Shown: one piece after another, positions 1 to 40,468 of the stretch
How positions within the stretch are numbered: the stretch's first letter is position 1
How the letters are laid out: every line of letters begins with the position of its first letter
Assembly (NCBI GenBank): GCA_964343135.1
Contig: CAYFGR010000002.1
Span: forward strand, 1 to 40,468
Reading direction: 5' to 3'
From: an uncultured Dehalococcoidales bacterium
GTDB lineage: Bacteria > Chloroflexota > Dehalococcoidia > Dehalococcoidales > JAUYDJ01
Length of the DNA stretch: 40,468 nt
Notes under the pieces: model-generated
Seen by the model: only the letters and a program-made list of their open reading frames with translations
The model's database searches: none
What the model was told of the DNA's origin: nothing
Position numbers and translations under genes: made by a program

Positions 1-1
1 G

Positions 2-925
2 CCCGATATCTACATCATCGACGACCCGGCGCTAAACGCCTTCGCTACCGGCCGGGACCCCCGGCGGTCGGCAATCGCGGTTACCTCCGGGCTGCTGCAA
101 AAGCTCAACCGCGATGAGCTCCAGGGCGTCATTGGTCATGAAATTGCGCATATAAACAACCGTGATGTGCTCTTGATGTCGCTGTGCGGTATCCTTCTGG
201 GGACGATTGTTATTCTGTCCTGGTACGCCACGCATATGCTCTTCTTCAGTTCCATATCAGGCGGTAGGAGAAGCTCTTCATCCGGAGGTGGCCAGGCGCA
301 GTTAATAATTTTGGCCATAGGCATCGTCCTGATGATACTGGCGCCGATTGCGGCTCAACTTATCTACTTTGCCATCTCCCGGAAGCGGGAATACCTGGCC
401 GATTCCTCCGCTGCCCTGTATACCAGATACCCGGAGGGATTAGCCTCGGCGCTGGAGAAACTTGCCGCTTCAGCGGTACCCGTAAAATCGGCAAACAAGT
501 CTTCCGCCCCGATGTACATCATTAATCCCTTCCGTAAGAAAAGGAGAGCCGCCAGTGACCTCTCCAGTACCCATCCGCCTATCTCAGAGCGGATACGTAT
601 CTTACGCTCCATGGCCGGGGGTGCCTCCCTCGCCGACTACGACACCGCTTTCCGCCAGGTTCACAAGGGGAGCAGGGGAGTCATTTCTGCTTCTGCTATC
701 GCCGGCGCCGGTGCCGTTAGCTTACGACCGGCAGCGCCCAAAACGGCGCCGCGGGAGGCCGAATTAGGCAAAGTGGAACAGGTGCGCCAGATTTCTGACC
801 TGATGTGGCGTTTGAACGACTATAAAATTATCACCTGCGCCTGCGGCACAAAGCTAAAGATTCCCCCCAAACTTAAAAGTGCTAACGTCAAATGCCCGCA
901 CTGTGGCCGTGTTAACCGGGTCTGA
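2..925 (+). CDS. htpX: HtpX-like M48 zinc metalloprotease (5' end outside the window) with a ~100-aa C-terminal extension ending in a zinc ribbon
   Basis: Frame 2 is open from the window edge (PDIYIIDDPALNAFATGRDP...). It has the HEIAH zinc motif (GHEIAHINNRD), hydrophobic helices, and THPPISERIRIL at the end of the M48 fold. The tail reads ...ITCACGTKLKIPPKLKSANVKCPHCGRVNRV. The ORF track lists only the internal-Met part 167..925. Confidence 0.85.
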   Translation, partial: PDIYIIDDPALNAFATGRDPRRSAIAVTSGLLQKLNRDELQGVIGHEIAHINNRDVLLMSLCGILLGTIVILSWYATHMLFFSSISGGRRSSSSGGGQAQLIILAIGIVLMILAPIAAQLIYFAISRKREYLADSSAALYTRYPEGLASALEKLAASAVPVKSANKSSAPMYIINPFRKKRRAASDLSSTHPPISERIRILRSMAGGASLADYDTAFRQVHKGSRGVISASAIAGAGAVSLRPAAPKTAPREAELGKVEQVRQISDLMWRLNDYKIITCACGTKLKIPPKLKSANVKCPHCGRVNRV

Positions 926-993
926 TACCAGGAGGGACAGAAAAGCCGAGCGAGCCGGATGATTATAAGAGTTAAGCAAAAACGCTTGTCACG

Positions 994-1068
994 TGGAGCG
1001 GGAGACGAGGCTCGAACTCGCGACCCTCTGCTTGGGAAGCAGATGCTCTACCACTGAGCTACTCCCGC
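994..1068 (-). tRNA. tRNA-Gly (anticodon CCC), CCA encoded
   Basis: The reverse complement reads GCGGGAGTAGCTCAGTGGTAGAGCATCTGCTTCCCAAGCAGAGGGTCGCGAGTTCGAGCCTCGTCTCCCGCTCCA. The acceptor stem is GCGGGAG/CTCCCGC. The anticodon stem is TCTGC/GCAGA with loop TTCCCAA. A GTTCGAG T-loop, discriminator U and terminal CCA are present. Confidence 0.9.
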
Positions 1069-1087
1069 ATTCTTTAACTACGCATAA

Positions 1088-1116
1088 ATTCTACGCCAAA
1101 ATAAATGGAAACACAA
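1088..1116 (-). promoter_or_regulatory. Candidate sigma-70-type promoter of tRNA-Gly
   Basis: The minus strand reads TTGTGT (1116..1111), a 17-nt spacer, then TAGAAT (1093..1088), ending about 20 nt upstream of the tRNA 5' end. Confidence 0.45.
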
Positions 1117-1119
1117 GTT

Positions 1120-1320
1120 TCATACCGCTATCCACCCCAGACAGGCGCTGGGTCCAGTCCCCGTTACGGTGAGATCAATACCCGGAAAACCCGTACTAAT
1201 GCCCCATCTTCCCAATATCTCACGAGCCGCCACCACCCCCGAAGCTGATACCTGAACCAAACCACGGCTAACACCGGCGCCATCGCCAACGGCAAACATT
1301 TTGGCTACTTCTGTCTCCAG
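1120..1320 (-). pseudogene. C-terminal fragment of an FAD-dependent oxidoreductase (5' part lost)
   Basis: The ORF 1120..1362 tail reads ...LETEVAKMFAVGDGAGVSRGLVQVSASGVVAAREILGRWG. This resembles the C-terminal GDGAG FAD-binding segment of FAD-dependent dehydrogenases. There is no matching N-terminal domain upstream; upstream sequence is phage portal-like instead. Confidence 0.4.
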
Positions 1321-1680
1321 ACTGGCACTGAGTTGTTGCCGGCATCGCCCAGGAGAGCGCAATCAACCTCGGTCTCCAGGTCAAGCTGCGCCAGGTTATT
1401 CTCCTCGTACACCCGGTGCAATACTTGCTCGGCGCGGCGGGCTTTTGCCCGGGCTTTATCTGAATCCGCCACCGACTCAACCACAAAGCTGATACCGGAC
1501 ATCAGATAGGAAGTAACCTTATCGATGAAAACCTTGGTATAGTTAAAGGTCAGCCGCTTTCTCCCCACCTCTCTCTGCCCTGCCAGTGGATGCCATGGTA
1601 GAAATTAAGTAATTCCCGGTAGCCCTTTATTCGGTCCCCATCACGTTGGTTTAATTGCGCGGAACTAATCCTTCATTCAT
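1305..1680 (-). pseudogene. Phage portal protein (SPP1 gp6-like) N-terminal fragment, frameshifted and 3'-truncated
   Basis: Portal-like sequence is spread over three frames. The first is MNEGLVPR (ATG at 1680, preceded by GAAAGGA). The second is ...AQLNQRDGDRIKGYRELLNFYHGIHWQGRER. The third is GRKRLTFNYTKVFIDKVTSYLMSGISFVVES...NNLAQLDLETEVDCALLGDAG (ORF 1305..1568). At least 2 frameshifts are needed to join them, and the reading frame ends after ~125 aa, whereas portals are several-fold longer. Confidence 0.6.
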
Positions 1681-1693
1681 TTTTTTATCCTTT

Positions 1694-1990
1694 CTACAGA
1701 GAAGGCGCCTTAGCCGGGGATAAGTTTAGAGTGTTGTTCTTTAAGGCACGCTGTACCGTTCTCGGGCTGATGCCAAACCGTAAAGCCAGCTCCTTTACTC
1801 CACTCCCTTCAAGATAAAACAGCCTGATTATCCCCCGGTCCCGCCCGTTTTTCCGCCAGTGCTGCTTACCGCCCGGCTCATCATGAATGCATCTTGGCAA
1901 AGAACAGTGAAGACAGGATTCAGACAACTCACAACCTTCGTCCCGGTAATGGCAATACTCCGGCGGCAAATCCAACTCACTCCAACTCAT
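1694..1990 (-). CDS. Cys-rich N-terminal domain + C-terminal HTH DNA-binding protein (prophage-associated regulator)
   Basis: 98 aa. A good RBS (GGGGAG) lies 6 nt before the ATG. The N-terminus is CHYRDEGCELSESCLHCSLPRC (5 Cys). The C-terminus GVKELALRFGISPRTVQRALKN is a classic HTH. Confidence 0.65.
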   Translation of the reverse strand: MSWSELDLPPEYCHYRDEGCELSESCLHCSLPRCIHDEPGGKQHWRKNGRDRGIIRLFYLEGSGVKELALRFGISPRTVQRALKNNTLNLSPAKAPSL

Positions 1991-2030
1991 CTCGGACTCC
2001 CCTATCAGGGTTTCTGGCCTATGTGTAGTT

Positions 2031-2060
2031 AAATTAGCACATCTGTTCTAATCCCGTCAA
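2031..2060 (-). promoter_or_regulatory. Candidate promoter of the 1694..1990 gene with an embedded SOS (LexA/Cheo-type) box
   Basis: The minus strand reads TTGACG (2060..2055), an 18-nt spacer, then TAATTT (2036..2031) with an upstream TG (extended -10). The spacer contains TAGAACAGATGTGCTA (2050..2035). Its first 12 nt are identical to the lexA operator TAGAACAGATGTTCGT at 19717. Confidence 0.5.
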
Positions 2061-2079
2061 TGCTGTTTTGTCGCTTTCT

Positions 2080-2127
2080 GTTCCCGCTCCGCGGGAACTT
2101 GACAAAATCACTCAATTCTATTATTAT
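2080..2127 (+). promoter_or_regulatory. Perfect 8-bp inverted repeat abutting a strong promoter for the excisionase-type HTH gene
   Basis: GTTCCCGC-tcc-GCGGGAAC occupies 2080..2098. It is directly followed by TTGACA (2099..2104), a 17-nt spacer and TATTAT (2122..2127). A second TTGACAAA copy lies at 2129. Confidence 0.45.
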
Positions 2128-2160
2128 TTTGACAAAGTAATATTTATTCAGCAGAGCGTT

Positions 2161-2367
2161 ATGGAACCTTGGGATAATTATCTAAATATCCTCGAAGCCG
2201 GACACCGTCTTAAGATACACCCGGAGACGGTAAAACGGCTGTGCCGGCAGGGAGATTTACCCGCCGTAAAAATTCATAATACCTGGCTAATCAACAAGGA
2301 TATCCTGGATAATTTTGCGGGTACTTATAGTCCCCGCCGAGGCGCTCGAAAAAGACTGGTTGAATAG
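2161..2367 (+). CDS. Excisionase-family (HTH_17/MerR-like) DNA-binding protein
   Basis: MEPWDNYLNILEAGHRLKIHPETVKRLCRQGDLPAVKIHNTWLINKDILDNF matches the xxTVxEAAxxLGVSxxTVxRLxxxGxLPAxKIGxxWxI pattern. I placed the start at the ATG at 2161, downstream of the promoter that lies inside the longer track ORF (2068). The RBS is weak. Confidence 0.55.
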   Translation: MEPWDNYLNILEAGHRLKIHPETVKRLCRQGDLPAVKIHNTWLINKDILDNFAGTYSPRRGARKRLVE

Positions 2368-2426
2368 GAAATGTATTTCAGCAGAAACCATCCTGTTAGA
2401 AGGGTAAAAGAGGGTAGGCCGGCAAA

Positions 2427-3959
2427 ATGAAGTTTAGTAAAATCTTTTCTATCCTGACCCTCACCGTTATCGTATTCCTGCTCACGGTGGCTGTACCGGC
2501 AACGCCCGTCCTGGCGGCGCCGGTAATCTCCCTATCGCCGACCACCGGTGCCGGCGGTACCCAGGTTACGGTAAGCGGATCCAACTTTGGCTCCTACCGG
2601 GGTGACAATATCTATATTTTCTTCAATGACCTAGAAATCGATAGCAGCCCGATAACCATACCTGAGTCGGGGAGTTTCAGTGTCCCTTTTAACATCCCGG
2701 ACGGGGCAACTCCGGGTATCGCCTGGGTTCAGGTCAGGGACCAGACCGGCTTCACCCTCGCCAAAAGTTCTTTCATGATTTCAACAACCACCATCAAACT
2801 TAATGCCGCCGAGGGAGCCGTTGGCGCCACGGTAACGGTTGATGGCAAGGGATTTCATGCCAACCAGACAGTAACGTTCTACTACCACAACAGTGGCACT
2901 GAAAAGCTGGGCACGGCAGTGACTACGGCTACCGGGGAGTGCCGCTACCGATTTACCATCCCGGAGAGCATCGCCGGCAAGCACCTCATTACCGCTGAGG
3001 ACCCCCGGGGTAACTCGGCGGATACTGAGCTTGAGATCACGCCGTCGCTCACCCTTAATCCCGCCTCCGGCGCCGTCGGTACCATGGTAACCGTAAAGGG
3101 CCGCGGCTTCGGCTATAAGACCACGGTGAACATCTTTTTCGAAAATACCCGGGTTTCCCGCGTGACGACCGACAAATATGGCAATTTTGAGGATGCCTTC
3201 GGCGCACCCGTCACCGGTCCCCAGAACTACACGGTAAAAGCTGAGGATGAAGACGACAATACCGATAAGACAGAATTCGCCATTACTGCCGAGGTTAAAC
3301 TTAATAAAAGCATGGCTGACATCGGCACGGAGCTAACCATCAACGGCACCGGTTTTATCTCCGGTAAAAAGGTAACCGTCAAGTATGACGACACTGAAAT
3401 AGCCGCCATTAACACCAATGTCATCGGCGCCTTTTCCGTGGCCTTCAAAGTACCCTCCTCAAGAGGGGGCACCCATCTGATAACCGTCACTGACGGCACC
3501 AACACCAGACAACTTGTTTTTACCATAGAATCAGAGTCACCACCGGTCCCCAAACCGTTGCTCCCCCTGACCGGCAGCCAGACAGAAGCAATAGTACGCT
3601 TTGATTGGGAGGCAGTGGATGACCCCAGCCCCCCCATCAGCTACCTTTTACAGATTGCGGCTAATAAAGACTTCAGCACGATACTACTTGAAAAGCCGGC
3701 GCTTGCTGAATCTGAATATACCCTGACGGAAAGCGAACCGCTTAAGGCAAACCAGAAGGAAGCGTCCTACTACTGGCGGGTAAAAGCCATAGATGGCGCC
3801 GCTAACGAGAGTGAGTGGTCACCCGCGGTATCTTTCTACGTCGGTACGTCCGCGGCCCTGCCCGGCTGGGCCCGATATACCCTCATCGGTCTCGGTGTGG
3901 TGATACTGGGCATTTTCCTCTTCTGGCTCGGTCGGAGAACCGCTTACTATGCGCCATAG
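2427..3959 (+). CDS. Secreted, C-terminally membrane-anchored surface protein: 4x IPT/TIG-like repeats + FN3-like module + TM tail
   Basis: The signal peptide is MKFSKIFSILTLTVIVFLLTVAVPATPVLA|AP. Four ~85-aa repeats open with xGxxGTxVTVxGxGF (GAGGTQVTVSGSNFG, GAVGATVTVDGKGFH, GAVGTMVTVKGRGFG, IGTELTINGTGFI). A Pro-rich linker and an FN3-like module follow (FDWEAVDD...YYWRVKAIDGAANESEWS). The C-terminus is a TM helix with the tail FWLGRRTAYYAP. Confidence 0.8.
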   Translation: MKFSKIFSILTLTVIVFLLTVAVPATPVLAAPVISLSPTTGAGGTQVTVSGSNFGSYRGDNIYIFFNDLEIDSSPITIPESGSFSVPFNIPDGATPGIAWVQVRDQTGFTLAKSSFMISTTTIKLNAAEGAVGATVTVDGKGFHANQTVTFYYHNSGTEKLGTAVTTATGECRYRFTIPESIAGKHLITAEDPRGNSADTELEITPSLTLNPASGAVGTMVTVKGRGFGYKTTVNIFFENTRVSRVTTDKYGNFEDAFGAPVTGPQNYTVKAEDEDDNTDKTEFAITAEVKLNKSMADIGTELTINGTGFISGKKVTVKYDDTEIAAINTNVIGAFSVAFKVPSSRGGTHLITVTDGTNTRQLVFTIESESPPVPKPLLPLTGSQTEAIVRFDWEAVDDPSPPISYLLQIAANKDFSTILLEKPALAESEYTLTESEPLKANQKEASYYWRVKAIDGAANESEWSPAVSFYVGTSAALPGWARYTLIGLGVVILGIFLFWLGRRTAYYAP

Positions 3960-3988
3960 ATAACACTTTAATCCGAGGAGGCAACACA

Positions 3989-5680
3989 ATGAAATACCAG
4001 AAATTTTACCGAATACTCAGCATTGCTTTACTCCTCTCGTTACTGATGATGGTCATACCGACAACACCCGCTTCGGCGGCACGGACAGTTAAAGTCGACC
4101 CTGAGCAGGGTAAAGTTGGCGATACGATTACCGTCACCGGCACGGGTTTCCCCGCAAGTACCGATGACCCCGAAGTTGAGAGACGTGTTGACATCTACTT
4201 CGCTGCGGATGAAGCCGGCACAACTGATGACATTGGTCAAGAGGTTAATACCTACGAATTTTTGAAGGCACCAATTGTCAATTACGAAGAGGACGACTAT
4301 CCGGGAGAATTCAAAACCACCTTCACCGTACCGGAGAGACTTAGAGATGGCACTGCTGATAAGGATGTGAAGATCGGCACCTACTATGTCTATGTTACTC
4401 TATGGAATACCACCAGAATAAAAGCGGTCGCCGAATTTACCATAATTGGGGGTGAGATCACGATAAAACCTCCACACGGTCCGGTAGGCACTGAGGTAGA
4501 AATTGACGGTGCGGACTTCGGCTACAAAGAGAATATCACCATAGAATACGATGGCGTTGATGAAAAAATAATAGACGGTGATGATAAAACCGACCGGGAC
4601 GGTAAATTCGATAATGCTGTCATCATTATTCCGGAAAGCACCGCTGGGGAACATACCATCAAAGTCACTGGCGATGACTCTCAGAGTGAGGTCGAAGCTA
4701 CTTTCACCGTAGAGTCGGAAATAGCCGTCAGCCCGGATTCGGGCGGTACTGATACCAAAGTGACCGTCAACGGCACCGGTTTCGGCTATAGAAGCGATTT
4801 TGGGATTTTTATTAACGGAACTAAAGTGGCGGCAGATACTACCGATAAAGAGGGTTCTTTTGACATTAACTTTAATATGCCGGCAATAACGGCCGGCCTC
4901 TATGACATAAAGGCCGAGGATGAGGACGATAACTCCGATAAGGCGGATTTCACCTTCATCTTAGCCAGCGTCACACTCACCCCCACTACCGGCCATATTG
5001 GCACTGAGGTCACCGCCAACGGCACCGGTTTTACCGCGGACACTACCGTCACCATTAAATATGGCGCCACTGACATAGCTACCTCTACGGTAAATACCGA
5101 CGGTGCTTTTTCCACCACTTTTAAAGTCCCCACCGGTAAAAGTGGCGACCATGAAATAATCATCAGTGACGGCGTGACTACTAGAGAATTTACTTTCGTC
5201 ATGGAGTCAACGGCACCCTCGGTACCCACGCCGCTGTCTCCCGCCAGGGGGATTCCATTAGAGCCGCCCGTTAAAATCGACTGGGAAGATGTTACCGATG
5301 ATAGTCTGCCGGTAACCTATGAGCTCCAAATTGCCACCAACTCTGACTTCACGGCCCTGTCCCTGGAGATTGAGAAAAAGGGGCTTACCCGGTCGGAATA
5401 TACCCTCTCCGCAGTAGAAAAACTGGCGCCGACTGGTGAGGCGGAGCCTTACTACTGGAGAATAAGAGCCGTTGACGGCGCCGCCAATGAGAGTCGGTGG
5501 ACTGGCGCCGGGTCATTCTATATTACCACCACTGATGAGACAGTCAAAGACGACGACGTTGGCACCGGCGGATTCAAATTACCTCCCTGGGCAAAGTATG
5601 TCCTGGGCGGGTTCGCTGCCCTGCTCATCGGCGTTTTTGGTTTCTGGCTGGGCCGGCGCACCGGCTACTACTCCTACTAG
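3989..5680 (+). CDS. Paralog of the preceding surface protein (same 4x IPT/TIG-like + FN3-like + TM architecture)
   Basis: The ATG at 3989 is preceded by GAGGAGG. The signal peptide is MKYQKFYRILSIALLLSLLMMVIPTTPASA|AR. Repeats include VGDTITVTGTGFP, VGTEVEIDGADFG, GGTDTKVTVNGTGFG and IGTEVTANGTGFT. The FN3-like module reads IDWEDVTDD...YYWRIRAVDGAANESRWT. The tail is FWLGRRTGYYSY. The track ORF start at 3815 overlaps the upstream gene and was rejected. Confidence 0.8.
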   Translation: MKYQKFYRILSIALLLSLLMMVIPTTPASAARTVKVDPEQGKVGDTITVTGTGFPASTDDPEVERRVDIYFAADEAGTTDDIGQEVNTYEFLKAPIVNYEEDDYPGEFKTTFTVPERLRDGTADKDVKIGTYYVYVTLWNTTRIKAVAEFTIIGGEITIKPPHGPVGTEVEIDGADFGYKENITIEYDGVDEKIIDGDDKTDRDGKFDNAVIIIPESTAGEHTIKVTGDDSQSEVEATFTVESEIAVSPDSGGTDTKVTVNGTGFGYRSDFGIFINGTKVAADTTDKEGSFDINFNMPAITAGLYDIKAEDEDDNSDKADFTFILASVTLTPTTGHIGTEVTANGTGFTADTTVTIKYGATDIATSTVNTDGAFSTTFKVPTGKSGDHEIIISDGVTTREFTFVMESTAPSVPTPLSPARGIPLEPPVKIDWEDVTDDSLPVTYELQIATNSDFTALSLEIEKKGLTRSEYTLSAVEKLAPTGEAEPYYWRIRAVDGAANESRWTGAGSFYITTTDETVKDDDVGTGGFKLPPWAKYVLGGFAALLIGVFGFWLGRRTGYYSY

Positions 5681-5725
5681 ATAGTTGTTCTGCCCTCCCC
5701 ATTTCACTGGGGCAGAATCCACGGA

Positions 5726-5757
5726 GATAAGCGGGGCGGTTACCCCGCTTATCTTTG
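5726..5757 (+). terminator. Rho-independent-type terminator after the surface-protein pair
   Basis: A perfect 11-bp stem GATAAGCGGGG/CCCCGCTTATC has a 6-nt loop and is followed by TTTG. A second hairpin, TTCTGCCC(5688)/GGGCAGAA(5717), precedes it. Confidence 0.55.
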
Positions 5758-5997
5758 CGGGACATACTGACCAACCGCCTCAACCAACAATACCAGACTC
5801 ATCAGGAAATCATCATACCCCTGCCCGGGATAAACACAGAAATTTATGGTCTGATTGGGACGATACTGAGTTTTCGCCCTCTCCATCTCAAACCAGACCT
5901 CCCGATATTCCAGTGAGCCATCCCCGGCATACATCTTTACCCTACCGGAGTTAATTGCCGTCAGTAAATTAAAGCCTAGCCCTGATTTTGAAGGCAT
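5749..5997 (-). pseudogene. Phage terminase large-subunit C-terminal fragment
   Basis: The 82-aa ORF reads ...LEYREVWFEMERAKTQYRPNQTINFCVYPGQGYDDFLMSLVLLVEAVG. It resembles the extreme C-terminus (nuclease domain, GHDDxxMALALA-like) of TerL. No ATPase domain is present. An in-frame stop lies just upstream, next to the lysC 3' end. Confidence 0.45.
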
Positions 5998-6054
5998 CGT
6001 AAAAGGGACGAAGTCTCTTATAAGTCAGGACGGACCAGTTTCTTTAGCGGTCTG

Positions 6055-7275
6055 TTATTCCTTTTGTTCCAATTCAAACACCCGATGCAAGGCACGAACC
6101 GCGTCTATCACCCGGTCTTTCTCAACAATACAGGTTATCCTTATCTCGGAAGTGCTGATAATCTGAATATTAATACCCGCCTCACTGAGGGCGCCAAACA
6201 TCCGGGCAGCATAACCGGGCGTATTCTGCATACCGGTGCCGACAATACTCACCTTGCCCAATGTGTCATCGCTGCGGCATTCCCTGGCACCAATTGATTT
6301 GGCTATCGGCTCTATTACCTCCATAGCGGCAGCAAGCTGGTTTTTAGCCACGGTAAAGGTTAAATCGGTAGTATTTTCAATACTGGCGTTCTGGACAATA
6401 GTGTCAATACTGATACCCGTTCGAGCCAATGGTTCAAAGATGGCCGTCGCGATACCGGGGCGGTCAGGAACGCCAACCACTGTTACTTTCGCCACATCCA
6501 GGTCATGGGCAACGCCCTTTACTTTATTTCGAATTTCCATGGCTCCTCCTTCATGAATCATAGTACCCGGGTTATCCGAGAAACTTGAAGCCACCAATAT
6601 CGGAATATGGAATAACTCCCCCAGTTCAACCGCCCGCGAGTGCATCACCTTAGCTCCATAGGTTGCCAGTTCCAGCATCTCTTCGTAACTAATCTCCGCC
6701 ACTCTTTTTGCCTCGGACATGATACGCGGGTCGGCAGTATAAACCCCTTCAACGTCGGTATATATCTGGCAGACCTCAGCCCCCAGGCACGCCGCCAGAG
6801 CCACCGCGGTGGTATCTGAACCACCCCTCCCCAGGGTGGTGACGTCCTTTTCCTCAGTAACACCCTGAAAGCCGGCAACGATGACAACCCTCCCTTTGTC
6901 CAGTTCATGCTTAATCCGCTCGGCGTCAATACCGACAATTCGGGCACGACTGTGAGCAGCGTCCGTTCTTATCCCGGCCTGGGCGCCGCTAAGGCTGATT
7001 GCCTCATAACCCATATGATTGAGCCTCAGCGCCAGTAGGGTACTTGAGACGAGTTCACCCGTAGATAACAGAGCGTCAAGCTCGCGGTCACCCGGGCGAC
7101 CGGCCACCTGGTTCGCCAGCTTGATTAACTCATCGGTGGTATCTCCCATCGCCGAGACTACCACCACCACCTGGTCGCCTTTGTCCCGGGAGCGGGCGAT
7201 GCGGCGGGCGACACTCTTAATCCGCTCCGCATCCGCCACCGACGACCCACCATATTTCTGCACTATCAAGGCCAA
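6055..7275 (-). CDS. lysC: Aspartate kinase (monofunctional, two ACT domains)
   Basis: The N-terminus MALIVQKYGGSSVADAERIKSVARRI..VVVVSAMGDTTDELI and C-terminal ACT-like repeats identify it. It uses a TTG start with a GGGAGG RBS. Confidence 0.93.
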   Translation of the reverse strand: MALIVQKYGGSSVADAERIKSVARRIARSRDKGDQVVVVVSAMGDTTDELIKLANQVAGRPGDRELDALLSTGELVSSTLLALRLNHMGYEAISLSGAQAGIRTDAAHSRARIVGIDAERIKHELDKGRVVIVAGFQGVTEEKDVTTLGRGGSDTTAVALAACLGAEVCQIYTDVEGVYTADPRIMSEAKRVAEISYEEMLELATYGAKVMHSRAVELGELFHIPILVASSFSDNPGTMIHEGGAMEIRNKVKGVAHDLDVAKVTVVGVPDRPGIATAIFEPLARTGISIDTIVQNASIENTTDLTFTVAKNQLAAAMEVIEPIAKSIGARECRSDDTLGKVSIVGTGMQNTPGYAARMFGALSEAGINIQIISTSEIRITCIVEKDRVIDAVRALHRVFELEQKE

Positions 7276-7366
7276 ATAAGTATTAACCTCCCCATCCGCC
7301 TACCCACTATATTATACCGATTCCCAGGAAAAAGACCAGTTCCCGCCCTACCCTAATTGAAGAATC

Positions 7367-7395
7367 TTGCCTAATACCGCAAACTTACCTATAAT
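7367..7395 (+). promoter_or_regulatory. Promoter of tRNA-Pro
   Basis: TTGCCT (7367..7372), a 17-nt spacer and a perfect TATAAT (7390..7395) end 8 nt before the tRNA 5' end. Confidence 0.6.
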
Positions 7396-7403
7396 GGTGC
7401 TGG

Positions 7404-7481
7404 CGGGGCGTAGCGCAGTTTGGTTAGCGCGCAGCGTTCGGGACGCTGAGGCCGGAGGTTCGAATCCTCTCGCCCCGACCA
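7404..7481 (+). tRNA. tRNA-Pro (anticodon CGG), CCA encoded
   Basis: The sequence is CGGGGCGTAGCGCAGTTTGGTTAGCGCGCAGCGTTCGGGACGCTGAGGCCGGAGGTTCGAATCCTCTCGCCCCGACCA. The acceptor stem is CGGGGCG/CGCCCCG. The anticodon stem is CAGCG/CGCTG with loop TTCGGGA. A GGTTCGAATCC T-arm is present. Confidence 0.9.
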
Positions 7482-7484
7482 ATC

Positions 7485-8264
7485 TTATCCCTCCCCCCTC
7501 TTCGCCTCCTCCCACAGGGCGTTTTGCTCATCAAAAGATAGCTCGCTGAAACTAAGCCCGCGCTGGCGGCAGAACATCTCCATTCTACTGAAACGCCGGT
7601 AAAACCGCCGGTTTGTCCCCCTGAGGGCTGACTCCACGTCTATCCCCTGACGGCGAGCCACGTTAACCAGGGTAAACAGCAAATCGCCAAACTCCTCAGC
7701 TTGCCTTTCCTGGCTTTCGGCTTGCCGGAACTCAGCCACTTCCTCCACCAGCTTATCAATCACTCCGTTGATATCCTCCCAGTCGAAGCCGACCCGTGCC
7801 ACCCGCTCCTGAATTTCCTGACTGTAACTCAGCGCCGGCATATGCCCCGGCACATTCACCAGTATTGAGGCATCACTACCCCGCTCCGCCTTCTTAAGCT
7901 CCTCCCAGTTAGCCAACACTTCAGCGGAGTCCTTAACCTTCACCGAACTAAAGACGTGGGGGTGACGATACATTAATTTATCACCGATACCGCGGATTAC
8001 ATCCGTTATCTCAAATTCCCCGACTTCGCCCGCAATCTGAGCGTGCAAGACAATCTGCATCAGCAGGTCGCCAAGCTCCTCACAAAGCTTTCCCGAATCC
8101 CCCAGGTCCAGTGCCTCCAGCGTCTCGTAGCACTCCTCCAATAGATTCCGCCGGATAGAAACGTGGGTCTGCTCCCTGTCCCAAGGACACCCATCCGGGG
8201 CGCGTAACCGGGCGATAATTTCCACTAGCGTGTCAAACTGACCGCTATTTCCCGATAGTGTCAA
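7485..8264 (-). CDS. mazG: MazG nucleoside triphosphate pyrophosphohydrolase (tandem MazG domains)
   Basis: Key motifs are LRAPDGCPWDREQTHVSIRRNLLEECYETLEALD and EELGDLLMQIVLHAQIA. It uses a TTG start 5 nt after AGGAGG. Confidence 0.9.
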   Translation of the reverse strand: MTLSGNSGQFDTLVEIIARLRAPDGCPWDREQTHVSIRRNLLEECYETLEALDLGDSGKLCEELGDLLMQIVLHAQIAGEVGEFEITDVIRGIGDKLMYRHPHVFSSVKVKDSAEVLANWEELKKAERGSDASILVNVPGHMPALSYSQEIQERVARVGFDWEDINGVIDKLVEEVAEFRQAESQERQAEEFGDLLFTLVNVARRQGIDVESALRGTNRRFYRRFSRMEMFCRQRGLSFSELSFDEQNALWEEAKRGEG

Positions 8265-8285
8265 TTTCCCCTCCTTAAATCGCTC

Positions 8286-9233
8286 TCAATCCGAAGGCAG
8301 TATCGTCCCGATTAACTGGCGCTGCCCCCGCAAAAACTCGGCGGCGGGCATAGCTCGTTTTCCCTCTATTTGAATCTTCAGTACCCCTAATATACCATCC
8401 CCGCTGTGAATACCGAATACCGTCCCCTCCCCTGCCGGCGTCAGCGCCACCACCCGTCCCGGTTCCAGTTTCGCTTCCCCAGGCAGAGGCACCGCTTCGA
8501 TAATCTCAAGCCGTTTACCCTGCCACCGGGTAAAACAACCGGGCCAGGGCTGGAAGGCACGCACCCACCGCCACAAATCTAAGGCCGGAAGGCGCCAATC
8601 CAGCTTACCAACCGCCTTGGTTATGGGCTTACAGTAAGTAGCCGCCGCATCATCCTGGGGTTCGGGAGTAATCTCGCCCCTTTGCCAGCGGGGTAAAATA
8701 TCCCCGAGCAACCCGGCCGCTACCGCAGATAACTTCGTCGTCAGTGAGCCAGTAGTGTCCCGCGGTAAAATCAGAATCGGCTCCCGAGCTAATACCGGAC
8801 CGGTATCCACCCCTTGCTCCATAACCATAATACTTATTCCGGTGAATTCATCGCCAGCCCGTATCGCTGCCGCCACCGGAGACGCACCACGATATTTAGG
8901 CAGCAGCGAGGCATGAAGATTTAGGCACCGGTACCTGGGAATATCTAAGACGGGCTGCGGGAGAATCTGCCCGTAGGCAGCTACCACTATTATATCGGGC
9001 TGATAATCATTCATTTGCGCCGCCGCTTCTGTCGCCTTCAGGCTAACCGGTTGCACCACCGGTAACTGCCGACTCAAGGCTGCCTTTTTTACCGGAGACA
9101 GAACCAAAGAACTCCCCCTGCCCGCCGTTTTATCCGGTCGGGTATATACCGCCACCACGGGATAGCCATTAAGTATAAGCTGCTCGAGGCAGGGAACGGC
9201 AAAATCGGGGGTACCCATAAAGATGACCCGCAA
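8286..9233 (-). CDS. fmt: Methionyl-tRNA formyltransferase
   Basis: Motifs include RVIFMGTPDFAVPCLEQL, NLHASLLPKYRGASPV and MVMEQGVDTGPVL. I prefer the TTG at 9233 (AGGAGG 6 nt upstream, N-terminus M-RVIFMGTPDF) over the track ATG at 9290, which adds a non-homologous 19-aa leader. Confidence 0.88.
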   Translation of the reverse strand: MRVIFMGTPDFAVPCLEQLILNGYPVVAVYTRPDKTAGRGSSLVLSPVKKAALSRQLPVVQPVSLKATEAAAQMNDYQPDIIVVAAYGQILPQPVLDIPRYRCLNLHASLLPKYRGASPVAAAIRAGDEFTGISIMVMEQGVDTGPVLAREPILILPRDTTGSLTTKLSAVAAGLLGDILPRWQRGEITPEPQDDAAATYCKPITKAVGKLDWRLPALDLWRWVRAFQPWPGCFTRWQGKRLEIIEAVPLPGEAKLEPGRVVALTPAGEGTVFGIHSGDGILGVLKIQIEGKRAMPAAEFLRGQRQLIGTILPSD

Positions 9234-9536
9234 GACTATCCTCCTCGTACCAAATTCTAACATTATAAATATTTTCCAACAACCAGCCATTTTGTACCTA
9301 CGGGGGTGAGAATTTTATAAAAAAGGAAGTCTGATAGACTTTGTAAGGGAAGACAGGGGTCATCGGTAAACAACAACTATCCTAGGAAACATTGCCATGA
9401 GTGGAGAAAAATTATAAACTTTTGACTAGTGTTACTTTTAACTTGTCTCCACTGATTACCCCCCACTTAGTAACTTGCTGGCTACATTAGATTGGGACTG
9501 TGCTTTTTATTAAGCTGTTGAATACGGATATTAGAA

Positions 9537-10907
9537 TTGGGGGACTTGATGCAAGGTAAGCCAGCGCCAGAAATCTGGGAAACGGCTTTAGGTGAACTCC
9601 AGATTCAGGTTAGTAAGTCAAACTACCGAACCTGGCTGAAGAAGACCGTAGGAGTACGTTATCAGGACGACCAGTTTGTTATCGGGGTACCCAACACCTT
9701 CGTTGCTGCATATTTAGACAAGAACCAGCGCTCCCTGATTGAAAAGACGCTCATCAGTCTGACCCAGCCGGATATCAAAGTTACCTTTCAGGTAAATGGC
9801 CGGTATCATAACTCGTCGGATAACCATACTTCTCAAAACACTAGTCTCACTAACCGAATAGCGGACACCCCCCGGTTTAATGCCAAATATACCTTTGACT
9901 ACTTTACCACTGGTAGCAGCAACCGTCTGGCTTACGCCGCCGTTATGGAAGCCACCCAAAACCCGGGACAGGGCTATAACCCGTTATTTATTTATGGCGA
10001 CTCCGGCTTGGGCAAGACCCACTTACTTCACGCCGCGGGGCATGCCGCTCTTGCCAACCACAGTCAGGTTCTCTATGTTAGTGCCGAGCAATTCACCAAC
10101 GAGTTTATCAACGCGGTACAACAGAGAAAAACCGAGGAATTCCGCCACAAGTACCGCAGTGTTGATATGTTGTTGATTGACGATATCCACTTTATCTTTG
10201 GCAAGGAGCAGACCGAGGAAAGCTTTTTCCACACCTTTAACGAATTGCATAACGCTAATCGCCAGATGATAATTACCAGCGACCGTTCGCCCAAATTGGT
10301 ATCCTCACTTACCGAACGGTTACGCTCCCGATTTGAGTGGGGATTAATTACCGATATACAACCACCCGATCCTGAAACCCGTGTGGCTATTTTACAAGCT
10401 AAAGCAAGTCGAGAAACAGTCAGCATCACGCCTGCCGTACTAGATTTAATTGCCCGCCAGAATCACCGAAATATTAGAGAGCTTGAAGGCTGCCTCAACC
10501 GGGTTGTCGCTTTCGCCCGGTTGACTCGAACCTTACCCACTCTAGAAACTGCCACTGAAGCCCTCAGAGATATCGCCAGTATTAAGCCCAATACCGCAAA
10601 CATTACCCCGGGTCAGATAATAAAGACGGTGGCTGATTGCTTCCAGCTAACGCCGGCTGATTTAACCGGTCGTAAACGAGACCGGGCCACGGCGCTGGCA
10701 CGCCAGTTGGCGATGTACCTCCTCAGGGAGCATACCCTGTACTCACTTACCCAAATCGGGGCTGAACTGGGTAGCCGGGATCATTCCACGGTTCTCCACG
10801 CCTGTGCGAAAATAACTGGTGCACTTGACACCAACCCCTATCTGCAACATAAAATAAGTGAGTTCCGGCAAATAATCCAGACCCCACCCAAAACACGAAA
10901 AAACTAG
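9537..10907 (+). CDS. dnaA: Chromosomal replication initiator DnaA
   Basis: Features are the AAA+ Walker A GDSGLGKTHLLHA, the LLIDDIHF box, and domain IV KRDRATALARQLAMYLLRE...SLTQIGAELGSRDHSTVLHA. The start is either the TTG at 9537 or the in-frame ATG at 9549 (MQGKPAPEIWE). Confidence 0.95.
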   Translation: MGDLMQGKPAPEIWETALGELQIQVSKSNYRTWLKKTVGVRYQDDQFVIGVPNTFVAAYLDKNQRSLIEKTLISLTQPDIKVTFQVNGRYHNSSDNHTSQNTSLTNRIADTPRFNAKYTFDYFTTGSSNRLAYAAVMEATQNPGQGYNPLFIYGDSGLGKTHLLHAAGHAALANHSQVLYVSAEQFTNEFINAVQQRKTEEFRHKYRSVDMLLIDDIHFIFGKEQTEESFFHTFNELHNANRQMIITSDRSPKLVSSLTERLRSRFEWGLITDIQPPDPETRVAILQAKASRETVSITPAVLDLIARQNHRNIRELEGCLNRVVAFARLTRTLPTLETATEALRDIASIKPNTANITPGQIIKTVADCFQLTPADLTGRKRDRATALARQLAMYLLREHTLYSLTQIGAELGSRDHSTVLHACAKITGALDTNPYLQHKISEFRQIIQTPPKTRKN

Positions 10908-11151
10908 TCACATTTTATTCCAGCGTAACATCACTATTTATCAACACTAACTTCCCAAACAGCTAGCTACACGCTGTAGATAACCGGTAACATTTTGTGG
11001 GTACTGTTTTTTCACTATCAGCTTCAAACCATGCCCCGTTACCCGCCACCCCTTCTCCCACTGAATGGAATTTATGCCAGACCTTTTATTATAATAAGTA
11101 TTAAGTACATATTTAACTAATATAAAATAGAGAATATTAACCTTTTGTTTA
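10908..11151. other. Candidate oriC (DnaA-box cluster + AT-rich unwinding element) between dnaA and obg
   Basis: Three near-consensus DnaA boxes are present. They are TTATCAACA (10938..10946, 1 mismatch to TTATCCACA), TGTAGATAA (10975..10983, 1 mismatch to TGTGGATAA) and TGTGGGTAC (10996..11004, 2 mismatches). They are followed by a ~70-nt stretch at about 11075..11145. My hand count of line 11101..11160 gives 18% GC. Confidence 0.4.
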
Positions 11152-11154
11152 GTG

Positions 11155-12417
11155 ATGTTTGATAAAACAGAGATTATAGTAAGGGCAGGTAGCGGCGGTA
11201 ATGGTGCTGTAAGTTTCCGTAGGGAGAAATTTGTACCTTTCGGTGGTCCCGACGGTGGTGATGGTGGTAATGGGGGTAATGTGGTGCTCATGGCGGATAC
11301 AGACGTTATGAGTCTGCGCCAATTCAGGCGGAAGCGATTCTATCGTGCAGCTAGCGGTAAGGATGGTCGGGGGAAAAAGTGGTACGGTAAAACAGGCGAC
11401 GACCTGGTGTTACTGGTACCGGTGGGTACCGTAGTCGAAGATAAGGGAGAGATAGGCGAAAATACCTTCATTGCTGATTTAGCGCATTCCGGTCAGCGGG
11501 TAGTCGTTGCTGAGGGCGGTAGAGGCGGTCAGGGTAATACTCACTTCGCTACGCCGACAAATCAGGCGCCGAGGATTGCTCAGAAAGGAGAAATCCGAGA
11601 GAATAAGTCACTAATACTGGAACTGAGGCTTATCGCCGATGTTGGCATAATAGGTTACCCCAATGTGGGGAAATCCACCCTGTTGGCCTCGGCTACTGCC
11701 GCCCGTCCCCGGATTGTCGGTTACCCGTTTACCACTCGCGAACCGGTATTGGGGGTAGTGGAGGTCGGGTTTAAGAGCTTTGTGCTGGCGGAAATACCCG
11801 GGCTTCTGGATGGCGCTCATCTCGGCCGGGGACTCGGGCACGAGTTTCTACGACACGTCGGGCGTACCCGGATGCTAATCCACCTGGTAGATGGCAGCTC
11901 TCTATCACCACTGGAGAATATGAAGCGTGTCAATGCTGAACTGGCCCTGTTCGATTCGGCGCTGGCTCAAAAGCCCCAAATGGTGGTGATAAATAAAATT
12001 GACCTGCCTGAGGTTCGGGAACGTTTGGCTGAAGTAAAGGAAACTTTAAACCAGGCGGGAATAATGGTCTCTTATATTTCGGCAGAGACCGGTGAGGGTG
12101 TTGCTGAGGTTATGGCTGAAATTACAGGGATATTGACTCACGTTACTCCGGAAACGGTTATCAAGACCCCGTTGCAGGTATTCCGTCCCCGTCCCAAATA
12201 TAGCAAATACGCGGTAAGTAAAGATGGCGATACTTTTGTCGTAGCCATGCCTGAATTGGAGCGCTTCCTTATCGCTACCGATGTTACCAGCCCCGGAACA
12301 CACCAGCAGCTTAAAGCGCAAATCGGACGATTTGGAGTGGTTAAAGTCCTGGAGAAGGCAGGCATAAAGCCCGGTGATAAAGTACGTTGCGGTAATATAG
12401 AATGGGAGTGGGAGTAG
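11155..12417 (+). CDS. obg: GTPase Obg/CgtA
   Basis: Features are MFDKTEIIVRAGSGGNGAVSFRREKFVPFGGPDGGDGGNGGNV (Obg fold), the G1 motif GYPNVGKST, NKID, and a C-terminal OCT-like domain. The ATG at 11155 is preferred over the GTG at 11152. Confidence 0.93.
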   Translation: MFDKTEIIVRAGSGGNGAVSFRREKFVPFGGPDGGDGGNGGNVVLMADTDVMSLRQFRRKRFYRAASGKDGRGKKWYGKTGDDLVLLVPVGTVVEDKGEIGENTFIADLAHSGQRVVVAEGGRGGQGNTHFATPTNQAPRIAQKGEIRENKSLILELRLIADVGIIGYPNVGKSTLLASATAARPRIVGYPFTTREPVLGVVEVGFKSFVLAEIPGLLDGAHLGRGLGHEFLRHVGRTRMLIHLVDGSSLSPLENMKRVNAELALFDSALAQKPQMVVINKIDLPEVRERLAEVKETLNQAGIMVSYISAETGEGVAEVMAEITGILTHVTPETVIKTPLQVFRPRPKYSKYAVSKDGDTFVVAMPELERFLIATDVTSPGTHQQLKAQIGRFGVVKVLEKAGIKPGDKVRCGNIEWEWE

Positions 12418-12418
12418 C

Positions 12419-13024
12419 ATGAAGATAGGAATTCTGGGCGGTACTTTTGACCCTATCCATCAGGGGCACCTTGTGGTGGCGGAGGAGGTAAGAACCCGGC
12501 TGGAATTACCGGGAATTATTTTTGTGCCCGCCGGGCAGCCGTGGTTCAGGGTAAATAAGCCCGTGTCAGCGGTGGACCACCGTGTTGAGATGGTGCGCCG
12601 GGCAATTGCCACCAGGCCTTACTTTAAGCTGTCCACTATGGAGGTAGAGCGACCCGGCCGGACCTATACCGTGGATACCATTGCTGAGTTCCGGGAGCAG
12701 TATGGTGCTGAGGCCGAGCTATTTTTTATTTTGAGTCGGGGTACCTTTGCCGAGCTGCATCTATGGAAGGAGCCATCGCGGCTTATTAAGATGTGTCGCT
12801 TCGTCGTTGTGCCTAGACCCGATATGCCGGACCCTGACATGAAAAAACTGGAAGCTAAAATTCCCGGTTTGGCGGCACAAATAATATTCGTGGATAAGCC
12901 GGAGATAGACATCAGCGCTACGAAAATTAGAGACCGGCTGGCCCGTGGCTTATCCATCAGCCAGCTCGTCCCCGAGCCGGTAGCCAGATATATTAAGGAG
13001 CACGGGCTGTACAAAACGTCATAG
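12419..13024 (+). CDS. nadD: Nicotinate-nucleotide adenylyltransferase
   Basis: The N-terminus is MKIGILGGTFDPIHQGHL, and an ISATKIR motif lies near the C-terminus. The start is 1 nt after the obg stop. Confidence 0.9.
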   Translation: MKIGILGGTFDPIHQGHLVVAEEVRTRLELPGIIFVPAGQPWFRVNKPVSAVDHRVEMVRRAIATRPYFKLSTMEVERPGRTYTVDTIAEFREQYGAEAELFFILSRGTFAELHLWKEPSRLIKMCRFVVVPRPDMPDPDMKKLEAKIPGLAAQIIFVDKPEIDISATKIRDRLARGLSISQLVPEPVARYIKEHGLYKTS

Positions 13025-13034
13025 GAGGCACACT

Positions 13035-13598
13035 GTGAGGGTAATTGGGATTGTCGGTAGTCCGCGAGTTAATGGCAATACGGAAATACTGACCAGGCAT
13101 ACTTTGGGAGCAATAGAAGAGGAAGGACTTGATACTGAGCTTATCTGCCTGGCCAAGATGGATATTCGTCCCTGTAATGCCTGTATGGTCTGTAAAATGG
13201 AGGAGAGTTGCCCCATTGATGATGATCTGTTTCCGCTCTATACCAAAATAAAGGCGGCGGAGGCGATTGTACTGGCTTCGCCGGTCTACTTCAGCGCCGT
13301 CTCCGGTCTAATGAAGTCGTTTATGGACAGAGCCGGCTATATTGCCAAGAATAATAAGGCATTTACGGGGAAGGTAGGCGGTCCCCTGGTTGTAGCCCGC
13401 CGGGGTGGCGCTAATTTTACCTTTTCCGAACTATTGCTGTGGTATTACATCCTCGGTTTTAATATTCCGGGGTCGACCTACTGGAATATCGCCTTCGGTG
13501 GTGACCGGGGGGAGGTCAGCAACGACGAGGAGGGACTCACCAACGCCTGGAATTTCGGCAAAAATGTGGCTTACCTAGTGAAGAAGTTAAAAACTTAA
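13035..13598 (+). CDS. Iron-sulfur flavoprotein / NADPH-dependent FMN reductase family
   Basis: The N-terminus is MRVIGIVGSPRVNGNTE. The compact Cys motif CNACMVCKMEESC (CX2CX2CX5C) is typical of Isf. It uses a GTG start after AGGAGG. Confidence 0.8.
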   Translation: MRVIGIVGSPRVNGNTEILTRHTLGAIEEEGLDTELICLAKMDIRPCNACMVCKMEESCPIDDDLFPLYTKIKAAEAIVLASPVYFSAVSGLMKSFMDRAGYIAKNNKAFTGKVGGPLVVARRGGANFTFSELLLWYYILGFNIPGSTYWNIAFGGDRGEVSNDEEGLTNAWNFGKNVAYLVKKLKT

Positions 13599-13642
13599 GC
13601 TTACCGATGGCGTGAGCGTTGACTTTACACCGGCCCGCGCAG

Positions 13643-15583
<1,941 letters not shown>

Positions 15584-15665
15584 TCACCCCCTGTAAATAA
15601 TGTGAACTGAAAGTAGGTGTTAAAGAGCGTGAATAAATGGAAAAACAGTTTCAGCGGAAAAACAA

Positions 15666-15715
15666 CCAGCTATATTTTCTACAAATGAGCCGGTCTCTTT
15701 TAACAATATAGCTGG
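15666..15715. repeat. Perfect 11-bp inverted repeat between the hisS 3' end and the gyrB 5' end
   Basis: CCAGCTATATT (15666..15676) and AATATAGCTGG (15705..15715) are separated by 28 nt. Confidence 0.6.
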
Positions 15716-15773
15716 TGACGTAACCACATCTATATTATAACATAATTTAAGTGGGAAGTGAAGCTAAAGACAG

Positions 15774-17021
15774 TTATTTTACTAGCTCTTGCAACTCGTT
15801 AACCGGCACAAGTTTTTGTTCACCGGTGGTCATGTCACGCCGGATGACGGTGCTGTTCCTGACCTCTTCCTCGCCGATAATTACAGTATAATGAACGCCC
15901 AGATTATTCGCCTGCCTGAGCTGGGCTTTCAGACGCTTGCTGCCTAGGGCGGCAATTACTTCAGCACCGTTCCGCCGGAGGGTGGCGGCAAGCTTTACGG
16001 CTATTTTCTTGGCTTCATCGCCAACATAAGCAATAAAAAAGCGGGGCTTGGGAAGAGGTGGCACGGTGCTATTTTCTCTCTTCAGGTTGAGAATTATCCG
16101 CTCCATACCGGTAGCAAAGCCGATAGCCGGTGTGGGCGTACCCCCCAACTCCTCGATTAAACCGTCATATCGTCCCCCGCCACCGAGGGTGCTCTGGGCG
16201 CCTTCTGCCTCGGGTTGAATCTCAAAGACCGTTCTGGTGTAGTAGTCCAGGCCCCGTACCAGACGGTGGTTGATGATAAAGGGAAGCTCCATCAGCTTCA
16301 GGTATTCCTTCAACCGGGTGAAGTGTTCACCGCATTCGGGGCAGAGGCGGTCGGCGCTGCTCGGGGCGGCGTCGGCGATTTGCTGACAGGCAGGTTCTTT
16401 ACAATCAAGGAGGCGAAGCGGGTTTTTATTCAGCCTGACTCTGCAATTCCGGCAGATATTATGAATATAGTTGGCGTAATACTCTTTTAGCAGCGTGAGA
16501 TAATCCGGACGGCACTTTTTACAGCCGATGCTGTTAAGGTTCAGTGTCAGGTTACTGAGGTTCAGCGATTGAAATAACTGCCAGGCGATATCAATAACTT
16601 CAGCGTCAAGGGCGGGGTCATCACTACCAATTACCTCGCAGCCAAACTGGCGGTGCTCGCGGTACCTCCCCGCCTGGGGCCTTTCGTAGCGGTAGATGGC
16701 GGCAAAGTAATAGAGCTTCACCGGCTGCGGTAAATTACCCAGTCCATGTTCTAGAAAAGCCCGGCACACTGGCGCCGTGCCCTCCGGTCTCAGGGCGATA
16801 CTGTTACCACCTTTGTCTTCGAAGGTGTACATTTCCTTTTCCAGGATGTCGGTACCTTCCCCCACGCTGCGGGTGAACAGACCGGTGTCTTCAAAGACTG
16901 GGGTGTCAATACGCATGTAACCGTAGCGCTGGCAGAGACCAATGGCTGTTTGCTCCACATGGCGCCAGTAGGCTTGCTCCTGTGGTAGGATATCTGAAGT
17001 TCCGCGCGGTGCTCGGTACAA
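15774..17021 (-). CDS. hisS: Histidine--tRNA ligase
   Basis: Motifs include MYRAPRGTSDILPQEQ, FERPQAGRYREHRQFGCEVIG (class II motif 2) and GGGGRYDGL (motif 3). It uses a TTG start after GGGGAGG. Confidence 0.93.
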   Translation of the reverse strand: MYRAPRGTSDILPQEQAYWRHVEQTAIGLCQRYGYMRIDTPVFEDTGLFTRSVGEGTDILEKEMYTFEDKGGNSIALRPEGTAPVCRAFLEHGLGNLPQPVKLYYFAAIYRYERPQAGRYREHRQFGCEVIGSDDPALDAEVIDIAWQLFQSLNLSNLTLNLNSIGCKKCRPDYLTLLKEYYANYIHNICRNCRVRLNKNPLRLLDCKEPACQQIADAAPSSADRLCPECGEHFTRLKEYLKLMELPFIINHRLVRGLDYYTRTVFEIQPEAEGAQSTLGGGGRYDGLIEELGGTPTPAIGFATGMERIILNLKRENSTVPPLPKPRFFIAYVGDEAKKIAVKLAATLRRNGAEVIAALGSKRLKAQLRQANNLGVHYTVIIGEEEVRNSTVIRRDMTTGEQKLVPVNELQELVK

Positions 17022-17171
17022 ATTTGCCTCCCCGGTCCGGCTTATAAGCTAGAATACCGTATTAACGCCGGCGTTGTAAAGAGACATTGATCTAATTTTA
17101 CACGGATAGAGATGTGGGCTATACTTAAATATGGTCCCTGGTGGGGTTAAGATGGAAGGAGTCCGTAAAAT

Positions 17172-19352
17172 TTGGCTACGGTTGTGATAAGCAGTTTTAA
17201 TCGGTTACTTGAAAGGGCCCGAGAGTATCTTTCTGCGGAGCGGATAGCTCTGGTGGAAGAAGCTTACCATTTTGCCGCCGAGGCACACCAGGGAGAGTGG
17301 CGTAAGTCAGGAGAACCTTATGTGGAGCATCCGCTGCAAACGGCATTAATATTGGCGGAGCTTCAGCTTGACGCCAGTACTCTAGCCGCCGCTCTGCTAC
17401 ACGATATTCCGGAGAATTGCGGGATACCTGTTGCTAGGATTGAGGCTAAATTCGGCTCAGAAATAGGTAAGTTAGTTGAAGGCGCCACCAAGTTGGGGAA
17501 AGTCTCCTGGCAGGCGCCAAAAGCGGTGACTAAGGAAACGCAGGCGGACAACCTGAGAAAGATGCTGGTGGCAATGGCGGAGGACATCCGCGTGGTGTTT
17601 ATTAAATTGGCGGACCGTCTGCATAATATGCGCACCTTAGCGGCTCTGGAAACTAAACAGCAGCTTAGTATTGCTCAGGAAACAATGGAGATATACGCCC
17701 CCCTGGCTAGTCGCCTGGGAATATGGGAACTTAAGTGGCAGCTGGAGGACTTGTCCTTCCGCTATCTGGAATCCAAGGAGTATCACCGTATTGCCCGGCT
17801 GGTCGCCGCCCGGCGTGTTCAGCGAGAGAGTTTCATCACCAGGGTAATTGGGATACTGAAAAAAGAGTTTGACAAAGCTGGGCTGAGCGCTGAGGTCTCG
17901 GGCAGACCCAAACACATCTATAGCATATACCAGAAAATGGAACGCTATGCCACCGACGGCAAGCAGTTTGATGATATCCATGACCGTCTGGCATTCAGGG
18001 TGCTGGTTGGCAGCGTGCCCGATTGTTATAGTGCCGTAGGTGTTATCCACAGCTTGTGGCGCCCGCTTCCGGAGGCGTTTGACGACTATATTGCCAATCC
18101 CAAGCAAAACGGGTATCAGTCGCTGCATACCGTGGTGATGTGCTTCGGTACGACGCCTCTTGAGGTGCAGATACGAACGCGTGAAATGCATCACATTGCT
18201 GAATATGGGGTCGCCGCTCACTGGCGTTATAAAGAAGGCGAGAAGAAAGATCTGAGGTTTGAAGAAAGACTCGCCTGGCTTCGCCAGCTGATTGACTGGC
18301 ACCGTGAACTAAGCGGGTCGGAAGAATTCCTGGAATCAGTCAAAACAGATATATTCATCGACCAGGTTTTCGTGTATACGCCTCAGGGAGAGATAAAGGA
18401 CATGCCGCGGGGCTCGACACCCCTTGATTTTGCTTATCGGGTGCATACTGAACTGGGGCACCGCTGTATCGGTGCCAAGGTAAACGACCGGCTGGTGCCG
18501 CTCGTCTACCAGCTTAATAATGGCGATGTTGTTAAAATTATGGCCGCGAAGGGCAACCGGGGACCGAGCCGTGACTGGCTGAACCCTCACCTCGGTTTTA
18601 TAAAAACCTCTCACTCTAAAGAGAAAATACGGCAGTGGTTCAAGAGGCAGGAACGGACCGAAAATATTGAGCGTGGTCGGCAGATATTAGATAAGCAGTT
18701 AAGGCACCTGGGAATAACAATCGAGCGGGAGGAATTGGCTCGCCTGTTTAATCTTAGTAATGCCGATGACTTTCTGGCGGCTATCGGTTACGGTGGTATC
18801 ACCACCCACCAGATTGTCTTGAAGCTGGCGGCTCAGCAGGAGCCGTCCCGAGAGGTGATGGCGGTTACCCCACCAAAGTCGGCACCATCCGTCGCCCGCG
18901 TGCTGGGGGTTGGGGATTTGGTTACTCGTTTGGCCGAGTGCTGTCATCCGGTACCGGGAGATAATATTATTGGTTATGTAACACGCAGTCGCGGTGTGAC
19001 CATACATCGTCAGGATTGTCACAGCGTGATTAGTGAGGATGAGCCGGAGAGACTGATACCCACGGAATGGGGGAAGACGAGTGCGGCGTATCCGGTTAAT
19101 ATTGAGGTTCAAGCCTGGGATAGAGTAGGCTTGATGCATGATATCACGGCCATTGTGTCTGAGGAAAAGGTAAACATTTCTGCAATAAGCCTCACCCACC
19201 ACGCGGGCCATACTACCTCAATCTTCTTCACTTTTGAGGTAGTCGGTTTAGCCGAGCTAAGCCGACTCTTGGTAAAAATTGAGGGAATTCGTGGGGTGAC
19301 CAGTGTTTTCAGGATAGGGGGCGAATCCACGGCACGGGCTGATTCCCCATAA
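17172..19352 (+). CDS. rel: RelA/SpoT-homolog (p)ppGpp synthetase/hydrolase (long RSH with HD, synthetase, TGS and ACT domains)
   Basis: The HD region is HPLQTALILAEL..LLHDIPEN. Synthetase motifs are GRPKHIYSIYQKM, DRLAFRVLV, GYQSLHT and EVQIRT. TGS is FVYTPQGEIKDMPRGSTPLDFAY, and a C-terminal ACT domain is present. TTG start. Confidence 0.92.
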   Translation: MATVVISSFNRLLERAREYLSAERIALVEEAYHFAAEAHQGEWRKSGEPYVEHPLQTALILAELQLDASTLAAALLHDIPENCGIPVARIEAKFGSEIGKLVEGATKLGKVSWQAPKAVTKETQADNLRKMLVAMAEDIRVVFIKLADRLHNMRTLAALETKQQLSIAQETMEIYAPLASRLGIWELKWQLEDLSFRYLESKEYHRIARLVAARRVQRESFITRVIGILKKEFDKAGLSAEVSGRPKHIYSIYQKMERYATDGKQFDDIHDRLAFRVLVGSVPDCYSAVGVIHSLWRPLPEAFDDYIANPKQNGYQSLHTVVMCFGTTPLEVQIRTREMHHIAEYGVAAHWRYKEGEKKDLRFEERLAWLRQLIDWHRELSGSEEFLESVKTDIFIDQVFVYTPQGEIKDMPRGSTPLDFAYRVHTELGHRCIGAKVNDRLVPLVYQLNNGDVVKIMAAKGNRGPSRDWLNPHLGFIKTSHSKEKIRQWFKRQERTENIERGRQILDKQLRHLGITIEREELARLFNLSNADDFLAAIGYGGITTHQIVLKLAAQQEPSREVMAVTPPKSAPSVARVLGVGDLVTRLAECCHPVPGDNIIGYVTRSRGVTIHRQDCHSVISEDEPERLIPTEWGKTSAAYPVNIEVQAWDRVGLMHDITAIVSEEKVNISAISLTHHAGHTTSIFFTFEVVGLAELSRLLVKIEGIRGVTSVFRIGGESTARADSP

Positions 19353-19384
19353 CTTAATCTAAGAAAAAAATAGGGAGGTGTGTT

Positions 19385-19666
19385 TTGCCACGTAGTAAAT
19401 CAGCTCAGAAACAGGCGCGGTCTTCGGAAAAGAGTCGACTGACAAATAAGTCTGTTCGTACCCAGTGTAAGACAGGAATCCTCAAAGCCGAAAAGCTTAT
19501 CTTCTCCGGCGAGCTGGAGTCGGCTAAGCCAGCGGTGATAGAGGCTATCAGTTCTCTGGACAAAGCGGCGGAGAAAGGAGTTATCCGCTCCAATAATGCC
19601 GCGCGACGAAAATCACGTCTAGTGAAGAAACTAAACGAAACTCAGCCGGTATCTGCGCCGGAATAA
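19385..19666 (+). CDS. rpsT: 30S ribosomal protein S20
   Basis: The sequence shows PRSKSAQKQARSSEKSRLTNKSVRTQCKT... and ...RRKSRLVKKLN. It uses a TTG start 6 nt after GGGAGG. Confidence 0.9.
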   Translation: MPRSKSAQKQARSSEKSRLTNKSVRTQCKTGILKAEKLIFSGELESAKPAVIEAISSLDKAAEKGVIRSNNAARRKSRLVKKLNETQPVSAPE

Positions 19667-19682
19667 TTAAACCGAAAAAGCA

Positions 19683-19731
19683 TTGACAAGAAATGACGGT
19701 TCATGTATCCTGCTAATAGAACAGATGTTCG
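19683..19731 (+). promoter_or_regulatory. lexA promoter with autoregulatory Cheo-type SOS box
   Basis: TTGACA (19683..19688), a 17-nt spacer and TATCCT (19706..19711) form the promoter. The palindromic box TAGAACAGATGTTCG (19717..19731; GAAC-N4-GTTC) lies just downstream of the -10. Confidence 0.7.
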
Positions 19732-19762
19732 TTATACCGCCGTAAACTATTAGGGGTTGTCG

Positions 19763-20404
19763 GTGAAGACACTATCCTCTAAACAGCAAAAAATTATTGA
19801 TTTCATCCAGCAATTTTGGGTAGATAATGGCTATCCACCCACTGTGCGGGAGATAGTCATTGCCTGCGGGATTAGCTCAACATCCGTGGTGGATTATAAC
19901 CTGAGTATACTGGAGCGGGCCGGTTGCCTTCGGCGCCGCCCTGAAGTATCGCGTGGTATTGAGTTACTTTCCCGGTCGAGTCTGCTGAGGCAGCGTCTTC
20001 AAATCCCCATAATCGGTCAAATTGCCGCCGGTGAACCGATACCGGTCCCGGCGCCGGATTTCTGGTACGATACCGCTTCCTTAGAGACGATAGAAGTGAC
20101 CGAAGACCTGGCGAGGGGTAGGGAATGGGTTTATGCCCTGAAAGTGAAGGGAAAATCCATGGTGGATGCCTTAATTAACGATGGTGATATTATCCTGATG
20201 CAGCATGTAAATGCGGTGGAAAACGGGGAGATGGCGGCGGTATGGCTCAAGGTGGAAAAGGAAGTTACCCTGAAGAAGGTCTATCGGGAATCGGGAAGTA
20301 TCCGACTCCAGCCGGCGAATGACCAGATGCAGCCAATATATACCCGGCCCGACGATGTTGAGATTCAGGGGAAAGTTATTGCCGTAATAAGGCAAATGGA
20401 GTAG
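19763..20404 (+). CDS. lexA: LexA repressor (S24 peptidase)
   Basis: It has an N-terminal winged HTH (QQKIIDFIQQFWVDNGYPPTVREI), the cleavage region IAAGEP, and Ser/Lys dyad regions KGKSMVDALI and TLKKV. The GTG at 19763 (AGGGG 6 nt upstream) is preferred over the track TTG at 19757. Confidence 0.9.
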   Translation: MKTLSSKQQKIIDFIQQFWVDNGYPPTVREIVIACGISSTSVVDYNLSILERAGCLRRRPEVSRGIELLSRSSLLRQRLQIPIIGQIAAGEPIPVPAPDFWYDTASLETIEVTEDLARGREWVYALKVKGKSMVDALINDGDIILMQHVNAVENGEMAAVWLKVEKEVTLKKVYRESGSIRLQPANDQMQPIYTRPDDVEIQGKVIAVIRQME

Positions 20405-20570
20405 CTTTCATTTCCGAGGTTTCCCCGGGTACCATAGGGTCCGGGGGTCAGTGTTCCCTTATAATGGCTGATTTGACTTCTCATGGTAATTAGTATACAT
20501 TTCTAGTGTCTTTTATCGGCAGATAGGCGGGACCAATTACATCGTATTACCGTTAACGGAAAAGGAAGTA

Positions 20571-21140
20571 ATGAGTTTATCCCAGTTTCGTAGTATTGGA
20601 CATGACCTCTTCGTGCGTGGGCTTGTTTCCTCCCATAGCGGGAATCTGAGTATCCGGCTGGGCGACCGTCTGATTATTACCCGGCGGGGCAGTCGTCTCA
20701 GTTGTATTAATGAGAATGATTTAATTGAGACCGGGGTAGATAAGAATGACCGGTCTACGCCGCTCGCTTCAAAGGAACTGGTTGTTCATCGGGCTATCTA
20801 TCAGGCAACCACGGCTTTAGCTATCGTTCATGCCCACCCACCGCATACCATTGCCTTATCGCTGACAAAAACGGAGATTGTGCCCAGCGGCGTCGAAGAC
20901 TTCTCGGTAGTCGGTCAGGTTCCCGTCCTCGGTTCGTACGGTGAGGTTGACGTGGAGGGTCTGGCGGAAGTTATCGCTCAGGCGCTAACGAAATGCCATA
21001 TTGTTGTGGTTCGGGGTCACGGTAGTTTTGCCATCGGACAGTTACTTGATGAGGCTTATAATTACACTACCGTGCTAGAGGAAAGCAGCCAGGTTAACTG
21101 CCTGTTAAGGTCGTTGCAAAACGACTCATCCGGAGACTAG
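20571..21140 (+). CDS. Class II aldolase/adducin-family protein (FucA/MtnB-like)
   Basis: [28 protein letters not shown] and [10 protein letters not shown] are typical of the family. Confidence 0.8.
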
Positions 21141-21326
21141 GTTCAGCACTTATCCCGTTTTCTTTTTTACCCCCCCTCCCCCCGCCAGGTTGGCGGATGT
21201 CTTTACCCAGAGTCGGACGAGTGGTAAGATAGGCGGACGGGATGAAGCCAGGCAGGTAGCCGGTAGGTGATTATCGCCATAATCCCGGTAATAATATCAC
21301 TGACTATTATGTAGACTCTCTGCGAC

Positions 21327-22244
21327 TCATTTACTATGAACCGGTCGGCACCATTCCAGATATTTGAGATTACGGCCGCGGATGACATCGAAATAAATGT
21401 TCTGGAGTTTCTTGGTTATCTCACCAATTTTACCGTCCCCGATTTGGCGGTGGTCCACTTCAGTTACAGCGGTAATATTGGCGGCGGTGCCGGTCATAAA
21501 AGCCTCATCAGCGAAGTAGAGTTCACTGCGGACAACCTGTCTTTCCACCACTTCAATCCCGAACTCGTTTCGTGCCAGTTCTATCACGGTATTGCGAGTG
21601 ATACCGGGGAGGACGCTGTTGTACTCGGCGGGTGTAACTAATCTCCCGTCGATGACCAGGAAAATATTCTCACCGCTTCCTTCCGAGACGTAGCCATCGG
21701 GGGTAAGCATAATTGTCTCATGAAAGCCGTTCTCGATAGCCTCGGTTTTGGCAAGGGCATTGTTAGCGTAGAGACCGGTTATCTTAACCTGAGGCGGAAT
21801 GACGTTATCACTGGGACGCCGCCATGAGGAGACGGCGCACTTGATCCTGTCTTCTTTGAGGTAGGGTCCCCATGGGAAAACAAAAACGAGGAAATCACAA
21901 TCCAGGTCATATAGCCGTACGTACAAAGACTCGGAGCTTTTGTATGCCAGGGGGCGGATGTATACGTCTTCCTGGATACCACTCTTCTGCACCAGCTCCG
22001 TTATAATCTGGCAGAGGTCGTCGGCAGTATAGGGTAGGTCCATCTTCATCACCTGGCAGCCACGGAGCAATCTTTGAAAATGTTCCTTCGGGCGGAAGAG
22101 AAAAGTCTGTTTCTGTTCTTCGTTCCAGTTTCCTCTAATACCCTCAAAAACAGCGGTACCGTAGTGGAGGGCATGGGTCATAACCCCAATCTTGGCGTCA
22201 GCTAAGGGCATAAACTTCCCCTGAAAAAAAGCATATGGCGGCAT
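21327..22244 (-). CDS. ilvE: Branched-chain amino acid aminotransferase (fold type IV PLP)
   Basis: Motifs are HALHYGTAVFEGIRGN, AKTEAIENGFHETIMLTPDGYVSEGSGENIFLV and GITRNTVIELA. Confidence 0.9.
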   Translation of the reverse strand: MPPYAFFQGKFMPLADAKIGVMTHALHYGTAVFEGIRGNWNEEQKQTFLFRPKEHFQRLLRGCQVMKMDLPYTADDLCQIITELVQKSGIQEDVYIRPLAYKSSESLYVRLYDLDCDFLVFVFPWGPYLKEDRIKCAVSSWRRPSDNVIPPQVKITGLYANNALAKTEAIENGFHETIMLTPDGYVSEGSGENIFLVIDGRLVTPAEYNSVLPGITRNTVIELARNEFGIEVVERQVVRSELYFADEAFMTGTAANITAVTEVDHRQIGDGKIGEITKKLQNIYFDVIRGRNLKYLEWCRPVHSK

Positions 22245-22502
22245 CTTGGTAAATCTCCTTCCGTTATATGGGTAAGATAGCGTTTATTATATCGTGTTGC
22301 CGTAGTAGAAGACAAGTTATCTTACTTTATGTTAATTGGTACCTTTGGCTGGTAAATCCCTCCCCCGTATCCCCTGTCTTTTAAAGGAGAGGGGGATTAA
22401 TGGGGGGGCTCATATACCCCGTCCGATGATGCTGGACTAAAATTTAAGTTACATGGTATATAATAAAGAATATCCATATTAGTAACCGATTGGAGGTGAC
22501 TT

Positions 22503-22883
22503 ATGCCGGAAGAGTTATCCCGGGAAACGCTGGAGGCATTGCTGGAGGCGCTGCCCACCGACCTGAACTTTGTTGATGAAACCGATACCATCCGGTATCG
22601 CCGGGCTCGCCGAGTATTTCGATCAAAACCGGAAGTAATCGGGCAGAAAGTACAGGACTGCCACTCGGCAGCATCGGTGCCCATGGTAAACTGGATTATC
22701 AGCGATTTTAAGTCAGGGAGGGAAAAAGAATTCGAGTTTTGGAAAGACCGCAAGGGGCGTAAGATATACATCAGGTATTTCCCGGTAAAAGACAAAGCCG
22801 GTAAGTATATCGGTACTCTTGAGGTCATCGAGGATATTACGGATATACGGAAAATAACCGGGGAAAAGACGGAGCTGGATTGA
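22503..22883 (+). CDS. Stand-alone PAS-domain protein of the type normally fused to DUF438/hemerythrin modules
   Basis: LPTDLNFVDETDTIRYRR...VIGQKVQDCHSAASVPMVNWIISDFKSGREKEFEFW...IYIRYFPVKDKAGKYIGTLEVIEDIT. A strong RBS (GGAGGTG) precedes the ATG. Confidence 0.65.
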   Translation: MPEELSRETLEALLEALPTDLNFVDETDTIRYRRARRVFRSKPEVIGQKVQDCHSAASVPMVNWIISDFKSGREKEFEFWKDRKGRKIYIRYFPVKDKAGKYIGTLEVIEDITDIRKITGEKTELD

Positions 22884-22908
22884 GGGGTAGAGTTTGAATT
22901 AAGCAATC

Positions 22909-24132
22909 CTACCTCGACAAATCCGGCGCATGCAGGGTGTAGCCGCCGTCGGTTTCCGGGAAGACATCTTTTAACCGCATGGTACTGCCGGTTTGAATGG
23001 CGGTAAAGCCGTACTTCTTGCGGATACGGTCAATCGCTTTATTTAGCTGCTCTTGTCTTCGGGCAGAAGAGTCCAGCATATCTAACTGCCGGCCCGTCTC
23101 CGTCAGGTTTGATACCCCGATGCCGATAAGGCGGACCGGCTGTCTTTCCTGAGCCAGCGCTTTGGTGAGTAGTTCCAGCCCGATTCTGGTAATAGTCTGG
23201 TCAGTATCGCTGGCTGGCTTCAGGGTATGACTGCGGGTGATGGTGGTGAAATCGGCATACCTCAGCTTCAAGGTGACGCACCGGGCCTGTTTATTCTGTT
23301 GGCGTAGCTGGCTGCCAACCCGTTCGCTGAGATAACGCAGCGTCGTCTTCAGGAAGGAGCGGTCGGCGGTGTCCCGGCCAAAGGTGGTCTCCCGGCTGAT
23401 GGACTTAGCCGCCCCGGGCGGGGTCACCTTTCGGTCGTCAATACCGCTGGCATAGCGATGTAGAAGCTCACCAAACGTACCAAAATAGCTTTTCAGGACG
23501 CTTAACGGTACCAGGGATAGTTCACCACCTATGGTATTAACGCCCAGACCCCTCAAAATTCGTTCCGTCTTCCTGCCGATCCCGGGTAGCTTGGCGATAT
23601 CCAGGGGTGCCAGGAACGAGCCTTCGTCGCCGCTGGTGACCTCCAGCAAACCATCCGGCTTGGATAAATCCGAGGCAACTTTAGCCACAATCTTGGCGCC
23701 GGAAATACCCACCGAGGCGTTAAGCCCCAGTTCGTCTCTGATACGTCGCTTAATAACCTGCGCCATCTGACGAATAGTGCCATAAAGAGATTCAAAACCG
23801 GTTACATCCAGATAGGCTTCATCCAGGCCGCTCGGCTCCAGGAAGGGGGTGAAATCAGCCAGAATCGCCATGAACTTTCGTGAAGCATCGCGATACTTGG
23901 TAAAGCTGCCCTCGATGAAGATAGCCTGGGGGCAGAGACGATAAGCGGTAATCAGCGGCATGCCGGAATGTATCCCAAAACGCCGGGCTTCGTACGATAC
24001 GGCGGCGGCCACCCCGCGGCGCTCCGGTTTGCCGCCCACGATTACCGGCTTGCCCTTAAGCTCGGGGTTGTCAACCTGTTCTACCGAAACAAAGAAGGCA
24101 TCAAGATCAATATGCATAATGGTGCCGGCCAT
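22909..24132 (-). CDS. dinB: DNA polymerase IV (Y-family translesion polymerase)
   Basis: Motifs are MHIDLDAFFVSVEQ, LDEAYLDVTG and SVGISGAKIVAKVASDLSKPDGL. The ATG overlaps the upstream stop (TAATG). Confidence 0.92.
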   Translation of the reverse strand: MAGTIMHIDLDAFFVSVEQVDNPELKGKPVIVGGKPERRGVAAAVSYEARRFGIHSGMPLITAYRLCPQAIFIEGSFTKYRDASRKFMAILADFTPFLEPSGLDEAYLDVTGFESLYGTIRQMAQVIKRRIRDELGLNASVGISGAKIVAKVASDLSKPDGLLEVTSGDEGSFLAPLDIAKLPGIGRKTERILRGLGVNTIGGELSLVPLSVLKSYFGTFGELLHRYASGIDDRKVTPPGAAKSISRETTFGRDTADRSFLKTTLRYLSERVGSQLRQQNKQARCVTLKLRYADFTTITRSHTLKPASDTDQTITRIGLELLTKALAQERQPVRLIGIGVSNLTETGRQLDMLDSSARRQEQLNKAIDRIRKKYGFTAIQTGSTMRLKDVFPETDGGYTLHAPDLSR

Positions 24133-24323
24133 TACTCACCTCGGGAAATAAAGACTCTTACCCGGCGTTCGAAAACAGGCCGCTCCAGGAGAACACGGTG
24201 CTGGCATTTTAGACATTTAATTCCGATGTCGGCACCGAGCCTGACTACCCGCCAGTCATAGCTGCCACAGGGGTGTTTCTTCTTGAGGCGCACCACATCA
24301 CCCAGCTTTATTTCCATGACCAT
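24132..24323 (-). CDS. DUF951-family small protein (HPCGS...CxxC, possible zinc binding)
   Basis: 63 aa: [54 protein letters not shown]. It matches my memory of the DUF951 pattern GDxVxLKKxHPCGSxxWxVxRxGADIxIKCxxCxH. It is translationally coupled to dinB. Confidence 0.65.
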
Positions 24324-24331
24324 GGCTGTCG

Positions 24332-25195
24332 CTATGCAGCTTCCAGGGGGTATTGGGTGGGGAGAGTGGACAGGTAATAGTTAATCTGGTCTCGTAGCTC
24401 TGAGGCAACACGCCGCGCCGCCTCGGGAAAATCCTTTCCCCGTGAAGCGTATATAATCTGCCGGGACGAACTGATAATCGCCATTTCCCGCTTGGCATTA
24501 ACCCCGTAGCGGACGGCGGAGGGTAGCTCACCGCCCTGGGCGCCGATACCCGGTATGAGCAGGGGCATATCGGGATACCACTGCCGCATCATTCTTAGTT
24601 CTTCAGGGTAGGTGGCGCCAATAACCAGTCCGATATTACCGTTGAAATTCCAGAGTTTGGCTTTTTCGGCAACTATCTCAAAAAGGGGGCGCTGCCGCCG
24701 CTCCGTTTCAAACTGAAACAATACTTCAGTCTCGCAGCGGAGAGACTGAAAATCAACCGCCCCCGGGTTTGATGTCCGGCATAAGATAAACACCCCGTTA
24801 TCACGATACTGGATAAAGGGCTCTATCGAGTCAAACCCCAGATACGGATTCACGGTAGCGGCATCAAAGTTAAAGGTGGAATAAATCGTCTTGGCGTAGG
24901 CTTTAGCGGTATTGCCGATATCTCCCAGCTTGGCGTCGCCGATAATCGGGATGTTATCGGGCACACATTTGGCGATTTGCCTCATGGCATCAATGCCGTC
25001 GATGCCCAGTACTTCAAAAAATGCCAGGTTAAACTTAAAAGCACATACTAAATCGGCGGTAGCTTCAACAATCGCCTTGCCGAATTCCAGGACGCTAACG
25101 TCTTCCGGCATCAGTTCCGGGTCAGGGTCAAGCCCGACGCAGAGCAAACTGCTGTTGGTCTGAGATGCTGTCAACAACTTTTTTACAAAATTCAT
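24332..25195 (-). CDS. pyrF: Orotidine 5'-phosphate decarboxylase (type 2, long form)
   Basis: Motifs are [23 protein letters not shown] and [14 protein letters not shown]. The GGGAGGTG RBS is present. Confidence 0.9.
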
Positions 25196-25732
25196 CAGCC
25201 ACCTCCCGACACCGGGCTTTCGCTAAAGTTAACTTGATAATATCAGTCGCCACGGCTAGCGTCAAGTGGTGAAAGAATATTGGCGTTACTGCTTTATAGA
25301 CTCAAGAGGAGGCTGACTATAACGAGTTCGTGCCCCTTGAGAACGTTTATATCACGGGATAGTGTCTTGGTTGTTAGTTTAGACTGATGGATTTGATGAA
25401 AACAAAGACTAGGGTGTATTATTGAATTTAATAAAGACAGCACCATTCCACTTATTGGGATTGATAATAGTAAAATTAATGTATCTTTACAGGATTCAAT
25501 TATAGGCATAATAAGAGTATTGGATGGGAATAAAAGAGCGATTGAGATTAGGGACTTCATTACGAATTACAAAATAAAAAGGGGGCGTTTTTTTGAATTC
25601 GGAAAAACGTAGTGCTTGTGGCGTCTTATCCTCAAGCATATTGTAAAAATGGATCTTTTCGGGTTGTCTAATAGAAACTAGAAAGCACTAGCGCCAAGTT
25701 TTGCGTTTTGGCTAACATCGGAATTAATCATA

Positions 25733-27580
25733 ATGACACATTATTTCTGTAGCTTGTCGTTTAGACTCCTGTTATCAAAACTTAAAGGTATTAATGTCCG
25801 TCTCTTTAAGTCAAATACCTCAGTTCCCCTGTTTATCCCCGTGTTAAGAAAGATTCCCCCTATTAAAACCAAGCTGGATAATATTGCTCAAGAGCCGGAT
25901 GTACATATCGGGGACTATAAAGGTCTTAATTATCGACTGAACAACGAGGCTCTGGAATGTACCGATTTTATCTATGAGAAATTAGGCTTGGAGGATTGCC
26001 ATTTCATTAAGATATACAATGAAAGATTTAAAACCAATAAACTTAAACCATTTGTTTTAAAATGGATTTCTATGTATGTCTTTGAGCTGTTAATTTGTCT
26101 TTACCGGATTCATCTTGATAGCCCCTCATTAAAGTTATTATATCTGGACGATAACTCCCTCAATCGGCATATTTATGAATGGTGGTACTGGAAAACGGGG
26201 GATATTATACAAATACAATGGCTGAAACAGAGTGATCTGAGAATTGGCTTGGCGACCTTAGCACTTAGTGCGTTGACATTTGTTTTTAGACCATTCTTCC
26301 GCGGGTTGTGCCTGCCGGCTAAACCCAAAAAATTCAAAATAATGAAGGAAGCAACGTGGGGACTGCAAAATCCCGTCTTTCGTGACGACTTTTTTATCGA
26401 CGGTGAAAAGCTGCTTAAACAAGATTTGTTGCTTTACACTTACGGTTCCCGTCATGAAGGTCGCACGTTTGCTTATAAGGATGCTCAAAATAGCGGTTAT
26501 CAATGTATCAACCGAACTAACCTTAAAATTCCCTTGAACCTTCTGTGCCAACGTTTATTTAAGTATCACTTCCTGTTACCGGTGGTCCTTATTCTTAAAA
26601 ATATTAAAAATAAGCGAAATTATCTCCTGAGAGAGTGGCTCACCGCGTTCCACGGAGCGGCCGTCAATTATGAGATCTTGCTGTCCCACTATCAAATCGG
26701 CCTTGATTTGAGTGTCAACGAGGCAAGCTTATCTCATATTCCGGAAACGATACTACTGAATAACTACGGCGCCAAGAGTGTTATTTTCCACTGGTCAGAT
26801 CTGCTCACTTATTATCATAGTGATGACGATTTGAAATCTTTTAATGTGTATTTGATATGGGGGAAGGCGCACTCTCACGGTAAACGATATTTTGTTGACA
26901 GCATGGTAGAAACCGGGTGCTGGCTGAAACACAACTTTGGCGAGTTCACCAGGAATAAAAAGAGGATTTATGAAAACTTGGGGTTACCCGTTAATTCCCC
27001 TAAGGTATTATTAGCCTTCTACGATACTACAATTGACCCTGATTTCCATTTTACTGAAGACGTATTACTGGATTTCTGGCAGCTAATGTTTGAAATTGTG
27101 GACGGAAACAAGAATGTCATTGGGATAATGAAACCTAAAGTGGCGGACAGAGTAAAGCACTTAAAGTTGTCGGATAAGGGTGATGAAATCTATAATAAGA
27201 TTAGGCAAAGGTGTTTGGAAAACGGACGGGTCTATTTTATAGATAACCCGAGTGAATTCGCGGTAACTGAAGTTATTGCGATATCAGACATAAATATAAC
27301 TATGGGAATGGGGAGTCCATCTACTATCGCTTTGTTATGCGGGAAAATTGGGCTATACTATGATACCACCGGAAGTGACTACCACCCGTTCACCCGGAGA
27401 TATAGAAAAAAACTGGTATTTGATAATAAAGGGGATTTGTTCTCTGTGGTCAGGAATATCACTGATGGCGCCTATAATCCTCTACCTGAGATTGACGAAG
27501 AACTATTAAGAGGATTCGACCAATTTCGGGATGATAAGGGCTTGGAAAGATTTAAACAGGCGCTGCTGGATAATCTATAG
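25733..27580 (+). CDS. 615-aa orphan protein, AT-rich; the C-terminal half is vaguely GT-B/capsule-transferase-like (function unknown)
   Basis: This is a long uninterrupted ORF in the most AT-rich part of the window. I recognise no motif with confidence. Segments such as VIFHWSDLLTYYHSDDD, VLLAFYDTT and SDINITMGMGSPSTIALLCGKIGLYYD are reminiscent of Rossmann-type sugar/phosphosugar transferases. No clear RBS precedes the ATG. Confidence 0.6.
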   Translation: MTHYFCSLSFRLLLSKLKGINVRLFKSNTSVPLFIPVLRKIPPIKTKLDNIAQEPDVHIGDYKGLNYRLNNEALECTDFIYEKLGLEDCHFIKIYNERFKTNKLKPFVLKWISMYVFELLICLYRIHLDSPSLKLLYLDDNSLNRHIYEWWYWKTGDIIQIQWLKQSDLRIGLATLALSALTFVFRPFFRGLCLPAKPKKFKIMKEATWGLQNPVFRDDFFIDGEKLLKQDLLLYTYGSRHEGRTFAYKDAQNSGYQCINRTNLKIPLNLLCQRLFKYHFLLPVVLILKNIKNKRNYLLREWLTAFHGAAVNYEILLSHYQIGLDLSVNEASLSHIPETILLNNYGAKSVIFHWSDLLTYYHSDDDLKSFNVYLIWGKAHSHGKRYFVDSMVETGCWLKHNFGEFTRNKKRIYENLGLPVNSPKVLLAFYDTTIDPDFHFTEDVLLDFWQLMFEIVDGNKNVIGIMKPKVADRVKHLKLSDKGDEIYNKIRQRCLENGRVYFIDNPSEFAVTEVIAISDINITMGMGSPSTIALLCGKIGLYYDTTGSDYHPFTRRYRKKLVFDNKGDLFSVVRNITDGAYNPLPEIDEELLRGFDQFRDDKGLERFKQALLDNL

Positions 27581-27615
27581 GTGCTGGCTTTTTCTACCAC
27601 TGAATCGGGTGCGAG

Positions 27616-28605
27616 ATGAAAATAAATGCAGGAATAATTGGATTCGGCAATATCGGTTTCATCTTTGATGAGGACCCAAAGCGGAAACAGGTCTCATCTC
27701 ATGCCGGTGCTTACCTGGCTTCTCCCAACGTAGAAATTGTGGCCGGAGCCGACTCTGACGCAACCAAGCTGAGCCGGTTTTCCAGGAGGTGTCCCCGGGC
27801 TGGGATATACCGGGATTACGGGGAAATGCTGAATGATAATAGGCTGGATATCGTGAGCATCTGCTCTCCAACCGCTTCACATTTTGAAATACTATCCCGG
27901 GTGGTAGATTCCGATGTACGGGCGATATTTTGTGAAAAACCACTGGCTTCACGAATTGAAGATGCTCGGCAAATGGTAGATATCTGCCAGGCGAAAAGTA
28001 TTATTCTGGCAGTTAACCACACCCGGCGATGGGATCAAAGGTACCGCCATGTAAAAGAATATATCGACCAGGGAAAAATCGGTGAGATAAGAAGCATCAG
28101 TGGCAACTATTCCGACAAGGTGTTTATGATAGGCACGCACCTTATAGATATGCTGAGGTATTATGCAGGAGATGTGGACTGGGTTGCTGGCGAGGGGGAA
28201 AATCCGGAATCTGACGACCCGGCGATATCCGGACTTATATTTTTCCGGAACGGGGCTAGGGGATTCATAACATGTAACGGTAAGAGAGAGAATCTCATCT
28301 TTGAAATCGATGTATTAGGCTCAGAGGGAAGAATCCGAATTGTAGATAATGGTTATCTTACCGAATTCTTTCGTTTCAATGAAAGTGACAGGTATTCCGG
28401 TTACCATGAATTGAAAAGACAGGCTGTGCCCGAAGTAAATGTGGTCCAGAATCCACTGGTTGTTGCCATTGAAAACATAATCGAGTGCCTTCAGGAAGAC
28501 GGCGAGCCAGCCTGTACCGGAGAAGATGGTTTGAAGTCCCTGGAGATAGCCGTGGCTCTTTGCGCGTCGGCAAGAAATAACAGTGAAAAGATAAAATTAT
28601 ACTAA
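27616..28605 (+). CDS. Gfo/Idh/MocA-family NAD(P)-dependent sugar oxidoreductase
   Basis: It has the N-terminal Rossmann MKINAGIIGFGNIG, the CEKPLA (EKP) motif, and AVNHTRRWD. Confidence 0.85.
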   Translation: MKINAGIIGFGNIGFIFDEDPKRKQVSSHAGAYLASPNVEIVAGADSDATKLSRFSRRCPRAGIYRDYGEMLNDNRLDIVSICSPTASHFEILSRVVDSDVRAIFCEKPLASRIEDARQMVDICQAKSIILAVNHTRRWDQRYRHVKEYIDQGKIGEIRSISGNYSDKVFMIGTHLIDMLRYYAGDVDWVAGEGENPESDDPAISGLIFFRNGARGFITCNGKRENLIFEIDVLGSEGRIRIVDNGYLTEFFRFNESDRYSGYHELKRQAVPEVNVVQNPLVVAIENIIECLQEDGEPACTGEDGLKSLEIAVALCASARNNSEKIKLY

Positions 28606-28654
28606 TGAACCCGGGGTATCAGATTACCGGTGTAATCGAGGAGATAGGGAATAA

Positions 28655-30016
28655 ATGGAAAAGTTAGCGCTGCTCGGGGGTAATCCGGTCAGGAAAGATC
28701 CATTTAGGAGTACCGTGGTCATTGATGAAGATGAAATATCTGCCGTTATGGATGTTTTAAAAGCGAAGGAGCTTTCCCGATTTATTGGCAGTTCATCACC
28801 GGACATAGAAGAGCAACTGGTTATGAATAGTGCCCAGGCTCTAAATTATGGCGGTCAGGGCTTTTCGTTCCTCGGGGGTAGAAAAGTAAGACAATTCGAG
28901 GCTGAGTTTGCCCAGTGCTTTGGTGTAAAATATGCCATCACCGTAAATTCAGCAACGTCCGGACTGTCTTTAGCTTTAGCCGCGGCTGGAGTCGGTCCGG
29001 GAGATGATGTGATTACAACGTGCCTGTCATTTAACGCTACCGGCACAAGCATATTACTTTTTAACTCTATCCCTTTGTTTGTGGATATAAGCGAGGAAAA
29101 TTTTTGCTTAAATCCACAAGAAGTCAGGAAGGCGATAACTCCCCAGACAAGAGCGGTTTTAGCTGTCCACCTTCTGGGTAATGCCGCGGATATGGATGCC
29201 ATCATGAATATCGCTCGAGAACATAATCTTGTCGTAATCGAAGATTGTGCCCAGGCGGCGGGGACCAGGCATGGCGGTCAATATGTGGGGACGATTGGGG
29301 ATATCGGTGTTTTTAGTTCACAGGAGCCTAAGCATATATCGACGGGAGAGGGAGGCATTGTCATCACGAACAATCCGCAATATGCCCGGAGATGCCGGCT
29401 TATCCGAAATCATGGTGAATCTATTCCCGATGACAGTACTCCTGTGGAGGATTTAGTCAACATTGTGGGCTGTAATTTCCGGATGACCGAGCTTACCGCG
29501 GCTGTTGGGAACGCTCAGTTAAAGAAGCTTTTCGAAAATAACCGGGTCAGAAGCGAAAATGCCAGATTCCTTGCCCGGGAACTCAATATATTCGAGGGTA
29601 TTGAAATACCCCCGGTAGTGTACAATGAGGAGTACGTAGTCCATGTACTCTCTATCCTGTATCATTCGGGCAAGGTTGGGGTATCCAGAGAGACATTTGT
29701 GAAAGCTTTGCGGGCAGAAGGAATCCCAGTTGGTACGGGATACGCCAGAATCATGCCGGATAATCCGCTATTTCTAAAAAAGATAGCCTACGGCAAGCAA
29801 CAATGTCCCTTCTCATGCCCGTATTACGGACGGGATGTGGATTACGCCGGTGGGCGGTACCCGGTTGCCCGGGATTTTATTAATAATAAGCAGATTTCCT
29901 TTCAGCTCATAAGCCGGCCGAATACTCTGGATGACATGAAAGATGTCGTAAAAGCATTTGAGAAGATTTACGCAAATCTGGAGCAACTGAAATCAGCGGA
30001 AGGTGAAAAATCTTAA
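28655..30016 (+). CDS. DegT/DnrJ/EryC1/StrS-family PLP sugar aminotransferase (long 453-aa form)
   Basis: Motifs are AITVNSATSGLSLALAAAGVGPGDDVIT, the IEDCAQAAG motif, and SSQEPKHISTGEGG with the catalytic Lys. It has N- and C-terminal extensions relative to the 380-aa paralog at 38669. Confidence 0.85.
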   Translation: MEKLALLGGNPVRKDPFRSTVVIDEDEISAVMDVLKAKELSRFIGSSSPDIEEQLVMNSAQALNYGGQGFSFLGGRKVRQFEAEFAQCFGVKYAITVNSATSGLSLALAAAGVGPGDDVITTCLSFNATGTSILLFNSIPLFVDISEENFCLNPQEVRKAITPQTRAVLAVHLLGNAADMDAIMNIAREHNLVVIEDCAQAAGTRHGGQYVGTIGDIGVFSSQEPKHISTGEGGIVITNNPQYARRCRLIRNHGESIPDDSTPVEDLVNIVGCNFRMTELTAAVGNAQLKKLFENNRVRSENARFLARELNIFEGIEIPPVVYNEEYVVHVLSILYHSGKVGVSRETFVKALRAEGIPVGTGYARIMPDNPLFLKKIAYGKQQCPFSCPYYGRDVDYAGGRYPVARDFINNKQISFQLISRPNTLDDMKDVVKAFEKIYANLEQLKSAEGEKS

Positions 30017-30027
30017 CTAGCGCCTAA

Positions 30028-30903
30028 ATGATGAATTTGCTTATGTCTGATATGCAAAAATATATGACATTGACCGATTGTCCTTACTGCCATACTACCC
30101 CGGCAACTGAGATGGCTAAGAGTCCGCGAGTGGTAAGATGTAATACCTGTGGTCTCTGGAGATTTTCACCTCGTATGAATAAAGAAGGACAGGTTGCCTA
30201 TCTTGAGAAATTCAATGATGGAATTGAAACGGCAAATCAGGAGAATCCTTTAAACTACTGGGAGGGTAATCTCGACGAGGTTCAGGAATTAAAGCGGAAT
30301 TTCCGTGAGATGGTTTCAGACGGTACAATCCTGGATGTTGGCACCGGTGAGGGGGCATTTCTAGCTACTCTCCAAAATGCCGGCGCTTTCCGGGCAATCG
30401 GGCTTGAGCCCCTGGAAAAATTGGCGCAATGCGGTAAAAGCGCCGGGTTAGATATTCATGTCGGCAGATTTGAATCCGATGGCATGCCACCGGCGTTAAT
30501 GGGAACAGTATTCGATATCGTCTGCTTTCGAGAAAGCGTTTATTACCTGCCGGATTTAAGGCAAGCTTTCAACTTGTTGCGTCGTATCCTGCGTCCGGGT
30601 GGTGGTTTATATCTCCATTGTCATGTTCCCACCAGTATTTATTACTGGAAAAACCGGAACTATTTATCCCGGTATGGACCAAACGTATCCGGAATGCCCA
30701 CCGTTAAAGCGCTTACCAATATCCTGATTAAGGAAGGTTATGAAATCCTTAAGGCAGGTTATCTCCGGCGCAACGTTTTACATACCCTTGGCTTGCCATT
30801 TGCCAATCTTCGTGTCGGGGGAATAATAGACAGCGCTTTATGGCCAGTAGTGCACCGCCTGGGGAAGGCTGACCGAGCCGTTATTTTTGCCAGGAGATTA
30901 TGA
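30028..30903 (+). CDS. Class I SAM-dependent methyltransferase with N-terminal zinc ribbon
   Basis: The N-terminal Zn ribbon is CPYCHT...CNTCGLW. SAM motif I is ILDVGTGEGAF. LRPGGGLYL is also present. Confidence 0.8.
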   Translation: MMNLLMSDMQKYMTLTDCPYCHTTPATEMAKSPRVVRCNTCGLWRFSPRMNKEGQVAYLEKFNDGIETANQENPLNYWEGNLDEVQELKRNFREMVSDGTILDVGTGEGAFLATLQNAGAFRAIGLEPLEKLAQCGKSAGLDIHVGRFESDGMPPALMGTVFDIVCFRESVYYLPDLRQAFNLLRRILRPGGGLYLHCHVPTSIYYWKNRNYLSRYGPNVSGMPTVKALTNILIKEGYEILKAGYLRRNVLHTLGLPFANLRVGGIIDSALWPVVHRLGKADRAVIFARRL

Positions 30904-30961
30904 AATGCGTCATGCTTCACAAATAAAATAGTAAATTTTCATATTTAGGCAGGGACAAAAA

Positions 30962-31672
30962 ATGAACGTAGTTGGTGTCATCCATGCCCGGGGTGGTTCC
31001 GTCAGGGTTCCTTTAAAGAATATTAAAGAGTTAGCCGGGAAACCGCTGATAGCTTATATTATCCAGGCGGCATTAGCCGCCGGGACTATAAATCGAGCTA
31101 TCGTCTCCAGCGACCACCCTGAGATAATAAAGATATCTAAAATGTATGGCGCTGAGGTTCCCTTTGTCCGACCTAAAGATATTTCCGAAGACGTTCCTTC
31201 TGAGCTTGTTACTCAGCACGCGGTCAATTATCTGGAGAAGGAAGAGGGCTACCATGTTGACATTGTGGTTACTCTTCAACCAACCACGCCTTTCTGTCTA
31301 CCGGAGGATATCGATGGGTGCGTCCACGAACTGATGGCTTCAGATGCGGATTCAGTAATCAGCGTTTGTAATATTTCGGAGAGACCGGAATGGATGTTTT
31401 ACACGGATGAATCGGGCTATGCGCATAATTTTCTTGAGAAAAAGATTGAGGGGGATACGGGAATATCTCAGAAACTGCCCCGTCTCTATATTCCCAATGG
31501 TGGTATCTACGCTACTAAGCGGGATGTCTTGTTTAACCAGGGTGTTATAATTGGTAGGAAGACCCGGCTATGGGTTTTGCCGCGAGAACGCTCTGTAGAT
31601 ATTGATGAACCCCTCGATTTTTTGCTTGCCGAGTTCCTGATTAACCGGGGATTTAAGGCGACAACAGAGTAA
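30962..31672 (+). CDS. neuA: Acylneuraminate cytidylyltransferase-family CMP-nonulosonate synthetase
   Basis: IHARGGSVRVPLKNIKELAGKPLIAYII, LQPTTPF and IPNGGIYA fit the family. The symbol is family-level only (could be LegF/PseF). Confidence 0.85.
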   Translation: MNVVGVIHARGGSVRVPLKNIKELAGKPLIAYIIQAALAAGTINRAIVSSDHPEIIKISKMYGAEVPFVRPKDISEDVPSELVTQHAVNYLEKEEGYHVDIVVTLQPTTPFCLPEDIDGCVHELMASDADSVISVCNISERPEWMFYTDESGYAHNFLEKKIEGDTGISQKLPRLYIPNGGIYATKRDVLFNQGVIIGRKTRLWVLPRERSVDIDEPLDFLLAEFLINRGFKATTE

Positions 31673-31715
31673 GAAATATAAAAACAGGGTCAAAGTAATC
31701 TGGAGGTAGTAACTA

Positions 31716-31904
31716 ATGTCACAGTATTTAAAGGGAAATTACAGACTCCCGAAGAAAGTGAATCCTGGGGTTAATAAGAATCAGCCGACCACAGCGGAGA
31801 AATTTGAGCAAGAAACTCTGACTAAGCTGGGGGGTAGTATTGCCTTTGTCATGAAACCCAAGACCTTTGTCTGGGACGGCGAGGAGAATGAAAAGACTGT
31901 CTAA
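31716..31904 (+). CDS. 62-aa hypothetical protein
   Basis: An excellent RBS (GGAGG) lies 9 nt before the ATG. The sequence is MSQYLKGNYRLPKKVNPGVNKNQPTTAEKFEQETLTKLGGSIAFVMKPKTFVWDGEENEKTV. The 3' end overlaps the next gene by 17 nt. No recognisable family. Confidence 0.4.
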   Translation: MSQYLKGNYRLPKKVNPGVNKNQPTTAEKFEQETLTKLGGSIAFVMKPKTFVWDGEENEKTV

Positions 31905-32892
31905 GACTCAACTCGAAATTATTGCCCGGCAAACACTGGAGAAGACGGCTGAAATAGGTTGGGAGAACGCTCAGAAAAACCGGTCTTATATCAGGAAAAC
32001 AATCCTTGATCTGCCCCGGGAGGCGCCTACCCGTGATGCTGACTCTGCCGTCATTGTTTCGGCAGGGCCCAGCTTGCACCGGCGTCATCCCGCGCCAGCT
32101 ATTGTAGCTTCGAAATTCAAGGGGCCAATTATCGCGGCGGATGGTGCGTTAGGTTACTGCCTTCGTAACGGTCTTGTCCCCGGTTATGTGGTTACGGTTG
32201 ACCCTCATCCAACGCGTATCATTCGATGGTTCGGTGACCCCGCCCTTGCCCAGCGAGAGCCTGACGACTACTTTCAGCACCAAGATTTAGACCCGGCTCT
32301 GACCCGGCAAGAAAAAGCCCGTAATGAGGAACTTCTCGACCTGGTAAATCGGTATGGCAAAAGTATTAAGGTAATTATTTCCACCAGTGTCGACCTGGAA
32401 CTGACCCTCCGGTGCCTGGAAGCCGGTATGGAGCTATATTGGTGGAATCCCCTCTACGATGACTACGATAGTCCCAACAGTTACTCGCGTCGGGTCTACC
32501 AGCTTACCAGGGTGCCCTGTATGGTGACCGGGGGGAACTGTGGGACCTCGGCGTGGGTTTTTGCTCATGCGGTTCTCCACAGCAAACGAACGGCTCTGCT
32601 CGGTATGGACTTGAGTTATCATCCGGACACACTGGTTCAAAATACCCAATATTACAGACAGCTGGTAGAACTCTTTGGTGACCGGGCTGACGAGGCTTTT
32701 ATCCGGGTCTACAACCCTTACCTTAAGGAAACGTGGTATACCGACCCTACCTACTACTGGTATCGGCAGGGCCTGCTTGAATTGGCGAGGCAAGCTGATT
32801 GCGAGACCTATAATTGTACCGAAGGGGGGATTGTTTTCGGGAAGGGAATTAAATTCATCCCCTTCAAAGATTTTCTGGAAAGATTTAGTTAA
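31888..32892 (+). CDS. DUF115 (Maf / MptE-like) protein, candidate nonulosonic-acid transferase
   Basis: SAVIVSAGPSL....PIIAADGALGYCLRNGLVPGYVVTVDPH is the hallmark of the DUF115/MAF_flag10 fold. I chose the ATG at 31888; the track TTG at 31867 is also possible. Confidence 0.7.
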   Translation: MKRLSKTQLEIIARQTLEKTAEIGWENAQKNRSYIRKTILDLPREAPTRDADSAVIVSAGPSLHRRHPAPAIVASKFKGPIIAADGALGYCLRNGLVPGYVVTVDPHPTRIIRWFGDPALAQREPDDYFQHQDLDPALTRQEKARNEELLDLVNRYGKSIKVIISTSVDLELTLRCLEAGMELYWWNPLYDDYDSPNSYSRRVYQLTRVPCMVTGGNCGTSAWVFAHAVLHSKRTALLGMDLSYHPDTLVQNTQYYRQLVELFGDRADEAFIRVYNPYLKETWYTDPTYYWYRQGLLELARQADCETYNCTEGGIVFGKGIKFIPFKDFLERFS

Positions 32893-32907
32893 GGTGGGAG
32901 GCCGCAA

Positions 32908-34404
32908 GTGGCAAAAGTGCTCTTCATTAACCCGGTTCTCCGTCAGGAAGACGCACCACGGCATGTTCCTTACGGCATGGCATTACTGGTCGCGCTTGTG
33001 CGGGAAGCAGGGCATAAGGTCCAGGTTTTTGATGCTAACGCCTGGCGACCCACCGACCAGGTACTTAGTGAAGTGTTGGGTGCTGATGCGTGGGACGTAA
33101 TTGCCACCGGTGGGCTTATTACGAGCTACGGGTATATAAAAAAGGTAGTCAAAAGTGCCCGTAATATATGTCCTGAATCACTCATCGTAGCCGGCGGGGG
33201 CTTCCTCACTGCCATTCCCCATGACATTATGGAGCTTCTGCCTGAAATTGATATCGGTGTGGTCGGAGAGGGCCTGTTAACCTTCCCCGAGATACTTAAG
33301 ATGGCGACTAGTAAAGACGGTGACTGGTCCAACGTGCCGGGGATCATCTGGAGAAATAAGGGAGGACGCTCTCACCTTAATCCGGCGAGGCCTCTCATGG
33401 AGGACCTTGACTCTCTGCCTTACCCCGCCTGGGAAGCCTTCCCCCTGCATATCTACTTTCGTAACAGCTCCCTTTTGATGAGTGAAGAAGCGATGCTGGC
33501 CAGGCGGAGGCTCGACATTATCACGAGCTATGGATGTCCGTTTGGATGCCGTTTTTGTTTCCACCTGGGCCTTAGCGGTGAACTCGAAACTTCAGATACT
33601 CCGGCACGGCGGGAGGTTATCTTCACTCGCAAACGGAATATCCGGTGGCACAGCCCGAAATATGTTGTCGGCCTGATTAAATATGCGCGCCAATGGTTTA
33701 AGGTCGACTTTATCTCGTTTCTTGATGAGAACTTCATTTGTTTGAATAAATACACTCACGGGCAGTGGATACTTGAATTTCACGATCTTTGGATTAAAGC
33801 TGGCTTACAGCCTCAGTGCACTCGTGAAGGTCGACCACACGATGCCAAATACTGCCACGGCGTTCACTGGGGTACTTCCGCCCATGCGGCTCTGGTCGAT
33901 GCTCCAACGTTAAATAAAATGCGAGAGGTAGGCTGTTCTTACCTTGATTACGGGTTAGAGTCCTTCTCCGACCGGATTCTGAAATCAATAGCCAAAGGCT
34001 CAACCAGTAAACTGAATGAGAGGGCAATCAGGCTCACACTGGAAGCGGGCATTAGACCGATTCCTAATCAGATTATTGGCTCTCCGGAAGAAGACTTCGA
34101 CAGTATTAAAGCTAATGTCCTGGCTTGGGAGCGGCTCGGGATTCAGACTTATCCCTTTTTGGCCACCCCCTATCCCGGCTCGGAATGGTACTTTAAGTAT
34201 AAAAAGCAGATTTTAAGGCAATACGACGGCAACCTGGACGCATTTCTTCTGGACCTGGGTGATGCCACCAAACTGACGGCGGTAATATCCAAGAATTTCA
34301 ATGCCGTTGAGCTTTTGGGACTTCGGGAACTAATGGTGAACCGTGACCTGAAGCGTATTAACGAGTATGAACAAATATGGCAAAAATCACGAGGGTCGCT
34401 GTGA
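32908..34404 (+). CDS. B12-binding-domain radical SAM enzyme (class B-like)
   Basis: The N-terminal cobalamin-binding-type Rossmann is KVLFINPV...GMALLVALVREAGHKVQVFD...IATGG. The CX3CX2C motif SYGCPFGCRFC lies at 33535..33558. It uses a GTG start 6 nt after GGTGGGAGG. Confidence 0.85.
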   Translation: MAKVLFINPVLRQEDAPRHVPYGMALLVALVREAGHKVQVFDANAWRPTDQVLSEVLGADAWDVIATGGLITSYGYIKKVVKSARNICPESLIVAGGGFLTAIPHDIMELLPEIDIGVVGEGLLTFPEILKMATSKDGDWSNVPGIIWRNKGGRSHLNPARPLMEDLDSLPYPAWEAFPLHIYFRNSSLLMSEEAMLARRRLDIITSYGCPFGCRFCFHLGLSGELETSDTPARREVIFTRKRNIRWHSPKYVVGLIKYARQWFKVDFISFLDENFICLNKYTHGQWILEFHDLWIKAGLQPQCTREGRPHDAKYCHGVHWGTSAHAALVDAPTLNKMREVGCSYLDYGLESFSDRILKSIAKGSTSKLNERAIRLTLEAGIRPIPNQIIGSPEEDFDSIKANVLAWERLGIQTYPFLATPYPGSEWYFKYKKQILRQYDGNLDAFLLDLGDATKLTAVISKNFNAVELLGLRELMVNRDLKRINEYEQIWQKSRGSL

Positions 34405-35459
34405 TGATTACGGTAAAAATAGCGGGTAGACTGGTGGGCGATGGCGAGCCTTGCTTTATCATTGCCGAAGCGGGGGTTAATCACAACGGTGATATTAAGC
34501 TGGCCCGGAAGTTGATTGATGTTGCCAAAGAAGCTGGTGCCGATGCCATAAAATTTCAAACCTTTAAGGCGGAGGAGCTGGTAACCAGAAATGCCGAAAA
34601 GACCGCGTATCAAAGGGAAACTACGCCCGCCGAGGAATCCCACTATGATATGGTAAGGAAACTGGAGCTTGCCAGGAAAGATTTTAGAGAGTTATTTGCC
34701 TATGCTCAAGAAAAAGGAATGATATTCCTCTCCACTCCGTTTGATAAAGGTAGTGTGGATTTGCTGGACGAACTGGGGGTTACCGTGTTTAAGGTCGGCT
34801 CCGGAGAGATTACCAATTTCCCCTTGCTCAAGTATATTGCCCGGAAAAGCAGGCTGATTATTTTATCTACCGGTATGGCCACCCTGCCCGAAATTGAGGC
34901 GGCCCTGGAGACGATTAAAGGGGGAGGCAGTAATGATATTATACTGCTCCACTGTGTCTCCAGCTATCCGGCAAAAGTAGAAGATATGAATCTCCGGACG
35001 ATGCAGACATTAAGGGACACATTCAAGCTACCGGTCGGCTTGTCTGACCATTCGCGGGGCATTACAATACCGGTAGCGGCGGTTGCGTTGGGAGCCTGCC
35101 TGATTGAAAAGCATTTCACCCTGGATAATAGCCTTCCGGGTCCTGACCACCAGGCATCGCTGGAGCCGGACGGACTAAAGCAGATGGTAACCGCGATAAG
35201 AGATGTGGAAAAGGCAATGGGTGATGGGATAAAGAGACCTACCGTGGTCGAGGAAGCAATTAAAAAGGTAGCTCGGCGCAGCATAGTGGCTGGGGGAGAT
35301 ATTCCCCGGGGAACAGTGATTACCAGGGAGATGCTAGATATTAAAAGACCCGGGACTGGGCTTGAGCCAAAGTACCTGGGAGAGATTATCGGGAGAACCG
35401 CGGAAGTCACGATAAAGAAGGATGAAATCATAACCATAAGTCAGTTACGGGGTAAGTAG
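34404..35459 (+). CDS. neuB: NeuB-family nonulosonate (N-acetylneuraminate/legionaminate/pseudaminate) synthase with C-terminal SAF domain
   Basis: Motifs are CFIIAEAGVNHNGDIKLARKLIDVAKEAGADAIKFQTF, KVGSGEITNFPLL and GLSDHS. The C-terminus is IKRPGTGLEP...I. The ATG overlaps the upstream stop (TGATG). Family-level symbol. Confidence 0.88.
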   Translation: MITVKIAGRLVGDGEPCFIIAEAGVNHNGDIKLARKLIDVAKEAGADAIKFQTFKAEELVTRNAEKTAYQRETTPAEESHYDMVRKLELARKDFRELFAYAQEKGMIFLSTPFDKGSVDLLDELGVTVFKVGSGEITNFPLLKYIARKSRLIILSTGMATLPEIEAALETIKGGGSNDIILLHCVSSYPAKVEDMNLRTMQTLRDTFKLPVGLSDHSRGITIPVAAVALGACLIEKHFTLDNSLPGPDHQASLEPDGLKQMVTAIRDVEKAMGDGIKRPTVVEEAIKKVARRSIVAGGDIPRGTVITREMLDIKRPGTGLEPKYLGEIIGRTAEVTIKKDEIITISQLRGK

Positions 35460-36452
35460 GTGAAGGTCGTATTCATTGGTATCGTTAGTATCGGGTGGCA
35501 CTGTCTCAAGTCACTGTTGGAAAGCGGAGCTAATATCGTGGGGATAATCACGGCGGATAAGCAGGAAATGATAAAAAGATCACACATGCACGCCGATTAT
35601 TTCAGCGAGTTTGAGGACTTAGCCCAGGAATACGGCGCCCCTTTGTATAAGATAAGGGATGTCAGTATTCCACTCGACGCCAAAAGAATCAGGGAGCTAC
35701 AGCCAGACATAATCTTCTGCATAGGCTGGCCTCAGATGGTCAAAAAAGAACTTCTGGAAATCCCGAAACACGGGTGCATTGGTATTCATCCAACGCTGCT
35801 ACCGGAGCGTCGGGGAGGCGCCCCGATTAACTGGTGCCTGATAGACGGCTTGACCAAAAGTGGAGTGACACTCTTCTATTTTAGCGAAGGGGTGGATTCC
35901 GGCGATATTATTGCTCAAAGGGAGTTAGAGATAGCCCTAGAAGATACCGCCGGTAAAGTTCTAGACAAGGTGACCGATACCTCTGTGGAACTCATCAAGG
36001 AGTGTTATTCCCTTCTGGGAAAGGGAAAAGCCCCCCGTCTGCCTCAGGATGATACCAAAGCCACTTACACCCCCCGCCGCCGCCCCGAAGACGGGGCTAT
36101 TGATTGGAGTAAAACCTCATTCTCCATTTATAACTGGATAAGAGCTTTGACTTTGCCTTTCCCGGGGGCTTTTACTTATTGGAACGGAGAAAAGATAATT
36201 GTATGGGAATCAGAACTATTAATGGGATATAAGCCACGATTTGGTGCTCAACCGGGCGAGATTTTAGATATTATGGATAATAATGGAGTAGCCGTCGCCA
36301 CCGGGGACAGTTGTATTCTGATTAAGACCGTTGAAGCCGGTGGACAAACCATGAACAGTTTTGAATTGATACAGAAATACAGGATTACAACTAGCGCTAT
36401 TCTGGGGGAGAAAAAACATGGCTGGAGTGCTGGTAATCGCACCTCACCCTGA
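35460..36452 (+). CDS. Fmt/ArnA-like formyltransferase (probable sugar N-formyltransferase)
   Basis: Motifs are GIHPTLLPERRGGAPINWCLIDG and TLFYFSEGVDSGDIIAQ, plus a C-terminal Fmt-like beta-barrel domain. It is distinct from the housekeeping fmt at 8286. The GTG start directly follows the upstream TAG. Confidence 0.8.
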   Translation: MKVVFIGIVSIGWHCLKSLLESGANIVGIITADKQEMIKRSHMHADYFSEFEDLAQEYGAPLYKIRDVSIPLDAKRIRELQPDIIFCIGWPQMVKKELLEIPKHGCIGIHPTLLPERRGGAPINWCLIDGLTKSGVTLFYFSEGVDSGDIIAQRELEIALEDTAGKVLDKVTDTSVELIKECYSLLGKGKAPRLPQDDTKATYTPRRRPEDGAIDWSKTSFSIYNWIRALTLPFPGAFTYWNGEKIIVWESELLMGYKPRFGAQPGEILDIMDNNGVAVATGDSCILIKTVEAGGQTMNSFELIQKYRITTSAILGEKKHGWSAGNRTSP

Positions 36453-37086
36453 CGATGAAGTATTGGGTTGTGGGGGGACGATTGTAAAACATGTCTCGGA
36501 AGGAGATGAGGTTTATCTCTGCATCGTCACCAAAGCCTATCCCCCGGAATGGTCTGAAAATGAGATACGGGAGAGAAGAGATGAGGTGCTCAAAGTGAGC
36601 AAAATACTCGGTATAAAAAAGACCTGTTTCCTTGATTTGCCTACGGTAAAACTGGATACTATACCGCAAAAGGAGCTTAATGACCTCATCGGTCAGGTAG
36701 TAAACCAGGTGCAGCCGGGCATCGTTTATATTCCCCACCGGGGAGACGCTAATCGGGATCACCGGTTGGTTTTCGAGGCGGCGATGGTGGCTACAAGGCC
36801 AAAACCGGGCGCAACCGTCAGTAAAGTCCTCTGCTACGAAGCGCTATCCGAGACAGAGTGGGTAGCACCCTTTGTTCAAAATGTCTTTATGCCCAACGTA
36901 TATGCCGATATCTCCGCGGTACTGGAGATTAAGCTGAAAGCGATGTCAGAATATCGGCTTGAGCTTAAAGAATTCCCTCATCCGCGTTCCGTGGAAACTC
37001 TGACGGCTCTGGCTCAGATGAGAGGGGCTGCGGTTGGAGTAACCGCTGCCGAAGCTTTTATGCTGGTAAGGGAGATAAGGATATAA
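36418..37086 (+). CDS. PIG-L/LmbE-family N-deacetylase
   Basis: VLVIAPHPDDEVLGCGGTI and HRGDANRDH are zinc-binding signatures. It overlaps the upstream gene by 35 nt. Confidence 0.85.
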   Translation: MAGVLVIAPHPDDEVLGCGGTIVKHVSEGDEVYLCIVTKAYPPEWSENEIRERRDEVLKVSKILGIKKTCFLDLPTVKLDTIPQKELNDLIGQVVNQVQPGIVYIPHRGDANRDHRLVFEAAMVATRPKPGATVSKVLCYEALSETEWVAPFVQNVFMPNVYADISAVLEIKLKAMSEYRLELKEFPHPRSVETLTALAQMRGAAVGVTAAEAFMLVREIRI

Positions 37087-38235
37087 ATGAAGAAAGTAGC
37101 GGTAGTTACCGGAAGCAGAGCCGAATATGGCATCCTCTATCCGGTGCTGAAGGCAATAGAAGCTCACCCGGAGTTAAGGTTGTCTCTGGTCGTTACTGGA
37201 ATGCACCTTTTGCCTGAATTTGGCTACACCGTCCGAGAGATTGAGAGTGGTGGCTTCAAAGTTGATGCCAGAGTGGATATGCTGCTGGGCAGTGATACGC
37301 TGGGAGCAATGGTAAAATCAGTAGGTATGGGCATTATTGGCATGGCACAAACCTGGGAGCAACTAAATCCGGATATTATTTTGGTGCCGGGAGACAGGGG
37401 AGAGCCTCTGGCGGCGGCTATTGCCGGAGCATATATGAACATTCCGGTAGCCCACATTCATGGTGGGGATAACCCAAGGGCAGGCCTTGATGAATATGCT
37501 CGTCATGCCATCACCAAGCTTGCCCATATTCACTTTCCGGCCACCGGGACGAGTGCGGAAAGAATTATCAAGATGGGTGAGGATGAGTGGAGGGTGCACA
37601 TGGTAGGCTCCCCGACGCTGGACGTTATTCTGAATGAGAGTTTACTTTCAGCCGAAGCGCTGACGGAAAAGCTTGGGATAGATTTATCTCGGCCGTTGAT
37701 TTTGCTCGTTCAGCATTCGGTAACTACTCAGGTGGACGAGGCAGCAAGGCAAATGAGAGAAACCTTAGAGACGATTGTGGAAATGGGCAATCCCACTGTT
37801 CTGATATACCCTAACTCGGATGCGGGCGGCCGGCGGATGATAGAAGTGATAAAGGAATATGAAAAATTTAACTTTCTTACAACCTTTAAGAGTTTACCTC
37901 GTAAAGAATATCTTAGCCTGATGAAGGCAGCCGGTGTCATGGTGGGAAATTCCAGCAGCGGGATAATTGAAGCGCCTTCCCTCGGATTACCGGCGGTGAA
38001 TATTGGTATCCGCCAGGAGGGAAGGGAGCGGGGTGAGAATGTCATTGACGTTGGTCATAATAACCGGGAAATAGTAACAGGGATAGAAAGAGCCCTCACT
38101 GATGAAGGATTCCTGAAAGCAGTCAAAAAGTGCCAAAGTCCCTACGGGGACGGCAGGGCAGGGTCCAGGATAGCCGAAATTCTGAGCCAAATAGAGATTA
38201 CTCCCCAGTTGCTCCAGAAGAAAATGACATATTAA
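37087..38235 (+). CDS. neuC: NeuC-family hydrolysing UDP/GDP-N-acetylhexosamine 2-epimerase
   Basis: Motifs are KKVAVVTGSRAEYGILYPVLKAI, GDRGEPLAAAIAGAYMNIPVAHIHGGD and MVGNSSSGIIEAPSLGLPAVNIG. The ATG abuts the upstream TAA. Family-level symbol (could be LegG). Confidence 0.88.
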   Translation: MKKVAVVTGSRAEYGILYPVLKAIEAHPELRLSLVVTGMHLLPEFGYTVREIESGGFKVDARVDMLLGSDTLGAMVKSVGMGIIGMAQTWEQLNPDIILVPGDRGEPLAAAIAGAYMNIPVAHIHGGDNPRAGLDEYARHAITKLAHIHFPATGTSAERIIKMGEDEWRVHMVGSPTLDVILNESLLSAEALTEKLGIDLSRPLILLVQHSVTTQVDEAARQMRETLETIVEMGNPTVLIYPNSDAGGRRMIEVIKEYEKFNFLTTFKSLPRKEYLSLMKAAGVMVGNSSSGIIEAPSLGLPAVNIGIRQEGRERGENVIDVGHNNREIVTGIERALTDEGFLKAVKKCQSPYGDGRAGSRIAEILSQIEITPQLLQKKMTY

Positions 38236-38251
38236 ATTGCGGAGACCTGGT

Positions 38252-38659
38252 ATGGATAAGAGGTTCACAGACTGGAAATACCCGGAATTTGACGAGAAGG
38301 GAATGACCCGGTGGAACTGGATGTGCCAGTATCATGAGAATTTGAAGCTGGGTAAGAATACTGATATCGGGGCATTTACCTATATAAATGCCAAATATGG
38401 AGTTGAAATACAGGAAGATGTGCAAATCGGCTCCAATTGCTCCATATATTCCTGGTCTACAATTGACGACAAAAGAGGCAAAGTAACGATAAAGAAAAAT
38501 GCTAAAATAGGTAGCCACAGTCTTATCATGCCTGGCGTTACCCTGGGCGAAAATTCCGTTGTGGGCGCATTCAGTTTCGTAACCAAAGATGTCCCCGATA
38601 ATGTAACGTTTTTCAGTATGCCTAAAAAAGTTATTGGACAGCGAAAGCAAAGTAAATAA
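38252..38659 (+). CDS. Left-handed beta-helix (hexapeptide-repeat) acetyltransferase
   Basis: Hexapeptide repeats are IGAFTYINAKYGVEIQEDVQIGSNCSIYS and IGSHSLIMPGVTLGENSVVGAFSFV. The ATG at 38252 (GGAG 7 nt upstream) is preferred over the TTG at 38237. Confidence 0.8.
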   Translation: MDKRFTDWKYPEFDEKGMTRWNWMCQYHENLKLGKNTDIGAFTYINAKYGVEIQEDVQIGSNCSIYSWSTIDDKRGKVTIKKNAKIGSHSLIMPGVTLGENSVVGAFSFVTKDVPDNVTFFSMPKKVIGQRKQSK

Positions 38660-38668
38660 GGACAAAAA

Positions 38669-39811
38669 ATGGATTGGAAAATTCCTCTCTTCAAGATATA
38701 TTGGGATGAAGAAGATGTCCGGATGATAACGGATACCATCCGGAGGGGTATGTCCTGGACAATCGGTCCCCATATCGAAAAGTTTGAGGCGATGCTTGCC
38801 GATTATGTCGGAACAAAATACGCCGTGGTATTCAACTCGGGAACCTCCGCCCTGCATGCCGCGCTATTAGCCCATGGCATCGGGGAGGGGGACGAGGTTA
38901 TTGTACCTTCATTCACCTTCATAGCCACGGCAAATGCGCCTCTTTTTGTCGGTGCCCAGCCAGTATTTGCCGATATCGAGGAGGAAACTTACGGGCTCGA
39001 ACCAGAGGATGTGAAGAGAAAGATTACCGGAAAAACTAAGGCAATAATAGTGGTACATTATGGGGGGTGTCCCTGTAAAATCAGGGAAATACGGGAAATT
39101 GCTGAAGACCACCGGTTAGTCTTGATTGAGGACGCTGCGGAATCTCTCGGAGCGACGATTGATGGTGATAAAGTGGGCACCTTTGGGGCTTCGGCGATGT
39201 TCAGTTTTTGCGGGCCCAAGATAATCACCACTGGGGAGGGGGGGGTACTCGTAACCGACTTAAGTAGTGTCCTCGAAAAGATGCAACTCATCAGGTCACA
39301 TGGTCGACTTCAGACACAGAATTACTTTTCATCGGCAGAATATCTTGATTATATAACAGTGGGCTACAATTTCAGGATGTCTGACATCACCGCCGCGCTG
39401 GGAATAGCGCAACTTAAAAAGATAGCACAAATAATTAAAATGAGAAGAGAAAATAGCGCTTATATCACCCAAAAATTGAGCGAGATAGCGGAAATTAAGG
39501 TTCCATTGCCTCCTAAAGAGAGCTATCATATATACCAAATGTATTCTATAGAAATCAGGGACGGTAAGAAAACCAGAGATGACCTCGCTAGTTACCTAAA
39601 TAATAAGGGAATAATGACTAAAGTCTACTTTGAACCGGTCCATCAAACCTATTTTTATAAGCACGAACTTGGCTATGACGATAAGCTGCCGGTTACGGAA
39701 CAGGTATCTTCAAGAATACTAACTCTGCCTATGTATCCATCACTCATAGAGGAAGAGATGAATTTTATTGTGGAGGAAGTTGTTGCTTTCTTTTCATCGG
39801 TAAATAAATGA
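38669..39811 (+). CDS. DegT/DnrJ/EryC1/StrS-family PLP sugar aminotransferase (PseC/LegC/PglE-like)
   Basis: Motifs are AVVFNSGTSALHAALLAHGIGEGDEVIVPSFTFIATANA, IEDAAESLG, and FSFCGPKIITTGEGG with the catalytic Lys. Confidence 0.88.
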   Translation: MDWKIPLFKIYWDEEDVRMITDTIRRGMSWTIGPHIEKFEAMLADYVGTKYAVVFNSGTSALHAALLAHGIGEGDEVIVPSFTFIATANAPLFVGAQPVFADIEEETYGLEPEDVKRKITGKTKAIIVVHYGGCPCKIREIREIAEDHRLVLIEDAAESLGATIDGDKVGTFGASAMFSFCGPKIITTGEGGVLVTDLSSVLEKMQLIRSHGRLQTQNYFSSAEYLDYITVGYNFRMSDITAALGIAQLKKIAQIIKMRRENSAYITQKLSEIAEIKVPLPPKESYHIYQMYSIEIRDGKKTRDDLASYLNNKGIMTKVYFEPVHQTYFYKHELGYDDKLPVTEQVSSRILTLPMYPSLIEEEMNFIVEEVVAFFSSVNK

Positions 39812-39824
39812 GAGGGTAAATAGA

Positions 39825-40468
39825 TGGTAGACACATTTCGAGATAAGAATATATTAATTACCGGTGGTACCGGCTCTATCGGCAGTGAGATAGCTCGAAA
39901 GATTTTACGATACGAACCCAAGGTGGTAAGGATTTTCAGCAATGATGAAAATGGGCTATTCACTCTGGAGCAGGAGCTGGGGGGTAATCTTAAAGTAAGA
40001 TTCTTATTGGGGGATATTAGAGACAAGGAAAGACTCGGGAAGGCTATGGAGGGTATCGATATTGTATTTCATGCCGCTGCTTTAAAGCATGTCCCCTTCT
40101 GCGAGTACAATCCTTTTGAGGCGATAAAGACCAACGTTATCGGTACTCAGAATGTCCTTGAGGCAAGCTTGAATGGAGAAGTGCAAAAAGTAGTTTCTAT
40201 TAGCACGGACAAGGCGGTTAATCCAGCCAGCACCATGGGAGCTACCAAGCTACTGGCAGAAAAACTGGTTATCGATGCCAATTATTATAAGGGCGATAAG
40301 AGAAAGGCCGTTTTTTTCTCAGTGAGATTCGGCAACGTTATCAGCTCGCGGGGCTCGGTTATCCCGTTTTTTGCCGAGCAAATAACAAAGGGGGGGCCAG
40401 TGACTATCACCGACTTAAGGATGTCGCGTTTTATTATGTCTCCCAACCAAGTGATTGATTTGCTCTTT
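39825..40468 (+). CDS. CapD/PseB/PglF-type NAD-dependent nucleotide-sugar 4,6-dehydratase (3' end outside the window)
   Basis: It is absent from the ORF track because no stop is reached. My translation is MVDTFRDKNILITGGTGSIGSEIARKIL...LLGDIRDKERL...IVFHAAALKHVPFCEYNPFEAIKTNVIGTQNVLEA...VVSISTDKAVNPASTMGATKLLAEKL (SDR TGxxGxxG and YxxxK-type motifs). A GAGAGGG RBS lies upstream. Confidence 0.8.

Follow-up and report, generated by a model that had tools for sequence, protein, structure and literature searches.

Among the described systems closest to the locus analysed here, the UDP-linked legionaminic acid (Leg) pathway of Bacillus subtilis uses SpsM, a PseB-like dehydratase, and the oxidoreductases PtmF and PtmA are standard members of Leg loci. 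Halorubrum makes 5-N-formyl-Leg, and its Leg locus holds a formyltransferase gene. In Ca. Kuenenia (2026) a deacetylase and a formyltransferase lie within a Leg-type cluster, which was linked to CMP-sugars bearing one free and one formylated amine and to a +14 Da species. Furthermore, a 10-carbon ulosonic acid has been reported from Magnetospirillum gryphiswaldense.

The window, a stretch of 40,468 nucleotides that is one whole contig, comes from a marine Dehalococcoidales bacterium. Between positions 25733 and 40468, 15 plus-strand genes are co-directional up to the contig end (Table 1). The earlier note on this DNA had read them as one long operon beginning at 27616, with gaps of 58 nt or less. 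The four junctions on which it drew are exact (TGATG at 34402-34406, TAG|GTG at 35457-35462, the 35-nt overlap of g08 and g09 at 36418-36452, and TAA|ATG at 37084-37089), and the gap limit holds when the 62-aa ORF (sORF) is counted; without it, a gap of 194-215 nt separates the CMP synthetase from the DUF115 gene. The genes do share one strand, which is also that of the 615-aa gene g00, 35 nt upstream of 27616, and the dehydratase start, formerly placed at 39825, was corrected to the ATG at 39824. Promoter-like and terminator-like sites within the cluster were not above shuffled expectation, so that the single operon of g00 to g13 and sORF, which we infer, is drawn from gene spacing only.

Table 1. 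Genes of the cluster, with positions given in the window.
Gene	Predicted product	Position	Strand	Profile match or other feature
g00	615-aa PFTS-motif protein, GT-B fold, candidate transferase for CMP-activated sugar	25733..27580	+	
g01	Gfo/Idh/MocA NAD-dependent sugar oxidoreductase	27616..28605	+	Pfam GFO_IDH_MocA N and C domains
g02	453-aa DegT-family PLP aminotransferase	28655..30016	+	DegT_DnrJ_EryC1 307 bits
g03	SAM methyltransferase, N-terminal Zn-ribbon	30028..30903	+	Methyltransf_23/11/25
g04	CMP-nonulosonate synthetase	30962..31672	+	CTP_transf_3 (Pfam)
sORF	Conserved 62-aa protein, triad member 1	31716..31904	+	GGAGG 8 nt upstream
g05	334-aa mini-Maf (DUF115/MptE-like), triad member 2	31888..32892	+	PF01973 partial match
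g06	B12-binding radical-SAM enzyme, triad member 3	32908..34404	+	B12-binding + Radical_SAM
g07	NeuB/LegI-type nonulosonate synthase	34404..35459	+	NeuB + SAF (Pfam)
g08	Sugar N-formyltransferase, ArnA/Fmt-like	35460..36452	+	Formyl_trans_N + C
g09	PIG-L-family N-deacetylase	36418..37086	+	PF02585 93 bits
g10	NeuC/LegG-type hydrolysing 2-epimerase	37087..38235	+	Epimerase_2 301 bits
g11	Short hexapeptide-repeat acyltransferase	38237..38659	+	Hexapep; start TTG 38237 or ATG 38252
g12	380-aa DegT aminotransferase	38669..39811	+	DegT 385 bits
g13	UDP-GlcNAc 4,6-dehydratase, PseB/CapE/SpsM type	39824..40468, cut by contig end	+	Polysacc_synt_2 274 bits

Outside the cluster, the window carries housekeeping genes close to oriC (dnaA, gyrB, obg, hisS, relA/spoT, lexA, dinB, pyrF, nadD and, at 8286-9290, an fmt gene distinct from g08). 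The setting was described earlier as non-flagellar, and this is borne out by the lack of flagellar genes in the window and in three syntenic Dehalococcoidales loci; in other carriers the module can adjoin flagellin genes. Two Dehalococcoidales MAGs have the identical 14-gene order at 58-82% identity, and in the syntenic relatives an ABC exporter and another CTP_transf_3 gene come after the 14-gene block, at what would be just beyond the edge of this contig.

Pfam and NCBIfam profile searches recovered every predicted family, namely GFO_IDH_MocA, DegT twice (453 and 380 aa), Methyltransf_23/11, CTP_transf_3, MptE-like/DUF115, B12-binding with Radical_SAM, NeuB with SAF, Formyl_trans_N and C, PIG-L, Epimerase_2, Hexapep and Polysacc_synt_2. 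As had been proposed, none of the six enzyme families needed for a 5,7-diamino-nonulosonate route is missing, and the view that the operon specifies every step towards a CMP-activated 5,7-diamino-nonulosonate is supported. The synthase g07 passes the equivalog cut-off of NeuB_NnaB (TIGR03569, 475 bits vs 400), and g10 passes that of NeuC_NnaA (TIGR03568, 445 bits vs 236) and reaches merely 129 bits with WecB. An alternative in-frame ATG for g07 is found at 34377. The acyltransferase g11 matches the C-terminal part of NeuD/PglB/VioB (63 bits); in one related locus (L024) a 195-aa formyltransferase occupies its slot. For the aminotransferase g12, the predicted site of action is C4 of the 4-keto intermediate. 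The truncated g13 has an SpsM-like triad of residues (T128-x9-M138-x3-K142), and its full-length counterparts in L001 and L024 measure 337-341 aa.

Legionaminic-like stereochemistry, as suggested earlier, stands as the best, though tentative, reading of the profile scores, in which NeuC_NnaA and NeuB_NnaB pass and PseI fails (325 bits for g07, cut-off 340); the dehydratase is of the PseB/CapE/Pen type. A PglF- or LegB-type assignment of g13 was rejected on profile scores (PseB 256, FnlA 206, LegB 74 bits) and PDB scores (Pen/CapD 6BWC 233, PseB 2GN4 194, PglF 121 bits); the stereochemistry thus leans on the SpsM precedent, a dehydratase of matching type in the UDP-linked Leg route of B. subtilis. 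Like g13, whose top matches are PseB, Pen and CapE, g12 (PseC 321, LegC-family 281 bits, both under cut-off) and g04 (PseF 145 bits, cut-off 206) score best on Pse-pathway models, which counts against the Leg reading. Nonetheless, a product that is pseudaminic acid or another C5-inverted isomer seems very improbable, as the three Pse-model scores are all under cut-off, g07 fails PseI, no PseG-type hydrolase or PseH-type (GNAT) protein was detected in the cluster by profile searches, NeuC-type hydrolysing epimerases belong to the Leg and Neu routes, and SpsM is a precedent for a PseB-like enzyme able to serve a Leg route.

The accessory enzymes previously regarded as an exotic tailoring set are indeed present, but the set is less exotic than claimed, with precedents in Ca. 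Kuenenia, Leg loci, Methylocystaceae and SAR11. The deacetylase and formyltransferase pairing of g09 and g08 is shared with the Ca. Kuenenia cluster, a g09-type deacetylase and a formyltransferase co-occur in loci L065, L066, L134 and L221, and a MAG of Methylocystaceae and single-cell genomes of SAR11 share the accessory combination of this operon. The g08 protein matches PRK06988 (225 bits) and ArnA (215 bits), g09 is BshB1-like (81 bits), and g03 has a CxxC...CxxC ribbon, read as CPYC...CNTC in translation, with relatives in some non-Dehalococcoidales loci such as that of Methylocystaceae (L134). The first enzymes of the cluster might also serve a second sugar, with g01, g02 and perhaps g03 supplying the glycan backbone with a hexose that is aminated at C3 or elsewhere, instead of tailoring the nonulosonate, in the manner of WbpB/WbpE or GnnA/GnnB. 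Gfo and DegT pairs classically yield 3-amino sugars, the top full-length NCBIfam match of g01 is an archaeal UDP-GlcNAc 3-dehydrogenase (108 bits vs cut-off 450), and a 3-amino hexose is incompatible with a normal nonulosonate ring, which makes a separate branch easier. We consider this possible but doubtful, since the g01/g02 pair immediately precedes the CMP synthetase in 27-31 of the 93 related loci, in several phyla, and fills the slot that PtmF and PtmA hold in canonical Leg loci, and since a g02-type DegT is the sole aminotransferase detected within the 8-kb flanks of Nitrospira loci. For this last reason g02 may belong to the core set instead of being an additional enzyme; its nearest PDB relatives are 8GYH and 2-deoxy-scyllo-inosose aminotransferases.

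The sORF, the mini-Maf g05 and the B12 radical-SAM enzyme g06 are a near-invariant three-gene unit, present in 89 of 93, 71 of 71 and 63 of 65 loci with three independent seeds. This triad recurs in nonulosonate-type sugar clusters across more than a dozen phyla, its carriers including cultured Methylobacter (M. tundripaludum SV96), Colwellia (C. chukchiensis) and Paramagnetospirillum (P. caucaseum SO-1) as well as the non-flagellated CPR, SAR11 and Dehalococcoidales. A CMP synthetase homologous to g04 is present and adjoins the triad in about 80% of these loci, and in one case (L144) a canonical cluster of LegB-C-G-I-H, PtmE-F-A and LegF has the triad added to it. In about one-sixth of the loci the fetched flanks include an ABC exporter, which in several loci is directly beside the triad. 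A connection of g06-type enzymes to the 10-carbon ulosonic acid of M. gryphiswaldense was considered and is unsupported, that species being absent from the kept scan hits, in which Paramagnetospirillum caucaseum is present.

Here the final 17 nt of the sORF reach into g05, counted from the g05 ATG; elsewhere its place relative to the two partners varies (ahead of them, between them or behind them), but in nearly all loci it stays next to them. Assemblies from Tara and other marine sources call it as a gene, and identical small ORFs occur on metagenome contigs of both kinds. The sORF protein matched no Pfam or NCBIfam family, and its homologues fall into 131 representative clusters. The g06 translation contains a CPFGCRFC motif, the enzyme is 48-80% identical in 26 loci from many phyla, and its nearest solved structures are the B12 C-methyltransferases TokK and TsrM. 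For g05 the most likely start is the ATG at 31888, because the resulting 334 aa agree with the lengths of homologues and with how the gene is called in other assemblies; 1798 homologues were found. The best PDB match of its AF2 model (pLDDT 89.7) is 5MU5, a Maf glycosyltransferase (E 1e-8; TM-score 0.57 when normalised to the query length), over 316 aligned columns of a target of 632 residues; the archaeal HPPK MptE 8SD5 comes next. The g05 protein resembles the Maf central domain and lacks the N- and C-terminal flanking domains.

The short Maf-like protein had been proposed as a dedicated transfer system, and such a role now looks unlikely. Mini-Maf would in that case act as a terminal protein glycosyltransferase onto a surface protein of Dehalococcoidales, such as the TIG-domain proteins at 2427-5680, with g06 and sORF aiding target recognition or modification. 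Its best structural match is a Maf flagellin glycosyltransferase; four flagellin genes surround the triad in a marine alphaproteobacterial genome (L019), where no full-length Maf is seen in the locus; and in C. jejuni a Maf gene comes after the Leg genes at the equivalent place. On the other hand, proteins that stay 55-60% identical from phylum to phylum, the non-flagellated CPR, SAR11 and Dehalococcoidales among them, are more in keeping with an enzyme acting on a small molecule than with one that must recognise divergent protein acceptors, and the Maf flanking domains are missing. Flagellated carriers also encode full-length Maf, which coexists with mini-Maf in Nitrospira, Colwellia and the uncultured L003, so that mini-Maf is probably not the terminal transferase. 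The L003 proteins resemble those of Nitrospirae loci. A GT-B candidate, g00 or a distant PFTS-like relative, occurs in this and several other loci. Although g00 had no match in the Pfam copy searched, TIGR04417 PFTS_polysacc scored 36 bits on its C-terminus (cut-off 100), a precomputed PF27878 PFTS_polysacc match is marked weak, and the best PDB folds of its AF2 model (pLDDT 87.8) are the GT-B enzymes OtsA, OGT, WecB and TagF. H551-P552-F553 is nearly invariant among its only 37 homologues, the few with a source name being from Dehalococcoidales or subsurface metagenomes. Judged from its modelled fold, g00 is the better candidate transferase.

It is also conceivable, although rather unlikely, that the small protein is itself a substrate, a ribosomal peptide modified by g06 and glycosylated by mini-Maf with the CMP-sugar, giving a nonulosonate-bearing peptide or peptide-derived product that might be exported by the ABC system. 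Such an arrangement resembles the logic of mycofactocin, in which a peptide is joined with a radical SAM enzyme and a glycosyltransferase, or of bottromycin, with an N-terminal core, a follower peptide and B12 radical-SAM C-methylases. All credible homologues are stand-alone proteins of 45-120 aa with an N-terminal L-x-G-N-[YF] motif, a variable charged linker and a C-terminal F-E-x-x-A-L-x-K-L-G-G-S-I-A-F-V-x-K...W motif, and two glycines, an asparagine and a serine (G7, N8, G40, S41) are invariant over 89 unique sequences. Furthermore, the nearest NCBIfam matches of g06 include the RiPP radical-SAM enzymes ApyD and TIGR03975, mini-Maf is a glycosyltransferase fold without the Maf flanks that needs another job where full-length Maf is present, and in Rokubacteria and Magnetospira an ABC exporter is directly adjacent. 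Against this, no peptidase, RiPP recognition element or C39 domain was detected in the exporters tested, the hydrophobic spacing before G-G is one position off the usual double-glycine leader consensus, and the triad sits within sugar biosynthesis loci, which in flagellated hosts serve flagellin. Between phyla the sORF peptide keeps 40-70% identity, which sets it apart from most RiPP cores, yet PqqA and MftA show similar conservation.

We favour, at slightly better than even chances, a reading in which the operon makes and tailors, and probably also exports, a CMP-activated sugar of legionaminic type destined for a non-flagellar surface glycan, the triad modifying the CMP-sugar and g00 transferring it. 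Every step is assigned from family membership and gene context. The SpsM/PseB-type g13 would convert UDP-GlcNAc to a 4-keto-6-deoxy sugar, g12 would transaminate C4, g11 would acylate the new amine, g10 would remove UDP and epimerise C2, g07 would condense the product with PEP, and g04 would add CMP. The translationally coupled g09 and g08 could turn an N-acetyl group into a free or formylated amine as in Ca. Kuenenia, g03 may add a methyl group, and g01 with g02 may oxidise and transaminate a further position of the sugar or its precursor. The triad would act as one conserved unit at the CMP-sugar step, mini-Maf binding the CMP-sugar, the sORF protein serving as an obligate subunit or adaptor, and g06 carrying out a cobalamin-dependent modification. 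Our best guess for the latter is C-methylation at an unactivated carbon, in the sugar itself or in its N-acyl group, before g00 would transfer the finished product. Some B12 radical-SAM enzymes are not methylases, which counts against this reading, as do the g06 scores, all far under the cut-offs of characterised families (ApyD 93, BchE 85, HpnJ 72 bits), and the substrate-like anatomy of sORF. A literature search found no paper describing the triad; this undescribed unit, rather than the tailoring set, is in our view the more interesting result.

The genes that run from position 25733 to the end of the window belong to a class of island that is known already, the legionaminic acid (Leg)-type nonulosonate cluster on a non-flagellar surface. 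What appears to be new is a group of three genes within it, here called the triad, which comprises a 62-aa small ORF, a short DUF115 protein related to Maf (mini-Maf, g05) and a B12 radical-SAM enzyme (g06). We found no description of this triad in the accessible literature, and the interest of the island rests on it rather than on the density of its tailoring genes.

The uninterrupted + strand run of genes that the earlier note had claimed was seen in the ORF table as far as the window end, and each of the gene families predicted there was confirmed with Pfam and NCBIfam models. The four overlapping or abutting junctions proved to be exact (see the table), although the dehydratase gene (g13) was found to start at 39824 and not at 39825. 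The series begins earlier than the proposed 27616, as the 615-aa gene at 25733 (g00) belongs to it too and is separated from the next gene by 35 nt. Gaps of 58 nt or less hold when the 62-aa ORF is counted, but without it 194-215 nt lie between the CMP synthetase and DUF115 genes. Promoter-like and terminator-like matches within the cluster were not commoner than in shuffled sequence and were therefore not used to define the operon. An RNA, such as a cobalamin riboswitch, was considered for the gap at 31672-31888 and rejected, as Rfam gave no match there and the small ORF occupies the gap; at the gathering threshold the only Rfam matches in the whole window were two tRNAs.

Positions of features in the window and in related loci
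Feature	Sequence	Positions	Strand	Size
tRNA (Rfam)	window	997-1068	-	
First ORF with IPT/TIG domain	window	2427-3959	+	510 aa
Second ORF with IPT/TIG domain	window	3815-5680	+	621 aa
tRNA (Rfam)	window	7404-7478	+	
Housekeeping fmt	window	8286-9290		
dnaA	window	9537-10907		
Small ORF of the triad	window	31716-31904		62 aa
Antisense ORF over DUF115 gene	window	32434-32964	-	176 aa
Junction, TGATG	window	34402-34406		
Junction, TAG directly followed by GTG	window	35457-35462		
Junction, overlap	window	36418-36452		35 nt
Junction, TAA directly followed by ATG	window	37084-37089		
Antisense ORF over acyltransferase and aminotransferase genes	window	38198-38857	-	219 aa
ATP sulfurylase and APS kinase genes	L024	102-2577		
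Second, short formyltransferase	L024	15315-15902		195 aa
GT4-like glycosyltransferase and second B12 radical-SAM genes	L001	28-2757		
Split triad	L065	2212-13956		
Tandem B12 radical-SAM genes	L131/L194	~10008-12802		
WbuX-type amidotransferase with HisF-like and HisH-like partners	L017	11570-14500		

The genomes closest to the window are Dehalococcoidales MAGs, and neither the window nor the Dehalococcoidales loci contained any flagellar gene. Together with a first 25 kb made up of housekeeping genes around dnaA, this agrees with the non-flagellar surroundings that had been proposed. As dnaA lies at the minimum of the cumulative GC skew, with gyrB, obg and nadD close by (about 9000-12000), the sugar island is only ~15 kb from the probable replication origin. 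The G+C content falls from ~0.54 to 0.40 at the boundary between pyrF and g00 (25000-28000) and is back at ~0.5 by the DUF115 and radical-SAM genes, suggesting that the island was acquired more recently, or varies more, in its 5' part. Elsewhere in the window, two ORFs overlap that each contain an IPT/TIG domain and could represent a single frameshifted gene; their products are candidate surface proteins and might be targets of glycosylation. The two antisense ORFs were treated as spurious, the translation of the longer one being compositionally odd.

The core of the pathway was read as UDP-linked and Leg-type because its NeuC-type (g10) and NeuB-type (g07) enzymes pass their cut-offs and its dehydratase is of the SpsM class. 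It had been proposed that a NeuC-type enzyme takes the place of PseG, and this was borne out by g10, which scored 445 bits against a cut-off of 236 with the NeuC equivalog TIGR03568 and 129 against 210 with the non-hydrolysing WecB model. The synthase g07 passes TIGR03569 (475 vs. 400), a model that pools Neu5Ac and Leg synthases, and fails the PseI model TIGR03586 (325 vs. 340); both cut-offs that were passed are those of curated NCBIfam equivalogs. Apart from this PseI score below cut-off, the signature of the pseudaminic (Pse) pathway was sought among the 15 genes, and neither a PseG-type hydrolase nor a GNAT PseH was found. The same operon holds a 380-aa DegT aminotransferase (g12), a hexapeptide acyltransferase (g11) and a CMP synthetase of the CTP_transf_3 family (g04), each of which scores below the Leg- and Pse-specific equivalog cut-offs. 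Among known structures the truncated dehydratase has its nearest relatives in Pen/CapD, FnlA-like, PseB and CapE, and PglF is far off (233 vs. 121 bits); it carries the T-x9-M-x3-K residues of the SpsM type. In Bacillus subtilis SpsM, a dehydratase of the same class, was shown genetically to initiate a UDP-linked legionaminic pathway (PMC7439481). As the window has neither a CBS-nucleotidyltransferase (PtmE) nor a LegB-type dehydratase, both of which occur in many related loci of other phyla, the precursors are probably UDP- rather than GDP-linked. On the family assignments the product would probably be of the Leg type, which calls for D-glycero-D-galacto stereochemistry and for a dehydratase that retains C5, as in PglF, LegB and SpsM.

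The likeness to the sps genes of B. subtilis (SpsM, C, D, G, E and F; PMC7439481) extends to the UDP-linked route, to a PseB/CapE-like dehydratase with T-x9-M-x3-K at its start, to the succession of dehydratase, aminotransferase, acyltransferase, NeuB-type synthase and CMP synthetase, and to the decoration of a non-flagellar surface. By the description in that paper, however, sps consists of six enzymes without a radical-SAM enzyme, mini-Maf, small ORF, deacetylase or formyltransferase, and its target is the spore crust of a different organism. With the Leg/ptm locus of the Campylobacter jejuni type (LegB, C, H, G, I and F; PtmE, F and A; Maf) the window shares the NeuC-type, NeuB-type and CMP synthetase enzymes, but it lacks PtmE, the LegB-type dehydratase, flagellin and a full-length Maf. 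A Rhodospirillales locus (L144) has the full canonical order LegB-C-G-I-H, PtmE-F-A and LegF, plus the triad, at the position that the Maf gene has in C. jejuni. We know of no B12 radical-SAM enzyme and no such small ORF in C. jejuni.

The earlier note had seen in the accessory genes an unusually dense tailoring set. The genes are indeed present, but the deacetylase and formyltransferase part has direct precedent in Candidatus Kuenenia stuttgartiensis and Halorubrum, and oxidoreductases, such as the 326-aa PtmF and the short-chain dehydrogenase PtmA, are normal in Leg loci. In the window the formyltransferase (g08) and PIG-L deacetylase (g09) genes overlap, and the housekeeping fmt is separate. 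In Kuenenia, CMP-nonulosonates with one free and one formylated amine, along with a +14 Da species, were assigned to a Leg-type cluster that likewise has a deacetylase and a formyltransferase embedded among its Leg-type genes (bioRxiv 10.64898/2026.04.20.719630); the window additionally has a methyltransferase (g03). A radical-SAM enzyme is not named in that preprint, whose text has zero mentions of "radical" or "cobalamin". Halorubrum sp. PV6 produces 5-N-formyl-legionaminic acid; among the genes of its Leg-type pathway, legG and neuD flank one for a predicted formyltransferase. Its target, the S-layer glycoprotein, is also non-flagellar, but the system is archaeal and N-linked (PMC6137143). 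Its description has zero mentions of a deacetylase, and there is no radical-SAM, Maf or small ORF among the listed genes. By analogy with Kuenenia, N-deacetylation and N-formylation in the window would take place at the level of the nucleotide sugar.

Nor is the accessory combination peculiar to the window, for formyltransferase, PIG-L, methyltransferase, PFTS-like protein and ABC exporter all recur in a Methylocystaceae MAG (L134), and a part of them in SAR11 single-cell genomes. The Gfo oxidoreductase (g01) and the 453-aa DegT aminotransferase (g02) form a pair that lies directly upstream of the CMP synthetase gene in 27-31 of the 93 related loci. Since in Nitrospira loci the g02-type DegT is the sole aminotransferase within the flanks, the pair may belong to the core supply route instead of adding a step to it; another possibility is that it provides a separate amino sugar. 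Other loci vary in their accessory genes. L024, a syntenic MAG and the closest Dehalococcoidales relative, has a second, short formyltransferase in the slot of the hexapeptide acyltransferase. Directly upstream of its PFTS gene lie genes for ATP sulfurylase and APS kinase, which suggest possible sulfation. In L001, the other syntenic MAG, the genes upstream of the PFTS gene encode a GT4-like glycosyltransferase and a further, unrelated B12 radical-SAM enzyme. In ~20-40% of loci, depending on the seed set, the triad is accompanied by a WbuX-type N-acetyl sugar amidotransferase (375 bits, cut-off 203) together with partners that resemble HisF and HisH; examples are L017, L056, L064 and L149. This set is absent from the window, and acetamidino-modified sugars are predicted for the loci that have it.

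The small ORF of the triad has a GGAGG 8 nt upstream and a 17-nt overlap with the ATG of the DUF115 gene, which it usually precedes. All 26 loci that a first scan with the radical-SAM protein yielded have it, two of them (L015 and L021) between the DUF115 and radical-SAM genes. When these 26 loci were joined with those found with a DUF115 alignment (A1) and duplicates were removed, 89 of 93 distinct loci had the small ORF and 87 the radical-SAM gene. An alphaproteobacterial DUF115 alignment (A4) gave 71 loci, some repeating earlier ones, all with the small ORF and 69 with the radical-SAM gene; the radical-SAM protein of Paramagnetospirillum caucaseum gave 65 loci, counting new ones only, with the small ORF in 63 and DUF115 in 64. 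The association of the triad with CMP-nonulosonate synthetase genes is near-invariant, a CMP synthetase being found within the flanks of ~80% of triad loci, and NeuB and NeuC each occur in roughly half to two thirds. In the Dehalococcoidia genome RS371 (L065) the triad is split, with the small ORF and radical-SAM gene followed by NeuB, NeuC, formyltransferase and PIG-L genes and then by DUF115 and CMP synthetase; downstream of all these the small ORF occurs once more. In the cultured, magnetotactic Rhodospirillaceae LM-1 (L131/L194) a tandem pair of B12 radical-SAM genes follows the mini-Maf.

At least ~200 genomes at species level, spread over more than a dozen phyla, were found to have the triad. 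Among them are Dehalococcoidia, Anaerolineales, Nitrospirota, Nitrospinota, Methylomirabilota/Rokubacteria, Planctomycetota, Omnitrophota, Elusimicrobia, Acidobacteria, Latescibacteria, Myxococcota, CPR Yanofskybacteria, and alpha-, beta- and gamma-proteobacteria, SAR11 single cells among them. P. caucaseum SO-1, Rhodospirillaceae LM-1, Kordiimonadales IMCC3096, Colwellia chukchiensis and Methylobacter tundripaludum SV96 are cultured. Flagellin or other flagellar context was seen near the triad in L003, L239 and the alphaproteobacterial L019, in which four flagellin genes flank it, and in Methylobacter a flagellin gene lies 5.5 kb away. Contigs of Tara and other marine metagenomes carry the small ORF with an identical sequence. 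Three independent marine assemblies that share an identical small ORF (L241, L242 and L243) all stop 993 nt into the DUF115 gene, which hints at a strain-variable breakpoint inside the island.

The mini-Maf had been put forward as a dedicated transfer system. It does have the central MAF_flag10/MptE-like fold of the Maf transferases (PF01973, 51 bits vs. a cut-off of 34.6), and its model (pLDDT 89.7) matches best with the middle region of the Maf glycosyltransferase 5MU5 (E 1e-8) and next with the archaeal pterin pyrophosphokinase MptE. At 334 aa, however, it is half the length of a full Maf (about 600-900 aa) and lacks the acceptor-binding domains that flank the centre of Maf on its N- and C-terminal sides, among them the TPR region at the C-terminus of the Maf in L003; with the PseD model it scores 39 bits (cut-off 670) over residues 57-112 only, whereas the true Maf proteins of L003 and L237 cover positions 2-627 and 226-574 of its 640. 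It is also far more conserved than Maf, with 55-60% identity across phyla, and is nearly always paired with the small ORF and radical-SAM enzyme. In Nitrospira, Colwellia and L003 a full-length PseD-like Maf is found in the same locus. From this coexistence, the very high conservation and the presence in non-flagellated lineages, we argue that the mini-Maf is not simply a terminal protein glycosyltransferase.

The radical-SAM enzyme g06 shares with the class B methyltransferases TokK, TsrM, Fom3 and GenK an N-terminal B12-binding domain (PF02310, 53.6 bits) and the CxxxCxxC core (PF04055, 48.9 bits), here CPFGCRFC. Its closest solved structures are TokK and TsrM, but it falls below the NCBIfam cut-off of every characterised family, and its methylase activity is a prediction. 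In the mechanism that we propose, the CMP-sugar would be the substrate of the triad, and C-methylation the most likely reaction of its radical-SAM enzyme; Fom3, too, works on a CMP-linked substrate. In the literature on radical SAM/cobalamin enzymes and nonulosonates we found no paper on a class B enzyme acting on a nonulosonate. It is possible, though we put it forward tentatively, that g06 represents the first case of a nonulosonic acid being C-methylated by a radical-SAM enzyme, with a branched or 10-carbon sugar as the product. If the sugar is indeed its substrate, the enzyme would bring radical chemistry into the biosynthesis of sialic-acid-like sugars for the first time, and could explain some of the unassigned CMP-sugar masses of environmental bacteria. 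A 10-carbon CMP-ulosonic acid has been reported in Magnetospirillum gryphiswaldense, but a link to g06-type enzymes was dropped as unsupported because the species is not among the matches listed (best 80) in four scans, one of them seeded with the P. caucaseum enzyme.

The main rival to this mechanism is that the small protein itself is the substrate. Neither Pfam nor NCBIfam has a model for its family, which at 50% identity comprises 131 representatives; the credible ones are all stand-alone proteins of 45-120 aa. Of three long matches (2102-2371 aa) that would be fusions, two were inspected and discarded as repetitive, spurious low-complexity matches of probable eukaryotic origin. In 89 unique sequences G7, N8, G40 and S41 are invariant, and L5, F30, E31, A34, L38, G39, I42, F44, V45, K47 and W53 are conserved in at least 90%, with ~20 freely variable residues between the motifs. 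Two motifs joined by such a free linker, the RiPP-type nearest hits of g06 and an ABC exporter that occasionally adjoins the triad would all suit a ribosomal product that is C-methylated or otherwise modified by the B12 radical-SAM enzyme and given a Leg-type sugar by the mini-Maf, for example on the invariant Ser41 or Asn8. The small ORF also adjoins the radical-SAM gene in nearly all loci. However, no peptidase, recognition element or C39 domain was detected in the window genes or the adjacent exporters tested, and the triad is embedded in sugar loci that serve flagellin, and we consider a ribosomal substrate unlikely. Two roles for the L-G-G-S of the small ORF were rejected: as a double-glycine leader, its hydrophobic spacing is off by one from the consensus and the tested exporters are without C39; as a carrier-protein site, it would lie in a protein of insufficient length, and the residues that follow the serine appear strand-like and not helical. 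If a small-protein substrate were true, there would be widespread sialic-acid-like glycopeptides or peptide-scaffolded sugar derivatives, from SAR11 to Nitrospira, and a new kind of glycopeptide system.

Transfer and export may fall to genes at the two ends of the island. The model of g00 (pLDDT 87.8) has a GT-B fold like those of OtsA, OGT, WecB and the CDP-glycerol-using polymerase TagF. It reaches 36 bits against a cut-off of 100 with TIGR04417, in its C-terminal part only, and a precomputed PF27878 match is marked weak. Its H-P-F is nearly invariant and is followed in the window by T-R, the family motif being P-F-T-S. Homologues are few, and those with a named source are from Dehalococcoidales or subsurface metagenomes; in loci of Nitrospirota and deltaproteobacteria, a distant PFTS-like protein is encoded after the radical-SAM enzyme. 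At the other end, the genes that come after the dehydratase in L001 and L024 encode a fused ABC exporter and another protein of the CTP_transf_3 family, and by analogy the same two genes probably lie just past the window edge; they were deduced from these two MAGs because the window is the longest contig carrying both g00 and the small ORF.

Nonulosonic acids shape the recognition of bacterial surfaces by phages, predators and immune systems, and their chemical diversity is far better known by mass spectrometry than by genetics. Here an abundant marine and apparently non-flagellated lineage devotes 15 genes to a tailored Leg-type sugar. The triad among these genes is widespread, tightly conserved and experimentally approachable, and its cultured carriers make both the sugar and the peptide ideas testable.

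Follow-up and report, generated by a model that had tools for sequence, protein, structure and literature searches.

A conserved small protein, a short Maf-type enzyme and a cobalamin-binding radical SAM enzyme form a coupled three-gene cassette in nonulosonic acid operons

Introduction

Little is known, beyond flagella, of the transferases that handle bacterial sialic-acid-like sugars, and we know of no explanation of why non-motile environmental lineages, among them Dehalococcoidales, Methylomirabilota, Omnitrophota and CPR bacteria, keep large nonulosonic acid (NulO) operons. The question is raised by a 40,468-nt stretch of DNA from an uncultured Dehalococcoidales bacterium (referred to as "the window"), in which a NulO operon encodes a 334-aa protein with the DUF115 core that is also found in the Maf enzymes acting on flagellins. 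No flagellar genes were found within this 40-kb window. What does such an enzyme do there, and what is the part of the 62-aa ORF that precedes it? We examined both proteins, their neighbours and a set of homologous loci, and we weigh here the explanations that the findings allow.

Results

Layout of the operon

A first-pass annotation had described the DUF115 protein as carrying two hallmark motifs, and both of them, VIVSAGPSL and IIAADGALGYCLRNGLVPGYVVTVDPH, are present in its translation. The open reading frame (31867-32892, forward strand) comes to 341 aa when counted from a TTG; from the ATG at 31888 it encodes 334 aa (MKRLSK...), and 53 homologues align from this ATG. The gene had been placed between a CMP-NulO synthetase gene and the radical SAM and NeuB genes, directly behind a 62-aa ORF with a strong ribosome-binding site and a 17-nt overlap. 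The domain matches agree with this placement, and the GGAGG site and the overlap can be read from the sequence (Table 1). The last 17 nt of the small ORF are also the first 17 of the DUF115 gene; 15 nt past the DUF115 stop codon, the radical SAM gene begins.

Table 1. Features of the three-gene cassette and its neighbours in the window.
Feature	Position	Strand	Basis or remark
CMP-NulO synthetase (PseF/LegF-like), presumed donor supply	30962-31672	+	PF02348; upstream of the small ORF
GGAGG ribosome-binding site of the small ORF	31702-31706	+	Nine nt 5' of its ATG; read from the sequence
Small ORF, 62 aa	31716-31904	+	Conserved small protein of an unannotated family
Short Maf-type (PF01973/DUF115) enzyme gene, 334 aa	31888-32892	+	Pfam, Foldseek, hhalign
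Cobalamin-binding (class B) radical SAM enzyme gene, 498 aa	32908-34404	+	PF02310 and PF04055
NeuB	34377-35459		Downstream of the radical SAM gene

The CMP-NulO synthetase matches the NCBIfam model TIGR03584 (PseF) with an E-value of 2e-42, which is below the cutoff of that model. Such a synthetase is the commonest upstream neighbour of the cassette (59 of 80 loci, median position -891 nt). No ORF of the operon matches a Pfam glycosyltransferase (GT) family, and Rfam revealed no riboswitch or other RNA in the operon. Promoter and terminator scans stayed at background level and gave nothing between the three cassette genes.

The small protein

The small ORF is a real coding sequence and belongs to an unannotated protein family. 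When it was compared with its three closest relatives, third-position substitutions prevailed (29 versus 12 and 5 for locus L001). At least 3100 database proteins, all of about 45-125 aa, belong to the family at E ≤ 1e-3, and among representatives at 50% identity there are 214 matches, while no model in Pfam or NCBIfam matches the small protein. Across a dozen phyla the identity is 35-50%. Conservation is concentrated in two motifs: an N-terminal one, M-x-x-[FYL]-L-K-G-N-[YF], which is followed by a charged linker that varies in sequence and length among homologues, and a second one, F-E-x-x-A-L-x-[KR]-L-G-G-S-I-[AC]-F-V-x-K...[FLV]-x-W, which is followed by a variable tail. In 176 distinct sequences, G7, N8, G40 and S41 are invariant, E31 and K47 are each kept in 175, and Ser41 is never replaced by Thr.

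An AF2 model of the small protein alone reached a pLDDT of 62 with one helix at residues 26-38, and the protein is predicted to be largely disordered when modelled in this way. One natural fusion of a small protein to a DUF115 protein was found, its sole source being a 1.9-kb contig in which it could be due to a frameshift error. The L-G-G-S stretch recalls the LGGxS motif of PCP carrier proteins, which we take to be a resemblance only. A double-glycine leader reading of the same stretch (K-L-G-G/S) was considered and rejected, as the hydrophobic register is off by one and nearby ABC exporters have no C39 peptidase.

Conservation and order of the cassette

Eighty homologous loci were surveyed; the small gene was detected by a profile HMM, and neighbourhoods were inspected within 10 kb. 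The small gene is present in 77 of them and the radical SAM gene in 78, the latter usually no more than 60 nt from the DUF115 stop codon, and the carriers bear about 12 phylum-level labels. Genes for the small protein and the DUF115 protein overlap at 47 of 66 junctions, with the identical 17-nt overlap recurring in 12 loci; the DUF115 and radical SAM genes overlap or lie within 60 nt of each other at 66 of 77. GGAG-type sites comparable to GGAGG precede the small genes in most homologous loci. Where the cassette is split (L033 and L068), the small gene remains directly upstream of the radical SAM gene. The small protein, the short Maf-type enzyme and the radical SAM enzyme are thus an obligate, translationally coupled unit. 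It had been asked whether the 62-aa ORF might be unconserved in homologous loci, and it proved to be among their best-conserved features. The radical SAM gene, by contrast, had been named as a neighbour, correctly, but had not been linked to the finding, although it occurs in nearly all of the loci. No description of the cassette was found in the literature on DUF115 or Maf proteins with radical SAM or B12 and NulO.

The DUF115 proteins are 44-60% and the radical SAM proteins 52-65% identical across phyla, which makes them at least as conserved as the surrounding sugar-pathway enzymes and fits substrates that are themselves conserved. The cassette is set in legionaminic-acid-type NulO operons, often between NeuB or an epimerase and the CMP synthetase, an exception being L023, a long contig in which the cassette has neither NeuB nor a CMP synthetase within 10 kb. 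Around the cassette, which stays constant, the N-acyl tailoring genes (formyl, acetamidino, GFO/DegT) vary between loci, and so does the companion terminal transferase (a long Maf, a PFTS-family protein or other GTs). Only the three cassette genes make up the conserved core, which holds no protease, exporter or recognition element. ABC exporters are found near the cassette in a minority of loci and carry no peptidase domain. A 217-aa wHTH protein was considered as a recognition element of the core and dropped; it is a regulator-like wHTH-Rossmann protein, upstream in 26 loci and absent from the window.

The short Maf-type enzyme

The DUF115 protein matches the Pfam family PF01973 (MptE-like/DUF115) with an E-value of 1.7e-13 and 51 bits (cutoff 34.6), the match being limited to residues 30-108 and to the N-terminal half of the model. 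It has at least 896 homologues of a uniform length of about 335 aa. Its AF2 model reached a pLDDT of 92.7, and the best Foldseek match of this model is the Maf structure 5MU5 (E 4e-8, TMq 0.51), with MptE (8SD5) behind it (E 9e-5, TMt 0.52-0.56). An hhalign comparison with the canonical 908-aa Maf of a related locus gave a probability of 96% and an E-value of 2.9e-9 over 239 columns, aligning residues 29-334 of the DUF115 protein to residues 209-459 of the Maf. Common to both are SAGPSL, an xxD(G/A)A acid, GG, G-x-D-L-S and N-x-T-E-x-G. The short enzyme is therefore homologous to canonical Maf transferases over their entire catalytic core.

These results sustain the earlier reading of the protein as Maf-like, since structure comparison and hhalign both favour Maf over MptE across the whole core. 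The estimate that it has half the length of a Maf holds as well (334 aa, compared with 666 for 5MU5, 640 positions in the PseD model and 840-926 in related loci). So does the suggestion that acceptor-recognition domains are missing: both Maf flanking domains are absent, neither Pfam nor the AF2 model giving a Maf_flag10_N domain (PF20157) or a TPR or helical acceptor domain in the 334-aa protein. Kinship with the GT42 sialyltransferase Cst-II was rejected, an hhalign probability of 0.65% amounting to no sequence-level link. The NulO transferases of Tannerella forsythia were discarded as a Maf-like comparison because they have been published as GT-B/TagB-like.

The radical SAM enzyme

The product of the third gene matches PF02310 (B12-binding, E 2.4e-14) and PF04055 (Radical_SAM, E 1.1e-12), and its translation contains CPFGCRFC, a CxxxCxxC motif. 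It has the make-up of a class B radical SAM enzyme, namely an N-terminal B12-binding domain and a radical SAM domain with CxxxCxxC. Its NCBIfam matches (ApyD, BchE, HpnJ and others) are all sub-threshold, no equivalog reaching its cutoff, and in the PDB it matches TokK and TsrM weakly.

Long Mafs, flagellin and other transferases

A canonical Maf of 840-926 aa lies beside the cassette in nine loci of other lineages, and in three of the nine, genes for flagellin, FlaG or FliD lie no more than 10 kb away; the Maf in L021 is built of PF20157, PF01973 and TPR domains. Flagellin genes are found within 10 kb at four of the 80 loci, and three of these (L021, L065 and L077) also carry the canonical long Maf. 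The closest relatives come from Dehalococcoidales, and members are also found in CPR Yanofskybacteria; both groups are generally regarded as non-flagellated. The cassette is independent of flagellin, and the coexistence with a long Maf in nine loci indicates that the short enzyme serves another purpose.

The short enzyme, or else a 615-aa orphan of the window, had been singled out by elimination as the NulO transferase of the operon. The premise holds, in that no Pfam GT family matches an ORF of the operon, but the argument fails as a general rule, since long Mafs stand beside the cassette in nine related loci. The 615-aa orphan belongs to a recurrent family, which is itself a transferase candidate.

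Discussion

This work defines a widespread new small-protein family, a distinct clade of short Mafs and a cobalamin radical SAM partner as one obligate unit. At stake is a form of protein or peptide sialylation not seen before or, alternatively, a radical step that is new to NulO biosynthesis, and a caution follows for annotation: a DUF115 protein in a NulO cluster is not automatically a glycosyltransferase of flagellin or of the cell surface.

Tentatively, and with what we judge to be somewhat less than an even chance, the cassette may be a system complete in itself: the short Maf would attach NulO to the small protein, or work through it, and a further modification would come from the radical SAM enzyme. 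We infer which donor, acceptor and residue are involved, what chemistry the radical SAM enzyme performs and what biological role the product has, and the steps might run as follows. The short Maf, a putative protein glycosyltransferase, would have kept the core of the flagellin NulO transferases while losing both of their acceptor-handling domains. Its donor would be the CMP-NulO, of the legionaminic acid type, that the neighbouring genes are expected to make. The co-translated small protein would serve as its dedicated partner and, most likely, would also be what it glycosylates; the foremost candidate for the modified site is the invariant Ser41 within L-G-G-S. In a second step, the radical SAM enzyme would act on the peptide or on the sugar bound to it, most plausibly by C-methylation.

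Several traits of the small protein suggest a substrate or ligand: it has invariant or almost invariant polar residues and glycines (G7, N8, G39-G40-S41, E31 and K47), it is predicted to be disordered on its own, its two motifs are joined by a linker of variable length, it stays by the radical SAM gene in split loci, and a natural fusion occurs. The first-pass annotation had ranked a peptide substrate below a partner subunit; we now rate the substrate as at least as likely. The fully specified version, in which the cassette yields a NulO-bearing ribosomal peptide or small protein because the stripped-down Maf O-glycosylates the invariant serine and the radical SAM enzyme methylates the conjugate, is possible but rather doubtful. 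If true, a dedicated protein substrate other than flagellin would be known for a Maf-type enzyme for the first time, as would a ribosomal peptide with a sialic-acid-like sugar, and it would be conserved over a dozen phyla including CPR bacteria. Against the acceptor reading, it is hard to see what a cytoplasmic peptide modified with NulO would be for, and the conserved core includes neither a protease nor an exporter. The reading is also weakened by the uniformity of the small protein, which is far greater than that of typical RiPP cores, and by the fact that flagellin-type O-glycosylation sites do not show an invariant Ser to the exclusion of Thr. The L023 locus, with no NeuB or CMP synthetase gene within 10 kb of its cassette, weakens our best explanation as a whole.

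Two other explanations start from the family to which the short enzyme belongs. That it is an ordinary flagellin Maf, explained by flagellin genes elsewhere in the genome, seems to us extremely improbable: flagellin genes do lie within 10 kb in four related loci, but three of these four, and nine loci in all, have a separate long Maf, the nearest relatives belong to Dehalococcoidales and further members to CPR Yanofskybacteria, lineages generally considered to lack flagella, the window holds no flagellar genes, and both Maf accessory domains are absent. Scarcely more credible is an MptE-type pyrophosphokinase that would transfer pyrophosphate from ATP to a hydroxymethyl substrate. The Pfam family is indeed named after MptE, and 8SD5 is matched both by the family's sequence profile (E 3.3e-5) and, as given above, by Foldseek; however, the sequence match spans only residues 49-103, a shared nucleotide-binding stretch, and the remainder, including the C-terminal N-x-T-E-x-G region, aligns with Maf. 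Nor is there a pterin or folate context for this bacterial protein of 334 aa in a NulO operon. The sugar of the Leg pathway, moreover, is of the 9-deoxy type, as the pathway genes and established knowledge indicate, and so has no primary hydroxymethyl group.

The remaining explanations assign the small protein a role other than that of an acceptor. It may, unmodified, act as a specificity subunit that directs the short Maf to another acceptor (a surface or S-layer protein, a pilin or a lipid-linked glycan); either the sugar or that acceptor would be tailored by the radical SAM enzyme. There is a precedent in the 441-aa Maf-2, which cannot reach flagellin without GlfM, a protein of 89 aa encoded in cis (Unay, Kint and Viollier, bioRxiv 10.1101/2023.12.03.569772). 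The translational coupling of the small and DUF115 genes speaks for such a subunit, as does the natural fusion, fusions being more typical of subunits than of substrates. Still, we think it unlikely, as the small protein shares nothing with GlfM (a single helix of low confidence instead of a four-helix bundle, and a gene upstream instead of downstream), its identity of 35-50% over a dozen phyla, flagellated or not, would call for an equally universal acceptor, of which none is evident in the neighbourhoods, and the model leaves unexplained why the small gene keeps to the radical SAM gene where the cassette is split. We give a similarly low probability to a three-protein complex that would modify the NulO or CMP-NulO on the donor side, for example by B12-dependent C-methylation, with the Maf-like protein binding or processing the nucleotide sugar but not passing it on to a protein, and with a scaffolding or activating role for the small protein. 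That the cassette stands amid biosynthetic genes fits sugar tailoring equally well, the cassette is present whatever the terminal transferase (long Maf, PFTS-family protein or other GTs) and is independent of flagellin, and a CMP-activated substrate is known for Fom3, a radical SAM enzyme of class B. On the other hand, such tailoring would get by without a Maf-type transferase core and without a peptide in which Gly-Gly-Ser and Lys-Gly-Asn motifs are invariant, the cassette does not change where the N-acyl tailoring genes vary, and no legionaminic acid derivative known to us calls for C-methylation.

Comparison with known systems

With MptE, the archaeal 6-hydroxymethyl-7,8-dihydropterin pyrophosphokinase (8SD5), the short enzyme has the Pfam family and a G-x-G-P-S ... 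A-D-G-A ... P-D stretch in common. The sequence similarity is confined to about 55 residues, and MptE, with about 230 aa, lacks the C-terminal half that is common to Maf and the short enzyme. The MptE strand ending in ...VSD reads V-T-V-D-P-H in the short enzyme, where the alignment to 8SD5 is limited to the residue range given above.

A short, motif-bearing peptide gene directly upstream of genes for a cobalamin radical SAM enzyme and a glycosyltransferase-like enzyme is reminiscent of RiPP clusters. Class B radical SAM enzymes take part in RiPP systems such as those of bottromycin and polytheonamide, and mycofactocin uses a radical SAM enzyme together with a glycosyltransferase. In contrast to RiPP clusters, the peptide here is single-copy and uniform, not hypervariable, the core has no recognition element, protease or exporter, and the cassette is embedded in a primary sugar-nucleotide operon. 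To our knowledge, no ribosomal peptide is known to carry a nonulosonic acid.

The tripartite GlfM-Maf-2 system of flagellin glycosylation offers another likeness, a short Maf without an acceptor domain that is accompanied by a cis-encoded, small, conserved protein. Maf-2 depends on GlfM, a four-helix bundle that has FliS/FliT-like features and whose gene usually lies downstream; the acceptor in that system is flagellin (bioRxiv 10.1101/2023.12.03.569772). The partner found here has about 60 aa, is encoded upstream, is predicted to be mostly disordered when modelled alone and is unrelated to GlfM in sequence; the unit adds an obligate B12 radical SAM enzyme, and the window contains no flagellin gene.

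The flagellin Mafs (Magnetospirillum Maf 5MU5, PseD/PseE and Shewanella Maf-1) have the PF01973 core and the catalytic motifs in common with the short enzyme, and both kinds are encoded beside genes for CMP-NulO biosynthesis. The short enzyme differs from them in being about half their size, without the Maf_flag10_N domain and without the C-terminal TPR or helical acceptor domain. Compared with the canonical Maf, it has a highly conserved insertion of its own of about 95 aa (roughly residues 107-200) and conserved cysteines (Cys91, Cys211 and Cys310) that the canonical Maf lacks. Unlike the flagellin Mafs, it has no fixed link with flagella, and there are loci in which it occurs beside a canonical Maf.

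Organization of the NulO operon in the window

The NulO genes around the cassette form a single same-strand operon. It is headed by a 615-aa orphan and continues with a GFO/IDH/MocA oxidoreductase, a 453-aa DegT aminotransferase, a methyltransferase, the CMP-NulO synthetase, the small ORF, the DUF115 gene, a B12-binding radical SAM gene and NeuB, followed by an ArnA-like formyltransferase, a PIG-L deacetylase, a hydrolysing 2-epimerase, a hexapeptide acetyltransferase, another DegT aminotransferase and, truncated at the end of the window, a 4,6-dehydratase. Outside the operon, the window carries housekeeping, origin-proximal genes (dnaA, gyrB, obg, relA and lexA). The coordinates assigned to the DUF115 gene in the first-pass annotation were correct, both quoted motifs being present in the 334-aa product, which begins at the ATG position from which 53 homologues align. 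Its assignment to DUF115 also held, with a PF01973 (MptE-like/DUF115) match above the gathering score (E 1.7e-13) that Pfam confines to residues 30-108, as did the good ribosome-binding site of the 62-aa ORF and its overlap, the 3' end lying 17 nt inside the DUF115 gene.

Several other features of the window were recorded. The overlapping formyltransferase (ArnA/Fmt-like) and PIG-L genes suggest, from their predicted products, an exchange of N-acetyl for N-formyl on the sugar; a second Fmt-like gene lies apart from them. The oxidoreductase and the unusually long DegT gene, just 5' of the cassette, make up with the CMP synthetase a conserved block found in Dehalococcoidales, Nitrospirota, Planctomycetota, Omnitrophota and Deltaproteobacteria loci. 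In the 291-aa SAM methyltransferase, a CxxC...CxxC segment at the N terminus resembles a zinc ribbon, and Lar_restr_allev is matched weakly. The lexA gene is 2.5 kb from a divergent Y-family polymerase gene, just 3' of which is a 169-aa ORF with no family match; this region resembles an SOS mutagenesis cassette. Two IPT/TIG-domain proteins, earlier put forward as candidate acceptors, are encoded 26 kb from the cassette and belong to the conserved neighborhood of no related locus.

Positions of the features discussed, in the window and in homologous loci (L numbers)
Feature	Sequence	Position	Strand	Remark
IPT/TIG-domain genes (two)	window	2427-5680	+	ORFs overlap 145 nt as listed
Second Fmt-like gene	window	8286-9290	-	
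LexA/Y-family polymerase region	window	19757-24132		
615-aa orphan	window	25733-27580	+	head of operon; TIGR04417 weak
Oxidoreductase and DegT genes	window	27616-30016	+	
Methyltransferase gene	window	30028-30903	+	
Small ORF, 62 aa	window	31716-31904	+	GGAGG nine nt 5' of ATG
DUF115 gene, long ORF	window	31867-32892	+	TTG start
DUF115 gene, 334-aa product	window	31888-32892	+	ATG start; PF01973
Formyltransferase and PIG-L genes	window	35460-37086	+	overlap 35 nt
Long-Maf region	L004	12499-15147		
Long-Maf region	L021	12561-20921		
Small paralogues, 64 aa	L033	4212-4406; 15774-15968		
Winged-helix/Rossmann-like gene	L050	2450-3103		
Fusion P0376	L085	206-1438		

The small ORF belongs to a conserved protein family

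The small ORF is a genuine protein family. In a tblastn search of 80 homologous loci, taken from species-representative genomes, with the window proteins as queries, the 62-aa product was matched directly 5' of the DUF115 gene in most loci, and most copies are preceded by a GGAG-type ribosome-binding site. The first-pass annotation had tied its proposal, a non-flagellar NulO transferase, to the presence of this ORF in homologous loci; a profile HMM found it in 77 of the 80, the others being one truncated contig and two short contigs. Relative to the three closest relatives, the gene differs mostly at third codon positions. A profile search of a large protein collection (E<=1e-3) returned at least 3100 proteins, all of about 45-125 aa, all annotated as hypothetical and none with a Pfam domain, and HMMER, run exhaustively over 1.84 billion representatives, gave 214 matching clusters. 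No Pfam or NCBIfam model covers any of 52 members tested.

The protein has an N-terminal M-x-x-[FYL]-L-K-G-N-[YF], whose distance from the start is constant, then a charged linker variable in length and sequence, the segment F-E-x-x-A-L-x-[KR]-L-G-G-S-I-[AC]-F-V-x-K...[FLV]-x-W, and a variable tail. Among 176 distinct sequences, G7, N8, G40 and S41 are invariant, Ser41 never being replaced by Thr; E31 and K47 occur in 175, and L38, G39, F44, V45 and W53 are almost invariant. Modeled alone by AF2 from 52 sequences, it gave a pLDDT of 62, a pTM of 0.27 and a single helix (residues 26-38); on this prediction, it probably folds only on a partner.

The cassette is a unit of three genes

In 78 of the 80 loci a B12-binding radical SAM gene comes after the DUF115 gene, and the remaining two contigs break off; the unit is one of three genes, not two. 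The small and DUF115 genes overlap at 47 of 66 junctions, by an identical 17 nt in 12 loci from several phyla, and the DUF115 and radical SAM genes overlap or lie within 60 nt at 66 of 77. In rearranged loci, the small gene is kept with the radical SAM gene: L068 has the order DUF115-small-radical SAM, while a marine Dehalococcoidia locus (L033) has two paralogous small genes, one of them directly 5' of the radical SAM gene and 5.5 kb away from the DUF115 gene, which neither paralogue adjoins. In the 410-aa database protein P0376, the small protein (residues 1-62) is fused in frame to the short Maf; it is represented by one 1.9-kb metagenome contig only, and may be genuine or a frameshift error. 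The radical SAM protein has a B12 domain, a radical SAM domain and a CPFGCRFC motif; it reached the cutoff of no curated equivalog, and its only PDB relatives, TokK and TsrM, are weak matches.

The closest relatives are Dehalococcoidales MAGs (75-82% identity). Other carriers, by label, are Nitrospirota, Methylomirabilota/Rokubacteria, Planctomycetota, Omnitrophota, Elusimicrobia, Acidobacteriota, other Chloroflexota, Latescibacterota, Nitrospinota, CPR Yanofskybacteria, and Delta-, Alpha- and Gammaproteobacteria. The sole archaeal-labeled locus (L040, Nitrosotalea sp.) has the gene order of Limnocylindria/Methylomirabilia loci L036 and L049, and its label probably reflects a binning error, not a true presence in Archaea. 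Clustering of all ORFs of the 80 loci revealed that the recurrent neighbors constitute a complete legionaminic-acid-type pathway: a CBS-NTP-transferase (PtmE-like), 4,6-dehydratase, DegT, PglD-like acetyltransferase, hydrolysing 2-epimerase, NeuB and CMP synthetase. The tailoring genes (HisF/HisH/Asn-synthase-like, formyltransferase/PIG-L, GFO/DegT, methyltransferases) differ between loci while the cassette is constant, and one long contig (L023) carries the cassette with neither NeuB nor CMP synthetase within 10 kb. Directly 5' of the small gene in 26 loci, of Methylomirabilota and Nitrospira, is a winged-helix plus Rossmann-like protein (212 aa in L050), often beside an ABC exporter; the window has no such gene.

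The short enzyme is a Maf catalytic core

The DUF115 homologues have a uniform length of about 335 aa; identity across phyla is 44-60%, and 43 positions are invariant. The confident AF2 model of the 334-aa enzyme (pLDDT 92.7) retrieved from the PDB by Foldseek, in order, the Magnetospirillum Maf 5MU5 (E 4e-8, 277 columns, TMq 0.51), the archaeal MptE 8SD5 (E 9e-5, TMq 0.37-0.39) and, more weakly, thiamine-pyrophosphokinase-like proteins and ST8SiaIII. With a sequence profile, MptE was matched only over residues 49-103 (E 3.3e-5), whereas profile-profile comparison aligned residues 29-334 with residues 209-459 of the canonical 908-aa Maf of L021 (96% probability, E 2.9e-9), the two sharing SAGPSL, the acid of xxD(G/A)A, a GG loop, G-x-D-L-S and, at the C terminus, N-x-T-E-x-G. 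These comparisons make the protein a pared-down Maf catalytic core, not an MptE, in agreement with the first reading, which had leaned toward Maf. A conserved stretch of about 95 aa (RWFGD...DDYF..QDLDP...YWWNP.YDD; residues 107-200, roughly) is inserted in the short-Maf family alone, and canonical Maf lacks this family's Cys91, Cys211 and Cys310, the last two invariant and the first nearly so. The cysteines and the insertion might form a metal site or docking surface.

Long Mafs and a candidate transferase family beside the cassette

In nine loci (L004, L009, L014, L016, L021, L035, L065, L075 and L077) the cassette is accompanied by a canonical long Maf of 840-926 aa that combines Maf_flag10_N and TPR repeats with a full PF01973 domain (E 4.6e-41). 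Flagellin, FlaG or FliD genes occur near it in L021 (long Maf, then flagellin, FlaG and FliD), L077 (flagellin and FlaG), L065 (a partial flagellin gene) and L072, the first three having a long Maf. As the long Maf is present too where flagellin is the acceptor, the short enzyme has another role, and the cassette is independent of the lineage's terminal acceptor and transferase.

The first-pass annotation had left either the DUF115 protein or the 615-aa orphan as the transferase; these nine loci undercut that elimination as a general rule, and the orphan is itself a candidate. The orphan matches TIGR04417 ("polysaccharide biosynthesis PFTS motif protein") below cutoff (E 3.7e-9) and an L042 member at E 3e-10, and in L011, L017, L031/L042 and L037 distant homologues of 633-690 aa come directly 3' of the radical SAM gene. 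Adjoining the cassette in the window and eight other loci, this 615-690-aa family is a recurrent candidate transferase of these NulO clusters.

Possible functions of the cassette

Any model must explain a peptide that is co-translated, predicted to be disordered, invariant in Gly-Gly-Ser and Lys-Gly-Asn, and associated with both enzyme genes. With a Maf core devoid of acceptor domains, a co-translated motif-bearing peptide and an obligate cobalamin radical SAM enzyme, a self-contained modification system is most economical, and we tentatively favor it: the short Maf would move locally made CMP-NulO onto the small protein, Ser41 being the favored site, and the radical SAM enzyme would perform a second modification. 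The small protein might instead serve the short Maf as a GlfM-like partner. GlfM-Maf-2 shows that short Mafs can need small cis-encoded proteins (bioRxiv 10.1101/2023.12.03.569772), an analogy that lends this adaptor role some plausibility; however, the small protein is unrelated to GlfM, and so conserved an adaptor would need an equally universal acceptor, making this role rather unlikely.

A complex that tailors the donor sugar would suit a cassette that is placed among biosynthetic genes and does not depend on the acceptor, but it accounts for neither the transferase core nor the peptide motifs, and we consider it similarly doubtful. MptE-type kinase chemistry, to which the second-ranked structural match might point, is highly improbable for a protein that aligns with Maf nearly throughout, and so is an ordinary flagellin Maf, despite flagellar genes in four loci, as long Mafs coexist in three of these.

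Relation to known systems

Neither the curated families nor the literature searched contained a description of the small protein or of the short Maf clade, or connected the two with a B12 radical SAM enzyme. Conservatively, the cassette is a variation on the Maf/GlfM kind, in which a short Maf relies on a small cis-encoded protein of a different family; if the small protein is itself the acceptor, the cassette would represent a new class, the NulO-modified ribosomal peptide.
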